DNA of 64,000 bases from the NCBI GenBank assembly GCA_963659855.1, contig CAVKVK010000001.1:18850-82849 (forward strand), written 5' to 3'. How positions within the stretch are numbered: the first letter of the stretch is position 1; the number at the start of each line of letters is the position of its first letter. This document shows positions 1-64,000 of the stretch, piece after piece. Origin of the DNA: Parabacteroides distasonis. Its GTDB lineage: Bacteria > Spirochaetota > Spirochaetia > Treponematales > Treponemataceae. The notes beneath the pieces are model-generated. The model was not told where the DNA came from, searched no databases, and saw nothing but the letters and a program-made list of their open reading frames with translations. The position numbers and the translations under genes were made by a program.

Positions 1-1
1 C

Positions 2-1342
2 GGCAAAAAAGACAGTTTGCCTGTAACCGTAAATTCTTCTGAAGAAGAAAAGTGGACTGCAAAAGTTTTGGATTCAAAAAATGCAGCTGTAAAATCTTAT
101 ACCTGGAAAGGAAAAATTCCTGACTTTGAATGGGATGGAACTGATGACAGCGGAAACAAGGTTGCAGACGGAACTTACAGAATTGCCTTTGCAAGCGTTG
201 ATATGGCTGGAAACAAGGCAAATGCCGAAATTGCAGGCATAAAAGTAGACAAGAGAGAAACAAAGGCTTACGTAACTGCCGATCTTGAATACTTTGCTCC
301 AAACGGCGACGGAATTGCAGATGTTCAGAAATTTGCAATCAGAACAAGTGTTGCCGACGGAATTGAAAGCTGGTCATTTGCAATTGTAAGTGCAGAAGGA
401 AACACAGTACGCGAGTGGACAAATGCAGATTCAAAAGATTTGCCGGCAGTAATCAACTGGGACGGCTTAGACAGTCAGCAGAAAGTTGCAGAAGGCGCAT
501 TTACAGGAAAATTGAATATTAACTACGAAAAAGGAAACGTTGTAAATGCAGTTTCTTCCGCATTTATCTGTACTGTAACTCCACCAAAACTTACAGTAAA
601 AACAGCTCCGCGCTACTTCTCTCCTGACAACGACGGCGAAGACGACGATCTTTATATTCAGCTTAAAGGAAGCAGCACTGTTCCATTAAAGAACTGGTCA
701 TTTACTGTAAAAGATCCGGAAAATGGCAAACCGTTCTGGAGCATTAACGGAAAATCAACAATTACAGAAAGATTTGTCTGGGACGGACGCGGAAACAATG
801 GTGAACTTGTTCAGTCGGCAATGGATTATCCGTACGTATTTACAGCAACAGATACACTCGGCATGACAAGCACTGTCGAAGGTAAAATAAGCGTTGATGT
901 TCTCGTAATTCGTGCAGGCGACGTTCTTAAAATGGCAGTTCCTTCAATTATCTTCCGTTCGGATGCTGCAGACTTTAAGACAGCCGACGAAGCAAAGGGT
1001 GGAATTACTGCTGAACAAAAGGCAAACAACGAACGCGTACTTAAACGAATTGCTGCGATTTTGAATAAATTCAACAATTACACAGTTACAATCGAAGGTC
1101 ACGCAAACAATGTTTCTGGAACAGAAACTGAAGAAAACGAAGACACAACTTTGTACGGAAAGGCTTTAAGACCGCTTTCTCAGGAACGTGCAGAGTTTGT
1201 AAAAAATGAACTTAAAAAGAACGGGGTTGATCCAGCCCGTCTTACAGCTGTAGGTCGTGGTGGAAGCCAGCCGGTAGTTGCCCGTAGCGATAAAGACAAC
1301 TGGTGGAAAAACCGTCGCGTTGAGTTTATTTTGAATAAATAG
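2..1342 (+). CDS. OmpA-family protein with FlgD Ig-like domains (5' truncated by window edge)
   Basis: Repeated 'W(D)G.D..G..V.DG.Y' and 'FSPDNDG..D' FlgD-Ig motifs. C-terminal OmpA domain (IEGHAN...LSQERA...NRRVEF). Frame is open to base 2. Confidence 0.85.
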   Translation, partial: GKKDSLPVTVNSSEEEKWTAKVLDSKNAAVKSYTWKGKIPDFEWDGTDDSGNKVADGTYRIAFASVDMAGNKANAEIAGIKVDKRETKAYVTADLEYFAPNGDGIADVQKFAIRTSVADGIESWSFAIVSAEGNTVREWTNADSKDLPAVINWDGLDSQQKVAEGAFTGKLNINYEKGNVVNAVSSAFICTVTPPKLTVKTAPRYFSPDNDGEDDDLYIQLKGSSTVPLKNWSFTVKDPENGKPFWSINGKSTITERFVWDGRGNNGELVQSAMDYPYVFTATDTLGMTSTVEGKISVDVLVIRAGDVLKMAVPSIIFRSDAADFKTADEAKGGITAEQKANNERVLKRIAAILNKFNNYTVTIEGHANNVSGTETEENEDTTLYGKALRPLSQERAEFVKNELKKNGVDPARLTAVGRGGSQPVVARSDKDNWWKNRRVEFILNK

Positions 1343-1380
1343 TTTTTTTATTCGGGCGCATTTTTGCCCATTCGTGTTGC

Positions 1381-1423
1381 GCAGTAAGTGGCACAAAAAG
1401 TGCCGCTTACTGCCATTTACACA
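1381..1423 (+). terminator. Stem-loop downstream of the OmpA gene
   Basis: GCAGTAAGTGGCAC-AAAAA-GTGCCGCTTACTGC inverted repeat about 40 nt after the stop codon. Confidence 0.5.
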
Positions 1424-1485
1424 GTTTTTGCGCCATTCACGGCGCATTTTTTTTAATTTTTTACATATAAGACAGTTTTAAAAAC

Positions 1486-1577
1486 CGGGCTATTCGGGGT
1501 TGCGGCGTCTTACGCGCCTTCATTCCTGCGCTTACGCTTCGGAACGCGCTGCGCGCGCCCCTGCTATCCCTTGCGCG
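1486..1577. repeat. GC-rich intergenic REP/MITE-like element, copy 1
   Basis: GC-rich island in AT-rich intergenic DNA. Shares GCGTCTTACGCGC and CGCTGCGCGC with the reverse complement of 6362-6446. Confidence 0.5.
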
Positions 1578-1590
1578 GATTATAAAATAA

Positions 1591-2409
1591 ATGCAAATGA
1601 CAGAACATTCACCTTCAAAAGAAAAAATTATTTTTCTTGCTGACAAATACGAAACTCCTGATTTTATAAAAAACGATCCTTCAAAATTTATGCACGAATT
1701 TTTGCCACAAAACGGCGGAAGCATAAAAGATGCAGAAGTTGTTGCTTTTATTTCTGCAAATCTTGCATTTGGCCGTCGTGAACAGATTTTGTCACATATT
1801 CAACTTATTCTTAACGAGATTCAAAAAAAACAAAAAACTCCTTCCAAATGGATTTTGGACGGAGATTATTCTTCTTTTTTTACAGATTCAAAAAAATCTT
1901 TTTACAGAATGTACACTTTTTCTGATATGCGAATCTTTTTTGACAGCATAAAAACTTTTTTAATTCAAAAAAACACACTCGGAGAATTCTTTAAAGAAAA
2001 ATACGAACAGGAGCTTTCTTTAAATCAAAATGTTTATCTGCATACTGTAATTGCCAGTTGTTTTAAGCAAAAATGTGCGCTGATAAGTTCTTCTAAAGGC
2101 GGAGCTGCAAAAAAATTGAATATGTTTTTAAGATGGATGGTTCGCACTTCTTCCCCTGTAGATCTTGGTTTGTGGACCTGGTACGACAGTTCAAAACTTT
2201 TAATGCCTTTAGATACTCACGTTATGCAGGAAAGTGTAAAATTTGGATTTTTGGAAAGAACTTCGAACGGAAAAATCCCGACAGCAAACTTAAAAACTGC
2301 TGTGGAATTAACCCGTAAAATGAATGAGTTTTTCCCCGGCGACCCGGTCCGGGCAGATTATGCACTTTTTGGACTTGGGGTCGACAGAGAATTCAATTTA
2401 ACGATTTAA
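1591..2409 (+). CDS. TIGR02757/DUF2400 family protein
   Basis: Motifs 'FI.NDP', 'LAFGRREQI', 'KKLNMFLRWMVR', 'VDLGLW', 'PLDTHV', 'DPVRADYALFGLG'. Confidence 0.85.
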   Translation: MQMTEHSPSKEKIIFLADKYETPDFIKNDPSKFMHEFLPQNGGSIKDAEVVAFISANLAFGRREQILSHIQLILNEIQKKQKTPSKWILDGDYSSFFTDSKKSFYRMYTFSDMRIFFDSIKTFLIQKNTLGEFFKEKYEQELSLNQNVYLHTVIASCFKQKCALISSSKGGAAKKLNMFLRWMVRTSSPVDLGLWTWYDSSKLLMPLDTHVMQESVKFGFLERTSNGKIPTANLKTAVELTRKMNEFFPGDPVRADYALFGLGVDREFNLTI

Positions 2410-2419
2410 CGTTAAACGA

Positions 2420-3787
2420 TTAAAAATAAGTTGTCATGAATACGCCGCTAGACCAGCATTTTCTGTTTTCGCCGTCAAAGGCTGTGCGCTGTTCAAAGTC
2501 GGCATATACTGCAAAACTTGTTGTTTTTGAATATTCAACAGAAAGCTGTGGACGAACGTTTACAATGTGTCCACCGTTCCAGTCTTTAGAAACATCGTAG
2601 TCGTCCCATCTGTCGTCTTTAGAACCTTGTGCAAAAGAACCCCAGACGCTAAATCCGAGTGTTTTGTTGATTGCAAAAGAAAGCGAAGCTCCTGTGTACC
2701 AGGCAAAATCGTAGTGAGAATTTTCAAAGAAGTTTACGCCAAGTTCCGGGCGAAGATTAATCTTTGTGTTTGGAATTGTAAAGCTGATTGCTGCTCCAGT
2801 TCCGTAAGCTTCGTCATTGTCGTCATCAGAAAAAAGCGAATCTGCTGCAAAGTACATATCCAGAATAAAATTAGCACGGCCGAGTGTAGCTCCAGAGTAG
2901 AAGTTTGCTTTTTCTTCAAAAGCGCCTTCGAGTGTGGCTGCAATGCTGAGCCAGTCAACAGGAGCAATTCTTAATCCGAGGTTAACTGCTGGATCGTCTG
3001 TGTTAAAACCGTTTGGAAGTGCTGCCCCAATCTGGAATTTTGAATCATTGTAGCGTACACCAACTGCACGTTTTGCATATTTATTTGCATAAGGAATAAA
3101 TCCTACAACATCTGCGCTGCCAGGTTTGTCTACATTAAACTTGTAAGAACCTGCATATTCAGAAGATGTCTGGATTACAGTTCCTGCGCGGTCGTCGTAT
3201 GCTGTAGAAAATCCGCCCTGGCGTACATGTGCGTCAGATTCCCAAAGCCAGTTGCCGTAGCGTGGAGCCGGGCCAACCTGCCAGTTGAGTTTTGTTCCAA
3301 ATCCAACATCAATGTTGCTTGAAGGATGCCATAAAAAGTTTACATAGTAAGAATCCTGCACTGTGTTAGAAACATTTGCCTGGTTGTTGAGTGAAACTCC
3401 TGTTTTTGCTGCAACCTCGGCTGTTTTTGCAGCAGAAATTGTGTTGTCGCCTGCATAAGAAGTAATTGTGCCAGAGTTTCTTCTTGTTCCGTATTTTAAG
3501 GAAAGTGGATTTAAGTTAGAAGTTCCGAGTACAAAATTGTCTACATTGCCATCGTTGTCGTAATTTGCTAAAAATCCCCAGTTGAGCATTCCTTCAACTG
3601 TAAACTTTTTTTTGTCGAATCTGCACTGTAAAGTGTCTGTAAAACCGTAATACATTGCATTTCCGTCGATTGGTGCTCCAAAACCAGTCCAGGTTGTGTT
3701 TTTAATTTGAGCTTTGTCTAAAACCTGTGCAGAAAGAGCACCAGCTCCAATAATCAAAGCTGAAAAAACTGTAAGAATTTTCTTCAT
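2420..3787 (-). CDS. Secreted, probable outer-membrane beta-barrel protein
   Basis: N-terminal signal peptide (ALSA-Q), amphipathic aromatic-rich strands, terminal Phe. Confidence 0.6.
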   Translation of the reverse strand: MKKILTVFSALIIGAGALSAQVLDKAQIKNTTWTGFGAPIDGNAMYYGFTDTLQCRFDKKKFTVEGMLNWGFLANYDNDGNVDNFVLGTSNLNPLSLKYGTRRNSGTITSYAGDNTISAAKTAEVAAKTGVSLNNQANVSNTVQDSYYVNFLWHPSSNIDVGFGTKLNWQVGPAPRYGNWLWESDAHVRQGGFSTAYDDRAGTVIQTSSEYAGSYKFNVDKPGSADVVGFIPYANKYAKRAVGVRYNDSKFQIGAALPNGFNTDDPAVNLGLRIAPVDWLSIAATLEGAFEEKANFYSGATLGRANFILDMYFAADSLFSDDDNDEAYGTGAAISFTIPNTKINLRPELGVNFFENSHYDFAWYTGASLSFAINKTLGFSVWGSFAQGSKDDRWDDYDVSKDWNGGHIVNVRPQLSVEYSKTTSFAVYADFEQRTAFDGENRKCWSSGVFMTTYF

Positions 3788-3981
3788 TTTGTTAAAACCT
3801 CCATATATCTGTAATTATAATCAGAGCGATGATTTATGTCTTTTAAAAAGCGTAAAATAAAACGTGGCCGCCTGATATTGTAAAAATATAGCTGTTATTT
3901 TCACTTAATAAAAATTATGTTACAATCGCGTCAGCTTTTTTTATAACTGTCACAAGCCAGTGGCAGCGTTAGGAGTGTTAT

Positions 3982-5475
3982 ATGGCAAAAAATGAAAAAG
4001 TTGTGGCTGATCCACACGCATGTACTTTGGACAAAATCATTTCGCTTTGTAAAAGACGTGGTTTTGTATATCAGGCTTCCGAAATTTATGGTGGACAGGC
4101 TGGTGCCTGGGATTACGGTCCGCTTGGTGTAGATTTTAAGAGAAACATTCAGAATGCATGGTGGAAGGAAATGACACAGCTCCACGACGACGTTGTTGGA
4201 CTTGATTCTGCAATTTTCCAGCATCACACAACCTGGAAGGCTTCTGGCCACGTAGATCATTTTTCAGATCCAATGGTTGACTGTCTTGAATGTCAGGCTC
4301 GTCATCGTGCAGATAAATTGATTGAAGACTTTGTTGCTGCAAATCCGGACAAAGATCCAGGAAAACCAGTTGATACAATGACTCACGAAGAAATGAAGGC
4401 TTATATCGACGCAAACATTGACTGTCCAACCTGCCATTCAAAAGAACGCAAATACACAGCAGTCCGCGAATTCAACCTTATGTTTAAAACTTATCAGGGA
4501 CCAATTGCAGACGAAAGCCATCTTATTTACCTGCGCCCAGAAACCTGCCAGGGAATTTTTACAGATTTTAAGAACATTGTTCAGTCTAACCGCATGAAAG
4601 TTCCGTTTGGAGTTGCTCAGGTTGGAAAATCTTTCCGTAACGAAATTATCTTTAAGAATTTTATTTTCCGTACCTGCGAATTTGAACAGATGGAAATGGA
4701 ATATTTCTGCAAACCAGGAACAGAAGACGAAACTTTTGATCGCTGGAGAAAAGAACGCTGGGCATTCTATCTTAAGTATGGTATTCAGGAAGATCATTTA
4801 AAATGGCATCATCATGACAAGCTTGCTCATTATGCAAAAGATGCTTACGACGTTACTTATAAATTCCCGATTGGTTTTGAAGAAGTTGAAGGAATTCACT
4901 CAAGAACAGACTTTGATTTGAGTCAGCACGCTGAATATTCTAAAAAAGACATGTCTTACATTGACCAGGAAGACGGAAACAAAAAATATGTTCCTTATGT
5001 AATCGAAACTTCTGCCGGCCTTAACAGAAACTTTCTTATGTTCCTTTGCGAAGCATACGAAGAAGAAAATGTTGGCAAAGACGGAGCTGAAGATTATCGT
5101 ACAGTTCTTCATCTGGATCCACGCCTGGCACCAATTACAGTTGCAGTTCTTCCATTGATGAAAAAAGACGGACTTGCAGAAAAAGCAAAGGAAATTCAGC
5201 ATTTGTTGAAGGAAGACTTTGTTACAGACTTTGACGTTTCTGGAACTGTAGGAAAACGCTACCGCAGACAGGACGAAGTTGGAACTCCATTCTGCGTAAC
5301 TGTTGACTACGATACAATCAGCGAGAAAAAAGACGACGGTTCTGCAAATGAACTTTTTGATACAGTAACTGTACGTTTCCGCGATTCAATGGAACAGGAA
5401 AGAGTAAAACTTTCTGATTTGCACTCATTCCTGTTTAATGCAATCAAAAACTACAAACCAGTTGTAAGAAAGTAA
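3982..5475 (+). CDS. glyQS: Glycine--tRNA ligase (homodimeric type)
   Basis: KRRGFVYQASEIYGG, WDYGPLG, YLRPETCQG, FRNEI, FEQMEMEYF; C-terminal anticodon-binding domain GKRYRRQDEVGTPFC. Confidence 0.97.
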   Translation: MAKNEKVVADPHACTLDKIISLCKRRGFVYQASEIYGGQAGAWDYGPLGVDFKRNIQNAWWKEMTQLHDDVVGLDSAIFQHHTTWKASGHVDHFSDPMVDCLECQARHRADKLIEDFVAANPDKDPGKPVDTMTHEEMKAYIDANIDCPTCHSKERKYTAVREFNLMFKTYQGPIADESHLIYLRPETCQGIFTDFKNIVQSNRMKVPFGVAQVGKSFRNEIIFKNFIFRTCEFEQMEMEYFCKPGTEDETFDRWRKERWAFYLKYGIQEDHLKWHHHDKLAHYAKDAYDVTYKFPIGFEEVEGIHSRTDFDLSQHAEYSKKDMSYIDQEDGNKKYVPYVIETSAGLNRNFLMFLCEAYEEENVGKDGAEDYRTVLHLDPRLAPITVAVLPLMKKDGLAEKAKEIQHLLKEDFVTDFDVSGTVGKRYRRQDEVGTPFCVTVDYDTISEKKDDGSANELFDTVTVRFRDSMEQERVKLSDLHSFLFNAIKNYKPVVRK

Positions 5476-5494
5476 AAAAAATTAACTTAATTAC

Positions 5495-5532
5495 GGGCTG
5501 TTCAAAGGTTTTTTTGAACTTTTGGGCAGCCC
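5495..5532. terminator. Palindromic stem-loop (terminator or REP-like)
   Basis: GGGCTGTTCAAAGGTT...AACTTTTGGGCAGCCC just after the glyQS stop. Confidence 0.55.
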
Positions 5533-5555
5533 ATGATTTTTTTGTGTGAGAAAAA

Positions 5556-6323
5556 ATGGATTATATTGCCCTCGGAAAATCGAATCTTTTAGTGAGCCGT
5601 ACAGCTTTAGGAGCAATGGCTCTTGCAAATGTTGATGACGATGAAGAAGCTTCTAGAATTATCAGCAGCGCCTACGAGGGTGGAATAAATTTTTTTGATA
5701 CAGCGCGCTCAAGCGAAGAAAGCGAAAAACGTCTGGGAGACGCTTTGCACGGTACAATCCGCAAAGATATTTTTGTTGCAACAAAGACGCGCGCTCACGA
5801 CGCCGACGAAATTGCCCGCGATATTGATTTAAGCCTTACAGCCTTAAAAACTGACTACATTGATCTTTACCAGCTCGACAATCCTGCATTTTTGCCCCAG
5901 AAAGGTGGAAGCGATGGAATTGTTGAAAAATTATTAAAATTAAAAAAGGAAGGCGTTATTCATCATATTGGTGTGTGCACAGAAAGTTTTGAGATTGCAC
6001 GCGATTTAATAAATTCTGACGGGCCGTGGGAAACTTTGCAGTATCCTTTTAATCTTTTGTGTTCGATAGAAGTGCAGGAACTTGTTTTTGACTGCCGCGA
6101 ACGCGATATTGGTTTTATTGCAATGCAGCCATTGTGCGGTGGCGTAATTCAGAATATTCCGCTGGCAATTGGATTTTTTAGTCAGTTTGAATATGCAGTT
6201 CCTGTCTGGGGAGCAAAGAGCCAGGAAGAATTGCAGCAGCTTTTGTATTTTACCGAAAATCCGCCGAACGTAAACGAACAGCTTTTGCAGGAATTGGAAA
6301 ATACAAGACAGTTCTTTAATTAA
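5556..6323 (+). CDS. Aldo/keto reductase
   Basis: LGKSNLLVS, GINFFDTA, ATKT, LKTDYIDLYQL, IAMQPLCGG. Confidence 0.9.
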   Translation: MDYIALGKSNLLVSRTALGAMALANVDDDEEASRIISSAYEGGINFFDTARSSEESEKRLGDALHGTIRKDIFVATKTRAHDADEIARDIDLSLTALKTDYIDLYQLDNPAFLPQKGGSDGIVEKLLKLKKEGVIHHIGVCTESFEIARDLINSDGPWETLQYPFNLLCSIEVQELVFDCRERDIGFIAMQPLCGGVIQNIPLAIGFFSQFEYAVPVWGAKSQEELQQLLYFTENPPNVNEQLLQELENTRQFFN

Positions 6324-6361
6324 AGTAAAGAATGTAATTGTCAGTTTACACTGTAAATCCT

Positions 6362-6446
6362 AGCCCCGGGTGTAGCAGCGCGCAGCGTTGGCAGCCTGCT
6401 GCCAATGGAGCGCGTAAGACGCGGAACTGCGGAACACGGGACGGAG
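6362..6446. repeat. GC-rich intergenic REP/MITE-like element, copy 2
   Basis: Lies between convergent genes. Internal hairpin TTGGCAGC...GCTGCCAA. Related in reverse complement to 1486-1577. Confidence 0.5.
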
Positions 6447-6471
6447 TGGAATAATTGTGCTCCAAAAAAAA

Positions 6472-7758
6472 TTAATTCTTAAGATTCAATGTTTTTAAAA
6501 CGTCTGCAACTTCCTGTTTGGTTAAAACGCGGACAATTTTGTTTTGTGCGTTGTCTGTCTGCACTGTAACAGGCCCGCCAGAAGAATCTTTTTCGCCAAG
6601 ATAAGAAACAATTGGATTGCCTGGAGAAGCCGGGCTTGCGTCTGTAACCTGAGCAATTTTTCCGTTAACAAGGTAAACGTAGGCTCCGATTGGAAAGAGC
6701 GAAAGTGAATACAAAAGTGCTTTGATTACAGTGTCGTCAAATTGTTTGCCTTCGTTTTTTAAAATTTCAACCATTGCAGCGTAGGATGAACGTGCCTGTC
6801 TAAAATGGCGTGGAGCGGTAATTGCTTCGAATGAGCATGCAACGCCGATTATTTTTGCAAAAATGTCGATTTGATTTCCTGAAAGCCGGCGAGGGTAGCC
6901 TGTTCCGTTTTCTCTTTCGTGGTGCTCTAAAATTCCAAGTTGAATTTGTGTTGGAAAATTATTTTCTTTTACAATGTTGAATCCCAAAACTGCGTGTGTT
7001 GCAAGTTTTGTTCTTTCGGAAGGAGAAAGACGGCGGTCGGTCATGTAAAGTTGTGGCGGAAGACGAATCTGGCCAATTTCGTGAAGAATGCAGCAGATCC
7101 CAAGATCAACGAGTTTTGAAAGAGTCATGCGAAGCTGCAGTCCGATTACAATTGCAATTACGGTTGAGCGCATGCTGTGGCTGATTAAATAGTTTTTGGT
7201 AATTGTATCCTGCGAAGGCGTTATGCGCAGAACAAAGCGACGGTTGTCTTTTATAAAAATGCAGAGTTCTTTTACGCTTTCGCTTAATTCCGTGTAATTT
7301 AGCACTTTGTGCGTTGCGTAGTGTGTGTAAACGGCTTTTATGTAGTCCATGTATTCGTTGTAAACGTCCTGAACTATATCCATTCTTGATTTTTCGTTGC
7401 TGGAAATATTATTGTTTGCTTCCTGGATTGCTTTTTTTACGCCGCCACTGATTTCTTTTTTTGGCTGTTCTTCTTTTATTCCAACTTCGTCAAAAGAAAC
7501 TGTTGTAAAATCTTCGCTATTTGCTTTTGGAAGTTGAATTGAATCAGCCTGATGATTCAATTCATTTTCTTTTCTTGCGAGGGCAACGCCTTTTGTTCCT
7601 GCTGTAAAAATTTCTGTAAATTTCCAGTCAGAAAGCATTTTTTTTAAGCTGTCTGTAAAAGGGCAGAGAGAATTTAAAAGAAGAAAATTCTTATCAAGAA
7701 AAACATCATCTGTAAAAAAAGTTTTGTCTGTTAATTCTGCAACGGAAAAAGAATTCAT
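6472..7758 (-). CDS. HD-GYP domain protein (c-di-GMP phosphodiesterase family)
   Basis: HHERENGTGYP motif. The HD position reads HE (LHEIG), so it may be degenerate. Confidence 0.85.
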   Translation of the reverse strand: MNSFSVAELTDKTFFTDDVFLDKNFLLLNSLCPFTDSLKKMLSDWKFTEIFTAGTKGVALARKENELNHQADSIQLPKANSEDFTTVSFDEVGIKEEQPKKEISGGVKKAIQEANNNISSNEKSRMDIVQDVYNEYMDYIKAVYTHYATHKVLNYTELSESVKELCIFIKDNRRFVLRITPSQDTITKNYLISHSMRSTVIAIVIGLQLRMTLSKLVDLGICCILHEIGQIRLPPQLYMTDRRLSPSERTKLATHAVLGFNIVKENNFPTQIQLGILEHHERENGTGYPRRLSGNQIDIFAKIIGVACSFEAITAPRHFRQARSSYAAMVEILKNEGKQFDDTVIKALLYSLSLFPIGAYVYLVNGKIAQVTDASPASPGNPIVSYLGEKDSSGGPVTVQTDNAQNKIVRVLTKQEVADVLKTLNLKN

Positions 7759-8134
7759 TTTTTATAAGCCCCCGAAATTTATTTCGGCAGAATTTTTGTA
7801 TTTTATAAGGGAATTTAATGTATTGTGCTAAAAGCGGGCCTTAAAATAAAAAAAGAGAAAGAATCTTTCACCTTCTTTCTCTTTTTAACATGGAGAGCCT
7901 TTCGGCCTGTCTTTTTATATTAACAAGGCGCCTGGATGTTTGGAGACACTAACTTTCGCATTTTATTAGAATCTCCTGCGCCCTGGTTTTTAATCAAAGA
8001 CATTTAAATTATCGATTTTCTGTTTCTGATTCTTTAGATTTATTTATATATTTTTTGTACATTTTTATTGCTTTTAAAAGTTCTTCGTAAATGAAAAATT
8101 GCAATATCAAATTGCACTATTTTTGAACTTTTTT

Positions 8135-9172
8135 TCAAAGGCTGTATATTTGGTCAAGATTCTCATTGAAAAGTTCTTCTGGCGTTTTGTAGCCCAGCCG
8201 CTTTCTTGGCAGTCCGTTTATCAGGTCTTCAATTCTTTCAAGCTCTTCCTCAGAGATTTTGTTGATGTCTGCGCCTTTTGAGATGAAACGTCTCAGAATT
8301 CTGTTGTGCCGCTCGTTTATTCCTCTCTCATATGACGAGTAAGGATGCGCGAAATAGATTCTTGTGTTTTCATTTTCAAGCTCTGCAAGGGAGGCGAATT
8401 CAAGCCCCCTGTCTGATGTCAGTGTCCGGAAAATTTCGCATGGCTTTTCGCCAAAGTCTGTGAAAAGCTGCTTGATTTTTAAATTGACTGCATCGGCTGT
8501 TTTCGTTGGAATCTTTCTTGTTATGTAGAAATCCGTCTTGCGCTCGGCGAGTGTCAGGACAACGGCGTTCTTCCCTTTTTTCTTTCCGATTACAGTGTCG
8601 ATTTCCCAGTGTCCGAATGTGCTTCTTGTCGCAACTTCCGCCGGTCTGCTGTCGATGCTGTTTCCAAGCCTCATCTTTCCTTTCCTGTTTTTTGGTACAC
8701 GTTTTTTTCGTCTTGTGCTTTCCGGCAGGTCTGAGACTTTCATTTTCATAAGCCCCTTGTGAATCCAATTGTAGAGTGTCTTTGTGCAGACGGAATTTTT
8801 TTTTGTGAAAATTTTCTCCGTCTTTAGTCTTCCAGCGGAGGCATCCAATGACCATTTTTTCAGCGGACTTGAAAAATTGTCTTCAACGCAGCTTATGAAC
8901 TTTGCGCATTTCCGGAATTTTCCGGTTCTGTGGCAACTTGTACGGTTTTTCTCGTACTTTTCCTGTCCTGTTTCCGCGCGGTAGCATAAGCGACGGCTTC
9001 TGTACATTTTCTTTGAGCCTCTTCTTATTTCGTTCTTGACAGTGTTGTATGCGCAGCCTATTTCCTTTGCGATTGAGTAGACTGTGTGTCCGTCCTTCAG
9101 CCTGAGCTGGATAAGCGTGCGCTCGCAGATTGTCAGGTGCTTGTTCCTGATGTGTTCGAGGGAGTATTTCAT
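8135..9172 (-). CDS. IS30-family DDE transposase
   Basis: N-terminal HTH (HLT..ER..I), GHWEIDTV, LTSDRGLEF, YFAHPYSSYERGINE, PRKRLGYKTP. ATG at 9172 has an AAGGA RBS. An IS30-like end TTGCAATATCAAATTGCAC lies at 8099-8117. Confidence 0.93.
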   Translation of the reverse strand: MKYSLEHIRNKHLTICERTLIQLRLKDGHTVYSIAKEIGCAYNTVKNEIRRGSKKMYRSRRLCYRAETGQEKYEKNRTSCHRTGKFRKCAKFISCVEDNFSSPLKKWSLDASAGRLKTEKIFTKKNSVCTKTLYNWIHKGLMKMKVSDLPESTRRKKRVPKNRKGKMRLGNSIDSRPAEVATRSTFGHWEIDTVIGKKKGKNAVVLTLAERKTDFYITRKIPTKTADAVNLKIKQLFTDFGEKPCEIFRTLTSDRGLEFASLAELENENTRIYFAHPYSSYERGINERHNRILRRFISKGADINKISEEELERIEDLINGLPRKRLGYKTPEELFNENLDQIYSL

Positions 9173-9403
9173 TCTGGCAGATTCCTTGTCGGGCTGGCTA
9201 TGCAGACGGAAAAAGAATTTGCAAGGTTCTGTTATTCTCAGAGCCTGATTTTTCACCGCATATCAAAGTCCGATTTGTTTAAATAATCATAATAACCTTG
9301 ATATGTCAAACTGTTTTTTCAAGATGATAAATGAGGGCTTGTGGAAAAAACGCTGTTTTTAGAGATTTCCGCAAGTCTGATGTTTCGACCGACACGTGTC
9401 GGT

Positions 9404-11485
9404 TCATTTTCTCTTTTCAAACACCGGTTCAATATCCCATGAGTTCTCCCTGTTTAGGATAAAGCGGCACTCATAGCTTCCGCCGTCTTTCTTCGTGCAT
9501 TTTTTCAGAGAAGTCTTTTTTCCCTCGCATAAAGCCTTTATGTCTGATTTTGTGAATTTTGCCCCGCGTGTCTCTTTCCAAAGCGACTTGAATTTGCAGC
9601 CTTCCTTGTATCCTGTGCAGAACCAGCTTTTTGCGCTCTCCTTTACAGGCTTTCCGCAGACCGGGCATTTGATTTCATCCGCCGTGATTTCTGAGCGGTC
9701 GATTCTTATTTCTGTGCTGACAGCCTGCCTTACAAATTCCTTCATCTTTTTCTCGAAAATTTCAGGATTTTCCGAAAGCGCCTTTTCCCATTGTGTTGTC
9801 GCTGATATGTCGGCGACCTGCCTGAGCGAGGAATTTCTCAATGCCTCAAGAAGCGTTTCTCCGAGCCTTGTACAGATGAAATTTTTGTCCTGGACTTCAA
9901 TGTATCCGTTTGCTTTCAGTTTTGGAATGAATATGTGCCGTGTGGCCGGAGTTCCCAGCCCGATAAGTTTTTCATTTGTTTCATCTTGAACCGACACGTG
10001 TCGGTTGGGCTTCGGATTTTCCATGAACGAGAGGATGCTTGCCTCGTTGAAATATTTCGGTGGCTTCGTCCATTTTTCCTTTGTATTGATTTCAGAGAGA
10101 ACAAGCGAGTTCCAGTCTATTCCGTCAAGGCTTTGAGACTCGCTTTCATTTTCTTCGTTCTGAACCGACACGTGTCGGTCGGACAGTATATCAGAAAACT
10201 TTTTCCACCCTGGTTCTGTTGTCTTTCTTCCTGAGATTTTGAAAGTGTTTCCCTCGATTTCAATAATATAGGACTGCTGGATGTATTTTGCTTCTGGGAG
10301 AAACGCCGCCATGAACCGCTCAAGAATCAGAGTGTAGACGTTCAGCTGCCTTTCATCCGCATTTTCAGGAATGGCTTTCAGCGGAATCAGGGCATGGTGG
10401 GCCTCAAGTTTTTTGTCGTTGAAGCACCTTTTGTTTGAGGCTGAGAAGTTCTCGCTTGCTGAAAGCCGCCTGTATTTCGGGTATGCATTACAAAGCTCGT
10501 TGAACACATTCTGGCAAAGCTCTGTGTTTCCGCTCCCCATCACTTTTGACGGAGTTCGCGGATAGGACACGCATTTGAGGTCATCGTAGAGCGACTGGAT
10601 TATGGAGAGAGTCTCGTCTGCGCTGTAGCCTAAGAGTCTGAACGCGTCTTTCTGTGCTGAGTTCAGGTTGTAGAGCTGGGGCGGCTCTATGGATTTTTCC
10701 TCTTCTCTTTTTTCTTTCAGGTCTGCTTTTTTGCCTATGCAGCTTTTCAGCTTCTGGATTCTTGAGCTGTCCGGGAATTTTGTCGAGCTGTCTTCAAAGT
10801 AAATTCCTGTGCAGGCGGCATTGCCTGAACCGACACGTGTCGGTCGTAATATTCCGTAATGCTCAAAGTATTTCTCGCTCTTGAAATTCCTGATTGCCCT
10901 GCATCGCTCTGATATTGCGCTTAAAATCGCCGTCTGGACCCTGCCAACCGGAAGCTTTGTGTTTGCTGCCCGGCTTATGTATCTTGAGAAATTCATTCCG
11001 ACAAGCCAGTCTGCGTGCTGCCGTGCGAATCCTTGCGCGGAAAGCGTGTTGTATTCGGACAGAGGCCTTGCGTTTCTGATTCCGTTTATTATGACCTCGT
11101 CAGTGAGAGCCTGCGATACCCAGAATCTTTTTATTCTGGTGAAGTCCGTTATTCCTGCTGTCATAAGACATTCCCTTGCGATGACCTCTCCCTCGCGGTC
11201 CGCGTCTGTCGCTATGAGAATATTGTCGTTGCGGTGCTTTTTCAGAAGGCTTACGACAATCTTTGCTAATTCTGATGTCTCTGGATTTGTGCGGTAGTCG
11301 AATTGCTCTGGAATAACTGGGAAATATTCGGAAGTGTAGTGCTTCGGCTCCTCAAGGCTGAACAGATGTCCCTTGCAGCCTGCGATTGTGGTGTCTCTGC
11401 CGGAATAGAAACTGCCGGTCTTCCTGCATGAAAGCGCCCGGGCAAACTCCTCCGCGACATTCGATTTTTCTGCGATGATAAGCAT
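9404..11485 (-). CDS. topB: Type IA DNA topoisomerase III (plasmid/ICE TopB/TraE-like)
   Basis: IIAEK, GHL, ATDADREGE, GRVQT, SYPRT (catalytic Tyr), GLGTPATR, C-terminal Zn ribbon. Confidence 0.92.
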   Translation of the reverse strand: MLIIAEKSNVAEEFARALSCRKTGSFYSGRDTTIAGCKGHLFSLEEPKHYTSEYFPVIPEQFDYRTNPETSELAKIVVSLLKKHRNDNILIATDADREGEVIARECLMTAGITDFTRIKRFWVSQALTDEVIINGIRNARPLSEYNTLSAQGFARQHADWLVGMNFSRYISRAANTKLPVGRVQTAILSAISERCRAIRNFKSEKYFEHYGILRPTRVGSGNAACTGIYFEDSSTKFPDSSRIQKLKSCIGKKADLKEKREEEKSIEPPQLYNLNSAQKDAFRLLGYSADETLSIIQSLYDDLKCVSYPRTPSKVMGSGNTELCQNVFNELCNAYPKYRRLSASENFSASNKRCFNDKKLEAHHALIPLKAIPENADERQLNVYTLILERFMAAFLPEAKYIQQSYIIEIEGNTFKISGRKTTEPGWKKFSDILSDRHVSVQNEENESESQSLDGIDWNSLVLSEINTKEKWTKPPKYFNEASILSFMENPKPNRHVSVQDETNEKLIGLGTPATRHIFIPKLKANGYIEVQDKNFICTRLGETLLEALRNSSLRQVADISATTQWEKALSENPEIFEKKMKEFVRQAVSTEIRIDRSEITADEIKCPVCGKPVKESAKSWFCTGYKEGCKFKSLWKETRGAKFTKSDIKALCEGKKTSLKKCTKKDGGSYECRFILNRENSWDIEPVFEKRK

Positions 11486-11991
11486 TGTGAACTCCTTCGG
11501 GCGGGCAGAAGTTCAGCTCAATTTATAGACCGATATTCAGGATTTTTCAAGAGCAGGATATGTCCGCTGCTGCTGTTGAACCGACACGTGTCGGTTCATT
11601 TTATGAAAAAAGGGCAGTTTTTCCGATAAAGTCGTGCATTTAAAGTCATTAAAGGAATTTTCTGAAAAAGAGCCGCCGCTGAAAAGAGGTGAAATGGGCA
11701 AAAGAGAAAAAAGAGTAACTCTTGGACGCAAGATAAAGGTTTGTGCTACAAGCCGTGATATTTCGTTTCCTGTTCTGGAGTTATATGTGTTACAGCCGTT
11801 TTTTGTGTAATGCGCTTATCTGTTTTCTTCTTTATATGCAATGTAGTACGGCTTGATTCTGCTTGTTTTTTTGCTATGATTTTAGAAATTTGTGTTTTTA
11901 GAAGAAATATTTATGTATTGACAATATATTTCTATAATGACATATTTATTACAGGTTTAGACGTGAAAATATATGTCATTGGTGGAAAAAT

Positions 11992-12564
11992 ATGTACTTT
12001 TCAAAAAAGAAAAAGGCTTTGATTGCGGAAACTGCAAAGGAATCTCAGGACTTGCTGTGCAGGATTTCTCTTGATGCTGGATGGTGCGGATTGCCAGAAC
12101 TTGCGGAGATGGCGGATATAATGTTCCGCGCCTGGAGAATATGGAGCAACAGCCGGTGGTCTTTTTTTAGCAGGAAATATTCCGGCATTTTGAGAAAATT
12201 TTATGTGTCGTATGACAGCGACAGGGGAATGTGCAAGCCGCAGTTTTGTATTATTGCTCTTGCAAGGACTGATTTTGAGAATGAGGAATGGAAGTTTCGG
12301 AGAAGAATATATTTGAGCTGGTACTCTGCATGGAGCAATGCGATGAGGAATTCTTCTGATGTCAGCGTCAGTATTGAGTTTTTGGATAAGAAAAATGCAA
12401 TGGAAACTGTTGAATCTTTCTGCAGTTTGAACCTGCTTGAAAGTCCGTCTTTGGACAATGAACTGGTTGGAATTGAAAAGCGGATAAGGCAGAGCCACCG
12501 CACATTTTCTGCCAGCGGCATATTCAGAAAAGCACTGAACCGACACGTGTCGGTTGAAAACTGA
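11992..12564 (+). CDS. Hypothetical protein resembling a degenerate rolling-circle Rep_1 (pC194-like) protein
   Basis: Motif spacing is Rep_1-like, but the HUH position reads KPQFC and the catalytic-Tyr position reads ESF. Judged by eye only. Confidence 0.45.
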   Translation: MYFSKKKKALIAETAKESQDLLCRISLDAGWCGLPELAEMADIMFRAWRIWSNSRWSFFSRKYSGILRKFYVSYDSDRGMCKPQFCIIALARTDFENEEWKFRRRIYLSWYSAWSNAMRNSSDVSVSIEFLDKKNAMETVESFCSLNLLESPSLDNELVGIEKRIRQSHRTFSASGIFRKALNRHVSVEN

Positions 12565-12565
12565 C

Positions 12566-12593
12566 TTGACAAAATAATTGTGTGAAATAAAAT
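12566..12593 (+). promoter_or_regulatory. sigma70-like promoter of the antitoxin-zeta operon
   Basis: TTGACA (12566-12571), 16-nt spacer, TAAAAT (12588-12593), then GGAGG RBS. Confidence 0.65.
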
Positions 12594-12613
12594 TTATTCA
12601 TGGAGGCGCGCCT

Positions 12614-12817
12614 ATGGCTACAATAATGGAAAAGGATGTTCTCTTGGAGCTTGTATCTTACAGCCTTGCCATGCTTCACAACAAAGAGGATTCAGCAGAC
12701 GTTTCTAAAAATATAAGAAGCCTGAGAGTTATGAAAAAAAATCTTATAAATACAGAATTCGACAAGATAGATTTCCAGAAAACTCGAAATCTGATACAAG
12801 GATTTGGGACAGTATGA
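12614..12817 (+). CDS. Small helical protein, probable antitoxin of the zeta toxin
   Basis: 67 aa with GGAGG RBS. Its stop overlaps the zeta start (ATGA). Confidence 0.55.
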   Translation: MATIMEKDVLLELVSYSLAMLHNKEDSADVSKNIRSLRVMKKNLINTEFDKIDFQKTRNLIQGFGTV

Positions 12818-13602
12818 ATTTTATAGCAGGTGAGCTTAACTGCTCAGAGCAGGAATTTTCAGAAAAGGTGAAAAAAGTCTGGAAAGATATTGTTGAGGAT
12901 GACCCGTTTATTTCAGTGGCAGAGGAATCTCCAGAGGGCTTTGTTCTCGGCGGCCAGCCGGGAGCGGGAAAGACAACGCTCACAAATATGCTTTCCGCAA
13001 GGCTTAACAAGAATATAATCTCAATATCAGGCGATGACTTCCGACCTTATCATCCGCATTTTGAGGAAATCCAGAAACTGTTCATGGAAGAGTCGCCGAA
13101 ATACACATCAAAATTTTCAGGAAGAATGACAGAAGAGCTGATAGACAAGGCTGTTTCTGAGAAATACAACATTGTTGTCGAGGGAACATTCCGCACTTCT
13201 GCGACACCTGTCTCAACCCTGAAAAAGATGAAGCAGGCCGGATACAGGACAGGAATCGCGATTCAGATATGCGACAAGGAGACCAGCTGGAAGTCATGCC
13301 AGGAACGCTATGAAAAGATGAAGGAGTCGAATCCGCTTCTTGCACGGACGGTTGACAAGGCTCACCACGACCTTGTCATAAGTCAGCTTCCAGAAACTAT
13401 AAAAGCAGTCTACGAATCAGGCTTTGCCGACAGTCTTGAAATCTATGAGCGTTTCCAGAAGGGGAATACGTTTACTGTAAGAAAAATATTTTCTTCCGAA
13501 GACGGAAAGCCTCTTGATGTCAAAATGATAGAGAATATCCTTAAAGGAAAATCCGGTCATAATAAAAAGGCAAGAGAACTTGATTCAGGCTTTGAACGCT
13601 AA
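12814..13602 (+). CDS. Zeta toxin family P-loop kinase
   Basis: LGGQPGAGKT Walker A, ISGDDFRPYHP, NIVVEGT, R.V...HHD. Confidence 0.9.
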   Translation: MNFIAGELNCSEQEFSEKVKKVWKDIVEDDPFISVAEESPEGFVLGGQPGAGKTTLTNMLSARLNKNIISISGDDFRPYHPHFEEIQKLFMEESPKYTSKFSGRMTEELIDKAVSEKYNIVVEGTFRTSATPVSTLKKMKQAGYRTGIAIQICDKETSWKSCQERYEKMKESNPLLARTVDKAHHDLVISQLPETIKAVYESGFADSLEIYERFQKGNTFTVRKIFSSEDGKPLDVKMIENILKGKSGHNKKARELDSGFER

Positions 13603-13610
13603 AACAGCCA

Positions 13611-14804
13611 ATGAAATCTCATTCAATAAAAGACATATTCTCCAGCCGTCCGACTAAGGAGCATTATGAGGAAGACCTCTACAAGGTAAGAAAAGTTCCG
13701 TACAAGAAGGACGACATGTGGCGGCTCTCAAAGCTGCTTTCTGCAAAACCGACACGTGTCGGTCGTGATGACGGCGGAAGATTCTCAGGCGGTGGACGCG
13801 GCAAAAATCTGCTCATAAATTCTGCAAGCCAGAAAGACCAGCGCGTGATGTTCAAGGTCTCGCACAGCTCCTCGATGCAGGCTCATGACAAGTATCTCTC
13901 AACATACATGCCGCAGGAAAACAAGAATGAAGTTCTGGACAAGCCAAGGCTTTTCGGCACTGAAAGCTCGGAGTACGAGGCCGCGAAAGTCCCGGAGCAT
14001 TTCAAATTCATAGTCTCTCCTGAAAACCAGAATGTGAACCTGAAAGTCCTTGCCTCTGAGTTTATAAAGAGAGTTGAAACCATGACCGGCTACAGGCTTT
14101 TTTGGCAGGGGGCTGTCCACACTGACACGGCGCACCGCCACGCTCACATCTGCATAAACGGAAAGGACAGGAACGGAAAGCGTGTCTATTTTCAGCCTGA
14201 GATGATCAGGCGGACTATGAGGGAGACCCTCTCGTACATTGCGACGCAGATGGTGGGAGAGCGGACGCAGCAGGAAATTCTTGTGGCGCAGAAAAACCTT
14301 GCTGTTTCAAGACGCTGGACGAAGCTTGACGAGGAGCTTGAGAAATATTCCGGAAAAATAAGTTCCCGTCTTCTAAGCCCTGAAATGCAGAACAGGCTCG
14401 CGTTTCTTTCTGAAATAAATCTTGCTGTCAGAAAAGCCGGATTCTACGAGCTAAAACCCAGATGGAAGGATGTTCTTGTTGCGACAGGACGGTACAACAC
14501 ATTCCTTGAGGAGTACCGGAAATCAGGCGGAAAACTTGAGCTTTACGCAGGCGGCGGAATCGGCGGAACAGTCGAGAATGTAATATCGTTCGACAAGGAT
14601 GAAAGCTGGAATGACGCCCTTGTCATAAGAACCGGAGAATCCCTGGTCTATGTTCCTGTGTGGCAGCTGAAGAAAGATGACCTTCTGGGAAAAACAGTCG
14701 AGATAAGGAACGGAACAAGAAGCCTCTCTCGGCAGGTTACGGACTCAAGCATACGTATTGTTGAGAGCACTAGAAGCGGAAGAAATCCCGGCAAGCGTGA
14801 ATAG
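13611..14804 (+). CDS. Conjugative relaxase (MOBP/VirD2-like HUH)
   Basis: QRVMFKVS...YL.Y (motif I), HFKFIVSPE (motif II), AVHTDTAHRHAHI (motif III). Confidence 0.85.
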   Translation: MKSHSIKDIFSSRPTKEHYEEDLYKVRKVPYKKDDMWRLSKLLSAKPTRVGRDDGGRFSGGGRGKNLLINSASQKDQRVMFKVSHSSSMQAHDKYLSTYMPQENKNEVLDKPRLFGTESSEYEAAKVPEHFKFIVSPENQNVNLKVLASEFIKRVETMTGYRLFWQGAVHTDTAHRHAHICINGKDRNGKRVYFQPEMIRRTMRETLSYIATQMVGERTQQEILVAQKNLAVSRRWTKLDEELEKYSGKISSRLLSPEMQNRLAFLSEINLAVRKAGFYELKPRWKDVLVATGRYNTFLEEYRKSGGKLELYAGGGIGGTVENVISFDKDESWNDALVIRTGESLVYVPVWQLKKDDLLGKTVEIRNGTRSLSRQVTDSSIRIVESTRSGRNPGKRE

Positions 14805-14849
14805 ATTTCTAAAATTACAAAAATCTATTTGTATGTAATAAAATCAATA

Positions 14850-14878
14850 TTGACTGTACAGCGGAAAATTTGTAATCT
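14850..14878 (+). promoter_or_regulatory. Probable promoter of the virB8-virB10 operon
   Basis: TTGACT, 17-nt spacer, TAATCT. Confidence 0.5.
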
Positions 14879-14918
14879 GTAGCAAAAGTATCTGCCCGCC
14901 CTTTCTTGGAGATACTTT

Positions 14919-15629
14919 ATGAGTACTAAACAATATCCTCCTGCCGGCAAAGTCCAGACTCCGTTCTATCCGCAGCTTGAGCATTTCGACTGGATTACAG
15001 GACAGATCCGCAGGGAGAACCATATCCTGCGGATTGTGGCAGTCATCTCATGCCTCGCTTTTTTTCTCTCAATCGGAATAAGCCTGTACGCTGTCGCGCA
15101 GCCTGACTCTATTCCTGTGATTGTTACAATGAATGACTTCGGCCAGGCGTCCTATGTCGGGCCGGTCTCTCGAAAAAACTACCAGGACTTCAATGTTCCA
15201 GAAGTCGCAGTCCAGTATCAGGTGAAGGACTTCCTGAATCTCTACCACACACTCTCAACCGACAAGACAGTGATGAAAAAGTCTGTCAGCAAAATCTACC
15301 ACATTTTAACCTCAACAACAGCGTCAAAGTATTCGTCGCTTGTGAAGGAGGAGAAGCCTTTTGAGTATTTCGGCACACGGACAAGGGAAGTCTTTTTCCA
15401 GACCGAGCCGCTGAAGCTCTCGAAAGACTCCTACCAGATTGACTACCAGGTTATGACACGGCAGGTTTCCGGCTCAGTCGTGAGCAATGTTGCCTACCGC
15501 GCGGTCATAAGCGTTAAGACACTGCAGCCGAGCGAAGATGACATAAAGGACAACCCTCTTGGCATCTACATAACCGCATTCGACATGAAGGAAATAAACA
15601 CGAAAGTATATTCAGGAGAACCACAATGA
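14919..15629 (+). CDS. virB8: T4SS inner-membrane protein VirB8/TrbF
   Basis: Single N-terminal TM helix and C-terminal NPLGIYIT motif. Confidence 0.85.
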   Translation: MSTKQYPPAGKVQTPFYPQLEHFDWITGQIRRENHILRIVAVISCLAFFLSIGISLYAVAQPDSIPVIVTMNDFGQASYVGPVSRKNYQDFNVPEVAVQYQVKDFLNLYHTLSTDKTVMKKSVSKIYHILTSTTASKYSSLVKEEKPFEYFGTRTREVFFQTEPLKLSKDSYQIDYQVMTRQVSGSVVSNVAYRAVISVKTLQPSEDDIKDNPLGIYITAFDMKEINTKVYSGEPQ

Positions 15630-16711
15630 AAGCAAGGGTAAAAATCGACCGACACGTGTCGGTTCTGGCAATGACTTTTCTGCTTCTCTCATGCTCCACG
15701 ACAAGAGACCTTGAGAAGAGCGTGAACCAGACGGACTTTGACGACAGCGGCGCAAAATCGCTTGAGGAAGAGGAGCAGAAGAACGAGGCAGAGCTTAAAG
15801 GCTACTATGTGCAGGAGGAGCTGAAAGTCCAGAACATGGAGGACACTGTTGTGTTTGTTGACCGCCCTGTCTACATTCCCGAGCAGAAAGACGCTCCTGA
15901 GCTTGAGCGCGGATTTGAATCCGGATATGACGCTGTGAAGAAAAGCCTGAGGAAGGCGACTGTGAGGCCGGAGAACTACAAGAGCGGAACTTTCTTCTAT
16001 CAATATAATGAAAATCTTGTGTACGAGATTTATGCCCAGCCGTACCATCTTACGGACATTGTCCTTGAGCGCGGCGAGACTGTGAAGGGAAATCCGTTCT
16101 TTTCAGAGGATGAGAGCGTGTGGGAGCTTACGGCAGGTGTCTCGATTGACACGGAGACAGGCGAGGAAGTGCAGCATTTTTTTGTGAAGCCTGCGTACTC
16201 AAAGCTGGACTCAAGCCTGATTATCATAACCGACCGGCGTGTCTATCATCTGCGTGTAAAATCCTTTGCGGACACGCACATGGCGATTGTCAAATTTACA
16301 TATCCTGATAAGCGGAATTTCTATGCGAAAAGCACAGCGGAAAAAAGCCGTTCCGTCGAGAACGACTTCATAAGAATCTCGAATCCTGAGCTATTGTCTT
16401 TTGACTACAGGATGAAATATTCGATGTTCAAGAAGCCTGAATTCCTGCCCAAGCGTGTCTACGATGACGGACAGTCAACATACATTCAGGTTGACGACAT
16501 TGTGCTTCAGAAAAAGCTTCCTGTCCTGTTCAATGAGAAGAACGAGATTGAAAACTATTCTGTGAAGAAGAACATCTTTGTTGTTCCGCGCCTTGTGAAT
16601 AAAATCACTCTCCGGCTTGGAAAGCAGAAAGTCGTGATAGAAAAGAAAAAGATAAGCCAGAAAATTGCGGAAAAAATCGCCGCGGAAGAGGAGACGCAAG
16701 TTGGAAAATAA
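15626..16711 (+). CDS. virB9: T4SS core protein VirB9/TrbG (lipoprotein signal)
   Basis: Lipobox LLSC; LTDIVLERGE, IITDRRVY, PKRVYDDGQSTYI, LPVLF. Confidence 0.85.
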   Translation: MKARVKIDRHVSVLAMTFLLLSCSTTRDLEKSVNQTDFDDSGAKSLEEEEQKNEAELKGYYVQEELKVQNMEDTVVFVDRPVYIPEQKDAPELERGFESGYDAVKKSLRKATVRPENYKSGTFFYQYNENLVYEIYAQPYHLTDIVLERGETVKGNPFFSEDESVWELTAGVSIDTETGEEVQHFFVKPAYSKLDSSLIIITDRRVYHLRVKSFADTHMAIVKFTYPDKRNFYAKSTAEKSRSVENDFIRISNPELLSFDYRMKYSMFKKPEFLPKRVYDDGQSTYIQVDDIVLQKKLPVLFNEKNEIENYSVKKNIFVVPRLVNKITLRLGKQKVVIEKKKISQKIAEKIAAEEETQVGK

Positions 16712-18098
16712 TATCGATGAGGATGAAAACCTTGAGCTTGACGCATCTTCTGTTGACCTGAACGACGAGATTGAGAGCGAGGACGATGAGCTTCCGCCAC
16801 CAGAAGAGGAAAAAGACGAGGCGCGCGAGCTTAATGTCGGGAATATACTTGCGCTTATTTTTATCGGGGTCGCGGTGATTTTCCTTATCGTGATGGCGGC
16901 AGGCTCTGCAAAGTCAAAGAAGAAAGTCCAGAGCCGGGAGCTAGACAAGTCAGGAAGCAAGACAGTCGTTGAATTCAATGAGAGGACAGAGAAGGCTCCC
17001 GAAGTAAAGGAGAATGTGGAGCAGATTTTTGGGGAAGAGAAAAAAGAGGAAAAGCCTATGAGCGAAAAAGACGCAGACACTGTTCTTTCCACACTGCCGC
17101 CTGAGCTTCAGAGTGGAACTGCTCCTGTTACGCCGGTCGGAAGCCGCTCCTCCTCATCCGCAAAGTCAGACCGTCCGGACACAAGGAACTCGAAATCGCC
17201 CAGAAAAATCGAGGGAATCGCAGGGCAGAGCTATGCGGCTGCAAACGCAAACTCCAACATTGTGAGCGCGGTCATGAACGGAAATTTTCCGCAGACATCT
17301 TCCTCGTCAAGAATGACCAAGGAGGAATACATCGCGCAGCAGATGCAGCGCACTCAGCAGATTCAGAATTCGCTGTACGGCTCAGGCGGAAGCTACGGCG
17401 GCACAAACCAGAGCCAGAGCGCAGCTTACCAGTCCAACCGCGAGGAATTTTTCAATAGCCAGGGTAGCGGAACTGGAAACGGACAGTTCCTTCCGTACAA
17501 CACAATCTGGGACGGAACGATTATCTCGGCCTCGCTTGAAACGGCGATAAACACAGACAATCCCGGCGTTGTGATTGCACGAGTGACGCAGAACGTCTAT
17601 TCAAGCTATGACCATTCGCTTCTTCTGATTCCGCAAGGCTCGCTCCTTTACGCTACCTACAACAGCTCTGTCAGTTACGGGCAGGACAAGGTGCAGGTGG
17701 CATGGAATCTTCTTATACGCCCTGACGGCTACAGAATCACATTGGGCAACATGAACGGAGTTAGTGCGCAGGGGGTGAGCGGATACAAGGGAAAAGTCTC
17801 GAACCATCCGTGGGCTACTATGAAGGCGCTGGGAATGATTGCAGTCTACTCTATGATTCAGACCGAGATGTCAAAGAGCATAAACAGCCAGAACAACGAG
17901 TATATACAGAACGCGATGACAGATGTGTGGACGCAGTCGTCGAAAATCGGAAACAAGATTATCGACCGCGCGCTGGACATAAAGCCGACAATCGCTGTCC
18001 CGCTCGGAAAGGAAATCAAGATTATCACGAATGTTCCGCTTGAGCTTCCTCCGTGCAAGGTGAGCCAGGCCACAAGAAAATATGTAAGGACGCGATAA
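16701..18098 (+). CDS. virB10: T4SS core protein VirB10/TrbI
   Basis: TM helix, disordered linker, then GTIISASLETAINTDNPG...ARVTQNVY...LIPQGS...NH...IKPTI. TTG start follows GAGGAG. Confidence 0.9.
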   Translation: MENNIDEDENLELDASSVDLNDEIESEDDELPPPEEEKDEARELNVGNILALIFIGVAVIFLIVMAAGSAKSKKKVQSRELDKSGSKTVVEFNERTEKAPEVKENVEQIFGEEKKEEKPMSEKDADTVLSTLPPELQSGTAPVTPVGSRSSSSAKSDRPDTRNSKSPRKIEGIAGQSYAAANANSNIVSAVMNGNFPQTSSSSRMTKEEYIAQQMQRTQQIQNSLYGSGGSYGGTNQSQSAAYQSNREEFFNSQGSGTGNGQFLPYNTIWDGTIISASLETAINTDNPGVVIARVTQNVYSSYDHSLLLIPQGSLLYATYNSSVSYGQDKVQVAWNLLIRPDGYRITLGNMNGVSAQGVSGYKGKVSNHPWATMKALGMIAVYSMIQTEMSKSINSQNNEYIQNAMTDVWTQSSKIGNKIIDRALDIKPTIAVPLGKEIKIITNVPLELPPCKVSQATRKYVRTR

Positions 18099-18225
18099 AA
18101 AAACGGATATGAGCAGTCCGTGGCCACGAATAGAAAGTTTACAGAAGCGGATTTTTCATTATAAAAAGCTGAAATAAAAATGAGTACACGAATAGACATT
18201 GAAAAAAAAATCTCTGGAGTAAAAA

Positions 18226-21200
18226 ATGAAATTTTTAAGGAATGCTGTTCAGCTGCTCATGATTGCGGTGGCTCTTGCCTTCTCTGGCTGCCACTGGAAC
18301 GATGTTTCTGACAGTGGCGGAGATGACGGCGGTGTGAAAATCACCTCGCTTTCATTTGCGAAGTCAACTCTCTCGATGAAAGTCGGTTCAATGGACTACA
18401 TAACAATAAAAGTGAATCCTGCAACGAGCCAGAAGGACTGCGAATTCAAGTGGACCTATGACTCAAAAATAATCAGCTGCGACACAGGCTCGAATTTTGG
18501 TGTCACGATAACGGCACTTTCCGAGGGACAGACATCGCTCCGATGCTCCTATGGCGGATATGACGCGACTGCAATAATAACGGTCTCAGGATTCGAGGAC
18601 GGATACGAGGAGACAGCCGAGCCGTACATCTATTCAAACACATCGATTCTGCAGACAAGCCCTGGCGTAACAGAAAAGGTTTTTGTCTCTCTCTACGGAG
18701 GAGATGCCTCTGACATCGACGGCTACACATGGACTATAGACAATTCTTCTGTTGCGACGATTCAGCCGACTGGACAGTACTGCCTTATAACTGCGAAGGA
18801 TTCCGGATATGCCAGAATCAAGGTTACAAACAGCAAGGCCAGCTATCCGTATTATATGGGAGTTTATGTCTTTGCGGACGCAACAAATGTTCCTTATATA
18901 ACAACATCCACAAATATTCTTACGATAAACCAGGGCGACGGCGAGCAGACAATAAGCTGCTCTTTGGTGAACGGAAAAGAAACTTCCCTTGACAGCGCAT
19001 TCAAGTGGGAGATTGTCTCCAAGGATTCAAATGAAGTTCCCGTGGGGCTTTCATTCAATGGAAACAATGCGGTTGTGACTCTTCTCCGAGGCGGAAGCTG
19101 TACTTTAAGAATAACGCACCCTGACGCTGCTTATCCGCTTGATATTCTCTGCCGTGTAATCACAGTTGTGAAGAATGTCTACATAAAGCCGGACAGCAGT
19201 ATAATCACGCTGAACGGAACTGACGAGCAGACTGTAACCTGCGAACTTGAGAATATCGGAATAGGCGACTATTCAGTTGACGAATACAGCTATTCCCTCG
19301 ATAACCAGGACGCTGCGGAGATTGTGTCGTCTGTCGGAAACCAGGTCATGCTACGCGGCCTTGCAAACGGAAGCGCAAAACTTATCATCTCCCATCCGAA
19401 AGCCGCCTATCCTAGGGAGGTTCTCTGCATTGTGACAGGACAGCTGAAAGATGCCGTTGACGCCTCATGCTACATAACTACAAGCCAGAACTATATAAGG
19501 ACAAAGGTCGGCGCGGACACGACATCTGTCTCGGTCAGTCTTCGCGGTGGCGATGATGGAGATGAGAAAGGCTTTGTCTGGACTGTGAAAAGCTCTCCAG
19601 CATCCGGAAGCGGAGATGTCATATCGCTTGAGACAACAGACGGAAACGCCGTGCACTCAAGGGTGGCGGCAATGACTTATGCCTACGGAACTGCGTACAT
19701 CACTCCGAAAGCCGAGGGAACGGCTGTAATCACTGTGAGCCATCCGAAAATTGTCTATTCGACGGAAATTCTTGTGAAAGTCCTGGGCAAGGATGCGATT
19801 CTTGAGGAGCCTCTTTATTTTACAGGCAACGGTCTTGTAAAAATCTTGAATGGAAGCGAGGCTGAGTACTCTGTCGGACTCAACGGAAAGAGCAAGTCCG
19901 CCTCGGACGAGCAGAACATAAGATGGAGCAATGACGACACAAGGCTTTCTGTTGTCGGAAACGGAATTTCAGCCACAATAAAAGCTCCGTCTTACGGAAC
20001 TGGGCAGACAATCTCCCATGTAACTGCCAGCCACAGCAAGGCGGAGCAGGACAAGACAATCCTTGTCATGACAGCCGATGACGAGGAAACATTGAAGAGC
20101 ATGAAAGCTCTTTATTCCGACAAACTTTATTACAACTTCGAGGCTGGAAAGGAAGCCACAGTTTTCTGCAGCGCAGTCGGATTCGATGAGTATGACGGGG
20201 AGACCGACGAGACAAAAAGTTATGACTTCTCGATGTTCACATGGACGACTTCCGCCCCTGCCGTCATCTCCGTGGCCAAGAATTCATACAATCCGCTCTC
20301 ATGCACGATAGGAGGACTGAAAGCCGGAACTTGCACGCTCACAGGCTCTATTGACGGATACTCGTGCGACTTCAAGATAACGGTCTATCCTGTCGGAACG
20401 GTCCAGACAGATCCAGAAATCTATCTTACAACCACGCAGAATGTTGTCTCGCTGAAATCGGCCGGAAAGACTGCGTCCGTGAATGTCAGTGTGGTGAACC
20501 TCTCTGCAAGTAAGTATTCCTCAATAAAGTGGCAGACTGAAAATGAATCGGTCGCGACTGTCCAGGCGAACGGAACTTCTGCGACAATAACGGCGGCAGG
20601 TGAGGGCGAGACTGTCATAAATGTCTCACAGTCGGAAAGTCAGAACACGTTGAAAATCTATGTCCGTGTCGGAAGCGAGTACGTGATTCCAGAGGCAGAG
20701 CCGCTTGTCTATATTTCGTCCCTGGATGTTCTGACGATGCTCCGTGATGACTCCGCGCAGAAACTTCAGGCTGTTCTTGCAAACTATTCCGCCTCTGACA
20801 CAAGCGGATTCAGCTTCTCAATAGACAATGAGAATGTGGCTAAAATTTCCGCCCAGTCTGTGAACGGAACCGCATACATAAAGCCGGTCGGAAGCGGCCA
20901 GGCTGAAATCACGATTTCACATACGGCAACCGAGCTTACAAAGAAGGTTCTTGTTGTTGTCGGAAACTCCTCTGAGGAGCTTGCAGGATATGTCTATCTT
21001 ACGACAGGCAGCAATGTTGTCGCTGTCGGTGAGGGAAACACAAAGAGTGTCTCTGTCAGCGTGAAGAATTCAGACTCAGTTGTCCTTGACGGCTACAGCT
21101 GGAGTTCAAGCAATCCGAATGTAGTTGATGTAACTTCAAGCGGGGCGACGGCGGTTTTTCATGGAAACGGAATCGGAACTGCGATGATAACTGTAACAAG

Positions 21201-24162
21201 CAAATACTGCCAGTATCCGCTGCAGATTATAGCCCAGTGCGTTGACCCGGTCGCGGCCGCAGCGAATCCGTATATTCAGCTCACGTCAAGCGTGATGAAC
21301 CTGAATGTCGGGACAACGTACACGTCAATAACGGCGGACTTGGTCGGAGGAAAGCAGAGCGATTTCTCTGATTTTGTCTGGTCATCAAATGATTCCTCGG
21401 TGTGCGCGGTATACGGCCAGAACGAGGTGGGAAAAGTCCGCGCGCTGAAAGCCGGAACAACATACATAACCGTCTCCCATCCGAAAGCCGCCTATCCGGC
21501 ACAGATTCTTGCTGTCTGCGATGAGGTAAAGGAAAGCGAGTGCTCAATAAGCGTTCCGAGCAGCATAATCACGATGAAGCCGACGGACGGAGCAAAGACT
21601 GTAACTGCGACTCTTGTGAACGGAAGCACCAACGACAAGTATAATTTCAGCTGGTCGCTTGATGTTTATGATATAATTGATTTCCAGTATTCCGCGAATG
21701 TCTGCACTATTACACCGAAGCAGACAGGAAGCGTCACAATAACGATTCACCATCCGAAGGCGGCTTATGACCAGCAGATAATCGTGAACGTCCAGCAGTA
21801 TTCTGAGTTCTCTTTTCCGAAGGAAAGCATGACGATTGAGCAGGGGAGCGTGCAGTTCGTGAACATGGAAGTTCCGACAACAACTGTCTCTACTCACATT
21901 GAGTACTCTGTAGAGAATAGCAATATCTGCTCGATTGTGGGAACAAAGTCTGTGGCGCAGATTACAGCGGTCGGCTCCGGAACAACAACCGTGAAGGCGC
22001 GGCTTATCGCGACAAGTACCGGCGTTGAGCAGGCAAGCTCCGAGATGATGGTCTATGTCAAGGAAAAGTCTGTTGATTCTGTATACATAACGGCTTCATC
22101 AACAATCTATACTGTGAACAAGGGAAAAAGCCAGAGCCTGAGTGCGACGCTTACTGGAACTGGAGTCACAAATTCCGACCAGTACAATCTGAAATGGACT
22201 ACTTCCGACAGCGACGTTGTGCAGGTTACAGGAATCAGCTCCGACGGAACTGTGAAAGGACAGTCAATCTACATAACCGCGCTGAAAAGCGGCGAGGCTG
22301 TCATAACCTGCTCTCATGAGAAGGCTGCAAGCACCCTGCAGTTCTATGTGGTTGTTCCAGGCACTGGTGAAAAAGCGGTAACTTTTGACAAGACCTACAT
22401 GACGATTCTAAAAGGCTCCAGCGGAAGCCAGCTCAAGGCGACAATCGAGAACGCAGAAAGCGGCAATGACTACAACAATCTTATCTGGACGTGCGAGGGT
22501 GCAAACGGAGTGGAAGTGGCCCGCGTCATGGGAAGCGGACAGAAAGTTACAATCTATCCAGTCTCAGTCGGCGAGGCGACAGTTATGGCGCAGCTTCCTG
22601 ACAGCTCAAGCATCGCAAAATGCACTGTGGTTGTCGAGGCTGGAAAGAGCCTTGTTTTTGAGACGAACTCAAGAAAAGTCCAGCCGTTCCACTCAAAGAT
22701 TCTGAAATACACGGTAAGTCCTGCGGATGCGGTTCTGACATGGTCAAAGACTGTCGGAGATGGCGAAGACTATTTTGACTACCGCGATTTGGGCTGCGAT
22801 TCGGAAGGAAACGGACAGGTCGAGATTTCAGGAATTGCGGAGGGCAGCGGAACTCTTGCCTGTGTTACGGACGGCGGGGCTAAAGCTCAATGTTCTGTAA
22901 GAGTTGCATGGGACTATGAATTCTCTGTGATCGGTGCGACTACATTCACAGTGACACCGGCGGAGAGCAGGGAGATTGAATTCAAGGTTTCCCCGGCGGA
23001 CTCAAAAATTTCAGTTGCGTCCACATCGTCCGCCTATTTTGACTATGAGATTAAGAACAACGGGGACGGAAGTGGAAGTGTCATTATAAAGCCTGTCACG
23101 GAAACTTCCGGGAATATTTCGATTGACATAATTGCGCAGAATCCTGGCAAGGACTATGAGGAGGTCGGAAAGAAGACCATAACAGCGGCGTTCAGGTATG
23201 ACAAGCTCACTCCAGTTGTCTCGTTCATCGGAAGCGACGGAAAGTTTTCAAGGCTGGATGAATCAAGCGGGGCTTTGTACGTGGGCGACGGCGAGAATAT
23301 TACTTTGAATTTCAGCATAGCAGAGTCCAAGTCGAATGGAAGTGTAAAGAACGTAATTTTCAAGAAAGCGGACACTGAAACTAGATACGGCTGCGAGGTT
23401 GTCGGGGCTTCCGATGGAAGCGGAAACATGATATTCAAGAGCAACATCGAGGATCAGATTGAGAAGGGCTATTGGGTAACCGAGGCGTACAGGCCCACAT
23501 ATAATGGCAGCCAGATTTTGAACTGGAAAACGACGCTTCAGTGGTGGCTTGATAGGTATGAGAAGCATTCGACTGACCACAGAAGCTCGCTTGGACTGTT
23601 CTCGACAGATTACTCAACGTTTGAAAAATACCATCCGAAAGGTCCATCAACATCTGATATGCAGTCGCATTGCAACACGAACAAGATTCTCTATCTTTGG
23701 GCAGGCGGACAGAACGGTCGTGAGGATGATTGGGACAGCAACGACTCCTCAAGACGCACTGTTCCTGTGAAGTCCGGCTATTTTGGAAAAGTCAGGGATT
23801 ATTCCCTTAACGGATTCTACTCGAATGAGGACTTCTGGAGCATTGCGTACTGGTGGTGTCCTGGAGACCAAAGAAGTTCAACGACAGACCATTCTGACGG
23901 AGATTTCTGGTATCAGGTAAAATACGACAAGGCGGTTTGGGATGCCGTTGGAAATGCTGAATACCATATGCACATAGATCCTCATATTATGTCAGAGAAT
24001 GTCTCCTGCTATGAGGGAAATTCAACTGACCAGACCGTGAAAGTCCAGGAGCTGATTGGCTGGCTGACAATTGAGGTTTACCACAATGTCAGCACTGAAA
24101 CTGCAAAACGGCCTGTCTATCTTGAGGTCAGAAACTGCCAGAAGAACCTAAGCAAGCAGTAG
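18226..24162 (+). CDS. Giant lipoprotein with tandem bacterial Ig-like repeats, probable conjugative adhesin
   Basis: Lipobox FSGC. More than 12 repeats of 'W.S.d..Vv.V...G.a.ITvsHPKAAY'. Distinct W/Y/D-rich C-terminal domain. Confidence 0.75.
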   Translation: MKFLRNAVQLLMIAVALAFSGCHWNDVSDSGGDDGGVKITSLSFAKSTLSMKVGSMDYITIKVNPATSQKDCEFKWTYDSKIISCDTGSNFGVTITALSEGQTSLRCSYGGYDATAIITVSGFEDGYEETAEPYIYSNTSILQTSPGVTEKVFVSLYGGDASDIDGYTWTIDNSSVATIQPTGQYCLITAKDSGYARIKVTNSKASYPYYMGVYVFADATNVPYITTSTNILTINQGDGEQTISCSLVNGKETSLDSAFKWEIVSKDSNEVPVGLSFNGNNAVVTLLRGGSCTLRITHPDAAYPLDILCRVITVVKNVYIKPDSSIITLNGTDEQTVTCELENIGIGDYSVDEYSYSLDNQDAAEIVSSVGNQVMLRGLANGSAKLIISHPKAAYPREVLCIVTGQLKDAVDASCYITTSQNYIRTKVGADTTSVSVSLRGGDDGDEKGFVWTVKSSPASGSGDVISLETTDGNAVHSRVAAMTYAYGTAYITPKAEGTAVITVSHPKIVYSTEILVKVLGKDAILEEPLYFTGNGLVKILNGSEAEYSVGLNGKSKSASDEQNIRWSNDDTRLSVVGNGISATIKAPSYGTGQTISHVTASHSKAEQDKTILVMTADDEETLKSMKALYSDKLYYNFEAGKEATVFCSAVGFDEYDGETDETKSYDFSMFTWTTSAPAVISVAKNSYNPLSCTIGGLKAGTCTLTGSIDGYSCDFKITVYPVGTVQTDPEIYLTTTQNVVSLKSAGKTASVNVSVVNLSASKYSSIKWQTENESVATVQANGTSATITAAGEGETVINVSQSESQNTLKIYVRVGSEYVIPEAEPLVYISSLDVLTMLRDDSAQKLQAVLANYSASDTSGFSFSIDNENVAKISAQSVNGTAYIKPVGSGQAEITISHTATELTKKVLVVVGNSSEELAGYVYLTTGSNVVAVGEGNTKSVSVSVKNSDSVVLDGYSWSSSNPNVVDVTSSGATAVFHGNGIGTAMITVTSKYCQYPLQIIAQCVDPVAAAANPYIQLTSSVMNLNVGTTYTSITADLVGGKQSDFSDFVWSSNDSSVCAVYGQNEVGKVRALKAGTTYITVSHPKAAYPAQILAVCDEVKESECSISVPSSIITMKPTDGAKTVTATLVNGSTNDKYNFSWSLDVYDIIDFQYSANVCTITPKQTGSVTITIHHPKAAYDQQIIVNVQQYSEFSFPKESMTIEQGSVQFVNMEVPTTTVSTHIEYSVENSNICSIVGTKSVAQITAVGSGTTTVKARLIATSTGVEQASSEMMVYVKEKSVDSVYITASSTIYTVNKGKSQSLSATLTGTGVTNSDQYNLKWTTSDSDVVQVTGISSDGTVKGQSIYITALKSGEAVITCSHEKAASTLQFYVVVPGTGEKAVTFDKTYMTILKGSSGSQLKATIENAESGNDYNNLIWTCEGANGVEVARVMGSGQKVTIYPVSVGEATVMAQLPDSSSIAKCTVVVEAGKSLVFETNSRKVQPFHSKILKYTVSPADAVLTWSKTVGDGEDYFDYRDLGCDSEGNGQVEISGIAEGSGTLACVTDGGAKAQCSVRVAWDYEFSVIGATTFTVTPAESREIEFKVSPADSKISVASTSSAYFDYEIKNNGDGSGSVIIKPVTETSGNISIDIIAQNPGKDYEEVGKKTITAAFRYDKLTPVVSFIGSDGKFSRLDESSGALYVGDGENITLNFSIAESKSNGSVKNVIFKKADTETRYGCEVVGASDGSGNMIFKSNIEDQIEKGYWVTEAYRPTYNGSQILNWKTTLQWWLDRYEKHSTDHRSSLGLFSTDYSTFEKYHPKGPSTSDMQSHCNTNKILYLWAGGQNGREDDWDSNDSSRRTVPVKSGYFGKVRDYSLNGFYSNEDFWSIAYWWCPGDQRSSTTDHSDGDFWYQVKYDKAVWDAVGNAEYHMHIDPHIMSENVSCYEGNSTDQTVKVQELIGWLTIEVYHNVSTETAKRPVYLEVRNCQKNLSKQ

Positions 24163-24186
24163 TCTTGAATTGAATTGCTAGGCAAT

Positions 24187-24220
24187 AAAAATGCTCCGCA
24201 GAACTTTGCGGAGCATTTTT
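24187..24220. terminator. Bidirectional intrinsic terminator
   Basis: AAAAATGCTCCGCA-GAACTT-TGCGGAGCATTTTT between convergent genes. Confidence 0.85.
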
Positions 24221-24234
24221 GTTTATTAAGTTTT

Positions 24235-25245
24235 TTATTTTTCCTTTGACCAGGTTGTTTCCTGATTGCCAAAAGGAACAAGATAGCCTTTCAGCTTCAG
24301 TGTTGTTGAGGACACGGAAGTTATTATGTAGCTCTTTTCAAGATAATCATTCTGGGCAACATTGTCATTTGAGTCATAGATTTCAAAGAAGTTGTACTTG
24401 TTGCTTCCAGTTCCGCCTGAGTATGTTTTCCATTTGAAAGTCGCATCAGACAAAAGATTGCTTCCTCCATAGACTATAAGAGAGCCTGTTTTGTCTGAAT
24501 TCAAGACAAGGCTGTTTTTCTTGTCAGTCCATTTTCCAAGCATCTTGTAGTCAAGCCCTGTTCCGCTGAACGAGTCGGATGTTACCGTGATGATGCAGTA
24601 TCCTGCCTTTGATGAATTAACGCTTGAGGTTATCTTGACTGTTGCAGTTCCGACTGTCTGTGCTGTAATTGTGTCGCTGTCCAATGAGATTGCATCGTAT
24701 TCATTATTATATATTGAATAGTAGCAGTCCTCGTTCCATGAGCTTTTAAGCTTTACTGTTTCGCCGACTTTCATTTTGTATTCTGTCGTTGTTGCGATGT
24801 CAAGAAAATCACCGCTTTCAGAATCCTCGCTGTTGTCACCGTCAGCTGTTTCTTTTTCGTACTGAGCATAGAAAGTGATGTCCTCATTCAGTGTGAATGA
24901 AGTTCCAGCTTTATAGCTGCTTCCGCTTCCGTCCGCCATTGTGTTCCAGCCCGAAAAATTGTAGTCGGCAACGAAAACGTCATCTTCAGTAAGTTCTGAA
25001 TAGAAGCATTTTGTGCTTGGAAGCGTTATTGATGTTCCTGCAGTCTCTGTTATGTCGGGAATCGCCGCGTTCTCTCCGACTCCGTATTTAGTTGAGTCTG
25101 GCAGGTTCAGGTCGAACTTTGCTGTTGCAGTAGCGCTTTCCCCGGAAGAGTTCTGATTCCCCCTTTCTTCTGAACCTTCGGTCTGACATGACATGAACAA
25201 TGCTGCGGCGACAAGAGCCGCTATTGTGATTGCTGTTTTCCTCAT
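24235..25245 (-). CDS. Lipoprotein with Listeria/Bacteroides (InlB-B) repeat and Ig-like domain
   Basis: Lipobox FMSC; FSGWNT.ADGSG..Y......TL...ITFYAQY repeat motif. Confidence 0.7.
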   Translation of the reverse strand: MRKTAITIAALVAAALFMSCQTEGSEERGNQNSSGESATATAKFDLNLPDSTKYGVGENAAIPDITETAGTSITLPSTKCFYSELTEDDVFVADYNFSGWNTMADGSGSSYKAGTSFTLNEDITFYAQYEKETADGDNSEDSESGDFLDIATTTEYKMKVGETVKLKSSWNEDCYYSIYNNEYDAISLDSDTITAQTVGTATVKITSSVNSSKAGYCIITVTSDSFSGTGLDYKMLGKWTDKKNSLVLNSDKTGSLIVYGGSNLLSDATFKWKTYSGGTGSNKYNFFEIYDSNDNVAQNDYLEKSYIITSVSSTTLKLKGYLVPFGNQETTWSKEK

Positions 25246-25265
25246 TTTTATTTTCCCCATTATTT

Positions 25266-25973
25266 TTACAAAATATTATTAAGAAATTCTGTTGCTTCCT
25301 GCACACCGTTTTCAGAAGATATGCGGAGAAATTTTTTTCCATCAGTTTCATTTTTTTCAAGGAAATCTCCGTTGAATAGAAGCTTTCCATATTCATAGCA
25401 GGCATAAGGAACATTTTTTGCAACAGCGTTTTTTAAATAGACAATTCCTGTTTTTGCATCGGCATTGCATCCTTCACCGGCAACAAGCATTGCTCCATAA
25501 AAGCCTGCCGCCTCATTGCTTTTATCCTTGATTTTTTCAAAATACTCGAATGCTTTTTGCGGATTTACATCGCAGCCTCTTCCGAATCTGTAGGACAAGC
25601 CAGCTGCCAGTGCCACATCTGGATATTTCTTGAATACCTTTTCAATTTTTGCTTCCGGCTCTTGTTCGATATATTCAATCGCCTGTGTGTATTTTCCTTC
25701 GTTGTAAAGATTTAAAAAGGAAGCCGCTGTGTCCTTTGCATAGCTCATTTTGATTGAAAGAAAGACAAACAATGCAAAAACTGCAATCAGGATTGCGACT
25801 GGTATTAGGATTCCCTTTATTCCGTACTCACTTATTGTCAGTTTTCCTATGCCGATAATAATCAGAATGCCTATGATTTTTCCAAGGCATCCGCCTTTCT
25901 GTTTTCCGTTATTCCCTTTCTTTGAGAATAAGTTTCCAAGCATGACTCCGAGCCAAAAATTGTCGTTTGCCAT
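25266..25973 (-). CDS. Membrane-anchored Sel1-repeat protein
   Basis: Two TM helices and Sel1-like repeats (AGLSYRFGRGC..N.QKAFEYF; YG.ML..GEGC). Confidence 0.7.
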   Translation of the reverse strand: MANDNFWLGVMLGNLFSKKGNNGKQKGGCLGKIIGILIIIGIGKLTISEYGIKGILIPVAILIAVFALFVFLSIKMSYAKDTAASFLNLYNEGKYTQAIEYIEQEPEAKIEKVFKKYPDVALAAGLSYRFGRGCDVNPQKAFEYFEKIKDKSNEAAGFYGAMLVAGEGCNADAKTGIVYLKNAVAKNVPYACYEYGKLLFNGDFLEKNETDGKKFLRISSENGVQEATEFLNNIL

Positions 25974-26027
25974 AATAAACTCCTTGTATAATAGTTTATG
26001 TATATGAAAATTTTATTTTCATCTGTT

Positions 26028-26672
26028 TTAATACCGTTTGCGGATTGATGTGTTTCCGCCGGTTCTCTGGTATTCCCTTATTCGTTGCCTCTCCTGCCTT
26101 ATCTCCTCGTCCATTCTCTGGAATCTTATGACAGGAAGCGCGCTGTAAGAAATGTCAAAGTCGCCTTTCTCGATTTTCTTGTATGTAAGGTTGTCGCCGA
26201 AAAAATCGACCATTGCCATCTTGTTTCTTGTGTGGCGGTAGGTGTAGTTCTTCGGGTCGCTTATAGGCTTTGAGAAGTCTCCTTTCCGGCAGAAATCAAG
26301 CCAGTCATATCCGTAGTAAGGCTTCTCCTGCGCGCAAATCACCTTTAGTTCGATTCCGCAGAGCTGCATGTCGCTGTGCCCTTTTTTCCAGGAATAGAGC
26401 GTGCTGTTCATCTGGTATAAATACATGACTTTCTTTGATCCGCCGATTCTCGGGAATGAGACAATAAGCCTTGTCGCATTGTAGAATTCAATCTCAACCA
26501 GCTTGTTCCTGTACCAGCCGAACACCGTGAACGGATACTGTATTGACTTTTCCTCTTCAGTCTCCTCGTATGGTTTCGTGTCGAAGAAGTTCCGGCTTGT
26601 CGCGCATGATGACAAGGCTAGACCCATGAGTGCCATTGCTAGGATTGCTGCTGTTTTTCTGCAATTTCTCAT
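26028..26672 (-). CDS. Hypothetical lipoprotein
   Basis: Lipobox LSSC; overlaps the upstream ORF. Confidence 0.6.
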   Translation of the reverse strand: MRNCRKTAAILAMALMGLALSSCATSRNFFDTKPYEETEEEKSIQYPFTVFGWYRNKLVEIEFYNATRLIVSFPRIGGSKKVMYLYQMNSTLYSWKKGHSDMQLCGIELKVICAQEKPYYGYDWLDFCRKGDFSKPISDPKNYTYRHTRNKMAMVDFFGDNLTYKKIEKGDFDISYSALPVIRFQRMDEEIRQERQRIREYQRTGGNTSIRKRY

Positions 26673-26902
26673 TTGAACACCTTTATTATTTCTGTGGCGA
26701 TGTAGATGACAGAGCAGCCGCCCACAAAGACTGCTGGAGCGTATACAATGAATGTCATTGCTCCTGCGATGATTCCATGCCTGTGCGATATTGGCTCGAT
26801 GATGACGCTGTGGATTCCGTGAGCTATTGTGCCTAGAATCACTGTCGGCAGAAAAAAGAGGAACAGAATATATTTCGCCAAAAGAATCATAGTGATTATC
26901 AT
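26669..26902 (-). CDS. Small membrane protein
   Basis: Two hydrophobic segments; GGAAGG RBS before the ATG at 26902. Confidence 0.5.
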   Translation of the reverse strand: MIITMILLAKYILFLFFLPTVILGTIAHGIHSVIIEPISHRHGIIAGAMTFIVYAPAVFVGGCSVIYIATEIIKVFK

Positions 26903-26936
26903 TTTTGTTTCCTTCCGAAATGTTTTTATACTATAC

Positions 26937-26964
26937 ACATTACCCCCCCCCGAAAAAGTTTCAA
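26937..26964 (-). promoter_or_regulatory. Promoter with a G9 homopolymer in its spacer (phase-variation candidate)
   Basis: Minus strand reads TTGAAA-CTTTTTC-GGGGGGGGG-TAATGT. Confidence 0.5.
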
Positions 26965-27018
26965 GTGGAGGGCATTTCTTTCTTGATGAAAATTTGAAAT
27001 TTCTTGGTGGGAATTCCG

Positions 27019-27348
27019 CTAGAAGTCCATCTCAAGGTTCGCAAGGCAGCACTGGAAATTGTCCAGGGAAAGATTCCAGTGCTGCTGTAGGCACTTTGTT
27101 ATAGCCCAGGCTCCGGCTTCCATTGCGGTCATCCTTTTAAGCACATTCGGATATGCGGTGACTGAGAGAGGATACAGCCTTGTTTTCTCGTTGAGAGTTT
27201 CCCTTGCCGGCAAAGGCGAGTCGTCCTCTGGAATGTATGATTCTTTGACTAGATTGTAGCTGAGATTTTCGATGAATTTTTTTGTCTTCACAAAGAAGAT
27301 GTCCGGGTTTGCTTTTTTAAGCTCCTGTGCTGTCATAAATAACTCCAT
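27019..27348 (-). CDS. Hypothetical protein
   Basis: 109-aa ORF with no recognised motif. Confidence 0.5.
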   Translation of the reverse strand: MELFMTAQELKKANPDIFFVKTKKFIENLSYNLVKESYIPEDDSPLPARETLNEKTRLYPLSVTAYPNVLKRMTAMEAGAWAITKCLQQHWNLSLDNFQCCLANLEMDF

Positions 27349-27494
27349 TGTTTTTGTTTGTTGAGGTTATTTACGGCGCGGGGCTATGCTAGCTTTCCGG
27401 ACAGCGGCGGCGTAATTCGGCTATGATTCCCAGACGGAAATGAAATAAAAAAAACAAAGCTTGTTTTCCGTCCTGGAATGTTCTTTAAGGCTCT

Positions 27495-27734
27495 TCAGCA
27501 GAGCCTTATGTTTCCTGTTATGCTTTCGGGAAGAGGCTCTGTGTTCTCCACATGCTCAAGCCCGAATCTCTGTATCACAAGCTGGCTTACAGTAAGACCT
27601 GCATTCTTCGCCAGTCTGCGCATTATCTCTGCCTGCCTTGCGTTCCTGAATGTGAGGGTCATGTTCACGATGTTCTTTCCAGTGGGCTTCCGGCCTGAGC
27701 CTTCTCTTTTTCCGCCCCAGTTGCTTGTGTTCAT
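27495..27734 (-). CDS. Small ribbon-helix-helix-like DNA-binding protein (probably leaderless)
   Basis: WGGKREGSGRKP followed by strand-helix-helix (LAKNAGLTVSQLV). TTGACA-N17-TAGACT ends 7 nt before the ATG. Confidence 0.6.
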   Translation of the reverse strand: MNTSNWGGKREGSGRKPTGKNIVNMTLTFRNARQAEIMRRLAKNAGLTVSQLVIQRFGLEHVENTEPLPESITGNIRLC

Positions 27735-27922
27735 GCTTTGAAGTCTAAAGCATTTGTTTTGATTTGTCAAGTTGATTTTTCAAGTTGTTTCGGAAAAGAA
27801 TTCCGGAATTTTTTCCTGTGTAATGCGGTGTATTGCTGTTTTTACAGATAAACTGTATTGTAGTCTAAGAAATAATACTGTAATAAAAACAATATTTTCT
27901 GCCCGCCCGGGGAAAAGTTGTT

Positions 27923-30070
27923 TTGAGAGACAAAGAAGAATTCATACGCAAAGACCCTGACGCAGCCCACAAGGTCTACTGGCTTGCCGTGCTGAACTGG
28001 ATTGTTCCGCTTCTGTGCATTGCGGCTGGTCTTGTCATGACCACGCAGAAATTCGCCGTCCTTATGAACCACGACTACAGTGTCATCGGGCGGCCGCTCT
28101 TTATTTTAAAAGGCGCATACCGTGTCTATAATCCGCTCATATTCATTCTTGGAATGTTCAAGTACGCCTTTGATGACGCGTACTCATACTATTTTTTTCA
28201 GGCTGCTCCGGCGACGTTCATTGGCCTTGTTGTGGCGGTGCTTCTGTTTTTCATAACAAGCGTGATTGTCTCCGCCCATCAGAAGAACCAGCACATCCAC
28301 GGAACAGCAAGATGGGCTACAAGGGAAGACCTTGAAAAGTTCGGAATGCTCCAGCCGCGCGGTGTAATCTGCGGGCAGCTCAGCAGCGCGAATGTTGGCT
28401 ACCATGTTGACAGGGAGAAGGCGAGCCTTGTTTTAGACTTGCCGAAGAATCTTGTTACTAGAAAAGTCCATGTTGCGCCTGTCGTGTGCCATTCGGGACG
28501 CACAAATACATGGATGATTGCTCCGACAAGAAGCGGAAAGGGCGTTAGTACCGTAATCCCGACCTGCCTGAGCTATGGCGTTCCATACTGGGGAATTGAC
28601 GGCAAGACCGGAAATAAAGTCGTAAAAGGACGCGGCTCGATGGTTATTTTTGACCCCAAGGGCGAGAACTGGGAGGCTTCGGCAGGATACCGCACGAAGT
28701 TCAGCACATGCATTCCGTTCCGTCCGCTCGATCCGGATGGAGACACAGCGCATTACAATCCGATTCACGAGATTCCCGACAGTCCTAGCGAGGCGTTCTC
28801 CTGGGCTGACATGATTGCCGAGATTTTCTTCGGGGCAGAGAACGCCAAGGCCGCCTCTGACGGAGCTACCCAGTACTTCAACAACACGGCTCGCGATATT
28901 TTTGCAGGCGTTGTCATGCACGTCCGGTTCTGCCGCTACATAGCATGGAAGGACAAGAATCTTTCCACAGTCCTTGACATTTTCAGCCAGGCGAGCAGCG
29001 ATGACAATAAAGATGCTGACGAGGAGAGCGGCGGACCGGGCTCTGCCATGCTCGCGCAGATGAGAGAGGACGGCGTTCATGTTGACGACTCTGGACACGA
29101 AAGCCCTCTTGTCCATGAGCTTATTGTGAAGGCGGCGAACCGCTCCGAGACCCAGACACCGAAGGAGCGCGCCTCCACATACTCAACCGTGTTCAGCAAA
29201 ATTTCATTGTTTCAGGACCCTCTGCTTAAAAATGCGACCGCTTATTCAGATTTCAGTGTTGACGACTTTATCGACGGAAAGAACGGAATCAGCCTTTATC
29301 TCATCGTTCCATACAACCATATCAAGCGAATCAGCCCGGTGTTCAGGATGATAATCACGTTCATGATTAAGAAATTCTCAAGCGGAACGACAAACGCAAA
29401 CGCCGTCAAGCTAAAGATTCCCTGCCTGTTTCTTCTGGACGAGTTTCCGGTTCTTGGGTATTTTCCGGACATCGCATTGAACGCTGGAATCCTCGCGGGC
29501 TACGGAGTTACTTTTTTTATCGTAAGCCAGTCGCTGAACCAGATTGTTGATGTCTACGGCGAGAACCATCCGTTCCTCGACCATTGCAAGACCATCATAC
29601 TTTTTGCTCCGGGAAACATAAAGGACGCAAGGCAGTTTTCTGAGACAATAGGAAACCGTTCTGTTCTTCTGGACAACATCTCAAGCTCCAGCACAAAGTG
29701 GCAGGCGGGATTCAACAGCATATCGCGGAGTTCCCAGGAAACGCAGACAAGCCTTGTGAATCCTGACGAGCTTATGAAGATGGACTTCTCGCGCTGCATT
29801 GTGTTCAACGGTCAAATGCCGCCGTACAAGGGAAAGAAGGTTGTCTACTATGAAGACCCGCGATTCAAGAACAAGGCTTTTATGAAAGTTCCTGGAATCA
29901 GTGAGATTTCTTCTAGGTTCAAAAAACTTCCAAGCCACCGCAGAAAGCATTTCAATGTGGGAAGCTCAATCCAGAAGACAATAGAGCGGATTGAGAAAGT
30001 CGAGGTAACGCAGTCAATTCCAAGCGACTTTGACATTTTTGCGGACGACGGACGCGAGACAAAATTTTAA
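27923..30070 (+). CDS. virD4: Type IV coupling protein VirD4/TraG
   Basis: N-terminal TMs, HGTARWA, APTRSGKG, DPKGE, LLDEFP, SQSLNQ..DVYG. Confidence 0.93.
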   Translation: MRDKEEFIRKDPDAAHKVYWLAVLNWIVPLLCIAAGLVMTTQKFAVLMNHDYSVIGRPLFILKGAYRVYNPLIFILGMFKYAFDDAYSYYFFQAAPATFIGLVVAVLLFFITSVIVSAHQKNQHIHGTARWATREDLEKFGMLQPRGVICGQLSSANVGYHVDREKASLVLDLPKNLVTRKVHVAPVVCHSGRTNTWMIAPTRSGKGVSTVIPTCLSYGVPYWGIDGKTGNKVVKGRGSMVIFDPKGENWEASAGYRTKFSTCIPFRPLDPDGDTAHYNPIHEIPDSPSEAFSWADMIAEIFFGAENAKAASDGATQYFNNTARDIFAGVVMHVRFCRYIAWKDKNLSTVLDIFSQASSDDNKDADEESGGPGSAMLAQMREDGVHVDDSGHESPLVHELIVKAANRSETQTPKERASTYSTVFSKISLFQDPLLKNATAYSDFSVDDFIDGKNGISLYLIVPYNHIKRISPVFRMIITFMIKKFSSGTTNANAVKLKIPCLFLLDEFPVLGYFPDIALNAGILAGYGVTFFIVSQSLNQIVDVYGENHPFLDHCKTIILFAPGNIKDARQFSETIGNRSVLLDNISSSSTKWQAGFNSISRSSQETQTSLVNPDELMKMDFSRCIVFNGQMPPYKGKKVVYYEDPRFKNKAFMKVPGISEISSRFKKLPSHRRKHFNVGSSIQKTIERIEKVEVTQSIPSDFDIFADDGRETKF

Positions 30071-30088
30071 CGGAAGAGGAAGTGAAAT

Positions 30089-30946
30089 ATGGAAGATAAG
30101 AAAGAAATTGAACTAACGAAAAAATTGCATGAGAATTTAAGTTCTTTTTGCAATGAAAAATTTTATATAGAAGCCGCAAATCTCTCGCATGATGAAATAA
30201 TAAAAAAATATGGAGATAATCCTGTCGCAATAGCAGAAATTCCTGAATCAGACCCTGTTTTTAAAGGAATTTGGAAAGACGCGAAAAGCAATCTTGTTTA
30301 TACAGGACTAGGAAGTTTTATTGACTATTGGGTAAATCATCATCCAGAGCTTGAACCGTCTGATTTTATGAAAATACAAGATGTTCTATCAAATCCTGAC
30401 AGTCGCTATTTTGACAAAACAAAGAACGCTGTTATTTTTGATAAATTTTCAGATGGACTCCATGATGTTGTGATAATGAAAAAAGCTGCGGACAAACTGA
30501 TTTATGAAAGAAGCAGCTATATGCCTAGAAAATTGCCAAAACGATGGCAAGAAATTGAACAGAAAAATGGAATTGTAAAGCAGTCATTTGTGGACGGACA
30601 CCCCACAATCAGTCAGTCAGAAAAATCTGAAGCCGGCATAGTCCGTAATATTTCTACTCTTAATGACACCAAAAATATAACACAAAACAACGAAAAGTCA
30701 ACATCAATGGAAAAAAACTCGGAATCAAGGCTTCTGTATGAAAAGACAACGGTGAATGTTGACGGCCTTTAGCGCGACTGCGAGCACGGTGTCCTGGAAG
30801 GGTTCAAGAACGCTGTGAAAATGGTTGACAGGCTGAAAGAGGAAAATTCCAATCTGAGAAGGGAAAACAGCGAGCTTTACAAAAAGCTAAAGCTGGAGCA
30901 GAAAATCCATTCAAAGAGTCATCATGAGAAGGAGATTGAAAGGTGA
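30089..30946 (+). pseudogene. PBECR-like nuclease domain plus conserved C-terminal tail, interrupted by an in-frame TAG at 30770-30772
   Basis: The frame continues after the TAG as RDCEHGVLEGFKNAVKMVDRL...EKEIER*, homologous to the C-terminus of 43516-44253. Its TGA overlaps the next start codon. Confidence 0.7.
30560..30667 (-). ncRNA. Candidate embedded antisense sRNA A
   Basis: Minus-strand TTGACT (30696-30701), 16-nt spacer, TATATT (30674-30679). Terminal stem GTCATT/AATGAC and inner stem ACGGAC/GTCCGT. Confidence 0.45.
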
Positions 30947-31377
30947 AAAACAACAGGAAAGAAAGCTATGTGAAGTACGGAGTCCTAAAGCAGCTGCGAA
31001 TGACGGAGCAGATGCAGAACCTCATAAAAAGCAAGGCTCTTGAGCACAACACGACCGAGAGCGAGATTATCCGCCAGGCACTTGACAACTACATAAACCG
31101 CAGTATGAGCGACTCCGAGATAGTGCACGCCTCTCTTGTGGAAAATTCAAGGAAAATCCGCTATCTGGAAAGCAAGGTCGAGCTTCTCGCTCTGATTGTC
31201 ATGCAGCAGACAAAATTCATCATGAAGATGTTCCCGGACAGGCAGATAAACAGCGACGAGCTTGTAGAGATTGAATATGAAAGGTTTGTCAGGGACTGCA
31301 CGAAGATTCTCAAGTCCAACCATTCAGGCATTCTTGAAAGCATGATACTTGACGCCTACGAGAAAGGAGACGACTAG
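30943..31377 (+). CDS. CopG/RHH-family protein between virD4 and virB11
   Basis: N-terminal RHH (QLRMT...KALEHNTTESEIIRQAL). Position matches the traG-copG-trbB order of P-type systems. Confidence 0.7.
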   Translation: MKNNRKESYVKYGVLKQLRMTEQMQNLIKSKALEHNTTESEIIRQALDNYINRSMSDSEIVHASLVENSRKIRYLESKVELLALIVMQQTKFIMKMFPDRQINSDELVEIEYERFVRDCTKILKSNHSGILESMILDAYEKGDD

Positions 31378-31379
31378 AA

Positions 31380-32357
31380 ATGACAGGAATGGACGGATTC
31401 GGGCAGCAGGTCAAGCTCGACAAGTGGATAAAGAACCTTGAGGACGACATGAGGCTGATTGTTCCCTTCATCGAGGACAGGAATGTGACTGACATCGCGA
31501 TCGGGATAAACGGCGAGCTTATTGTCGAGGGGCTTGGAATGGAGAAGACGTTCACAGGAATTTTCTTTGACGAGCAGACAACGACAAGAATCATCTATGC
31601 CACGGCCGCTGTTCTCGGCGTTACTGTTGACCCGGACAATCCTATTGTGGAAGGCGTTCTTCCCAACTGGAAAATCCGAGTCGAGGGAATTCTTCCGCCG
31701 CGTGCAGCGCGCAATCCGATGTACTTTATCCGCCGGCCTCCGGCAAAGATTTTCTCGCTTGAAAGCTATCTTGACTCCGGGCGGATTACAAGGGAGCGGT
31801 ACGACCTTCTTGTCGGGCATATAAAAAAACGCTCGAATATTGTCATCGGTGGCGAGACCGGAAGCGGAAAGACGACGCTCCTGAATGCGGTTATAGACAA
31901 GATGAGGGAATTCACGCCGGACGACCGCTTCTATATTGTCGAGGATGCGGGCGAGATTCAGTGCAATGCGCGCGACTTTGTTCCGATATGGGCGGCAGGC
32001 AAGGACTGCCTGAAGGCTGTCGCGACTGCACTCCGCTGCAATGTGTCGCGCATTATTTTCGGTGAGCTGCGCTACGGCGATGTAACAAACGAAGTCTTGA
32101 AGGCATGGAACTCGGGACATACAGGCGGAATCACGACAGTGCACGCAAACTGCGCGCTTTCAATGCTCTCAAGAATCCGCGACCTTCTGCGCGAGGTTAT
32201 TCCGGGCGAGCTTCCCGACGTGGCTCAGTCAGTCCAGCTTCTTGTGCACATGAGACCGACAAAAAACGGCCCTGTTGTTAGCGAGGTTGTGGAGACAAGA
32301 CAGATGGGAAGCTCATCGTTCATGGAAGACCTTGAGAGCAACAATCTTATCAGCTGA
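31380..32357 (+). CDS. virB11: T4SS ATPase VirB11/TrbB
   Basis: GGETGSGKTT, VEDAGE, IIFGELR, WNSGHTGGITTVHAN. Confidence 0.92.
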   Translation: MTGMDGFGQQVKLDKWIKNLEDDMRLIVPFIEDRNVTDIAIGINGELIVEGLGMEKTFTGIFFDEQTTTRIIYATAAVLGVTVDPDNPIVEGVLPNWKIRVEGILPPRAARNPMYFIRRPPAKIFSLESYLDSGRITRERYDLLVGHIKKRSNIVIGGETGSGKTTLLNAVIDKMREFTPDDRFYIVEDAGEIQCNARDFVPIWAAGKDCLKAVATALRCNVSRIIFGELRYGDVTNEVLKAWNSGHTGGITTVHANCALSMLSRIRDLLREVIPGELPDVAQSVQLLVHMRPTKNGPVVSEVVETRQMGSSSFMEDLESNNLIS

Positions 32358-32518
32358 AAGGAGGGTTTTAGGAAAACAGATTTTCAAGGCTTACGAACAG
32401 GAATGTTTTTATGAGGCTCGCCTCATGCACGAATAGAAATTTTTTGCCTTTTTTTGAACAGAAATTGAGAACACGAACAGGATTCTAAAATTAAACCCAG
32501 GACATAAAGGAGTATTTT

Positions 32519-32944
32519 ATGAAGTCCGAAAAAACAGAAAAAGCCGTTCAAAAAATCAAAAGCTTTGTAACAAACAGAAAAGTTCTCATGGCAGCTTTCA
32601 TGCTGTTCATGATTATAGCGCCGACATTCGCAGGAAGCAGCGGCGACACCATCGAGCAGCTTGACACATGGGGAGACAAGATTCTCTCGCTTTTGCAGTC
32701 AACATGGGTGAAGGTTCTTCTTCTTGTCGCGCTGATAATCGAGGCTATCGGCGTAGTTGTCGCGGGGCAGCAGGGCGGAGGCGGACAGATTCTGAAAAAG
32801 TTCGCTCCATGGATAATCGGAACACTGATTCTTTTGTGCTCGTCAGGAATCTGCTCTTATTTCCTCGGCGATCTGAATTTTGAGATTTCGATGGCGGAGG
32901 AAGCCATTCCAGCGGCGGAAATTTTGGTCTCAGGAATTGTGTAA
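32519..32944 (+). CDS. virB2: Pilin VirB2/TrbC
   Basis: Long signal peptide plus two hydrophobic helices; position before virB3/virB4. Confidence 0.7.
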   Translation: MKSEKTEKAVQKIKSFVTNRKVLMAAFMLFMIIAPTFAGSSGDTIEQLDTWGDKILSLLQSTWVKVLLLVALIIEAIGVVVAGQQGGGGQILKKFAPWIIGTLILLCSSGICSYFLGDLNFEISMAEEAIPAAEILVSGIV

Positions 32945-33008
32945 CAGAAAACGGTGGCAGGAGAAATCCTGCTGTCTGTATGAATCTTGATTTTTCTTGG
33001 AGGAGAAT

Positions 33009-33275
33009 TTGGAAAACGAACCTACTTTATACGACTATTCTGTTCCAGTGCACCGTGTGCTGCTCCAGCCGAATGTTGTTCTCGGAATCGGAATAGCACC
33101 GGCGATGATGATTCTTGTTCTCACGATTGTTCTGATGAACATGGTGAGCGTGTGGTGCTTCCCGATAGGAATTGTCCTTTTTGTCGCGGCGAAGATGCTC
33201 TGCAGAAACGACCCGTACATGATGACGATTCTTTTTGACAGGCTGATGCAGCCCAACTTATGGAGATCTATCTGA
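33009..33275 (+). CDS. virB3: VirB3/TrbD
   Basis: PVHRVL.QP...LG, two TMs, DPY motif. Confidence 0.8.
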   Translation: MENEPTLYDYSVPVHRVLLQPNVVLGIGIAPAMMILVLTIVLMNMVSVWCFPIGIVLFVAAKMLCRNDPYMMTILFDRLMQPNLWRSI

Positions 33276-35848
33276 TGGATGTGCCGTTTCTTGACTTTTT
33301 CAGGCTGAACAGGGAAAGCGCGAACATGCTCAAATATGTCAGTCCATACTCGTTCATAATGTCGCCTGGAGTCTGCCTCCTTAAAAACGGTGCGCTTATG
33401 ACATCGTACCAGGTTGAGTATCCAGACCTTGAGTCGTCGTCTCCGGCTTCAACTGCGGCGATGGCGGCCCTGTTCAACCGAACAACAATGGCTCTTGCCC
33501 AGCAGGAGGGATGGGCTGTTTTCTTTGACTGCAAGCGGTACAAGACAAAGGACTATCCGGCAGGTGAATTCTCAAACCTTGCAGGCTGGCTCATAGACCA
33601 GCGCCGCGCGGAAAACTACCACAATTTCGGCGAGCATTTTACGACCGACTATTACATCTCGTTTGTATACCAGCTTCCGGGAGACATCGAGAACAAGGCG
33701 ACATCGATTTTTTTCAGGAGCGGAAAGAAGAAGAGTGACGGCAGAAAGCATTCCCACGGCGTGGAAAGCCTTGCCACAATGAAGAAAGAAATTGAGAATT
33801 TCCTTGACGAGACCGACAAGGCGATGGGAACTCTGGCAACAAAAATCTGGTGCCACCGGCTTGATGACTCGGAGCTTTTCAGTTACATAAAGTCATCGGT
33901 GAGCATGAGACGGCAGGATATGTTCTATCCTGAGAACACATTCTTCTTCCTTGACAACTACATCTGCGACATGGATGTCAAGACCTCGATGCCGCTTAAA
34001 ATCGGGGACTATTATGTTCCAATAATCTCCGTGATGGATTTTCCGAGCAGCACTTATCCCGCTGTCTTTGACAAGCTGAACAGGACAATGCAGGAATTCC
34101 GCTGGACAACAAGATTCATTCCGATGGGAAAGGAGATGTCCCAGAAGGAGGCTGACAAGTACCAGAAGCGTATGTACTCAGCAAGAAAAAGTGCGGGAAC
34201 AATCATTACCGAGCTTGCCGCGAATGTCGAGATTGACCGCGAGAATTCAGGGGCTGTTGCGATGGAGGGCGAGGCAAGCCAGATTCAGGCGGACATCGCT
34301 ATGGGAAACTATGTCCTTGGATACTACACAAGCAGCCTTATGGTCTGGGACAAAAAACTTTCCGCGGCAAAGGAGAAGTCACGGAAGCTCCAGCAGGTTG
34401 TGCGCTCGTGCGGATTTGCGTGCATGGAGGAGAAGCTGAACAACATGGAGGCATGGGAAGGAATGATGCCCGGAAATGTCTATGCTAATATCCGTCGGCC
34501 TCTTATCTCCACGCAGAACATGGCGAATATCATTCCTCTAAGCTCCGCATGGCAGGGGATGCTGTACAATGACTTCACTCTTGAAACCTGCGGCTCTTCT
34601 GTTCCTCTTGTCACCTGCTCCACGAGCTACGGAACTCCGTTCTTCTTCAATCTGAACGTCCGCGATGTAGGACACTCATTTATTTTCGGGCCGACAGGAG
34701 CAGGAAAGTCAACGCTCATGGCTCTGCTTATGGCTCAGGCCACAAAATACAGGGACGCGAACATTGTCTGCATTGACAAGCAGCTGTCAAGCCGAGCGTT
34801 CATGGTCGCAGCAGGCGGAATCTATGTTGAGCCGGGAAAGGACGATGTGGCGTTCCAGCCATTGAGCGAGCTTCTGAACCCGGATGAGTGCACGGAAGGC
34901 GAATACCGCGAGAGCCTTATGTGGTGTCAGCAGTTCATAGAAAGCCTTCTTGTCCAGCAGAACATCGAGACAACTCCGAAAATGAGCAAGGCTATAAGCG
35001 AGACGCTTGTTCTTCTCTCTAAAAAAAACAGCTCAATGCACGACCTCACATCGTTCCAGCAGTACGTGAACTACACAGACCCGGACACTGACGACAACAC
35101 GATAAGGACAGGGCTTGACCCGTACTGTCGTGGCGGGGCTTTCGGCTCTATATTCGATGCGGACAGGACAACACTGAACCTTTCCAAGCTGATGACAATA
35201 GAGATGGGAAGCCTCATGCGACTTTCAGAAAAGGCAGTCGCTCCGGCTCTTATGTACATATTCCGCTATCTGGAGAAGCTCTGGACTGTTCCAAGCGGCG
35301 AGAAGCAGCCTCTGACTTTTCTTTTTCTTGACGAGGCATGGCTTTATCTCCAGCATCCGGTTTTCTCTGGATTTATCCAGGAGTGGCTCAGGACTTTAAG
35401 AAAAAAGAAAGTGTTCTGCATATTTGCGACTCAGGAAGTCAGCGCGGCGAGCAAGTCGTCGTTGCGCGACACGATAGTGCAGCAGTGCCTCACAAAAATT
35501 TATCTTGCCGACGAGAATGCGCTCTCCCTTGCGGAAAACTACAGGGATTTCGGGCTTACAGACAGCGAGATAGCCGCATTGTCAGAGGCTGTGATGAAAA
35601 GGGACTACTACTTCAAGAACCCGAACGGAAGCCGGATGTTTACCCTTGACCTTGACGCATTCCAGCTCGCACTGATTTCAAGCGACCACGAGATTCTTGA
35701 CAATCTTGAGAGCAAATACGGAAAGAACACGACAAGGGAGCTTGCCTTTGAGCTTCTTGACGCAGTCAAGGAAAAATACAAAAGAAACGGAAAAGACGCG
35801 CGCAGTCTTGACTACTCAAAATACAGGGAAATGCTTATTGCATCATAA
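33275..35848 (+). CDS. virB4: T4SS ATPase VirB4/TrbE
   Basis: DVGHSFIFGPTGAGKST, FLDEAW, WLRTLRKK, FATQ. Confidence 0.93.
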   Translation: MDVPFLDFFRLNRESANMLKYVSPYSFIMSPGVCLLKNGALMTSYQVEYPDLESSSPASTAAMAALFNRTTMALAQQEGWAVFFDCKRYKTKDYPAGEFSNLAGWLIDQRRAENYHNFGEHFTTDYYISFVYQLPGDIENKATSIFFRSGKKKSDGRKHSHGVESLATMKKEIENFLDETDKAMGTLATKIWCHRLDDSELFSYIKSSVSMRRQDMFYPENTFFFLDNYICDMDVKTSMPLKIGDYYVPIISVMDFPSSTYPAVFDKLNRTMQEFRWTTRFIPMGKEMSQKEADKYQKRMYSARKSAGTIITELAANVEIDRENSGAVAMEGEASQIQADIAMGNYVLGYYTSSLMVWDKKLSAAKEKSRKLQQVVRSCGFACMEEKLNNMEAWEGMMPGNVYANIRRPLISTQNMANIIPLSSAWQGMLYNDFTLETCGSSVPLVTCSTSYGTPFFFNLNVRDVGHSFIFGPTGAGKSTLMALLMAQATKYRDANIVCIDKQLSSRAFMVAAGGIYVEPGKDDVAFQPLSELLNPDECTEGEYRESLMWCQQFIESLLVQQNIETTPKMSKAISETLVLLSKKNSSMHDLTSFQQYVNYTDPDTDDNTIRTGLDPYCRGGAFGSIFDADRTTLNLSKLMTIEMGSLMRLSEKAVAPALMYIFRYLEKLWTVPSGEKQPLTFLFLDEAWLYLQHPVFSGFIQEWLRTLRKKKVFCIFATQEVSAASKSSLRDTIVQQCLTKIYLADENALSLAENYRDFGLTDSEIAALSEAVMKRDYYFKNPNGSRMFTLDLDAFQLALISSDHEILDNLESKYGKNTTRELAFELLDAVKEKYKRNGKDARSLDYSKYREMLIAS

Positions 35849-35873
35849 AGGCAAATCATAAAACGGAGTTCAT

Positions 35874-36839
35874 ATGAAAAAAATCAGGAAAAAAATCGGC
35901 AGGATTGTTCTTGCCGTTGGAATAGTGTTCTTCGCAGCACAGAATGTGTCTTCTACAGGGTATCCAGTTTTTGACGTCTCGGGCTGGCTTGCCGCCATTG
36001 ACCAGGTCTATCAGGGATATGACATGGTGATGAACACAATCACGCAGATTGAGAACCAATACAACATGATTCAGCAGCAAGTCGAGAGGGCTAAAAGCAT
36101 CGACTGGGACAACATCTCGTTTGACGGCGACTTTGACATAAGAGACGATATAAAGGACGCCACAAAGCGCGTGAACAAGCTTCTCACTTCCGCGCGCAAC
36201 ATAAAGAAGATGATGACAACTCCGTCGATAAGCTGCGGAAATGTGAAATACTCAATCGCCGACCTTTGCGGAATAAACCCGAACAATAAGGACGACCTCT
36301 GGGAAAATGACATGAATCTTCTGACTGCCTGCAAGGACTACAGGCAGTTCATGTCAGAGACAATGCAGCAAACTATTGATGACATCACAAAGGGGCTTGA
36401 GGAAGACCAGAAGAAGGCTATCTGGGTGAAGTACGGAATAAGCCCTCAGAACTACGCATTTGTGCAGCAGAGCGTGAACTCTGTGAAGAAGCAGTGCAGC
36501 GAGGTCATGGCGGCCGCAACAGAGGAGGCGAAGCGCATGAAGCTTGAGGAGATTGCCATGAAGAACAACACGATTCTCCAGGCGGCGCTTGAGGGCAACC
36601 TTGACTCAAACGGAAATCCGACGGAAGCCGGAATCGCCGAAGCTCAGGTCAGGCTTACAGACTCGCTTATTCAGGAAGTCACTCAGATGGGATTCAGCGT
36701 GAACGACCTGTGCGCGCTTACCGCATCGAAAATGATTGCCGACCAGAACAAGGCGGACGCGGAGCAGGCTAGCAGCCGCGAGGCTCAGGAGACTGACTAC
36801 TACAGAAAGAAGACAATCAGCTCTCGCTATAAGAGATGA
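35874..36839 (+). CDS. VirB5/TrbJ-like protein
   Basis: Signal peptide, GYPVFD motif, Q-rich coiled coil; lies between virB4 and virB6. Confidence 0.7.
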   Translation: MKKIRKKIGRIVLAVGIVFFAAQNVSSTGYPVFDVSGWLAAIDQVYQGYDMVMNTITQIENQYNMIQQQVERAKSIDWDNISFDGDFDIRDDIKDATKRVNKLLTSARNIKKMMTTPSISCGNVKYSIADLCGINPNNKDDLWENDMNLLTACKDYRQFMSETMQQTIDDITKGLEEDQKKAIWVKYGISPQNYAFVQQSVNSVKKQCSEVMAAATEEAKRMKLEEIAMKNNTILQAALEGNLDSNGNPTEAGIAEAQVRLTDSLIQEVTQMGFSVNDLCALTASKMIADQNKADAEQASSREAQETDYYRKKTISSRYKR

Positions 36840-36859
36840 TGCAGACGGAGGTGTGATTT

Positions 36860-38818
36860 ATGGACGCATTTGACCTTCCTCTTGTGCAGACACTAGAGTA
36901 TTTCGGCGGCGTTATGGCGCAGGGATACAAGTGGGCTGCGATGTACGGAAATCTGTTCGGTCTTGTCGGGCTTGCCTGGTCCGGCTTCAAGGTCGCAATG
37001 TCGCGCATGACAGTCAAGGATTTCTGGTGGGACACAATCTTCAAGTGGGTTGGCTATCTTCTTCTTTTGAACCTTTATCCGGCGATTGTGATTGGAATCG
37101 GCGGAATCGCTGGCGAGATAGGAATAAAGGCCGGAGGCGCGAAGGAGGCGATTGTGAGCGAGCTTAAGGCCATACGCTCTTCGATAGAGGCTGACCTTGC
37201 GACCGTGAATTCAATCGAGAACGGATATGACGAGGACGCAAAGTCAAGGCTTGATGAGCATTCTCCGCAGTCACTGGGCAACAAGGACAGCTATAATGAT
37301 TTTGTTGGAAAAGCTACAGGCTCAATTCCTGGCTTGAAAGGAGGCAACAGATGGGATTCAAATGAGATGAACAGGAAGCTTTCAGAACAGAGGCATGACA
37401 AGGCTGATGACGAGAATAAAAAATTCAAGAGTCTTTTTCAGGCTGAGACTTTCAAGGCAATAAACGCAGTTCTTGGAGACAGAAATCTAGATGGAACAAA
37501 GATTGGCGATAATACAGACACGTACATTTCTCTTGACATATTCATAAAGGATGCCGACGGAAACGATTCATTTTATCTTTCTCCTGGTGCGCTTATAAGA
37601 ATGACGCTTCTTGCGGCTAATATAATGCACTCAAAGAATACTTCGGCTTTCCTTCAGCGAAATGAGGAAATCGATGCGGCAAAACTGAATCCGTTTGTTT
37701 CTACAGGAAGAACCATTCAGAGCGGCTTGCAGTTTGTCCTTGACGGAATAGTTGTATGGTTCTGCGTGATAGTGCTTGCGCTTTGCGTGATATTCGCGCT
37801 TGTTCAGTACATCATGACTGTGATTGAGTTCACGATTGTGGCGGCTGTCGGTGTCATCTTCATTCCGATGCTGCTTTTTGACGGCACGAAGGACATTCCG
37901 AAAAAGCTCGTTCCTGTTTTCATAAGCTTCATGGTCAAGATGATTGTCATAACCTTGTGCCTGATGTTCGTTTATTACCTGATAATAGAATTCACAGTGA
38001 ACACAATCACATCGGACGGATTTGATATTGTTTGGCTTCTTGTGGATGTCGCATTCAATGCGATCTTGAGCTACGTGATGACACAGAACGCTCCGAAGAT
38101 TGCGCAGACTATTCTCACAGGACAGCCTCAGCTCAGCATGGGCGAGTTTGTGCAGGCGACAGGAACAGCCGCGGCTACCGTTGGCGGAATGAAGGCAGTA
38201 GGCGCGAATGCCGTGCGAGGCGCGGTCAATACAGGCACGAACATTGTCGGAGAAGCCGGAAAAATCAACTCGGCAAGAAAGAATGCGGCAAGGCAGGTCG
38301 CGCGTCTTGGCGGAAACAGAAAACAGGGCAACATGGCGGCATTCAAGGCGATGGGAGCGGTTGCAACTTCCGACTTGAAGGAGAGGGCAAAAGCCGGCTT
38401 TGAAAAATTCTCAAAAGGGCATGACTCCGTTCCTGCGCTTGACAAGATGAGGCAGATGGCTGGGCTTGGCGGAGGAGGTCAGGGAGCTTCCGGCGGTTCA
38501 GGAGGCGGCTCTAGTGCCCACGGAATCACAGGACAAGGCTCTGCGGCAGGACACGAGGGGGAAGTTCTCGGAACGTCTTCAAATTCTAATTTCAAGACTG
38601 CCACGAAGTTTGACAAGCGCACAAATAGCCAGCGCAATATGACGCACAAAGAATTTATGGACGAGAAAAACAGGCAGGGAAAAATGGCTGGAGACAATGC
38701 GGCTTTAAAAGTGATGATTGCAGCCGAGAAGGAAAGAAATCAGCAGCAGAACGCTAAAAATTCCGACTCGTCAGAGCTTGGCGACAAGGTTACTGATGGA
38801 GTAAGGGCTAATAAGTAA
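36860..38818 (+). CDS. virB6: VirB6/TrbL inner-membrane channel protein
   Basis: Multi-TM core (IEFTIV...FIPMLLFDGTK, APKIAQ..L.G.PQL) and G/A-rich C-terminal tail. Confidence 0.85.
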   Translation: MDAFDLPLVQTLEYFGGVMAQGYKWAAMYGNLFGLVGLAWSGFKVAMSRMTVKDFWWDTIFKWVGYLLLLNLYPAIVIGIGGIAGEIGIKAGGAKEAIVSELKAIRSSIEADLATVNSIENGYDEDAKSRLDEHSPQSLGNKDSYNDFVGKATGSIPGLKGGNRWDSNEMNRKLSEQRHDKADDENKKFKSLFQAETFKAINAVLGDRNLDGTKIGDNTDTYISLDIFIKDADGNDSFYLSPGALIRMTLLAANIMHSKNTSAFLQRNEEIDAAKLNPFVSTGRTIQSGLQFVLDGIVVWFCVIVLALCVIFALVQYIMTVIEFTIVAAVGVIFIPMLLFDGTKDIPKKLVPVFISFMVKMIVITLCLMFVYYLIIEFTVNTITSDGFDIVWLLVDVAFNAILSYVMTQNAPKIAQTILTGQPQLSMGEFVQATGTAAATVGGMKAVGANAVRGAVNTGTNIVGEAGKINSARKNAARQVARLGGNRKQGNMAAFKAMGAVATSDLKERAKAGFEKFSKGHDSVPALDKMRQMAGLGGGGQGASGGSGGGSSAHGITGQGSAAGHEGEVLGTSSNSNFKTATKFDKRTNSQRNMTHKEFMDEKNRQGKMAGDNAALKVMIAAEKERNQQQNAKNSDSSELGDKVTDGVRANK

Positions 38819-38829
38819 AAAAAAAGTAA

Positions 38830-38870
38830 TCTTACATAAAGACTGTTTTTTATGCAGTTTTTATGTAAGA
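38830..38870. terminator. Stem-loop between convergent operons
   Basis: TCTTACATAAAGACTG...CAGTTTTTATGTAAGA. Confidence 0.6.
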
Positions 38871-38940
38871 ACGTTTAATAAAATTCCGCTGGAAAAGTAA
38901 ATTTTTATGTTTGCTTTACCACAGGCTTTACAACAGCCTG

Positions 38941-39198
38941 CTATCTTGAGATTGAATTCTGCCAGCTGTTTGCATTTGTACGCTCCTGGATTTCCCTTTT
39001 TCCGAAAACGCCGAAGCCATTTCCGCCTGCAGCCTGAAATTCCCAGCCTTCCTTTCCGAGCTTGTTAAGATATGCGTTGAAAGAGCCTGAGAATTTCTCG
39101 ATATGCTCCAGGCGGCCGTTTGCCGTTGTGTAGCCGGTTTTTGCGTCATTGTATGACTTGACCACAGTCTCCGGCGTCATGTACTCGAATTGTTTCAT
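38941..39198 (-). CDS. Small DUF4177-like protein
   Basis: 'FEY' start and 'LNKLGKEGWEF' motif. Confidence 0.55.
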   Translation of the reverse strand: MKQFEYMTPETVVKSYNDAKTGYTTANGRLEHIEKFSGSFNAYLNKLGKEGWEFQAAGGNGFGVFGKREIQERTNANSWQNSISR

Positions 39199-39207
39199 TT
39201 TTGTCTC

Positions 39208-40437
39208 CTATCGTTCTATGTTTGTGCCACGTTTTTTCAATGAGTTTTCATGGTGATTTTCAAAAAGCATTTCAGTCTCTTTTATTCTTGAATCCAGTGT
39301 TCTGCACAAAATTTCCGCACGCTCCGGCTCGATGTATGGATTTTTCGATATGAGCTTTCCGAAGAATTCTGAAATGCCGTCTAGTTTCTCAAACTTTAAA
39401 TCCGAGCAGTATTTCTTAAATGGAATCTTTTTCATCTGCTCTTTCTGGTTTGGGGCGAACGGCTTTGCCTTTATTTTTGATGATTCACGCAGGTATGGAT
39501 TTTTTAGGTTATAAAGGATTTCATCATGGAACATTGATGTTCCGCTGTCGAACAATGGAGCAAGTCCGAGCCATTCAAGAGTGTCAGGATTCCTTAAAAA
39601 TCCGAAGTTGTTGTAGTGCCTGTCTGTGTTGGCAATTATAAAGTCAACCGTGAGCATATTGCAGATTCCCTGCTTCAGTTTTTCAGTGTCCTTGAATCCA
39701 AGTTCCCTGCAGCAGTTTATAAGATGGCTGAAATTTGAAGTGTTGTTGTCTTTCTTTTTAGTGTTGACGATGTGCCATGCTGGAACAAGTTCTGTCTGTG
39801 GCGTTACAAAGTCCGGGCATGATGAGTAAAATGTTTCATCATTTTTTAGGATTTTATATTCAACGTGTTCTATTCCAAGTCTGCCGCAGATTTCTGATGC
39901 CAGAACTTCATTAAAAGGTTCCTGCTGCCAAAGGCTTCCAGCCTTTAAAAGAATCCTCTCGTCGTTGTTTATAATCCATTTTTTCTTGAGCCAGCCGTCA
40001 GATGTGTTGTCCGGGGAAATAAGGTTCAGCTTGTCCGTGCTGTCTGAATTCAATACTCCGAAAAGGGCTTTTCCTACATCATCAGAAAAATTGTTTTGAA
40101 AGAAATTCACGTTTTTCCATGACAGGCTGCTTGCTGAAGGCTTTGCCCAGTAGTGGTCGGAAAGGCTAAGTCCGTAACTTTTTTCTATAAGATAGTCCGT
40201 GGTGATGTTTCCAAGCTGCTCAAGGGCAGTGTCAAGATTCTGGCGGCTCGCAGGAATTGAGCGGCTTTTCCACCAGGAGCGGAACTGGCTTTTTAATGTC
40301 TTTCCTTTTTCATTGTCCGGCGATATTCCGACCGGAAGATGTTCCATGCAGATGACTTCTGAAACCTCTGAAATTTCCTCATCCTCGGTTGAGAATCTTA
40401 AAACTGGAATATCCTTGTGGCAAAGAATGTAGTTCAT
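39208..40437 (-). CDS. HipA-like kinase toxin
   Basis: TSDGWLKKKW, LLK, NEVLASEI, DFIIANTDRHYNNFG, LAPLFDSG. Confidence 0.85.
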   Translation of the reverse strand: MNYILCHKDIPVLRFSTEDEEISEVSEVICMEHLPVGISPDNEKGKTLKSQFRSWWKSRSIPASRQNLDTALEQLGNITTDYLIEKSYGLSLSDHYWAKPSASSLSWKNVNFFQNNFSDDVGKALFGVLNSDSTDKLNLISPDNTSDGWLKKKWIINNDERILLKAGSLWQQEPFNEVLASEICGRLGIEHVEYKILKNDETFYSSCPDFVTPQTELVPAWHIVNTKKKDNNTSNFSHLINCCRELGFKDTEKLKQGICNMLTVDFIIANTDRHYNNFGFLRNPDTLEWLGLAPLFDSGTSMFHDEILYNLKNPYLRESSKIKAKPFAPNQKEQMKKIPFKKYCSDLKFEKLDGISEFFGKLISKNPYIEPERAEILCRTLDSRIKETEMLFENHHENSLKKRGTNIER

Positions 40438-40459
40438 TTTTGTCTCCTGCTGAAAGTTT

Positions 40460-41200
40460 TTATTTTTTTGAAACCAGCTTTATAATTTCTTTTGCGGCTT
40501 CCTCGACTGTCTCTTCTGCTGCTTTTCCCAGGACAAGCGGATTTTCCTTGTTTGTGAATGAGGTGATTCTGCACACCTGAACATTTCCGCTGACATTGCA
40601 GCCGCATACGAGCGGAATTCCGTTTCCATCGGAAGTTATAGGGCAGGCGATGAAAGCTCCGTTTGTCTCGTTCGATTCCTTTTCAGAGAGAACAAGAAAA
40701 TTCCTTCCATTTATGCTTGCAATGTCTCCGCGCTCCGGAACTGTATTTTTCTTTTCTGCCTCGTCTGACGGAATGAAGAACTCAATGGGATTCACTTCGC
40801 CGCATGTCTGCCTGATGAATGTGAGATTCGGCTTTTTTCTGCCGATTATGATGTTGTACGCCTGGATTTCCGTGAGCCCGTATTTTTTTGCCATTTCCCT
40901 GTAGTCCTTTTTGTGTGCAGCCACATATCTGCATTCCTTTCCCGGCTCAAGCGGAAGAACTGTCTGCGCCTCGTATGGAATCTTCTCGTCTGTGTAGAAA
41001 AGCCATTCAATAGGGGAGATAAGGTTCGACATGGAGCATACAATCGGATATGACGGAAGCTTTTCGCCGGTCGCAAGCTTGTATATTGTCGAGTGCGACA
41101 GTCCGTTCTCAAGACACCATTTCCTTAGTTTTCTCTCCTCAATCAGCTTTATCAGCTTCTTCTGCGCATACGTGATTCGTTCCGGGATTTCCTTTAGCAT
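40460..41200 (-). CDS. HTH (XRE-like) regulator fused to a PemK/MazF-like domain
   Basis: Two HTH-like segments; C-terminal PERGDI...R.FLVLS...N......IACPITS. Confidence 0.6.
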   Translation of the reverse strand: MLKEIPERITYAQKKLIKLIEERKLRKWCLENGLSHSTIYKLATGEKLPSYPIVCSMSNLISPIEWLFYTDEKIPYEAQTVLPLEPGKECRYVAAHKKDYREMAKKYGLTEIQAYNIIIGRKKPNLTFIRQTCGEVNPIEFFIPSDEAEKKNTVPERGDIASINGRNFLVLSEKESNETNGAFIACPITSDGNGIPLVCGCNVSGNVQVCRITSFTNKENPLVLGKAAEETVEEAAKEIIKLVSKK

Positions 41201-41265
41201 ACTGTTTCCTTCCGCAAAAAATTAAATATTGATTCAGCTACAATATATTGCAAAAACGGCTTGAT

Positions 41266-41973
41266 TTACAAGTTCTTTTCAGATTCAAGCAGTTTTATGA
41301 CGCGTTCTTTCCATACGAAATGAATCGGTTCGAGTAGCTGGCATGAAATTCTCGCGTAGATTTTGTTTTCTGTCTTCTTGAGCTGGGAATGGACTTTGTG
41401 GCATTTCAGGACTATTGTCTGCTCCGGGCTGACAAAATTAAGCATGACATTGAAGCTGTCGCAGTCCTTCATTCTCTGGTCGGAACAGGGCGTGATTATG
41501 CAGATTCCGTGTATGCTCGCGTCAACGACTGCGCACGGCTGCTGCATTTTTATTCCGTTTATAAAGGCTGTCTGCTCTGGAGATGAAAGTCCGAACCTTG
41601 CGGAGTTTCTCTTTCCGATTTCAATGCGCTCCTCTTTTCTGCGTCCGTATTTTATGTATTTCTCGTCAAGGTCTTCAAGTGCGGCGATAAATGCGGCCGT
41701 CTTTTCTTTTTTTTTCGAGCCTGAAATTTTGATGTCGCAGAAGTCCTCGCCTGATTCAATCACAGCCGCGTTGAATTCTTCGCTCTCTCCGTCTGAAAAA
41801 TTTATCTGGACTGAAATCTGCTCGTTTTCCATAAAGCCATGATTCTGTAGCATTGAGAAAGTCCAGATTTCAGAAGAGAATCTTGTGAGAAAGCTCATTA
41901 TGTCCGCTCCGTCTTTTCTTATGACTATTGACGACACTTTGAGCCACTCAAGAATTTCCTTTGTGATATTCAT
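41266..41973 (-). CDS. PilZ-domain protein
   Basis: RRKEER (RxxxR) and DASIHG (DxSxxG) c-di-GMP-binding motifs. Confidence 0.65.
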   Translation of the reverse strand: MNITKEILEWLKVSSIVIRKDGADIMSFLTRFSSEIWTFSMLQNHGFMENEQISVQINFSDGESEEFNAAVIESGEDFCDIKISGSKKKEKTAAFIAALEDLDEKYIKYGRRKEERIEIGKRNSARFGLSSPEQTAFINGIKMQQPCAVVDASIHGICIITPCSDQRMKDCDSFNVMLNFVSPEQTIVLKCHKVHSQLKKTENKIYARISCQLLEPIHFVWKERVIKLLESEKNL

Positions 41974-42430
41974 TTTTTCTTCCTCCGTGTTCCCTGAATT
42001 TTCTGTAGAGGTACATCACATCGCTTCTTTTTGCTCCGCAGAACTGAATCAGAAACGCCAGCCTGTACCAGAAGATAGTCGGAAACTTGAACACCTTGTA
42101 CTCGTCCTCCTGGGTCAGAAGCCACACGCATCTTTTCAGATGGTCAACTTTCCGTCCCCTTGCTGTAAAGATAAGGCACAGCTTCTCGTCTATTCCCGGA
42201 AGAGAAATCGCCTCTCCGTCCTTTTCAGATTCCCAGCCCGTAACAATGTATGCCCGGCGGAAACGCTCGAATGTGTAGAAAAGCACGATGACGCTTCCTC
42301 CGGCATATTTAAAATGCACGAAGTCAGAGTCTTTTCCCACATGGGGAACATCTATGAGGAATCCTTTCGCATAAAGTGTGTACGGCAGCTTCTTTCCATA
42401 AGGAACGTCGACTGTGATGTTGTATCTCAT
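41948..42430 (-). CDS. Hypothetical protein (probably leaderless)
   Basis: TTGTAG-N17-TATAAT ends 7 nt before the ATG. Confidence 0.55.
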   Translation of the reverse strand: MRYNITVDVPYGKKLPYTLYAKGFLIDVPHVGKDSDFVHFKYAGGSVIVLFYTFERFRRAYIVTGWESEKDGEAISLPGIDEKLCLIFTARGRKVDHLKRCVWLLTQEDEYKVFKFPTIFWYRLAFLIQFCGAKRSDVMYLYRKFREHGGRKNEYHKGNS

Positions 42431-42654
42431 TTAGGAAATTATATCAAAATATTTCTAAAACTACAAAAATTATCTTGAAATATTTACTAAATTGCAGTAT
42501 ATAGGAATTGTTTGTAAAGAAATAAATATTTTGTTTTCTTTGCAATATTCCTGTCAGGAATGGTAATATTTCGGTTTTTCAGTCTAATTAAGCTGTGTCC
42601 GGCACTCCTAGCACACAGTCCGGCTGGAATTCCATAGTGGAAAGGAGGCGCACA

Positions 42655-43401
42655 ATGTCAGACGCCATATCTTTAAATCCTTCAAAAAACGAGTGGTTCG
42701 GCTCTATTGTTCCGAGGCACACCGCAAAGCTCATCAACCAGGGAATCGAGGACAATTCCCTTCCGCTTCTTCCAGGCAAGGACGGAAAAATTGAAATCAC
42801 GCCTATTTATAATGCGAACAACGGCTGGGTTCTGAACGCGAAAGACCTTGTTCCGGCTCAGATTACAAGACAGAAAGCTGGCTACGAGAGCAATATTGTC
42901 GCGACAAAGAATTCAATTGACAAGGCTGGGACACGAGTGAAGTCCGGCGAGAAGGGGCTTTTCTACAACTTCAAGAATCAGGAGGGCGAGTTCCGCCATT
43001 CCCAGTATTTCTTTGCAGAGCAGCTTGAGCATCCGGACCGCCTTGTTGAAAGCGCAAAAATCCGCCAGCCGAACAAGCTTCAAAAAGAGACATTGAAAAT
43101 TGACTCCGCAGAAAACTATCTTCCGATGTACATTGCCGCCTGCAAGAGCGGAGCGGGACTTGAGGTTTCACCTGAAGTTGCGGAGCGGTTCAAAAAAAAT
43201 ATTTCGGCAATGTGCAAAAACGAGCTTGCAAAGACCCCTGCGGAAAAAACTCCCGGTTTGCCGTCTCTGAATGAATTTCTCTACAACGCTGATGTCAAGG
43301 CGAACGAGATTGTTAAGTCAATTGAAAAGGAAAAAGGTCTTGCTCCCCGGCATAAAAAAGACGAGCGGAGAATCGACCGCAGCGAATCGATGACCTATTA
43401 G
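42655..43401 (+). CDS. ArdC-N-like ssDNA-binding domain protein
   Basis: P.YN...G......L......GY......T......G..VK.GEKG pattern; AAGGAGG RBS. Confidence 0.55.
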   Translation: MSDAISLNPSKNEWFGSIVPRHTAKLINQGIEDNSLPLLPGKDGKIEITPIYNANNGWVLNAKDLVPAQITRQKAGYESNIVATKNSIDKAGTRVKSGEKGLFYNFKNQEGEFRHSQYFFAEQLEHPDRLVESAKIRQPNKLQKETLKIDSAENYLPMYIAACKSGAGLEVSPEVAERFKKNISAMCKNELAKTPAEKTPGLPSLNEFLYNADVKANEIVKSIEKEKGLAPRHKKDERRIDRSESMTY

Positions 43402-43515
43402 CAACAGGCGAAGTTAACCACAGTTCCCACAATCCTACAGGCTTTTTCTTTAGCCTTCCGTCATGTGGAAACTGATGGATAACTTTTTTATTTTTCAATG
43501 AGCGGATGAAAATAT

Positions 43516-44253
43516 ATGGCAGATGAACGAGAAAATCTTGAGCTTTTTTCAAGGCTTGCCGCTGTTCTTGACGAGGGAACTGTCTACACGGCGAGCAATA
43601 AGATGCTTGGGGAAATTCAGCTTAGGCATGGAAACAAGTCAACCGGTCTTGTGCATATCATAAACCGCCGTTATGAGGAGCGTGTCTTAAACAAATCTGT
43701 TCAGATGCCTCTGGAGGATGCGCAGAAAGAAATCACTGCAATATGCTTTCTTGTAGCGGACAGCCTTAACAAAGGAGTTGCATCACAAACTCCACGCGGA
43801 AACTGGGAAATAGAAAAAGGCGGAATAAAAGCAATCATCAATAAAGACAGAGAAGGAAAATTTGTTCTTACAGGATTTGATGACAAGAAAAACAAGGCGG
43901 AAGCGACAGAATCCATAAAAGCGGGAATCGCAAATTATGGCTACACGCCTGAGTTTCTCGATATGTACGCTCAGGTGGGAGCTGTCATTGCTTCCTATGG
44001 GCATAGTACATCACAAACTCCACAAAAGTCAAATGAAAATTCTGGGCAGAATTTCCTTGAGGGCTGCGTAAAGATTGAAGTGAACGGCAAGGAGCGTGAA
44101 TGCAAAAACGGCGTCCTTGAGGGCTTCAAGAATGCTGTCAAGCTCGTTGACCGGCTTATGGATGTTAACCACCAGCTTGCGGACGAAAACGAAAAGCTAA
44201 GAAACCAGATTCACAATCAAAACAAAAACAAGAAAACGGACATTGAGAGGTAA
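43516..44253 (+). CDS. PBECR (barnase/colicin E5-like) nuclease-domain protein with conserved C-terminal tail
   Basis: G...GLVHII..R...FVLTGFD. Paralogous to the 57240-57640 domain. Ends KKTDIER. Confidence 0.6.
   Translation: MADERENLELFSRLAAVLDEGTVYTASNKMLGEIQLRHGNKSTGLVHIINRRYEERVLNKSVQMPLEDAQKEITAICFLVADSLNKGVASQTPRGNWEIEKGGIKAIINKDREGKFVLTGFDDKKNKAEATESIKAGIANYGYTPEFLDMYAQVGAVIASYGHSTSQTPQKSNENSGQNFLEGCVKIEVNGKERECKNGVLEGFKNAVKLVDRLMDVNHQLADENEKLRNQIHNQNKNKKTDIER
43885..43998 (-). ncRNA. Candidate embedded antisense sRNA B (three-stem junction)
   Basis: TTGACT (44027-44032), 16-nt spacer, TGTACT (weak -10). Stems GGAAGC-GACAG/CTGTC-GCTTCC, CCATAA/TTATGG and CCTGAG/CTCAGG. Confidence 0.5.
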
Positions 44254-44257
44254 ATCC

Positions 44258-45190
44258 ATGACAAATTTTGCTTCGGACTGGAAGAATTTCAACTCGAACG
44301 GACTGAGCGCGGAACAGTTTTTCTATGACCAGCTGTATAAGTCGTTTGCTGAGAACACAAAAAACGGAACGCTGCCGTTTTTCAGCAGAGAGCCGGATTC
44401 TGTTCCTAGGGAGCTTTCCACTGGAAAAATCATAAACGATGAGAATCTTATTGTTTTGGAGCAGGTTGCAGCCAGAAGAGGCTACAAGTCCAATGTCTGG
44501 ATTTACGGAAACGAGCTTAACCGCATCCAGAAGGAGACCGGACCTCTCAACTGGAAAAGGAACGCCTCTCCTGTTCTGTGCCAGACAAAATATTTCGGTG
44601 CGACACATCTCAACGAGCAGAATCTTTACATCTCGGAAGGCGGCTCAAAACAGAAGAACCAGTATCTGTACAACATAGACTCTCTTGACGAGCGTTCACG
44701 CAAGGCGGTGCTCAAATATTACGAGCGGACGCAGGAAGTGAACAGCGCATATCAAAAAGAGAACCTGAAATCGTTCATGTCGAACTGCCTTGAAAATCCC
44801 GGACACAATGAGAATTTTGCGAAGGCGCGTGAGCGTGTGAAGAAATACAGCAGCATTGACGGAATTGATTTTTCCGCCGCAGTTGACTGCCATTTCAAGC
44901 ACTGCCTTCAAAATTCCGTTGGCAACGGACTCAAGGACAACAGGGATGCAAACAGGAATTCATGCTACCAGCAGTGCATGGAGCTTGTGAGGAAAGTCGA
45001 GAGCGGAGAGTACAAGCCCTATGAAGCCGGACGGAAAATCGCACGCGCGCTTGAAAGCGGAACTGAATTCCAGAGGATTGCGGTCGCGAAAAACTACAAC
45101 CTTGAGAACGCAAAGAAAATCGAGGAGCTGAAAGTCGCCGAGGCGAACATAAACAGGCCTTACAGACGTCGCTCAGACATCGAGCGGTAA
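44258..45190 (+). CDS. ArdC-N-like domain protein
   Basis: GTLPF...P..LSTGK....EN...L......GYKSN.W pattern. Ends RRRSDIER. Confidence 0.55.
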   Translation: MTNFASDWKNFNSNGLSAEQFFYDQLYKSFAENTKNGTLPFFSREPDSVPRELSTGKIINDENLIVLEQVAARRGYKSNVWIYGNELNRIQKETGPLNWKRNASPVLCQTKYFGATHLNEQNLYISEGGSKQKNQYLYNIDSLDERSRKAVLKYYERTQEVNSAYQKENLKSFMSNCLENPGHNENFAKARERVKKYSSIDGIDFSAAVDCHFKHCLQNSVGNGLKDNRDANRNSCYQQCMELVRKVESGEYKPYEAGRKIARALESGTEFQRIAVAKNYNLENAKKIEELKVAEANINRPYRRRSDIER

Positions 45191-45220
45191 AAAAAATAAA
45201 AAAATTAAGAGGAGAACAAC

Positions 45221-48200
45221 ATGGCTAACATACATTTTGAAATTTTTGACAATGCGGATTTTGGAAACAAGAACATCCGTTTTTCTGAAGCGCCTGCACA
45301 GGAGCAGAGAGATTTCCTAAAGCAGAACGGATACAGCTTTACCACACAATACGGCGGCGTATGGTATCCGCGAACGCAGGAAGCGAAAGACAGAAATGCG
45401 GACTTCGTGAATGAATTTGCGGAAAAGTTTTATCCTGAAACCAGCAAAAAAACACAGAGCGATATGATTGACCAGATTGCAAAACAGGCGCTGGAAAAGA
45501 ATTCGGCGGAAAATGATTCTCACAGCAATGATGACAGAATCGCATATCTTGAAAATCTCATCGCCGAGCTGAAAGAGGAAAGAAGACACGACCTTGAAAG
45601 AATTTCACGTCTTGAGGCTGCCCTTGAAAATCAGAATGAAAAAGATACAAGGCTTGAGATGCAGATTGAGCAGGACGAGCTTAACAGTGAGGCTGAATGG
45701 GAAAAGGAAAACACTCTTACAGACGAGGAAGAAAACGCATACATTGAAAAACAGTCCGAAACCAATATTTTCTCAGAAAAAATAGAAATCACTTCTGGAA
45801 TGATGGATGCCTTGTACGAGGCAGCTGAAAAAGAATCTATGTCAGACGAGCCGCAGGCTGAGAAAGAAATTCTTCATGGCCAAGAAGAGCCTGATGAAGA
45901 TGACTTGACTGTCTCACCAAAAGAGCTTGCAGCCGCAAAATCAGTGCTTCCGACAGTCCAGTATGTCTCGACATTGAAATTCGCGCAAGGCGAGGAGAGA
46001 GAATTCTTTGTCCACAAGATTAAGGAAATTGCGGCTGCGGTGGAAAATGCTCCAAAAATCAATGAGACGGACGGTCTTGAAGAACACCGGATTGTTCTCC
46101 GGTATTTCCATCCGAGCGGAACCCAGTCATTTGTTACAGAAATCGGAAGGGACGGAAACGCATATGGCTTCCAGTGTCTTAATGATGACTGGGAGAACGC
46201 GGAGTGGGGCTATCTTAATCTTGACGAGCTGAAGAATATCCGCGGAATGGAAGTTGACTTTCATGTTCCGGCCGGAATGACTGTAGAAAAGTTTATACAA
46301 AAGGAAAATGCAGAGCAGTATTCAGCGGAAAATGAAACGTCAGAAATTCCAAATGAGGCAAGAATTACATGGAACGATATTTTGCAGGTTGCGGAAGGCT
46401 CTCATTGGAACGACGAGGCGAATAGCGTTTACAACAATGCAAGAAATCAGCTTGCGGAATACGCAAAAAATCTTGGAGTTGACATTGAAAACTCAGAAAG
46501 TCCGGAAGAGTCTGCTGAAACTTTTGCGGCAGCACATGGAGAAATTTCATTTTCAAAAGACGGAAGCCTTGTAATTGATGAAATTGAAAACTCTTCTGCC
46601 AGGGATTTGGAAAAAAAAGGAAATCATGAGAAACCAGTTTCTGAGTTTTCTGCTGATGAGGCAAGCCGACTTTCGGAAGAAAAATATGGATTTTACTTTG
46701 AATATAGCGATGATGAAGAAGTCGCGGATATTTATTCTGCAAAAGACGGAGATTTTGTCGGAAGCTATGGTGAGGATGGTTTCGGCTATGCTGACGATTT
46801 GAGCGGCAATGCACCGTCAACAAAAATTCCGGACGAGAATTTCCGTGAGGTGCTGGAGCTTGCGGAAATTTTCTATCATAAAAAATCAGAAGAGTATGAA
46901 AATCTGATTGAAGCCGAAAACGGCCAGATGATGACTTCTGCTGAAGCATACGAATGGAATGAAGAGCAGAAAATGCAGCATTCTCAGGAGAATGATGAGC
47001 GAGAAGCAGAAGAAGCAAACAAAGATTTTGAACTAACAAAAAGACTTAATGAAATCGTCTCTGAAATAAAGAATTCAGATTTTACACTTGAATCAAAATA
47101 CGAAAATGGAAAGCACGAAATTGTTCTTATAAACAAGGACGGAGCTGAAATTTTCAGTGCGCGAGAAAATGACAACATTGTGATTCCTGTGGAGCATACA
47201 ATTGCGGCCTGGGCAAACGATGAGGCTTCTGAAAAAGCAAAAAGCCTTGCCGATGAATTTTTCAATCTGGTCTGCGAGGACAAAATCCGCGGCGGCGACT
47301 ATGTGAATGCGGTTTTCAAAAAAGAAGAAACTGAAATCTCTCAAAAAGAAATTGAGCAGGAAAAAGCATCTATTCAAAGAAAAATCCAGCAGTTAAAAGA
47401 TGAACTGAATAATCCAGATAATCAGAAAGGCGGAGCTTATTATGATGAGCAGCAGGATTCTCAAGTAAAAGAATACCTAGAAACTCTTGAGAACTTGACG
47501 GACGAAGATATAAAGAATCAGATTCTTTGGAAAAAAGAAACCCAGAAAGAAAATCAAGAAACTCATAATCGTGTTGTTGAGCAAATGATGGAAGAGAAAG
47601 AGAAAAATGAAACTCCTCAAGAAGGTGAACTTTTTTCTTATAATGAAAAGAATCCGATATATTCTGTGGGCAATAAGGAAACACAAACAGAAACCGCAAT
47701 TCAACCGACTGGCAATCTTTCTGAAAATGTCAAAAAACTAGGAAGCCTAAAAACTATCTCAGAGGCAGACGACATAATCGAAAAAATCAAGTCTTCTGGA
47801 TTTGATATTCTTTCAACAGAAAGCAGAATAATCATATTCGATGAAGACAAATACTATGATTTTAATCGTGCAACCAGCTATTTCAACTATGAAACAAAAA
47901 AAATTGAATTTGACCTAGACAGAAGAAATTTGAATGAATGGGATTTTAGGGATTATATAAAGAACGGTCTGAAAATCACAAAGCGAATGAAGGACTTTGC
48001 AAAAATCGAGAACCGTAATGTTTCAGAAGAAGAAAAGGCAATAGACAAGACTGAGAAAAATCAGGCAGCGGCTGAAAATCCTGAAACAAACTATTTTGTA
48101 AAATCAACAGCGGAGTTCTCTCAGTTTGAAGATTTTAAACCGATTACTGGACTTACCGCAGACGAGGCTGTTGCAAAATATTCTGAATTGCAGCAGCAGA

Positions 48201-51200
48201 ATATCGATTGTGGAATTGGTATCAATATTAAAGGTGATACAGTTTTTGATGATGAATGGGCAAAAGGTCTAACTGTTCTTGTTCGTGCAGATGGAAAAGA
48301 TACATTAAATATTTACGGTGCTATAGCCGTAAAAAGACTTAGTGAAAACAACCAGCACTCATTAAATGTTCTTTCTGCTTTTGAAAATCTTTACAATGCG
48401 GCAAAAGAAGCAGGTCTTGAAATTGAAGACGCTCCATACATTGAAGAAAAGAAACAGGAACTTGCAATCACGTCAAATTCGTTTGAGTCAGTTCTTGAAG
48501 AAAAAAATGTTGATAACGTTTCTGAAGAATATTCTCCAAAATATCCTGAATATGCAAAAAATCGTTTTGTGCTGGAAACTGGACACAAAGACGGCTGGGC
48601 TATAAATAACAATCATCTTGTAATATGGGATAAACTTTTGAATCGAAGCGCTCGTTCTGGCGGATTTTTTAATAATGAACAGGGAAGAGCCGCTGGTGAA
48701 AAAGAACTTGCAGAAAAAATAGAAGCAGTCGCAAAAGAAGAAAACGCAGCACTTGAAAGAACCTATGAAGGCAATGGTGTTTATTCTTGCCAGTTGCATA
48801 GACCTTATACAATTACAGATACAAGAGCCACCACTCACGAAATGTTTTTTGTGGAATTAAAAAATATTTCTGATAAAACTTCTGGTCTTATTGTATCGGG
48901 AATACGAGAAAGCGAAACTGGAATGATAAAAAATGATGCAATAAATTTTGCTAAAGAAATTGACTATAGTTTTGAGCAAGGAACTTGCATTAAATTCAAT
49001 CCTGTAGACCTTTATAAAACGGCAGCCCAAGTAGCAAGCCAAGAAAACATCAATCTGACAAAAATAGCTATTCTTGCAGAAAAAATGGGAACACAGATTG
49101 TTGTGCAGGAAGGCGACGACATATCAAGATATGCGTTTGCATTGGATTTTGCAAAGAAACACAATCTTCCAGTTTATTTTGAGGATAATGAAATAGCACA
49201 CAAGATTGCCGAAAATATTGCTGATGTAAAATTCTTTCAGAACCAGTCAGACTTGATTAAGCTGCTAGAAAATACTGAACAGCAAAATAAAAACGAACAG
49301 TCCAAGAAAAAATCATCAAAATCCAGCCAGAAAAAAATCCGCGAGCAGTGCCGTGAGATTCTCAAGAAGCCTGATTCTGAAATCACCGAAGATGACAAGA
49401 AGATTCTTGCCCAATACGAGGGCGGTGGCGGGCTTGATGAGGAGAAACGCACAAATGCGGAAGTCCTCAACGCTTTTTATACGCCGGGCAGCCTTATAGA
49501 TAAGGTCTGGACTCTTGTTGACGCTTATGCTCCGGATGCAAAATCTGTCCTTGAGCCGTCAGCTGGAGTCGGACGTTTTGCAAAAGACCGGCCGGACAAT
49601 GAATTCACAATGTATGAGCTTGACGAGACTTCCGCAAGAATCAACAAAATTCTTCACCCGGAAGCGAATGTGATTCAGGGTGCTTTCCAGAAGCAGTTCC
49701 TTGATGACGGCGAGCGTTTCCTTAAAATCGGATACGAGCAGCCTAAGCATGATGTTGTAATCGGAAACCCGCCTTATGGAAAATACAACGACAAGTATAA
49801 AGGTCTAGGCGAGGGAAAAGAATTTGACCGCTATGAGGAATATTTCATTTCACGTGGACTGGAAGCCCTCAAAGATGAAAAATCTGTTCTTGCGTTTGTT
49901 GTTCCGTCAGGATTTCTAGACACTGCCGATGACAGGCAGAAGAAAATCATCGCCTCAAAAGGTGAAATTTTAGACGCATACAGGCTGCCGGAAGGAACTT
50001 TTGAGACAACAGAAGTCGGAACTGACATTCTGATTATGCGGAAAAAAGAAGGCATTGACGATAGGGAAAATATTTCCAGCGAGCTTTTGTCAAACGGAGA
50101 ATGGTTCAAGAACCATCCAGAGAAAATCTTGGGCGAAGTGAAAACCCGCACAAACCGGTTCGGAAAGGAAGAAAAGTATGTCGCAGCCCACGAGGGGCTT
50201 TCCATCCAGGAAGAACTGAACAAGATTGACAGTTTTGTTGCTGATATAAAAAAGGCTAATCAGACTGAAAAATCAAAAGAACCAGAATTCAGTTCTGCAG
50301 AGAAAAAAACAGAAATCATTTCAAGCCCGGAAGTTCTTACAGATGAATTTGCTGAAAATATTACCAATTTTAAAAATTCTCTCAACAGCTATTTTGAGAA
50401 AGGAATTCGCCCGGAAAACGACCGTTTTGTAATCGGACAAACTCCTCTTGTTCTACAAAAAATTGGCAGTGATGTTACAGAGGTTACTGTTCCAGTATCT
50501 GTAATAAAAAAGTCAGTAGAAACTCACGGATTATCACAAGATGAAATCTTCAGTTCGGTTGCAAAAATGTATAATCCAGTTCTTGTTTTTGATTCAGATA
50601 AGACTGCGACAGAAAATAAGGTAGATTCAAAACTTATTCTTACAGATGTGTTCAAGGATGAAAACCCTATTGCACTTGCGGTCAACACAAATTCCACGGT
50701 TGATATAAACAATCGAGGTTTGACAATTGAAGTTCAAGATATTCGTTCTATTCACGACAGAACTCTAATTGCAAAAAATGGAACTGATTTGATTCAGAAA
50801 TGGACAAATGACGGACTTTGCAGATATGTGAACGACAAAAAAATATCCGATTGGAGTACCGTCGCAAGGGTACAATTCCCTGTTGAGCTCCTCCAATCGG
50901 ATAGTCAAAATATACTCACAAACTCTGCTCTTGTCAACAGTAATTTCTCAGAACAAGCCCAGTTTAAAGAAAGTGAAAAGACAGAGCCTAAAAAACAAGA
51001 ATCCCCAGACATGAAAAAAAGAAGGCGGAATATCTCAAAGAAAAAGGGCGATGTCATGAACTCAGAGGAATTCTCCCATCTGTACGGACGCGACTTTGAC
51101 GAGCGAGAATTTCCAATCTGGAAGGCGACAGACTGGCAGGGCAATATCGACCTCTCAAAACTTTCCAGCGGTGACATTCAGTATCTTTCTGAAAGCGGAA

Positions 51201-54200
51201 AATATGTTGAGAAGAACATCGGCGAATGGACCCACAGGGAGCTTTTTGCTAGCGGCGATATTTATGAAAAACTCCAGGAACAAAGAGAGCTTCTTGAAAA
51301 ATCCGGCGGAAACCAGATTTTTGCGGATAACATACGGCTGCTTGAATCAATAAAAAAAGAGCCGCTTGAAATTTCCAGAATTCACTTTGGCGTGAAGACA
51401 TCTCTCGCCGAAAGCTTCAATATTGGGCATATCGATGCGGAAGGAAACAAAGTCGAACTGAATCTTCAGGAATCATTCATTCTTTGGGCGCAGAATTCGA
51501 GACTTTCAGACCAGAAATGGAGGGGCGACATTGACTTTGCGACAGCGAATATCTCGCGCGAGGAGCTTGGAGAGGAACTCGGCTTCTATGACATCGTGAA
51601 CTACATAGACGGAAAGCCTGTGAAGGCGGAAGCTGTCAGAGGCTGGCGCACTTGGGATATGAACGAGGAAGAGAAGGCTGCTGAAAAAGCGGAGCGCAAA
51701 AAGGAAGCCGACTTGAAACGACAGGCAAGAAGCGACACTGCAAACAGGCTTTTTGACCGTTATATCCACGAAGGACTTTCTGAACCTGACAAGGCAAGGC
51801 TCTCTTCTGAATACAACCGCCGGTTCAACTCTTACGTAGCACCTGACTACTCAAAGCTGCCTCTTTTTGTTGACGGAATGAGCGCATACAAGGGCGAGTC
51901 AAAATTCAAACTGTACGACCAGCAGATAAAAGGAATCTCATTCCTTTGCAACAAGGGAAACGGAATTCTCGCCTATGATGTCGGAGTCGGAAAAACAGCC
52001 GCTGGAATTGTCGCGACAGTGAACCAGATTCAGACAGGAAGAAGCAAACGGCCGCTTATCATTGTTCCGAACCAGGTCTATTCAAAATGGTATACAGACA
52101 TAAGGCAGCTTTTCCCGAATATAAAAGTGAACGACCTCTATAATTTCGGGAAAGATTCTGTTGAAAAATATATTGACCCTAAAAATCCTCACTGCCTGAA
52201 TATTCCAGAAAACTCAATTTCGCTGTGCACATACGAGGCTTTGAAGAATATCACTTTCAACGACGAGTCCTGCGAGAACGAGCTTTATGAGGATTTCTCA
52301 AGTCTTCTGAGCGCGGACATGGACGGAAGCACAAGGAACAATGCTGAAAACTCCGACAAAATCAAGGGTGTAATCGGTGCCGCAAGCCATGTAAAGGACT
52401 CTGGATATTTCTTCTATGAGGACTGCGGGTTTGACAATCTTACAGTGGACGAGGCGCACAACTTTAAGAATCTGTGGGTAGTCCCACGCCCAAAGAAAAA
52501 GGGCGAGTCAAACGAGTATGCAGGAATTCCAAGCGGAAAACCGTCCTCTCGCGCGCTGAAAATGTATGGAATGACGCAGCTGACACAGCGGCACAACGAC
52601 GACAGGAATGTGTTCATGCTGACAGCGACTCCGTTCTCAAACAGTCCGACAGAAGTCTACACAATGCTTTCCTATGTCGGCCGTGAGCGCTTGAAGCAGG
52701 CAGGAATCACTTCGCTTCGCACATTCTTTGACGAATTTGCACAGACAAAGCAGGAACTTGGCGTAACCTCAGCCGGAAACATCGACACAAAGCAGGTTAT
52801 GAAAAGCTGGAAGGAACTTTCCGCACTGCAGAATATTCTTACAGAATTTATTGACAAGGTTGACGGCGAGGAAGCTGGAATAATTCGCCCGAACAAATTC
52901 ACACACGTGAAGCCTCTTGATATGTCTGACCTGCAGAAAGAAATGCGCGAGATTGATGAAGAGCGCATGGCAGAAATAAAAGAAGGCAACAGCGCGGCTG
53001 TGATTGTCGCAATGAACAATATGCGGCTTTCCTGCGTCGCTCCGGCTCTTGCGAATCCGGCTATGTATCCTGGCATTGAGCTTCCTCCGCTTTCAAAACT
53101 TGTCGAAACTTCTCCAAAACTGAAATTTGTATGCGATGCAATAATCGATATGTACAAGGGCAACCCAGAAAAAGGTCAGTTCATGTATGTTCCGCTTGGA
53201 AAAGAAAGCCACGGAATCATAAAGGATTACCTTATTGCGCACGGAGTGCCAAAGGAAGCCGTAGAAATCATAAATGGAGAAGTTAACAATACGCCGGAAA
53301 AGAAAGAGAAAATCACTTCCTGCTTCAATGACGAGAAAAATCCGTGCAAAATCATTATCGGAGGACGGAACACAGCCGAAGGAATCGACCTTAACGGAAA
53401 CAGCTTTGTCATGTACAACTGCTCGCTTGGCTGGAATCCGAGCGAGACAATCCAGGCGGAAGGAAGAATCTGGAGGCAGGGCAACCTTCAGGGAAATGTC
53501 CACATTGTCTATCCTGTAATGAATGATTCAATTGACTCTGTCCTTTACCAGAAGCACGACGAGAAGCGAAGCCGCATAAACGAGCTTTGGAATTACAAGG
53601 GCGATTCTCTTAATGTGGAGGACATCAATCCGGAAGATCTGAAGCTTGACCTTATAAAAGACCCGCAGAAGAAGGCTAAGCTTATCTTGCAGGAAGAAAC
53701 AAAGGAAGCCCGTGCGGAGCTTTCAAAACTGAACCTAAAAATCAGGTCTTTTGACGAGATAATTGAAAAGCGCAAACAGCTTGAGCTTGACTTCTCGAAT
53801 GCGAAGGAATCCGTTGACTATCGGAAGAATCAGATAGAGTCCTATAAAGAAAGCGGTCTTGATGTTCCTGAATGGATAAAGTCAGAGATTAAAGACTGCA
53901 ACAAGAAATTTGCAAAGGCAGAAACAAGTCTTGAAAAAGTCAATGAAAAACTTCTCTCTCTTAAAATCACGGATCCAGAGAAAGAAACGGAATATATCCA
54001 CAGCTTAAACAGTCAGAGGCACGCCTGCGAGGAAAAAATTAGACATACAAAAATGACCCTGCCGCAGATTCTGAAAAAACTGGAGATAGAACGGATGGAG
54101 CAGAAACTCATTGAATATCCTGTTGAGAAACAGCGAGAAATTCTTGAGGCGGATATTCTGAACAATCTCCGGCCGATGAAAGAGGTTGAATATGAGATTA

Positions 54201-55771
54201 AGACAATGCGCCATGAGGCTATGCTTTCAGAAAAACTCAAGGCCGGTGAAATCTCTAGGAGTGATTACGAGCTTTACAAAAATGCCGGATATGAAAAATA
54301 TGAGAAATGGCTGAACGGCGAGATTGAATCGCTGGAAGAAACCACTGTAAAAGATGAGGTTTCCAATGTGGCTGCTGAAGTGATTTCAGGACAAGACAAG
54401 ACTGTATCTGTTCAAAACGAAAATGTCCCAGAAAATCCAACAGTAAAAAATCCTGAGCTGAAAGACCTGAAAAAAGCCACTGAAAAAACAGAGCCTGAAA
54501 AGCAGGAGAACCAAGAAATGAATTCATTCTACTCAGACCCAGGAAGCCTTTTCTTTGACTCCAAGTTTGCCGTGCACTCGATTGAAAACGAATACAGAAA
54601 ATCCGCTCCGTATGACGACTTCTTGATAACAGAACGCCAGCTTACAGAATCAGAGATGAAGCGCGACGAGATAATATTCCCGGTTCTTAACGGAAAAGAG
54701 ACAGGAATGTACAAGGCTTTCAAGGATTTTGCCGAGCATGGTGTTTTTGACATCCAAGGAAAGCATGTTGAGCTTGACGATTCAGGAAGAATTTCCCAGA
54801 CAGGCTGGAATCAGCTTCAGTCAGCGATGGAAATCTACAGAAACAAGCAGTTCGAGACATTCCGCTATGTTCTCATTGACCATGAAAACGGAGAGATAAA
54901 GGACCAGCTTGCAGTAAAGTCGTATTCTCCAAACAGTTGCGCTCTCACTACACCTGACTTAAAGACAATAAAGCAGGTCTTGACGCGCGCAGAGGAGCTT
55001 GACTGCATGATTGTGGCGGTTCACAACCATCCGAGCGGAAATACAGCTGAAAGCTCGTTTGATGTGAAAACGACTGAATCCTTGATGAGAAACTGCACAA
55101 AGGAAAACGGATTCTGCCGTTTTGCAGGACACATAATTCTTGACCACGACACGTTCAACCTTTACACGCCAGAAAACGGATGGAACGAAAAACTGAATTC
55201 AAATGCCTATGAAAATCTTGAGGATGAGCTACTGAACAGTAATTTCGTATTCTCAAAGGATTATGTCGGATATACCTGGCAGCTTGAAAATGTCGCAAGG
55301 AAGATAAACGACAGGAACAACTGGAATGACAATTTTATTCCTGTTGTCTTTGCTGATTCAATGAACAAGGTTTCTGGAATCAAGCTGTACGACAAGTCAT
55401 TTTTTGACAACGAGCCTCAGAAAATTAGAAACGAGCTTCAGTTCTCAGGTCTTGAGGCGAATTCTGTAAAGGCGTTCCCAGTCATCACAAAGAATTTTGC
55501 GGAAACGATGTCAGCTGTTGACGAGCTTCTTTTCGAGGACAAGCTGAAAAATCTTGTGGAGAACAGCGCGTTCATAGACGCAGCCTTGCCGGAATCAACT
55601 GTAACGGAAAAATTCAACATTCTTCCTGGAAGACAATACTTTGATGTCCACAGTGCGAAGATGAGAAATCCAGACATCGAGGCGACCTGGCAGACAAGAA
55701 TAAATCCGGCGCTTTTCAGCGAGCCGGAACAGAATGTAATGCGCAAAAAAGAAGTCGCATTTGAAAGATAA
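45221..55771 (+). CDS. Giant polyvalent DarB-like protein: DUF2958-like, N6-adenine MTase, MuF-C-like nuclease, SNF2 helicase and JAB/RadC domains
   Basis: AEWGYLNLDEL (~46200); VLEPSAGVGRF (~49550) and GNPPY (~49765); IGQTP...HGL...IRSIH (~50430-50760); GVGKT, DEAH, TATP, QAEGRIWRQGN; HNHPSG...D...HII (~55020-55140). Confidence 0.85.
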   Translation: MANIHFEIFDNADFGNKNIRFSEAPAQEQRDFLKQNGYSFTTQYGGVWYPRTQEAKDRNADFVNEFAEKFYPETSKKTQSDMIDQIAKQALEKNSAENDSHSNDDRIAYLENLIAELKEERRHDLERISRLEAALENQNEKDTRLEMQIEQDELNSEAEWEKENTLTDEEENAYIEKQSETNIFSEKIEITSGMMDALYEAAEKESMSDEPQAEKEILHGQEEPDEDDLTVSPKELAAAKSVLPTVQYVSTLKFAQGEEREFFVHKIKEIAAAVENAPKINETDGLEEHRIVLRYFHPSGTQSFVTEIGRDGNAYGFQCLNDDWENAEWGYLNLDELKNIRGMEVDFHVPAGMTVEKFIQKENAEQYSAENETSEIPNEARITWNDILQVAEGSHWNDEANSVYNNARNQLAEYAKNLGVDIENSESPEESAETFAAAHGEISFSKDGSLVIDEIENSSARDLEKKGNHEKPVSEFSADEASRLSEEKYGFYFEYSDDEEVADIYSAKDGDFVGSYGEDGFGYADDLSGNAPSTKIPDENFREVLELAEIFYHKKSEEYENLIEAENGQMMTSAEAYEWNEEQKMQHSQENDEREAEEANKDFELTKRLNEIVSEIKNSDFTLESKYENGKHEIVLINKDGAEIFSARENDNIVIPVEHTIAAWANDEASEKAKSLADEFFNLVCEDKIRGGDYVNAVFKKEETEISQKEIEQEKASIQRKIQQLKDELNNPDNQKGGAYYDEQQDSQVKEYLETLENLTDEDIKNQILWKKETQKENQETHNRVVEQMMEEKEKNETPQEGELFSYNEKNPIYSVGNKETQTETAIQPTGNLSENVKKLGSLKTISEADDIIEKIKSSGFDILSTESRIIIFDEDKYYDFNRATSYFNYETKKIEFDLDRRNLNEWDFRDYIKNGLKITKRMKDFAKIENRNVSEEEKAIDKTEKNQAAAENPETNYFVKSTAEFSQFEDFKPITGLTADEAVAKYSELQQQNIDCGIGINIKGDTVFDDEWAKGLTVLVRADGKDTLNIYGAIAVKRLSENNQHSLNVLSAFENLYNAAKEAGLEIEDAPYIEEKKQELAITSNSFESVLEEKNVDNVSEEYSPKYPEYAKNRFVLETGHKDGWAINNNHLVIWDKLLNRSARSGGFFNNEQGRAAGEKELAEKIEAVAKEENAALERTYEGNGVYSCQLHRPYTITDTRATTHEMFFVELKNISDKTSGLIVSGIRESETGMIKNDAINFAKEIDYSFEQGTCIKFNPVDLYKTAAQVASQENINLTKIAILAEKMGTQIVVQEGDDISRYAFALDFAKKHNLPVYFEDNEIAHKIAENIADVKFFQNQSDLIKLLENTEQQNKNEQSKKKSSKSSQKKIREQCREILKKPDSEITEDDKKILAQYEGGGGLDEEKRTNAEVLNAFYTPGSLIDKVWTLVDAYAPDAKSVLEPSAGVGRFAKDRPDNEFTMYELDETSARINKILHPEANVIQGAFQKQFLDDGERFLKIGYEQPKHDVVIGNPPYGKYNDKYKGLGEGKEFDRYEEYFISRGLEALKDEKSVLAFVVPSGFLDTADDRQKKIIASKGEILDAYRLPEGTFETTEVGTDILIMRKKEGIDDRENISSELLSNGEWFKNHPEKILGEVKTRTNRFGKEEKYVAAHEGLSIQEELNKIDSFVADIKKANQTEKSKEPEFSSAEKKTEIISSPEVLTDEFAENITNFKNSLNSYFEKGIRPENDRFVIGQTPLVLQKIGSDVTEVTVPVSVIKKSVETHGLSQDEIFSSVAKMYNPVLVFDSDKTATENKVDSKLILTDVFKDENPIALAVNTNSTVDINNRGLTIEVQDIRSIHDRTLIAKNGTDLIQKWTNDGLCRYVNDKKISDWSTVARVQFPVELLQSDSQNILTNSALVNSNFSEQAQFKESEKTEPKKQESPDMKKRRRNISKKKGDVMNSEEFSHLYGRDFDEREFPIWKATDWQGNIDLSKLSSGDIQYLSESGKYVEKNIGEWTHRELFASGDIYEKLQEQRELLEKSGGNQIFADNIRLLESIKKEPLEISRIHFGVKTSLAESFNIGHIDAEGNKVELNLQESFILWAQNSRLSDQKWRGDIDFATANISREELGEELGFYDIVNYIDGKPVKAEAVRGWRTWDMNEEEKAAEKAERKKEADLKRQARSDTANRLFDRYIHEGLSEPDKARLSSEYNRRFNSYVAPDYSKLPLFVDGMSAYKGESKFKLYDQQIKGISFLCNKGNGILAYDVGVGKTAAGIVATVNQIQTGRSKRPLIIVPNQVYSKWYTDIRQLFPNIKVNDLYNFGKDSVEKYIDPKNPHCLNIPENSISLCTYEALKNITFNDESCENELYEDFSSLLSADMDGSTRNNAENSDKIKGVIGAASHVKDSGYFFYEDCGFDNLTVDEAHNFKNLWVVPRPKKKGESNEYAGIPSGKPSSRALKMYGMTQLTQRHNDDRNVFMLTATPFSNSPTEVYTMLSYVGRERLKQAGITSLRTFFDEFAQTKQELGVTSAGNIDTKQVMKSWKELSALQNILTEFIDKVDGEEAGIIRPNKFTHVKPLDMSDLQKEMREIDEERMAEIKEGNSAAVIVAMNNMRLSCVAPALANPAMYPGIELPPLSKLVETSPKLKFVCDAIIDMYKGNPEKGQFMYVPLGKESHGIIKDYLIAHGVPKEAVEIINGEVNNTPEKKEKITSCFNDEKNPCKIIIGGRNTAEGIDLNGNSFVMYNCSLGWNPSETIQAEGRIWRQGNLQGNVHIVYPVMNDSIDSVLYQKHDEKRSRINELWNYKGDSLNVEDINPEDLKLDLIKDPQKKAKLILQEETKEARAELSKLNLKIRSFDEIIEKRKQLELDFSNAKESVDYRKNQIESYKESGLDVPEWIKSEIKDCNKKFAKAETSLEKVNEKLLSLKITDPEKETEYIHSLNSQRHACEEKIRHTKMTLPQILKKLEIERMEQKLIEYPVEKQREILEADILNNLRPMKEVEYEIKTMRHEAMLSEKLKAGEISRSDYELYKNAGYEKYEKWLNGEIESLEETTVKDEVSNVAAEVISGQDKTVSVQNENVPENPTVKNPELKDLKKATEKTEPEKQENQEMNSFYSDPGSLFFDSKFAVHSIENEYRKSAPYDDFLITERQLTESEMKRDEIIFPVLNGKETGMYKAFKDFAEHGVFDIQGKHVELDDSGRISQTGWNQLQSAMEIYRNKQFETFRYVLIDHENGEIKDQLAVKSYSPNSCALTTPDLKTIKQVLTRAEELDCMIVAVHNHPSGNTAESSFDVKTTESLMRNCTKENGFCRFAGHIILDHDTFNLYTPENGWNEKLNSNAYENLEDELLNSNFVFSKDYVGYTWQLENVARKINDRNNWNDNFIPVVFADSMNKVSGIKLYDKSFFDNEPQKIRNELQFSGLEANSVKAFPVITKNFAETMSAVDELLFEDKLKNLVENSAFIDAALPESTVTEKFNILPGRQYFDVHSAKMRNPDIEATWQTRINPALFSEPEQNVMRKKEVAFER
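50837..50903 (-). ncRNA. Candidate embedded antisense sRNA C
   Basis: TTGACA (50932-50937), 17-nt spacer, TATATT (50909-50914). Perfect 13-bp terminal stem 50844-50856/50891-50903, followed by U7. Confidence 0.65.
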
Positions 55772-55791
55772 ATTTTTACCTGGAGAAAAAC

Positions 55792-58700
55792 ATGGACGAA
55801 AAAAATAAAAAAAAGCAGAAAATCGCGGAGCTGATTTCAGTGATAAAGAAAGCGAAGGGAATTGATTCAGAAATTACATCTGAAATTATTGACAACGGAG
55901 TAGAGTCCGTTATGGAAAACAGCGGAATGTCTGAGGCTGCAATGGAAGCGGACTATGAGGCTGAACAGAATTCAAGACCAGACTATCTTGACGAGAATGG
56001 CAATCCTCACTGGTTTGATGAGGAGGAAGAAAATATTGTCCTTGATGACGATGAAATAATGAGTCTTGATTTCCTTAACGACAACAAGGAAACGTTCAAG
56101 GCAATTGATGATTATCTGGATAAAGGGATAAGACCGAAAAATAATGAGTTTGTTTTTAATGCGATTCCAGCTGTTTTTGATTATGCAGAAATTCCTGCGA
56201 ATGAAATTGTTTTGACAACAGAAGTGCTCAATAAGGCTATAAAAACCCACAATCTTTCAAATGATGATATAAGAATTGCTTTGCAAAAATTTTCTAGTCC
56301 TGTTGCTATTTTTGATTCTGATATGAATAAAACGGAAAACAGCAGTGCTTCAATTATGGCAATAACTGATGTCGAGGCAGAAAACAACAAGGCAATTGCA
56401 TTGTCATTGAATCTTGACAGTCAGCGAAAAGGGGATGAGCAAAAATATCTTATAAACGAAATCCGCGGTATTCATGACAGAACTTTAATTGCGAAAAACG
56501 GTGTAAATATTGCTGAAGAATGGTCAAAAAACGGACTTTTAAGATATGTTGATGATAAAAAAATATCCAATCTTGGAAAGGAAAGAGAGGATTCATTCCT
56601 CTTGCCCCTTGCAAAACTGGATATAGATAATGTAAAGACTTATTCAGATTTTATCAATCAGCATAATATTGTTGCGGAAAATGAAAGGGAATATCATAAA
56701 GCGGAAAATTTTTCTGCCCGTATGTTTACATACAACGACTTTAATTTTGTCGCTGTCAGAAAATTTTCAGAAGAAGAAAGAACTTTTGTGGATTCTATTG
56801 TTTCTAATGAACAGAATAAAAAACTCCTCTCAAAAAATGCTTTATATTATGCAGGCTATATTGAAAGTCAGAAGCCAGTTGCAGAGCAGAAATTTGAAAA
56901 AGCCTTAAAAGTTTTCAATAAGGAAGACTTTTTGCATACTTCAAAATTTGACGCAGATATTTTCTATTGCCGAGAAAAAGGAACTTTTTATACAGCCTTG
57001 AACAATGATTTTCTTGTTCCGCTTGAATTTGTTTATAACTCTGATAGACAGGAAAAAGATGTTTTTGAAAACCGTTTTTCTGATGAGATTGAATCGTTCC
57101 GAAACGATAATTTTGATTTTCTAAAAGGCACATTGTCTTCTGAGTTTGACGAGGAAAAGGACTTTGCGCTTATGTCCGATATTTCAGATGTTCTTTCGGA
57201 AGGTGAGGTTTTTACAAGAAAAAATGTGAATATTGACGGCGATATAAAAATAAAACTTGGAGATTTATTCGACAAGAAGAATCCAGGGAAAATTCAGCCG
57301 ACAGGGCTACGTCATCTTATAAAACACAGAATGGAAGAACGCTTAAATAATGGGTTTTCAATGGAAGAAGCTCAGAAAGAAACTGCAGCTGTTCTTTTTC
57401 TTGCCTTGAACAACATTGACAAAGCACCTGCTGTAAAAGAGCAAAATGGAAGATATGCTATTTACAAAGACGGAATCAAAACTTTAATCGGAAAAGATAA
57501 AAAAGGGAAATTCGTTGTAAGTGGATTTGATTATGCGGATACAAAACGTGAGGCGACCGATTCCATAGGTACGGGGATCGCTCGCTATGGATACACGCCT
57601 GGCTTTCTCGAAATATACGACCAGGTGGGCGCAGTCGCTTCTGAATTAAATATACAAAAGAAAAATTCCGTTGTCAATGATAAAGCAGATGAAATAAAAC
57701 AACAGAATGAAAGCGCCTTTGACAATGCCGTTAAAAATCGTTTTGAGTCAGCGGCGAAGAAGCTTACTTCCCTCGATATAAACTCTGAAAACTACAAGGA
57801 GGCGTTCGAGCTTCTGAACAGAATTGAGAAGCTGACAGGAATATCAGAACCTGCTGAAAAGATTGACCTTCCAGAAATGAATTTGAACGAAGACTTTGAA
57901 CCTTCTCCAAATGTAAGAACTCCAGAAGAATTTGAAAGAGTAAAAAATGGAATTGACAATATAAGACTTGCTGATGAATCTGAAATTCAGCCGGTACAGC
58001 CTGTTTTTGAAACTAAAACTGAATCTGTAGAAAACGGCAATCAGGCAGAAAAAACTAGCCCTGAAGAAAATACAGAAATTCAAATGAAAAATGTTTCCTA
58101 TCAGGATTACGCCGCTGGAAAAGTCATATATGGAAAGACAGTTCTTCCTCCGTTTGCCTCGATTACTTCTGACGGTCATCTAAAAACCTGCGAGAATTTT
58201 GTTGTAAAAAGCTACGACAGTGAAAGCGGAACATACTTGGTTGAAAACGAAAATGAAAAACTTTCTCTGCCGCATGAAACTTTCAATTCTCTTTTAAATC
58301 CGGCAAGCCTGTACAAGGAGCATCAGGAAGAAAAGATATTCCGAATGGAAGGAAACGGAATTGTGTTTGACAATCCTGGAAAAGGAGTGAAGGGGACTGT
58401 TATCCCAGAATTTTCTCTTATGACGCAGAACGGATTGCAGACCTACAAAGATTGTGTTGTTACAAAATTCAATGAGAGCGACAGGACCTACACATTGCGG
58501 AACAACGACAGCGCTATTTCTGTTACGGAAGAGCGTTTCAAGGAAATCACCTCGCCAGAACGTTTTGAGAATAACTTCGATGAGAATACTCCGGCCTACA
58601 AGAAAATGCTCAAGACTCAATATGAGGATTTTTTCAAGGAACGCAAGAATACATCGTACAATTTCAGGCACAACTTGTCTGTGTTTTGCCGAAAAGAGGC

Positions 58701-59265
58701 TAACTCGCCGTGCGACGCCTTGAAAATTGCGAAAGGTATTGTCCAGAAAATGTCTCCGGAGGAGCAGGAAAAGACAAAGAGGTTGCTTAAGAAAATTGCA
58801 AGGGAAGGCGAGAGTCTGAACCAGCACATTGTCCGAACTTACCACGAGGCGATAAAGGAAGTTCCTCTTAATGAAGAGTATATAAAGCAGTACCAGCCTG
58901 AAAACCGGATCGCGCGTCCGTTCTATGACACAATTTCCACTAGCGGACAGAAAATAGACAGCGACCCACAGCTTTTAAGGACTGACAAGGACTACAACCT
59001 TAAAATAGGTGATACTTTAAAAGATATTGATATTAAGTCAGACAAGATTTTTGGACACGGAAAGGAAAGCGTTCATTTTTCTGAGCTGAAAGTAATATCC
59101 GCCTCAAAAGAGGGAAACACCGTAACTCTCATGGACAAGGAAAAATCCTTTATAGAAATTCCTCGAGATACAGTCCTTAAAGCCTACAAGGAGCAGCAGC
59201 TGAAAGAACTGAGACACCAGCAAAGCCACAGCCGCCGCAACAGCATGGAAATTTCCTATAGTTGA
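55792..59265 (+). CDS. Polyvalent protein with MuF-C-like and PBECR-like nuclease domains
   Basis: IRGIHDRTLIAKNG domain paralogous to one in the giant protein; GLRHLIKHR...FVVSGFD domain paralogous to 43516-44253. Confidence 0.7.
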   Translation: MDEKNKKKQKIAELISVIKKAKGIDSEITSEIIDNGVESVMENSGMSEAAMEADYEAEQNSRPDYLDENGNPHWFDEEEENIVLDDDEIMSLDFLNDNKETFKAIDDYLDKGIRPKNNEFVFNAIPAVFDYAEIPANEIVLTTEVLNKAIKTHNLSNDDIRIALQKFSSPVAIFDSDMNKTENSSASIMAITDVEAENNKAIALSLNLDSQRKGDEQKYLINEIRGIHDRTLIAKNGVNIAEEWSKNGLLRYVDDKKISNLGKEREDSFLLPLAKLDIDNVKTYSDFINQHNIVAENEREYHKAENFSARMFTYNDFNFVAVRKFSEEERTFVDSIVSNEQNKKLLSKNALYYAGYIESQKPVAEQKFEKALKVFNKEDFLHTSKFDADIFYCREKGTFYTALNNDFLVPLEFVYNSDRQEKDVFENRFSDEIESFRNDNFDFLKGTLSSEFDEEKDFALMSDISDVLSEGEVFTRKNVNIDGDIKIKLGDLFDKKNPGKIQPTGLRHLIKHRMEERLNNGFSMEEAQKETAAVLFLALNNIDKAPAVKEQNGRYAIYKDGIKTLIGKDKKGKFVVSGFDYADTKREATDSIGTGIARYGYTPGFLEIYDQVGAVASELNIQKKNSVVNDKADEIKQQNESAFDNAVKNRFESAAKKLTSLDINSENYKEAFELLNRIEKLTGISEPAEKIDLPEMNLNEDFEPSPNVRTPEEFERVKNGIDNIRLADESEIQPVQPVFETKTESVENGNQAEKTSPEENTEIQMKNVSYQDYAAGKVIYGKTVLPPFASITSDGHLKTCENFVVKSYDSESGTYLVENENEKLSLPHETFNSLLNPASLYKEHQEEKIFRMEGNGIVFDNPGKGVKGTVIPEFSLMTQNGLQTYKDCVVTKFNESDRTYTLRNNDSAISVTEERFKEITSPERFENNFDENTPAYKKMLKTQYEDFFKERKNTSYNFRHNLSVFCRKEANSPCDALKIAKGIVQKMSPEEQEKTKRLLKKIAREGESLNQHIVRTYHEAIKEVPLNEEYIKQYQPENRIARPFYDTISTSGQKIDSDPQLLRTDKDYNLKIGDTLKDIDIKSDKIFGHGKESVHFSELKVISASKEGNTVTLMDKEKSFIEIPRDTVLKAYKEQQLKELRHQQSHSRRNSMEISYS
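56557..56624 (-). ncRNA. Candidate embedded antisense sRNA D (paralog of C)
   Basis: TTGATA-N17-TACATT. Terminal stem ATATCCA/TGGATAT extends by G:U pairs only on the minus strand. Inner AGAGGA/TCCTCT hairpin and U7 tail. Confidence 0.55.
57543..57642 (-). ncRNA. Candidate embedded antisense sRNA E (paralog of B)
   Basis: TTGACA (57672-57677), 17-nt spacer, TATATT (57649-57654). Stems GCGAC/GTCGC, TCCATAG/CTATGGA and CCTGG/CCAGG. Confidence 0.6.
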
Positions 59266-59399
59266 TTTTTTTACAGGGTCGACAATCAGCACTTCATTTT
59301 TGAGGTGCTTGCCATCCTTGTAAACTTTCTAATTCATTTGTTGTTTGTATTCTATTATGAAGGTTGCTACTATCATTTTTATCCTGCCTCCTGTAAAAG

Positions 59400-59672
59400 T
59401 TATTCGTCCCTTAAGAAAAAAGTTTGTACCGGATACATTTTGCATAATTTTTGCCACCATTCATCGGGATATTCCGGTATTAATTTATGCTTTTCGGCGT
59501 TTTTAAGAAGATGAAGAAAACTGTCAAAAAGCGCTTCATAGTATCCGTCTTCTGTATTGACAACAACAGTTATTGCGTTATTGTGTTTCACAAATTGTTC
59601 AAATCTGCAGCCTTTTATTTTATGAGCTTTATGATTTAATATTAAGTAAAGTTCTTTTTCTTTTTTGTTCAT
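59400..59672 (-). CDS. Hypothetical protein
   Basis: 90 aa with GAGG RBS, part of a minus-strand operon. Confidence 0.5.
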   Translation of the reverse strand: MNKKEKELYLILNHKAHKIKGCRFEQFVKHNNAITVVVNTEDGYYEALFDSFLHLLKNAEKHKLIPEYPDEWWQKLCKMYPVQTFFLRDE

Positions 59673-59677
59673 TATTT

Positions 59678-60526
59678 CTACCTCACAAAAATCTGCATGA
59701 CCATGCTTGCAATGGCGGCGACAGACATTCCGTAGATGATCATGTCCTTTACGGAAAGTTTTTTGCTTTTTATGCCGGGAACGCTTTCTATCAGCTTCTT
59801 GTTCTCGGCGGCGCACTGCTTCAGAAAGTCAATTGACTGCTTCTTTATTGTATCAAGGTGCGACTGACATTTTTCGGTGTAGGCCTTTATCATGTCAGAC
59901 GACTGTCTTTTAAGGATTTCATATTCGTTCTTTGAGTTTGTAAAAAGCGTTGTGGAAACTTCGGCGATTTTCTTTTCAGCCTCGTTCATGTAGCTTGTCG
60001 AGGTTTTTTCAGTCTCTTCCTTGAATTCCTTGATGCTGTTTTTTATGATTTCGTCTGCCGACTTCAGCTCCATGATTTTTGCGTGGATTTCTGATGTGCA
60101 GGTGTCCATGCTTCTTGTCATCATCTGAATGAAAATAGAAACTTCCGCCTTTTCTTTCTGCAGCTGCTTTTCAAGTGCCGCGACTTCAGCCGAAAGATTC
60201 GCGTTCTTTACTCGCTCCTCAAGGTAGTTCTCATAGGATTCCGCCGTGTCGAGTTTTTCTTTCAGGTCTGTTGTTGACTCAATCAGGGCGTTGAACTTTG
60301 TGATTGTGTCGTCGCGGAAATGCTCAAGCTCGCTGTTCTTTGATGTGATAAGGCTGCTTGCGACTTCTTTTAAATCCTGGACGTCCTCAAGAGTTTCCGC
60401 AAGCCCGATAAGAAATTTTTCCGCCTCTGCCTGCGGAATTGTTATCATCCTTGTGTCCGGCTTTTGAGGACTCGTGTCTTGCTGTGTTTCTGTCTTCTGG
60501 TTTGAGAAGTTTTGAATAAGTGCCAT
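59678..60526 (-). CDS. Coiled-coil protein with C-terminal TM anchor
   Basis: Heptad-rich sequence with a hydrophobic C-terminus. Confidence 0.65.
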   Translation of the reverse strand: MALIQNFSNQKTETQQDTSPQKPDTRMITIPQAEAEKFLIGLAETLEDVQDLKEVASSLITSKNSELEHFRDDTITKFNALIESTTDLKEKLDTAESYENYLEERVKNANLSAEVAALEKQLQKEKAEVSIFIQMMTRSMDTCTSEIHAKIMELKSADEIIKNSIKEFKEETEKTSTSYMNEAEKKIAEVSTTLFTNSKNEYEILKRQSSDMIKAYTEKCQSHLDTIKKQSIDFLKQCAAENKKLIESVPGIKSKKLSVKDMIIYGMSVAAIASMVMQIFVR

Positions 60527-60542
60527 CTAGTTTTCCTTCCGA

Positions 60543-60556
60543 CCGGCACGTGCCGG
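60543..60556. repeat. Variant palindrome CCGGCACGTGCCGG
   Basis: Differs from the core CCGACACGTGTCGG by two symmetric substitutions. Confidence 0.6.
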
Positions 60557-60564
60557 CTGGATTT

Positions 60565-60930
60565 TTATTTTCTTCTTTCTGAAAGATTCTTTTCGATTCT
60601 GACAGGAACGCCGTTTTCCCAGTATTCCTCTGTGTCTCCGCCTGCGTCCACGATTTTCTCGATGAAGCCGTCCTTCCAGTATTCCCAGTGGTTCGGATAT
60701 TCAACGGCAGGCTCCTCATTTTCAGAGTGGATAAGCCCGTTCTTGAAGTTGAAAATGACAAGTGTGTCTGCTCCGTTTATATTCATGGGCTTGCTGTTCT
60801 GTCCGTTCAGCGGAATTCCGTCAATAACGAACTGCTCCATCTGGAATTCCTTGAACGGCGAGCTTGATTCCCTGAAAAGGTCGTTTTGTGCGAATCCGGC
60901 TCTTTTTTCCTCAATCTCTTCTTCTGTCAT
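60565..60930 (-). CDS. Small acidic protein with an 'LHxxDxPA'-type beta-repeat
   Basis: GLIHSENEEPAVEY...EYWKDG. Confidence 0.55.
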   Translation of the reverse strand: MTEEEIEEKRAGFAQNDLFRESSSPFKEFQMEQFVIDGIPLNGQNSKPMNINGADTLVIFNFKNGLIHSENEEPAVEYPNHWEYWKDGFIEKIVDAGGDTEEYWENGVPVRIEKNLSERRK

Positions 60931-60943
60931 TGCTTGCTCCTTG

Positions 60944-61240
60944 TTAATTTTTTGATGGCACTTGAAGCCCATTATGCCACCATTCCTCGTAGTTGTCGAT
61001 GTGGTCGATTACAGCAGGCTCGTTGTCGCAGTGGAGAACTCCGTCTTTCCAGTGCTCGATATGTGTTCCGTCTGTGGTCTCAATTGCCGGAAGAAGATTT
61101 CCGTCCTCGTCTGTAGTGTCATTTAGAAATCCGTTTTTTACCCTGATTGTTACAGAATCTTCTATTTTATAATCTCCGTCAGCAACCTTGTTTTCCTTTG
61201 TCATTATCCGTCTGTACTGGTACTGCTTGAAATTTTTCAT
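60944..61240 (-). CDS. Small acidic protein with an 'LHxxDxPA'-type beta-repeat
   Basis: EHWKDGVLHCDNEPAVI...EEWWHNG. Confidence 0.55.
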   Translation of the reverse strand: MKNFKQYQYRRIMTKENKVADGDYKIEDSVTIRVKNGFLNDTTDEDGNLLPAIETTDGTHIEHWKDGVLHCDNEPAVIDHIDNYEEWWHNGLQVPSKN

Positions 61241-61474
61241 TTAAAACCTCGTTATCATTTCGCTTTTATCTATCTTTGGAATTGAGAAAGGATTCTCGCT
61301 GTTGATTTCATCCGCGATGTCCTTATGTTTTTCTCCGGTCTCGTGGGCGGATTTCAGAATCCGCTCCAGAATGTCAGCAAGCTCCGAAGAGCCGGATTCG
61401 CAGTTATTGAACTCGTCTGCAAGAACCGCAATGTCGTTTTTTGTCAGTCTTACAGGAACAGTCATTGATGTCAT
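61241..61474 (-). CDS. Hypothetical protein
   Basis: GGAGG RBS; translationally coupled to its neighbours. Confidence 0.5.
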   Translation of the reverse strand: MTSMTVPVRLTKNDIAVLADEFNNCESGSSELADILERILKSAHETGEKHKDIADEINSENPFSIPKIDKSEMITRF

Positions 61475-61809
61475 TTTATCGCCTCCATCTTTGTGTATTT
61501 CGGGCACAGCGTTACATACTCAGCCGAAATGTAGTATTTGCTTCTTGCGACATTTTCCGATGTCTCATAATTTTTTTGGCGCAGAAATCCGCAGATTACA
61601 ACTTCTTTGTCTTTTTTCAGATAGTCGAAAATGTGGCCTGCCACTTCCTTCAGAAAGTGAACCTCGATTATAAGCGGCTCGCTTTTCTGGTATGGAAGTC
61701 CGGAATCCAGGACATTGAATGTTACAAGCGTGGTCTGTCCAGCCGATGTCGCCACAAGAAACCTATGCGCGTCATCTGTAAGCTTTCCGTGTAGAGTTAT
61801 AGAATTCAA
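61471..61809 (-). CDS. SSB-like OB-fold protein lacking an acidic tail
   Basis: NSITLHGKLT.D...YLKK..EV...G.L.Q..YE...RSK..I.AE pattern. Confidence 0.65.
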   Translation of the reverse strand: MNSITLHGKLTDDAHRFLVATSAGQTTLVTFNVLDSGLPYQKSEPLIIEVHFLKEVAGHIFDYLKKDKEVVICGFLRQKNYETSENVARSKYYISAEYVTLCPKYTKMEAIK

Positions 61810-62084
61810 TTTGTCAAGCTCCTTAATGTTATTTTTATTGCTATTAGCGTGATGCACCAGCAGAACGCCTTTGACACCGCCCTGTTTTTCCAGCCCCAGT
61901 AGTCATAATGGCTGTAGCGGAATACGTATGACGCTATGATAATCAGAACGCTTCCTGCGGTTATGAACACTAGAAGTGCGAGCGGCGTGAAGTGCAGATT
62001 CAGAAAATGCAGGATATATGCCAGCCTTGCGTTAAGAATTCTTGTTATGCCTGACGATTTTACGGCTTGCAGAATCCTGTTCAT
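61806..62084 (-). CDS. Small membrane protein
   Basis: Hydrophobic helices; coupled to ssb. Confidence 0.45.
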   Translation of the reverse strand: MNRILQAVKSSGITRILNARLAYILHFLNLHFTPLALLVFITAGSVLIIIASYVFRYSHYDYWGWKNRAVSKAFCWCITLIAIKITLRSLTN

Positions 62085-62086
62085 TT

Positions 62087-62557
62087 TCAGAATATCTCCT
62101 CTGTGTCTGAGTATATGTCCGTGTCAATGTCCGGCTCATTCTCATAAATCATGCTTTCCTCATTCTGCGTTTCCGGCTGCGGAATGGTGTTGTTTTCTGA
62201 ATTCTGCGGACTGTTTTTTTCAGCCTGTTCTTTTGCATCAAAAATAAGCTGGATATTTCTGACTCCGATTGCCGTCGCGCTTTTTTTCACGCCGTCCTTT
62301 TCCCATTTGTCCTGCTTCAGGTAGCCGTCGATTATTACCTTTCTGCCTTTTGTAAGATAAGGAAGAACTTTCTCCGCATAGGAGTTGTACACTGAGAGCG
62401 GAAAGAAGTTTCCGACCTGCACAAATTCGCCTTTCTCATTTTTGTAGCTTCTGTTTGTCGCTATGCTGAAAGTCGCAATTTTCATGCCGTCTGCCATGAC
62501 TTTCATCTCCGCATCCCGGACTACGCGCCCGAAAAGTTTCACATCGTTAAGCTCCAT
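62087..62557 (-). CDS. ssb: Single-stranded DNA-binding protein
   Basis: LNDVKLFGRVVRDAE, FSIATNR, YLTKGRKV.IDG.L.Q..WEKDG, acidic tail ending EEIF. Confidence 0.92.
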   Translation of the reverse strand: MELNDVKLFGRVVRDAEMKVMADGMKIATFSIATNRSYKNEKGEFVQVGNFFPLSVYNSYAEKVLPYLTKGRKVIIDGYLKQDKWEKDGVKKSATAIGVRNIQLIFDAKEQAEKNSPQNSENNTIPQPETQNEESMIYENEPDIDTDIYSDTEEIF

Positions 62558-62570
62558 TTCTTGCTCCTCG

Positions 62571-62586
62571 ACCGACACGTGTCGGT
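62571..62586. repeat. Ninth perfect ACCGACACGTGTCGGT palindrome
   Basis: Exact match, directly upstream of the ssb RBS. Confidence 0.95.
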
Positions 62587-62587
62587 T

Positions 62588-62827
62588 CTATCTGATATTG
62601 CTTTTAATCTGAATGGCAAGGCCGAACACCGCCACGCAGACTAGAATTGCCCAAAGTGCGATTCTTACAGTCCATACAATTTTGTATTGCAGTGTCTGGC
62701 CTCTGAAATTTCTCAGGAAGCGCATTATCCGCTCCAGAACTGCAATCTTTTCATTCTCGTTTTTCTCATCTGACTCTCTGCTCTCAAAGAAACTCAGGAA
62801 GTCGTCTATCCGTTTTTTCTTTCTCAT
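62588..62827 (-). CDS. Small membrane protein
   Basis: C-terminal TM helix; overlaps the rep stop codon. Confidence 0.5.
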   Translation of the reverse strand: MRKKKRIDDFLSFFESRESDEKNENEKIAVLERIMRFLRNFRGQTLQYKIVWTVRIALWAILVCVAVFGLAIQIKSNIR

Positions 62828-64000
62828 GCCTCTATTCCGTATTTTCTGTAAAGCTCGCCCATTTCTGTTTCCAGCTGCTCGCGGGTGTCCTTGTCTGCAA
62901 GCTTCGCAAATCCGAGCGATATTTTACGTCTGATGAAATTCTCTTCGTCTATTCTGAAAAGCCTTTTCTTTTCCAGCGGAAGATTCCAGATTTTCCGTGC
63001 GATTCCAAGTTTTTTATTGTCGCTTGCGCTTGTCATGTCGAAGCCACATTCAGGGCAGCTCGCATAAATGTTGACTTTTTCCTTTCCGCAGACCGGGCAG
63101 GCGCAGAGATATTTCTCGCTCCCGGCTGCTTTTTCATTAAGCTCGTTCTCTCGGTTTCTGAATTCCTGGAGAACGTCATTCTGGAAGAAAAGCCTGTATG
63201 CAAGTCCGCGTGGATTTGACGGCTTCTTTTCCGCCACACGCTTCTTTATGAACTCAAGATAACTTTCCGCGGATTCTATTTTTATTTTGTTCTGCAGAAA
63301 GAATGCTGCTGCTTTTTCTGGAAAATTCTCGTCAAATGCGTTTTTCCCGAAAACTTTTTCAGCGGCATTCTTTAAATCAGCAGCAGAATTTCTTAATTCG
63401 CAAATTTTTAAAGAATCACTAACCGAAGAATCTCTGGTGGGAGAATCATTTAAAGCATAGGAACTGGAGTTCCCTTGCGCATAGGTATTGCAGTTCCTTT
63501 CCGCAAAGGTAGCGGAGTTCCTATGCGGACTTTCGGAAGCCTTTTCTGAGGTCGCATGTGTCTTTTTTGTCCCTTGCGGATTTTCTTTTCTCGCATAGGA
63601 ACTGGAATTCCTTTGCGGAGTTTTTTCGCTGTCAGAATCTCCTTTTTTTGATTCTTGTCTTTCGCACGCTTTTGTGTTCAGAAGCGTGTCGTAAAGCTCT
63701 GTTGTCCTGTAGTATGAGCGTTTTCCACCCTGTGTTATGACAGTCTCGCGTTGCATCAGGCCTTTTTCCACGAACGCATCGAATCTGCGCCGGATTCCTT
63801 TTTCTGATGTGATTCCGATTACTGGCAGGTCATCCATTATCTTTGATATTTTCACCCAGCCGAAAATTCTTGCGTCGCCGGAGAGATTCTTGAAAAGCCG
63901 CTTCTCCATTTTTCCGATGAAGAAATTTGCGAACCAGTCGAGAATCAGCGCGTCCGTAACATCGAGTCCATATTCGATAAGTTTTTCCTGCGAATATGCG
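62824..64000 (-). CDS. Probable replication initiator (N-terminal wHTH, repeat linker, C-terminal Zn ribbon); 5' end outside the window
   Basis: Frame open to the edge (YSQEKLIEYGLDVTDALILDWF...WV...I.DDLP.IGI.S...I.RRF...V.KGL); CPVC...CPEC. Confidence 0.65.
   Translation of the reverse strand, partial: AYSQEKLIEYGLDVTDALILDWFANFFIGKMEKRLFKNLSGDARIFGWVKISKIMDDLPVIGITSEKGIRRRFDAFVEKGLMQRETVITQGGKRSYYRTTELYDTLLNTKACERQESKKGDSDSEKTPQRNSSSYARKENPQGTKKTHATSEKASESPHRNSATFAERNCNTYAQGNSSSYALNDSPTRDSSVSDSLKICELRNSAADLKNAAEKVFGKNAFDENFPEKAAAFFLQNKIKIESAESYLEFIKKRVAEKKPSNPRGLAYRLFFQNDVLQEFRNRENELNEKAAGSEKYLCACPVCGKEKVNIYASCPECGFDMTSASDNKKLGIARKIWNLPLEKKRLFRIDEENFIRRKISLGFAKLADKDTREQLETEMGELYRKYGIEA
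63455..63616. repeat. 24-bp iteron-like repeats inside the rep gene
   Basis: GCATAGGAACTGGAGTTCCCTTGC-like units at 63455, 63479, 63503 (tandem), 63554 (degenerate) and 63593. Confidence 0.7.

Follow-up and report, generated by a model that had tools for sequence, protein, structure and literature searches.

A C-terminal tail shared by the cargo proteins of a spirochaete conjugative element, probably a T4SS export signal

Few of the proteins that accompany conjugating DNA have been identified, since short T4SS signals are difficult to predict (PMC5675462). The window analysed here, a stretch of 64,000 nucleotides, contains a VirB/D4-type conjugative element (Table 1) whose toxins and polyvalent proteins were proposed, in an original prediction made from the sequence, to share a basic C-terminal [I/F]ER tail that sends them into recipients. 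Is this tail real, which proteins carry it, and is export the best account of its distribution?

The IS30-type transposase at the left end of the element is likely its integrase; it occupies the same position in G057, and the chromosomal flanks differ across four genomes. The conserved block upstream of the MobC-like gene is a candidate oriT, and the VirD4-type coupling protein is the presumed reader of the tail. ORF 45221 joins methylase, MuF-C, SNF2, helicase C, and RadC domains (Pfam) in one chain beside the T4SS, and an internal region of ORF 55792 resembles ORF 43516. VirD4 homologues occur in 37 out of 180 genomes from the genus. The findings suggest that this mobile element family is a common one there. 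A literature search for such a family in the genus returned nothing relevant, and the main texts of freely readable papers contained no description of the motif or of the element family.

Table 1. Features of the element, with coordinates in the window.
Feature	Coordinates	Strand	Basis
IS30-type DDE transposase (HTH_38 + rve), left end of element	8135..9256	-	Pfam
Type IA topoisomerase, no tail	9404..11485	-	Pfam and tail score
Conserved non-coding block upstream of MobC-like gene	11690..11830	.	Alignment of 7 elements
MobC-like gene, named by position, no family match	11992..12564	+	
Epsilon-like candidate antitoxin (67 aa) without tail	12614..12817	+	
Zeta/PezT toxin, C-terminus ...KKARELDSGFER	12814..13602	+	Pfam, active-site alignment, tail score
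MOBP-type relaxase, C-terminus ...RNPGKRE, below tail score	13611..14804	+	Pfam
VirB8, VirB9, VirB10, all without tail	14919..18098	+	Pfam
VirD4-type coupling protein	27923..30070	+	Pfam
Cargo gene in variable slot 3' of virD4, TAG-interrupted	30089..30946	+	
VirB11, VirB2, VirB3, VirB4, probable VirB5, VirB6, without tail	31380..38818	+	Pfam
85-aa protein, weak DUF4177, C-terminus ...WQNSISR	38941..39198	-	
HipA/CtkA-like kinase, C-terminus ...KKRGTNIER	39208..40437	-	Pfam, motif alignment
ArdC-N-like protein (weak, E 5e-4), C-terminus ...RSESMTY, tail variant	42655..43401	+	
PBECR1-like BECR-fold domain (predicted RNase) with C-terminal module, C-terminus ...NKKTDIER	43516..44253	+	
C-terminal module (~70 aa) of ORF 43516	44026..44253	+	
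310-aa protein, weak ArdC-N similarity, C-terminus ...YRRRSDIER	44258..45190	+	
3516-aa polyvalent protein, C-terminus ...MRKKEVAFER	45221..55771	+	Pfam, tail score
1157-aa MuF-C protein, C-terminus ...RRNSMEISYS, tail variant	55792..59265	+	

All of the quoted C-termini were found where the original prediction had placed them, and the motif is enriched: among called genes, [IF]ER ends 5 of 51 element proteins versus 1 of 1,844 in the host (Fisher p=7e-8; element composition predicts 0.02). The lone host case, C41:14538, is presumably an RsmG-type methyltransferase, which it resembles by motif; a sixth [IF]ER end, that of ORF 30089, sits 3' of a premature stop. The motif is broader than [IF]ER and consists of a polar linker and a four-residue cap, [G/D/E/S]-hydrophobic-[E/S/G]-[R/Y/F]. 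Because orthologues exchange caps (ER, SY, SR, CF, GY), the families converge on one tail class. A hydrophobic residue stands third from the end in at least 42 of 53 tails, and one structural model predicts that the last residues of ORF 43516 are loosely structured (pLDDT 47). The description of the tail as basic held only weakly. Net charge over the last 20 residues ranges from 0 (the 3516-aa protein) to +3 in the six, and a value of +2 or more is reached by 36 of 53 cargo tails versus 524 of 1,844 host proteins; charge separates tails from host C-termini with an AUC of 0.74, low hydrophobicity with 0.89. Among the looser tails that had been listed, those of ORFs 42655 and 55792 are of this class (within the host top 0.2–0.4%, with their own family left out of training), whereas the relaxase, at the 41st percentile, does not. 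The 85-aa product of ORF 38941, overlooked earlier, is an additional candidate substrate, its tail scoring in the host top 0.2%.

We scored C-termini with a leave-one-family-out model, calling a tail when it fell in the host top 1%. Calls were made for 39 of 53 de-duplicated cargo tails versus 1 of 127 VirB/D4 tails, and a frozen model applied to loci absent from training called 21/27 cargo and 0/58 VirB/D4 proteins, counts that overstate independence because the cargo families were picked after the original prediction had singled them out and the elements are kin. The same frozen model called 5/65 other labelled and 9/106 unlabelled genes. Soluble cargo proteins have the tail at their very C-terminal end, and subunits of the transfer machine do without it, in agreement with the claim that structural T4SS proteins lack it. 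One replication-gene family also scores (3/5), probably owing to a conserved folded end.

The kinase provides the clearest record of tail gain and loss. Its tail is present in 6/6 copies in close elements versus 0/28 copies counted as outside because they have no core gene within, at most, 10 kb (several of the contigs stop on one side); in this inside/outside comparison, the toxin rows overlap with those of the held-out test. A tree of the kinases contains six tail changes, at least five of them forced, and the tail thus tracks element residence across at least five independent changes. One stranded copy, G057:C3, has a stop directly ahead of an intact LKKHDKTIER, and tail-less kinases persist at many chromosomal sites. 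As a counter-case, two copies in a distant element type (VirD4 ~38% identical) fall below the tail score. The kinase gene is bounded by a 16-bp direct repeat and is missing at the equivalent site of G057 and G170; its catalytic-loop and Mg-binding motifs are intact, and its only PDB match is CtkA (E 3.5e-10). No small neighbour recurs as a possible antitoxin among 32 kinase loci, one of which has an epsilon-like ORF upstream. ORF 40460 was rejected as a HipA antitoxin, as this gene is conserved in elements with or without HipA.

Zeta shows a similar pattern. Nine of 10 element copies score in the top 1% and one at 5%, and two close stranded copies have lost the tail; as a counter-case, zeta in G322 and G152 keeps it, with no core gene in the flanks examined. 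The Walker A and catalytic Asp regions are intact in alignments to 1gvn and 2p5t. The candidate antitoxin, ORF 12614, overlaps the zeta start and is similar to the N-terminal part of five zeta homologues that are longer; an epsilon-like ORF lies upstream of zeta in 14/14 copies and, by inspection, none ends hydrophobic-E-R, which agrees for zeta with the claim that the presumed antitoxins lack the motif. We found no support for the idea that the antitoxin gene arrives last, because zeta has no fixed position with respect to the candidate oriT: it adjoins the relaxase gene in six elements, lies beyond the topoisomerase gene in one, and follows virB6 in three.

ORFs 30089 and 43516 have unrelated N-terminal parts and a common C-terminal module of ~70 aa, and thus their tails are not independent. 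In ORF 30089, as assembled, an in-frame TAG (30770-30772) precedes the module and the final ...HHEKEIER; the tail is present in the sequence, as had been claimed, but would be absent from the product here unless the stop is read through. In G155, G057, and G170 the counterpart is uninterrupted and has KEIER at its end. For the N-terminal part of ORF 30089, the alignment to a PBECR2 protein is extended but weak, and a single-sequence fold of an intact orthologue reached only pLDDT 46. The module is predicted to form a β-hairpin and a long helix followed by the tail, and it is elsewhere joined to PBECR1/2/3, MuF-C, and LPD3 proteins, with 58 of 63 matches within 35 aa of the C-terminus. A fold search returned generic coiled-coil matches only, which are uninformative on novelty, and a complex prediction for VirD4 residues 113-715 with a 75-aa module including the tail scored 0.00, which we weighed neither way. 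No XVIPCD Pfam match was found in 53 module carriers scanned. XVIPCD binds VirD4. It is the one C-terminal domain shared by Xanthomonas killing T4SS effectors with varied toxic N-terminal domains, an arrangement like that of the module; the Xanthomonas system has no relaxosome genes or oriT, whereas the element here has a relaxase and moves (PMC6536674).

Because the tail is kept on toxin genes inside elements and is mostly absent outside, it is likely an address label for injection. Judged by comparison, it is probably a conjugative T4SS export signal read by VirD4: it is confined to cargo, retained at the protein level, and tied to element residence. The main point against export is that the obligatory substrate, the element's own relaxase, has no tail. 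Among the copies examined, 5/15 relaxases have a tail and 10/15 do not, and we saw no tail hidden in another frame of the gene in eight relaxases. MobC-like proteins are normally donor-side helpers; their tail is borderline here (top 1.7%) and clear in 7/16 homologues, and in G155, G057, G170, and G439 both this protein and the relaxase are below the tail score. The relaxase here would have to travel by another route, use an internal signal, or rely on the MobC-like partner.

These MobC-like tails and mostly tail-less relaxases would also fit a docking tag for a donor-side partner, such as the relaxosome, the coupling complex, or another element hub, by which cargo is gathered at the transfer site or excised circle and not injected, and the comparative results require only that the reader be encoded by the element. 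We consider donor docking unlikely, however, as toxin, kinase, and nuclease-fold proteins have no obvious role at the donor pore, and the analogous CtkA and VbhT tails have been tied to export experimentally (PMC5536186, PMC5675462). A tag controlling how long hazardous or early-acting proteins last would suit a short, terminal, and predicted loose tail carried by toxins and nuclease-fold proteins, the amounts of which matter. Yet a host protease would still read the tail after a gene leaves the element, and none of the 28 kinase copies outside carries it; no protease domain was found among the element genes scanned, and the antitoxins, although such proteins are the usual targets of proteases, carry no tail. 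A role in degradation is highly unlikely on these grounds.

It is extremely unlikely that functionless tails spread by DNA recombination among cargo genes. The module of ORFs 30089 and 43516 is shared by descent, two G137 genes have ~30 common bases over tail and stop, and recombination has been suggested to have a role for the tfs3 tail (PMC5536186), but the DNA of different families diverges at synonymous positions, orthologues have differing caps from one class, and the tail is lost once a gene has left the element. Another reading is chance, or that the ribosome-binding site of the following gene has shaped the last codons; in its favour, the 30089 tail encodes AAGGAG and overlaps the start of ORF 30943. 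This reading is refuted by the enrichment p value, by the held-out scores, and by codon use, which excludes a ribosome-site artefact, as all six Arg codons are used; moreover, the motif is about as frequent in uncoupled (19/527) as in coupled genes (25/383), and it occurs in 1/523 coupled host genes.

If the tail is an export signal, eight unrelated or partly related soluble proteins with the linker and cap are likely recognised by the element's VirD4 and would cross the T4SS channel into the recipient, where methylase-helicase, ArdC-like, and BECR-fold cargo would help the incoming DNA to establish. Exported zeta would leave its tail-less antitoxin in the donor, and the recipient would be slowed or killed until the antitoxin gene is expressed there. 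This killing step is less secure than export. The proposal that toxins delivered without antitoxins kill or arrest recipients fits zeta, with its intact site and tail-less antitoxin-like ORF, but not clearly the kinase, which has no consistent antitoxin and persists chromosomally. A fuller scheme is possible but doubtful: that a widespread spirochaete ICE family converts resident toxin and kinase genes to injected effectors by adding a tail of 12–15 residues, that the ~70-aa module, as yet undescribed, is a second, bipartite signal for polymorphic BECR-fold nucleases, and that matings poison recipients that do not take up and express the element.

The principle has been published; the spirochaete element family, the pattern of gain and loss, and the C-terminal module are new. 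In the H. pylori tfs3 ICE, the CtkA kinase, PZ39, and Fic carry a common C-terminal tail, proposed as an acquired T4SS signal, whose deletion abolished the CtkA effect (PMC5536186). Both systems are VirB/D4 ICEs with variable cargo, a related kinase, and a tail that is absent or divergent in homologues elsewhere (PMC5536186). The tfs3 tail, however, is one 27-aa stretch, 67-78% identical between proteins and ending KRRR, with a read-out in human cells (PMC5536186), whereas here a degenerate cap ending hydrophobic-E-R or variants is found on eight proteins whose DNA is mostly not identical from one family to another, and a bacterial recipient is the likely target. Apart from the module of ORFs 30089 and 43516, the tails share the cap alone.

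For Bartonella VbhT, transfer into recipients was shown, and a PezT-BID toxin of Chelativorans was predicted; recipient addiction during transfer was proposed in 2017 for VbhT and a PezT toxin, and the authors anticipated further cases with short charged tails (PMC5675462). Zeta is likewise a TA toxin with a putative C-terminal signal, encoded on a conjugative element next to a signal-less antitoxin candidate. The VbhT signal, a BID domain, is almost the same as the one on its relaxase (PMC5675462), whereas the short tail here is missing from the element's own relaxase, whose C-terminus differs from the cargo tails; no BID domain was matched by Pfam in the element. Unlike VbhT-type toxins, the HipA-like kinase has no recurring adjacent antitoxin candidate among the 32 loci. 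VirB/D4 signals of the Agrobacterium type have a positive bias, a hydrophobic residue at -3 or -4, and little structure (PMC5536186, PMC11288057). The tail resembles them in lying at the very C-terminal end, in having a hydrophobic residue third from the end, and in its little predicted structure. A positive bias is less distinct, its charge being modest; an acidic cap residue is common, and the terminal four residues are clearly patterned.

Polyvalent proteins of conjugative elements, with methylase, SNF2, MuF-C/PBECR, ArdC-N, RadC, and LPD3 domains like those here, have been proposed to be delivered alongside DNA (PMC5512222). No export signal is named in the accessible text of that paper; such a signal would be provided by the tail and the ~70-aa module. 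The module could be present in its alignments as an uncharacterised domain. One element family supplies a learnable tag, a named list of eight candidate substrates, and natural alleles of one kinase with and without the tail at ~90% identity, which together open to direct test both the delivery of polyvalent proteins with DNA (PMC5512222) and the addiction of recipients by TA toxins during transfer (PMC5675462).

We also inspected four unrelated zeta plasmids. Zeta of the Bacteroides and Ligilactobacillus plasmids gave no tail score. Tail-like ends are seen on two Veillonella zetas (NNGMSK and DKGFYK) and on a Ligilactobacillus relaxase (EDWGMHL), and are leads only.

The window (C1:18850-82849) lies in a 2.4-Mb genome and carries a conjugative element spanning ~7,900 to beyond its right end. 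The element encodes an IS30-type transposase, a topoisomerase, a MOBP relaxase, VirB8/9/10, VirD4, VirB11/2/3/4/6 and SSBs, and ParA- and ParB-like genes, labelled from sequence motifs, lie just outside the window in the same element. VirD4 homologues (E ≤ 1e-60) occur in 37/180 genomes of the genus. Chromosomal flanks differ among three close relatives, one of which is circularly permuted, indicating that the element moves.

Features discussed, in window positions unless a locus is named
Feature	Position	Remark
ACCGACACGTGTCGGT copies	9388, 9990, 10164, 10829, 11580, 12539, 13748, 15648, 62571, 66086	66086 beyond window, same contig
IS30-type transposase	8135-9256	left end, here and in G057
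Zeta	12814-13602	
Relaxase	13611-14804	MOBP
1,978-aa protein	18226-24162	lipoprotein-like start, Ig-like domains
VirD4	27923-30070	
Slot 3' of virD4	30089-30946; L002:2086-3635; L005:2107-2931	
144-aa protein	30943-31377	after VirD4
AGGAGACAAAAATGAA direct repeat	~39190-39205, ~40429-40444	ribosome site and start
HipA/CtkA-like kinase	39208-40437	
246-aa gene	40460-41200	no tail
Polyvalent protein	45221-55771	3516 aa
Epsilon-like ORFs (G156)	L093:4708, L093:6567	

The original prediction proposed that a shared basic [I/F]ER tail marks cargo for export. All of the C-terminal ends that it quoted were found in the sequence, and its expected enrichment over host C-termini was observed: by gene calls made in the present analysis, [IF]ER ends 5/51 element versus 1/1,844 host genes (p=7e-8). 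The tail of ORF 30089 is present but lies behind a premature TAG; uninterrupted counterparts at the same place in three related genomes (G155, G057 and G170) all end KEIER. The N-terminal parts of ORFs 30089 and 43516 are unrelated, but the two share their last ~70 residues and thus count once.

The motif extends beyond [IF]ER. Flanks were fetched and genes called for 26 of 47 VirD4 matches, picked by score and contig size. Orthologues carry differing endings of one class (SMTY, GVER, AMER, EMSR, EICF and GYSR for ArdC-like proteins, whose ArdC-N assignments are weak; AFER, CMGY, GMEY, DIER and GYSR for polyvalent proteins): a polar, often basic linker, then [G/D/E/S]-hydrophobic-[E/S/G]-[R/Y/F], sometimes plus one residue. 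This pattern, written after data inspection, matches 39/53 cargo, 1/127 VirB/D4 and 16/1,844 host ends. To avoid circularity, we left out one of eight cargo families at a time, fitted a position model to the other seven and scored the omitted one, using 20 elements with VirD4 identity ≥50% and excluding truncated 30089 and one frameshifted half-gene; 39/53 de-duplicated cargo tails ranked within the host top 1%. On ten non-training stretches, two of them from elements with other genes in training and all from kin, hence not independent trials, the frozen model passed 21/27 cargo, 0/58 VirB/D4, 5/65 other labelled and 9/106 unlabelled genes. The six cargo misses were five relaxases and one fragment of a broken polyvalent gene. 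VirB/D4 proteins lack the motif, as the original prediction stated. Charge by itself is a poor discriminator (AUC 0.74). Small ORFs beside virB6 in a distant element type (L042, L045, L051, L052) end DYGYSR, DDDFGIPF, DDDFEIEF, DPIYSR or DDYEMCF, an acidic version of the cap that may match another coupling-protein clade.

Close homologues of the window's kinase carry the source label Treponema sp. HipA-like kinase homologues occupy 82 places in 74/338 genomes, and we examined 36 copies, picked by score and contig size. All six copies in close elements (three in training, three held out) have a scoring 12-15-residue extension, ending NIER, NIER, EWER, LWER, LWEQ or SWTE, whereas 0/28 copies without a core gene in the fetched flank (≤10 kb a side, several contigs ending on one side; five copies of a longer outgroup form included) score. 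Two copies in a distant element type do not score; among protein-database homologues, taken by sequence alone, 15/120 do. On a kinase tree built without the tail, the tail label has to change six times, and supported branches force at least five of these changes. Remnants give the direction of change: one G057 copy (contig C3) has a stop immediately 5' of an intact LKKHDKTIER, copies sharing ~90% identity stop at several distinct junctions, and the G153 and G136 kinases keep the first part of a sister's extension before diverging. The catalytic motifs known from CtkA are retained in the kinase. No recurring antitoxin-like neighbour was found in 32 loci; the conserved ORF 40460, with weak N-terminal HTH and C-terminal PemK/MazF (E 0.003) similarity, was rejected for this role, being found in elements with or without the kinase. 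The AGGAGACAAAAATGAA repeat flanks the kinase gene, and G057 and G170 have the sequence once and lack the kinase, a pattern fitting a cassette that enters or leaves at the ribosome site.

For zeta, 15 of 16 places were examined. Ten copies in elements keep the tail (nine in the top 1%, one at 5%), as do three that have at most one core gene in their vicinity; two stranded close copies have lost it. Among protein-database homologues, taken by sequence alone, 36/92 score. Zeta keeps its Walker A and catalytic region. Overlapping its start is a 67-aa ORF that resembles five longer zeta homologues at their N-terminus (E 4e-5 to 6e-3). Such an ORF precedes 14/14 zeta copies and in no case carries the motif at its end, in line with the original prediction's remark that presumed antitoxins lack it; by sequence, the two form a putative toxin-antitoxin pair with the tag on the toxin. 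In G156, two epsilon-like ORFs surround a HipA-like kinase in place of zeta, a hint that antitoxins of this family may serve several toxins. In zeta homologues P0162-P0168 and P0176 (one labelled Neisseria, one Campylobacter), a long polar extension terminates in KPKL or RFKP and may be an export tail specific to the lineage.

ORF 43516 carries a BECR-type fold (Pfam PBECR1 E 0.07; Atlas 0.93; model pLDDT 84; best structural match a CDI toxin-immunity entry, Z 6.1, rmsd 3.8, 93 aligned), from which RNase activity is predicted only. The ~70-aa module, a predicted hairpin and long helix, has 63 matches among 1.84 billion representatives; 58/63 carry it ≤35 residues from the end and 38/63 end in a scoring tail. 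Upstream of it, 53 scanned carriers have PBECR1, PBECR2, PBECR3, MuF-C, LPD3 or nothing recognised. The polymorphic cargo slot behind virD4 joins varied N-terminal domains to this module, with two tandem copies in G155 and none in many elements. In P0245 and P0252 the module is joined to a ComM/ChlI-type ATPase, and one of the two also contains PBECR2; a recombination helicase would then be among the tagged cargo.

The tail is real and selected, and is probably a T4SS export signal. An imprint of a following ribosome site is excluded as its origin: the 45 genes ending hydrophobic-E-R use all six Arg codons, and the motif is about equally frequent without (19/527) and with (25/383) a closely following gene, coupled host genes having it in 1/523. 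Some spread by recombination is visible, in the shared module and in ~30 bases common to two G137 tails. That the tail is a functionless hitch-hiker seems very improbable. A terminal peptide kept only during element residence would need an element-encoded reader. The best candidate is the coupling protein, because PMC5536186 describes its signals as lying at the terminus, with a positive bias, a hydrophobic residue at −3/−4 and no structure. A turnover tag is improbable.

The main fact against export is the relaxase, which fails the score here and in 10/15 copies. A MobC-like protein scores in 7/16, including five elements with a failing relaxase, and in four others neither scores; other relaxases are known to use internal signals (PMC11288057). 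Donor-side docking without transfer is unlikely, though the least so of these alternatives. Given export, the predicted killing of recipients by toxin delivered without antitoxin is plausible for zeta, with its tail-less antitoxin candidate, and doubtful for the kinase, whose tail-less copies are maintained in chromosomes with no partner. The transfer machine alone can also cause recipient death (PMC13717191).

The principle and the predicted model are already in print. CtkA, PZ39 and Fic of H. pylori tfs3 share a tail that homologues elsewhere lack, and its deletion abolished the CtkA effect (PMC5536186); the TA toxin VbhT was shown to cross during conjugation, and a PezT with a BID-like end was named, with addiction during transfer proposed and more short-tail cases expected (PMC5675462); and polyvalent proteins were proposed to be delivered with DNA (PMC5512222). 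The C-terminal effect in PMC7584586 is a different one. In the literature searched, neither this motif nor the element family was found described; the C-terminal module appears to be undescribed, and the gain-and-loss evidence is unusually clean.

Several other features of the element were observed. Neither a tyrosine nor a serine integrase was seen, the G155 element is circularly permuted and flanks vary between genomes; the element is likely an ICE integrating via a DDE enzyme, like ICE6013. The 1,978-aa protein, kept across the family and duplicated in distant types, is a candidate mating adhesin. VirD4 has an acidic, Phe-containing C-terminal tail in most relatives, and the conserved 144-aa protein has weak ribbon-helix-helix similarity; the two are reminiscent of the TraD-TraM pair. 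ACCGACACGTGTCGGT, a perfect 16-bp palindrome often within coding sequence (RHVSV), has 10 copies in the element and 0 elsewhere in the genome, and resembles a parS site for the ParB-like protein. Several sister elements carry 3-22 copies, and G163 has another palindrome with the CACGTG core in common.

Follow-up and report, generated by a model that had tools for sequence, protein, structure and literature searches.

Candidate antisense RNA genes embedded in the last codons of predicted RNase modules of Parabacteroides distasonis

Domains of the PBECR and MuF-C families occur both as solo proteins and within polyvalent proteins, and are found on T4SS elements, as in the conjugative element described here (Iyer et al., 2017; PMC5512222). 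In the parts of that paper drawn on here, the same host domains are handled as proteins only: the word 'antisense' is absent and no RNA partner is given. The original prediction for this DNA, a stretch of 64 kb from Parabacteroides distasonis analysed at its full length (the window), was that every RNase module comes with an antisense promoter and a structured RNA of its own, domain and RNA forming one cassette, and that the RNA would serve as an antitoxin, by silencing the mRNA or as a tRNA-like decoy for the nuclease. Five modules are present in the window—two MuF_C, both over the gathering score, two PBECR1-type and one PBECR3-type:

30089..30772, plus strand: ORF 30089, 227 aa, PBECR3-type predicted RNase, with a homologue (L077) over the Pfam cut-off
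43516..44253, plus strand: ORF 43516, 245 aa, PBECR1-type domain at aa 30-126 (PBECR1 16.5 bits, under cut-off)
50504..50848, plus strand: MuF_C domain, aa 1762-1876 of a 3516-aa polyvalent protein (Pfam MuF_C 61.9 bits)
56230..56568, plus strand: MuF_C domain, aa 147-259 of ORF 55792 (Pfam MuF_C 53.1 bits)
57214..57528, plus strand: PBECR1-type domain, second module of ORF 55792 (PBECR1 15.8 bits, under cut-off)

Pfam gathering cut-offs were 27.6 for MuF_C (PF18819), 27.6 for PBECR1 (PF18809) and 30 for PBECR3 (PF18812). The domain names given in the original prediction were borne out directly for MuF_C and, for PBECR1 and PBECR3, through homologues over the cut-off, the copies in the window being below it or unmatched. 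Four PBECR1 homologues (L057, L062, L071 and L073) scored 30.4-36.0 bits over nearly the whole profile, compared with 16.5 and 15.8 bits for the two copies in the window. A Pfam search with ORF 30089 gave no match; its homologue L077 (36% identical) scored 33.5 bits against PBECR3 and another, L075, 15.8 bits. The two MuF_C modules are 36% identical and align ungapped through the tail, while ORF 43516 shares 38% identity with aa 453-630 of ORF 55792. RNase function is predicted for all of these modules by family annotation (PMC5512222).

Opposite the end of each module, the minus strand carries a predicted antisense unit:

30527..30701, minus strand: antisense unit 1; -35 TTGACT 30701-30696, TG-extended -10 TATATT 30679-30674 (TTGACT-16-TATATT, 10/12), +1 at about 30667
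43886..44032, minus strand: antisense unit 2; -35 TTGACT 44032-44027, -10 TACTAT 44008-44003 (spacing 18), +1 at about 43996
50837..50937, minus strand: antisense unit 3; -35 TTGACA 50937-50932, -10 TATATT 50914-50909 (spacing 17, 11/12), +1 A at 50902
56557..56657, minus strand: antisense unit 4; -35 TTGATA 56657-56652, -10 TACATT 56634-56629 (spacing 17, 9/12), +1 A at 56622
57541..57677, minus strand: antisense unit 5; -35 TTGACA 57677-57672, -10 TATATT 57654-57649 (spacing 17, 11/12), +1 A at 57642

Promoter-like sites were scored as matches out of 12 to the -35 and -10 hexamers, with TTG and TA...T as key bases and a spacing of 16-18 nt. All five proposed minus-strand sites lie where they had been placed and score 9-11/12; they and their counterparts in relatives have the sequence expected of sigma-70-type promoters. 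At 44032 the proposed TTGACT-16-TGTACT is literally there, but TGTACT lacks the A at the second position of the -10 box, and the program reads TTGACT-18-TACTAT (9/12) instead. Because 9/12 matches are common in the window (119 on the minus strand and 99 on the plus strand, 218 in total), the two sites of that grade, in units 2 and 4, prove nothing alone. Just two minus-strand sites in the window reach 11/12, both among the five (50937..50909 and 57677..57649). A scan of the minus strand of the whole window with a strict motif (TTGACn, 16-18 nt, TAnnnT) returned five distinct sites, four of which are the claimed sites at RNase domain ends and one of which (27770) is intergenic, between ORFs 26028-26672 and 27923-30070; the remaining domains of the polyvalent ORFs have none. 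The exact motif TTGACA-17-TAnnnT occurs 57 times on both strands of the whole 2.4-Mb genome, or 0.012 per kb. The seventh base after the -10 box is A in all five units.

The predicted start had been said to fall at or near the beginning of a stem, and this holds for 50902, 56622 and 57642, on or beside the first stem base, and for 43996, one base before it; at 30667 the long stem of the fold begins 8 nt downstream of the A. Unit 1 has a terminator-like hairpin (30550-30533) followed by UUUUCU, giving a predicted RNA of ~140 nt. In unit 2, GGAAGC..GACAG (43995-) pairs with CUGUC-GCUUCC (43909-43899) in a closing stem supported by covariation on alignment A7, and a U-rich tail runs to ~43884 (predicted RNA ~110 nt). 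Unit 3 has a 13-bp stem (50903-50891 with 50856-50844) around an inner hairpin AGGG..CCCU, and unit 4 a 12-bp closing stem with G-U pairs (56623-56612 with 56575-56564); the inner loop measures 7 nt and 5 nt, respectively, and showed no tRNA anticodon-loop features on inspection. Both stems are followed by U7 (50843-50837 and 56563-56557), just as predicted for two of the RNAs, and the U7 arises from the codons AAA AAA A(TA) of K-K-I. Unit 5 closes with GAAGCGAC (57641-57634) paired with GGUCGCCUC (57558-57550) and has a weak tail, ACGUUUUGU, with only U4 (predicted RNA ~100 nt). Stem followed by U-run, the signature of an intrinsic terminator, is thus seen in units 1, 3 and 4, the end of unit 2 being U-rich and that of unit 5 weak. 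Lengths come to ~60-65, 100-110 and 140 nt, compared with the 65-110 nt originally proposed.

Folding energies compared with shuffled sequences were strong for the MuF_C units, at z -4.9 for unit 3 and -4.5 for unit 4 (minus strand -27.3 kcal/mol vs plus strand -21.4), and moderate for unit 2 (43890-43998, z -2.7), where the plus-strand fold of the same interval is more stable (z -3.6). Neither 57535-57642 (z -1.2) nor 30527-30667 (z -1.4) folds better than shuffles; at z -1.2 the fold energy of unit 5 is not significant in itself, and its support comes from homologues instead. A covariance model (R1) scored unit 3 at 124.9 bits and unit 4 at 87.8 bits. An Rfam covariance search of 30000-58500, accepting E up to 1, returned as its sole match an unrelated chance hit at 54045.

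Relatives of the MuF_C module (36 distinct, with the codon-identity test run on 35 sequences) show that the nucleotide sequence is constrained beyond the protein. Same-residue codon identity between pairs is 0.80 across the 33 element columns and 0.54 across 135 columns of the domain upstream (p = 1e-9, Mann-Whitney), and codon identity of at least 0.95 is reached in 11/33 element columns vs 1/135 upstream. The codons fixed in this way are ones that the genome seldom uses (GTC, 7.7% of Val; ATA, 15.8% of Ile; TCC and TCG, 5.5% and 8.5% of Ser; AGG, 5.4% of Arg); Val is always GTC and the codon before it always ends in TT, against the codon bias of the genome. The -35 box is TTGACA in 35/36 and the -10 box TAnnnT in 36/36, a purine (A or G) invariably stands 7 nt past the -10 and the U7 is invariant (36/36); the spacer between the boxes varies where the boxes do not, and sequence beyond the -35 is not conserved. 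On the minus strand, 93.1% of stem cells pair, vs 31-53% with partners slid and 90.2% on the plus strand. Both sides have changed in 11/17 pairs, and 0/500 shuffles reach the observed values, although this control ignores relatedness and the cells are not phylogenetically independent. At one pair, an R-to-G change (AGG to GGG) is linked with a synonymous CCT-to-CCC, giving 22 A-U, 14 G-C and no mismatches.

A phylum-wide set defined by Pfam MuF_C rather than by motif gave the same picture: in 23/24 an exact TTGACA-17 precedes TAnnnT or GATAAT, with the motif lying beyond the stop codon in L098. A 5'-3' closing stem is present in the folds of 20/25 units (mean z -3.4). Distant relatives keep a tail peptide, [NKSR][IV]L...D[ILF][VF][NK], and as part of the promoter coincides with this motif, protein constraint contributes to promoter conservation. 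Protein identities among homologous loci range from 29 to 89%.

For PBECR1 we compared 29 relatives and scored 30 tails for promoters. The best minus-strand score averages 9.7/12, vs 7.75 and 7.83 in controls; it is at least 9/12 in 25/30 tails, and the -10 is TG-extended in 14/30. The -35 (GTCAA in the coding sense) is read in either of two frames, giving V-N with a spacing of 17 or K-S with a spacing of 16. Within the element, synonymous codon identity stands at 0.68, vs 0.51 upstream (p = 3e-5). Stem cells pair in 86.1% of cases vs 37-50% when slid, 16/28 pairs have changed on both sides with 0/500 shuffles reaching the observed values (a control that again ignores relatedness), and internal helices 3-5 covary. 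Among PBECR1 places over the cut-off, 3/11 (L121, L125 and L141) are without a clear unit. Across aligned homologues, then, stems covary in both MuF_C and PBECR1 in the manner of structured RNAs, and the region from the -35 to the U-tract is constrained. The PBECR3 homologues L075, L076, L077 and L085 keep TTGACT/TTGATT, a spacing of 16-17 nt and TATAxT or GATAAT; L077 and L085 each have a strong terminator hairpin of their own with a U-run after it, and upstream codons that are unrelated.

Homologues also occur in other phyla. In Stx2 phage and on an A. baumannii plasmid, the closing stem, an inner GGGC..GCCC hairpin and a U5 run are kept with different amino acids, and the Acinetobacter stem includes a U-G pair possible on the minus strand only. 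The Stx-phage hairpin is intact and the promoter-like site at the homologous place scores just 8/12 (TTGCGA-17-TATTTT), which suggests that the hairpin may predate the promoter or be the more general feature; an Rfam search of the Stx-phage locus gave no match. An Opitutaceae plasmid homologue has a poor -10.

Nucleotide-level constraint, base pairing and a common architecture are thus features of these units, and they read as real, if predicted, embedded antisense small RNA genes. As to strand, the orientation of promoter and terminator points to the minus strand, as does an excess of G-U cells over A-C cells (equivalent to G-U on the plus strand) in MuF_C (36 vs 18) and PBECR1 (77 vs 32). 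The structural part of the original prediction is upheld by this bias together with suppressed synonymous change, rare fixed codons, compensatory changes, a -35 box written in two frames, differing terminator hairpins and the 23/24 MuF_C loci.

As to function, we give a probability of roughly one half to the reading that the units are candidate antisense small RNA genes that repress the RNase mRNA in cis and so keep a toxin-like module in check. Each PBECR-type module (MuF_C, PBECR1 or PBECR3) would carry a small transcription unit opposite its last 20-45 codons, with sigma-70-type promoter boxes in the codons just after the domain and a predicted start at a purine ~7 nt past the -10. The predicted RNA, of about 57-140 nt, would have its 5' and 3' ends paired in a long closing stem in MuF_C and PBECR1 and a separate terminator hairpin in PBECR3, transcription probably ending at a U-tract supplied by Lys codons of the domain. 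Domain and RNA gene would move together as a single cassette. If made, the RNA would be a perfect complement of the 3' portion of the message that encodes the RNase, and the duplex could lead to mRNA cleavage or a block, so that no intact RNase domain would be produced in the element-carrying cell. Against this stand the nearly equal pairing of the plus strand, the two of five window RNAs that fold no better than shuffles, the overlap of part of the promoter with a conserved peptide, the weak promoter-like sites outside the phylum and the three PBECR1 places that have no clear unit.

Among the closest known parallels are the cis-antisense RNAs of plasmids, for example FinP (which targets traJ), CopA and RNA I, encoded opposite the 5' leader or ribosome-binding site of a regulatory or replication gene. 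Like the RNAs predicted here, these are short stem-loop RNAs (~60-110 nt) with their own sigma-70 promoter and intrinsic terminator, lying opposite their target on a conjugative element and perfectly complementary to its message; unlike them, the units here are confined to coding sequence, where they cover the final codons of an enzyme domain that lies mid-way along a multi-domain protein, and they occur once per RNase module, in three unrelated sequence families. Type I toxin–antitoxin systems with a 3'-overlapping antisense RNA (txpA/RatA and bsrG/SR4 of Bacillus prophage-like elements; also hok/sok) also place an antisense RNA across from a toxin gene on mobile DNA, and 3' overlap is expected to trigger message cleavage. 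In type I systems the toxin is a small peptide, mostly a membrane peptide, with a short gene of its own, whereas the target here is a predicted BECR-fold RNase domain of 100-200 aa, solo or within proteins of up to 3516 aa, with promoter, RNA and terminator all written in the toxin's own codons. With an RNase domain in proteins of 227-3516 aa and no small peptide, the units would resemble type I systems in mechanism only. Frpo, the single-stranded-DNA promoters of plasmid leading regions, likewise combine promoter elements and a hairpin on conjugative DNA; their -35 and -10 form within the hairpin of the incoming single strand, whereas in the present units both boxes are found upstream of the hairpin and not within it, sequence past the -35 is not conserved and the same hairpin is present in a double-stranded DNA phage.

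It is also conceivable, though unlikely, that the RNA acts on the protein, the folded RNA being bound by the RNase domain and acting there as an inhibitor or pseudo-substrate in a type III-like manner, so that the donor is protected and protein delivered without the RNA is active. The fold, not sequence alone, is under selection, the RNA is always found with an RNase-type domain and never with other domains of polyvalent proteins, and no immunity protein family was recognised beside the modules. Type III systems (ToxIN, CptIN) likewise bring together, on mobile DNA, an endoRNase toxin and a structured non-coding RNA, but their antitoxins are tandem RNA repeats upstream of the toxin, co-directional with it and cut by it, forming protein-RNA rings; the units here are single, antisense and embedded, which sets them outside that class. 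Three domain families with three unrelated RNA folds, and an inner loop that changes size between units 3 and 4, also speak against binding.

Somewhat less probable again is a structure that acts through the sense strand or as DNA, in which an mRNA hairpin after an A-run slows or shifts ribosomes, marks processing or aids domain folding, promoter-likeness being a by-product of an AT-rich conserved peptide. The plus strand pairs almost as well in MuF_C and folds more stably at 43890-43998, the Stx-phage homologue keeps its hairpin where the promoter-like site is weak, and the tail peptide is conserved in distant relatives. In both families, however, the G-U bias points to the minus strand; the -35 motif persists in either of two frames, with different peptides, and past the stop codon in L098, the GTC codon and its preceding TT defy codon bias, the spacer varies between constant boxes, and the PBECR3 homologues have unrelated terminator hairpins. 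The stem also abuts the A-run, without the 5-9-nt spacer that frameshift signals usually have.

We consider it a little more doubtful still that transcription itself is what acts, RNA polymerase bound or firing at the embedded promoter being stopped at once by the terminator and blocking or dampening sense transcription of the long polyvalent gene, with the short RNA a by-product: promoter, start and terminator are packed into 60-140 nt and nothing in the unit varies less than the boxes, but the covarying internal helices 3-5 of the PBECR1 RNA and the tie to RNase domains only would be left unexplained. That there is no nucleic-acid function, the pattern reflecting chance, AT-rich linkers, paralogue ancestry and protein constraint, is very unlikely: 9/12 matches are frequent (the 218 in the window) and units 3 and 4, at homologous positions of paralogues, count as one event rather than two, but synonymous change is suppressed against codon bias, compensatory changes include synonymous partners, the -35 box is encoded in two frames, 23/24 loci carry the motif in a set defined by Pfam only and homologous loci, with the protein identities above, are not near-identical recent copies.

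A broader and more tentative proposal is that the PBECR-type RNases injected into new hosts by phages and conjugative elements may carry their own immunity as an RNA gene antisense to their last codons, in an ancient cassette common to spirochaete conjugative elements, E. coli Stx phages and Acinetobacter plasmids. Such an embedded antidote would explain the lack of immunity proteins beside these toxin-like domains, and the RNA gene would constrain protein C-terminal sequence, for example the GLQLPK and ...V-N/K motifs. Our literature searches returned no prior description of antisense RNA genes embedded in RNase domains.

The original statement that no immunity ORFs flank the modules stands in so far as profile searches recognised no immunity family beside them, but a 144-aa ORF does follow ORF 30089, at 30943-31377, and judged by eye it is ribbon-helix-helix-like. 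ORF 30089 itself terminates at an in-frame TAG, the same frame running on to 30946, and its homologue L075 has an open frame of 283 aa.

The window, from a spirochaete genome of 2.4 Mb, covers a portion of a conjugative element and encodes a VirD4-type coupling protein, VirB4, VirB6/TrbL, VirB11-like proteins and ArdC-N-like proteins, together with a 3516-aa polyvalent protein that carries methylase, MuF_C, SNF2 helicase and RadC domains; the second MuF_C domain of the window sits in a 1157-aa protein (ORF 55792). All five "nuclease-like" modules named in the original prediction could be assigned: two as MuF_C by direct Pfam match and, via homologues, two as PBECR1-type and one as PBECR3-type. 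The PBECR1-type copies, one in ORF 43516 and one forming the second module of ORF 55792, share 38% identity as paralogues and score only 16.5 and 15.8 bits against PBECR1; four of their homologues passed the cut-off, as did a homologue of ORF 30089 for PBECR3. Comparison of the module proteins and their neighbours with PADLOC returned no matches. At the end of each module lies a candidate unit of minus-strand promoter, stem and U-tract:

Unit 1 (−): ORF 30089, PBECR3-type module
Unit 2 (−): ORF 43516, PBECR1-type module
Unit 3 (−): MuF_C module of the 3516-aa protein
Unit 4 (−): MuF_C module of ORF 55792
Unit 5 (−): second, PBECR1-type module of ORF 55792

All five promoter-like sites were found where the original prediction had placed them, and the U7 run that it reported in two cases follows the stem in both MuF_C units. 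Promoter-like matches at 9/12 positions are frequent, the minus strand of the window alone holding 119, but only two on that strand reach 11/12, both among the predicted sites. The strict pattern TTGACn-16..18-TAnnnT occurs at five distinct minus-strand sites, four of them predicted, and at none of the other domains of the polyvalent proteins. The fifth strict site, at 27770 (−), reads TTGACA-17-TAGACT and lies between ORF 26028-26672 (minus strand) and ORF 27923-30070; it may be the promoter for the minus-strand genes at 24235-26672 and is usable as a comparison for the embedded sites.

In all five units, the seventh base after the −10 box is A. In units 3, 4 and 5 this A coincides with or adjoins the base that opens the stem; in unit 2 it precedes the stem by one base, and in unit 1 the long stem begins 8 nt downstream of it. 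Folding compared with shuffled sequences gave z-scores of −4.9 and −4.5 for the MuF_C units and −2.7, −1.2 and −1.4 for the remaining three, with the weak energies in units 1 and 5. Rfam contained no families matching the window units or the Stx-phage locus described below. An automatic detector of closing stems and U-runs missed units 1, 2, 4 and 5, because their U-runs fell below its threshold or an internal T-rich stretch was met first.

Every one of the five −10 boxes begins at codon position 1. Units 3 and 4 occupy homologous, ungapped positions in paralogous modules, and protein constraint therefore had to be excluded. Seventeen MuF_C loci from genomes and 26 from metagenomes gave 39 distinct sequences, of which 35 entered a synonymous test (L017 and L041 were left out for indels, L042 and L043 for length). 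Where residues were the same, codon identity was far higher in the element than upstream, and the codons fixed in the element are rare ones in this genome.

Synonymous conservation in the MuF_C element, and genomic frequency of individual codons
Codon identity in same-residue pairs: element, from A-run to −35 box (33 columns), 0.80; upstream domain (135 columns), 0.54; Mann-Whitney p = 1e-9
Columns with identity ≥0.95: element, 11 of 33; upstream domain, 1 of 135
Val GTC: 7.7% of Val codons in the genome
Ile ATA: 15.8% of Ile codons in the genome
Ser TCC: 5.5% of Ser codons in the genome
Ser TCG: 8.5% of Ser codons in the genome
Arg AGG: 5.4% of Arg codons in the genome

The residue preceding Val may be L, I, V or F, its codon always ending in TT, which yields TTGACAA on the minus strand; codons of the spacer between the boxes are variable.

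An alignment of 36 distinct MuF_C sequences supports a structure of 13+4 pairs, in which 93.1% of cells pair, against 31–53% with slid partners; double-sided changes occur in 11 of 17 pairs, and none of 500 shuffles reached the observed measures. Paired changes include the following: GAT..CAA becomes GAA..CAT (D to E with Q to H) around different intervening peptides, and AGG..CCT becomes GGG..CCC (R to G with a synonymous Pro change), with 22 A-U pairs, 14 G-C pairs and no mismatches. Plus-strand pairing is nearly equal (90.2%); wobble cells number 36 on the minus strand versus 18 on the plus strand.

When places were chosen by Pfam MuF_C alone (26 in total, from 17 of 401 phylum genomes, with 24 outside the window), an exact TTGACA-17 followed by TAnnnT or GATAAT stood just 3′ of the domain at 23 of the 24, the single exception being a pseudogene. 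These 23 include subfamilies with unrelated tail peptides and one locus (L098) where the motif lies beyond the stop codon. A 5′–3′ closing stem formed in 20 of 25 units when each was folded from its predicted start as far as the first U-run (median 57 nt, mean z −3.4), and a covariance model of the MuF_C unit, R1, recovered divergent units within the phylum. R1 also matched three places each in loci L088 and L109, one in a region with stop codons, which suggests several units or domain remnants close by.

PBECR1 modules (30 distinct, in 21 of 401 genomes of the order) gave a parallel result. In an alignment of 29 (L047, which has the same tail peptide as L045, was left out), 86.1% of cells in a five-helix structure pair, against 37–50% when slid; double changes occur in 16 of 28 pairs, no shuffle of 500 matched the observed values, and wobble cells number 77 on the minus strand versus 32 on the plus strand. 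The outer helix is under-counted here because six W57-type rows miss one codon and fall out of register. Synonymous identity was 0.68 in the element against 0.51 upstream (p = 3e-5; 25 of 30 modules, three having been left out for stops and two for lack of upstream sequence).

Tails of PBECR1 and PBECR3 modules spell the promoter in two ways, N-I-x6-V-N giving TTGACA-17-TATATT and N-I-[ST]-Q-x3-K-S giving TTGACT-16-TGnTATATT, so that the −35 core GTCAA is written in two frames through different peptides; the TG of the extended −10 is supplied by the Gln codon, and Lys codons ahead of the closing stem's 3′ arm give rise to the U-tracts. In the tail, the top minus-strand promoter score was 9.7/12 on average; the controls, coding sequence further upstream and the tail's own plus strand, gave 7.75 and 7.83. 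The search for PBECR3 relatives found only four; two of them, whose upstream codons are unrelated, each have their own strong terminator hairpin. Of the 11 canonical PBECR1 places that passed the cut-off, most of those in the Treponema lineage have a unit with a weaker −35, and three (L121, L125 and L141) have no clear unit.

A profile search through 1.84 billion proteins extended the comparison outside the phylum and yielded 394 MuF_C relatives, whose tails keep [NKSR][IV]L...D[ILF][VF][NK]; the promoter therefore partly coincides with a protein motif. The alternations N/K/S/R (codons all A-initial) and N/K (AAx) are what a constraint on the DNA would give. Viral contigs scanned with the MuF_C alignment and with distant homologues produced no confirmed relatives, tblastn of the window MuF_C module and a PBECR1 module against plasmids and phages found no matches, and named records were reached only via P0091, a distant homologue from the profile search. 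At the homologous place in the polyvalent gene of Stx2 phage vB_EcoP_24B lie an 11-bp closing stem, an inner hairpin (GGGC-AAUUGAA-GCCC) and U5, with z −4.5; the encoded residues are different, and the promoter-like site is weak (TTGCGA-17-TATTTT). This locus (L118, HM208303.1 54712-54800) belongs to a 2808-aa gene that E. coli genome annotations call an LPD38 domain protein, and 424 of 5426 complete genomes hold sequence matching a 261-base stretch around the hairpin. In a plasmid gene of A. baumannii the promoter-like site reads TTGACT-16-TAATAT, the stem contains a U-G pair on the minus strand only, and U5 is present; an Opitutaceae plasmid keeps TTGACA with a poor −10. R1 matched none of the E. 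coli, Acinetobacter or Opitutaceae loci, whose likeness to the MuF_C units is our own reading of position, fold and U-run.

Three unrelated RNA folds have only these features in common: a promoter in antisense orientation, a start that falls on or close to the foot of a stem, and a terminating stem with a U-run behind it. To judge from sequence, this combination is a transcription unit, and on that ground we regard the units as real small-RNA genes, with a probability of about 0.8. Each is inherited together with its RNase domain; homology between the MuF_C paralogues stops just past the −35 box. Most simply, the RNA would act as antisense control of the RNase-coding message. The hairpin may instead act on the sense strand or as DNA, given that both strands are supported nearly equally and the Stx-phage hairpin is intact though its promoter is weak; these two points, with the weak folds of units 1 and 5, weigh against small-RNA genes. 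Antisense transcription may also work by interference, or the RNA may be a protein-binding decoy. A tRNA-like decoy was set aside, since by inspection the inner loop has no U at the U33 position and varies in size; so were a frameshift signal, as the stem directly abuts the A-run, and an oriT or single-strand promoter, as a double-stranded DNA phage has this hairpin too and the boxes of the promoter are outside it.

If the RNAs are made, they would form a hidden class of small-RNA genes, invisible to annotation because promoter, RNA and terminator all lie within coding sequence. They would supply an undescribed regulatory or protective partner for the widespread PBECR/MuF-C modules of polyvalent proteins, and C-terminal conservation credited to the protein would in part belong to the RNA or the promoter, making this a clear example of dual coding. 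The word "antisense" is absent from the accessible text of the founding paper (Iyer et al., 2017; PMC5512222) and of a 2026 BECR preprint survey, and titles and abstracts on antisense RNA with MuF, polyvalent proteins or BECR held nothing relevant. Because Stx-converting E. coli phages hold this hairpin in a polyvalent gene, the question could be tested in a model organism whose transcriptomes are public, and the signature (TTGAC, 16–17 nt, TAnnnT, closing stem, antisense U-run) can be used for finding modules and their boundaries.

An in-frame TAG (30770-30772) terminates ORF 30089. The frame beyond stays open as far as 30946 and L075, a homologue at 84% identity, has an open frame 283 aa long, so the TAG may be a nonsense truncation, a sequencing error or a read-through site. 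Directly 3′ lies a 144-aa ORF in which the stretch …TESEIIRQALDNYI… resembles a ribbon-helix-helix by eye, which bears on the original statement that no immunity ORF flanks the modules. Several small PBECR-type proteins have in common, 3′ of the embedded promoter, a C-terminal module (…EKSTS.E.SSES.LLYEKTTVNVDGLERECGHGV…) with 74–84% identity across proteins unrelated elsewhere; as a guess, it is a transfer signal or an oligomerisation part.

30690-30772: C-terminal LLYEKTTVNVDGLERECGHGV module, window
44030-44253: C-terminal LLYEKTTVNVDGLERECGHGV module, window
Loci L078, L079, L080 and L084: C-terminal LLYEKTTVNVDGLERECGHGV module
30943-31377 (+): 144-aa ORF, window

In L078 and L080 (L127), a 315-aa protein has an additional domain (…IERATGRQLVTVNPTRANGK…) 3′ of the PBECR1 domain, with its own antisense TTGACT-16-TATATT, a predicted RNA of ~130 nt and a terminator, GCCCGA..UCGGGC, followed by a U-run. 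L124 (G180:C57) is a free-standing 172-aa PBECR1 gene with a convergent 11/12 promoter (TTGACA-17-TATATT) beyond the stop, ~190 nt past the domain; between domain and promoter there are apparently two similar ~50-nt stretches, possibly a repeat-type RNA partner.
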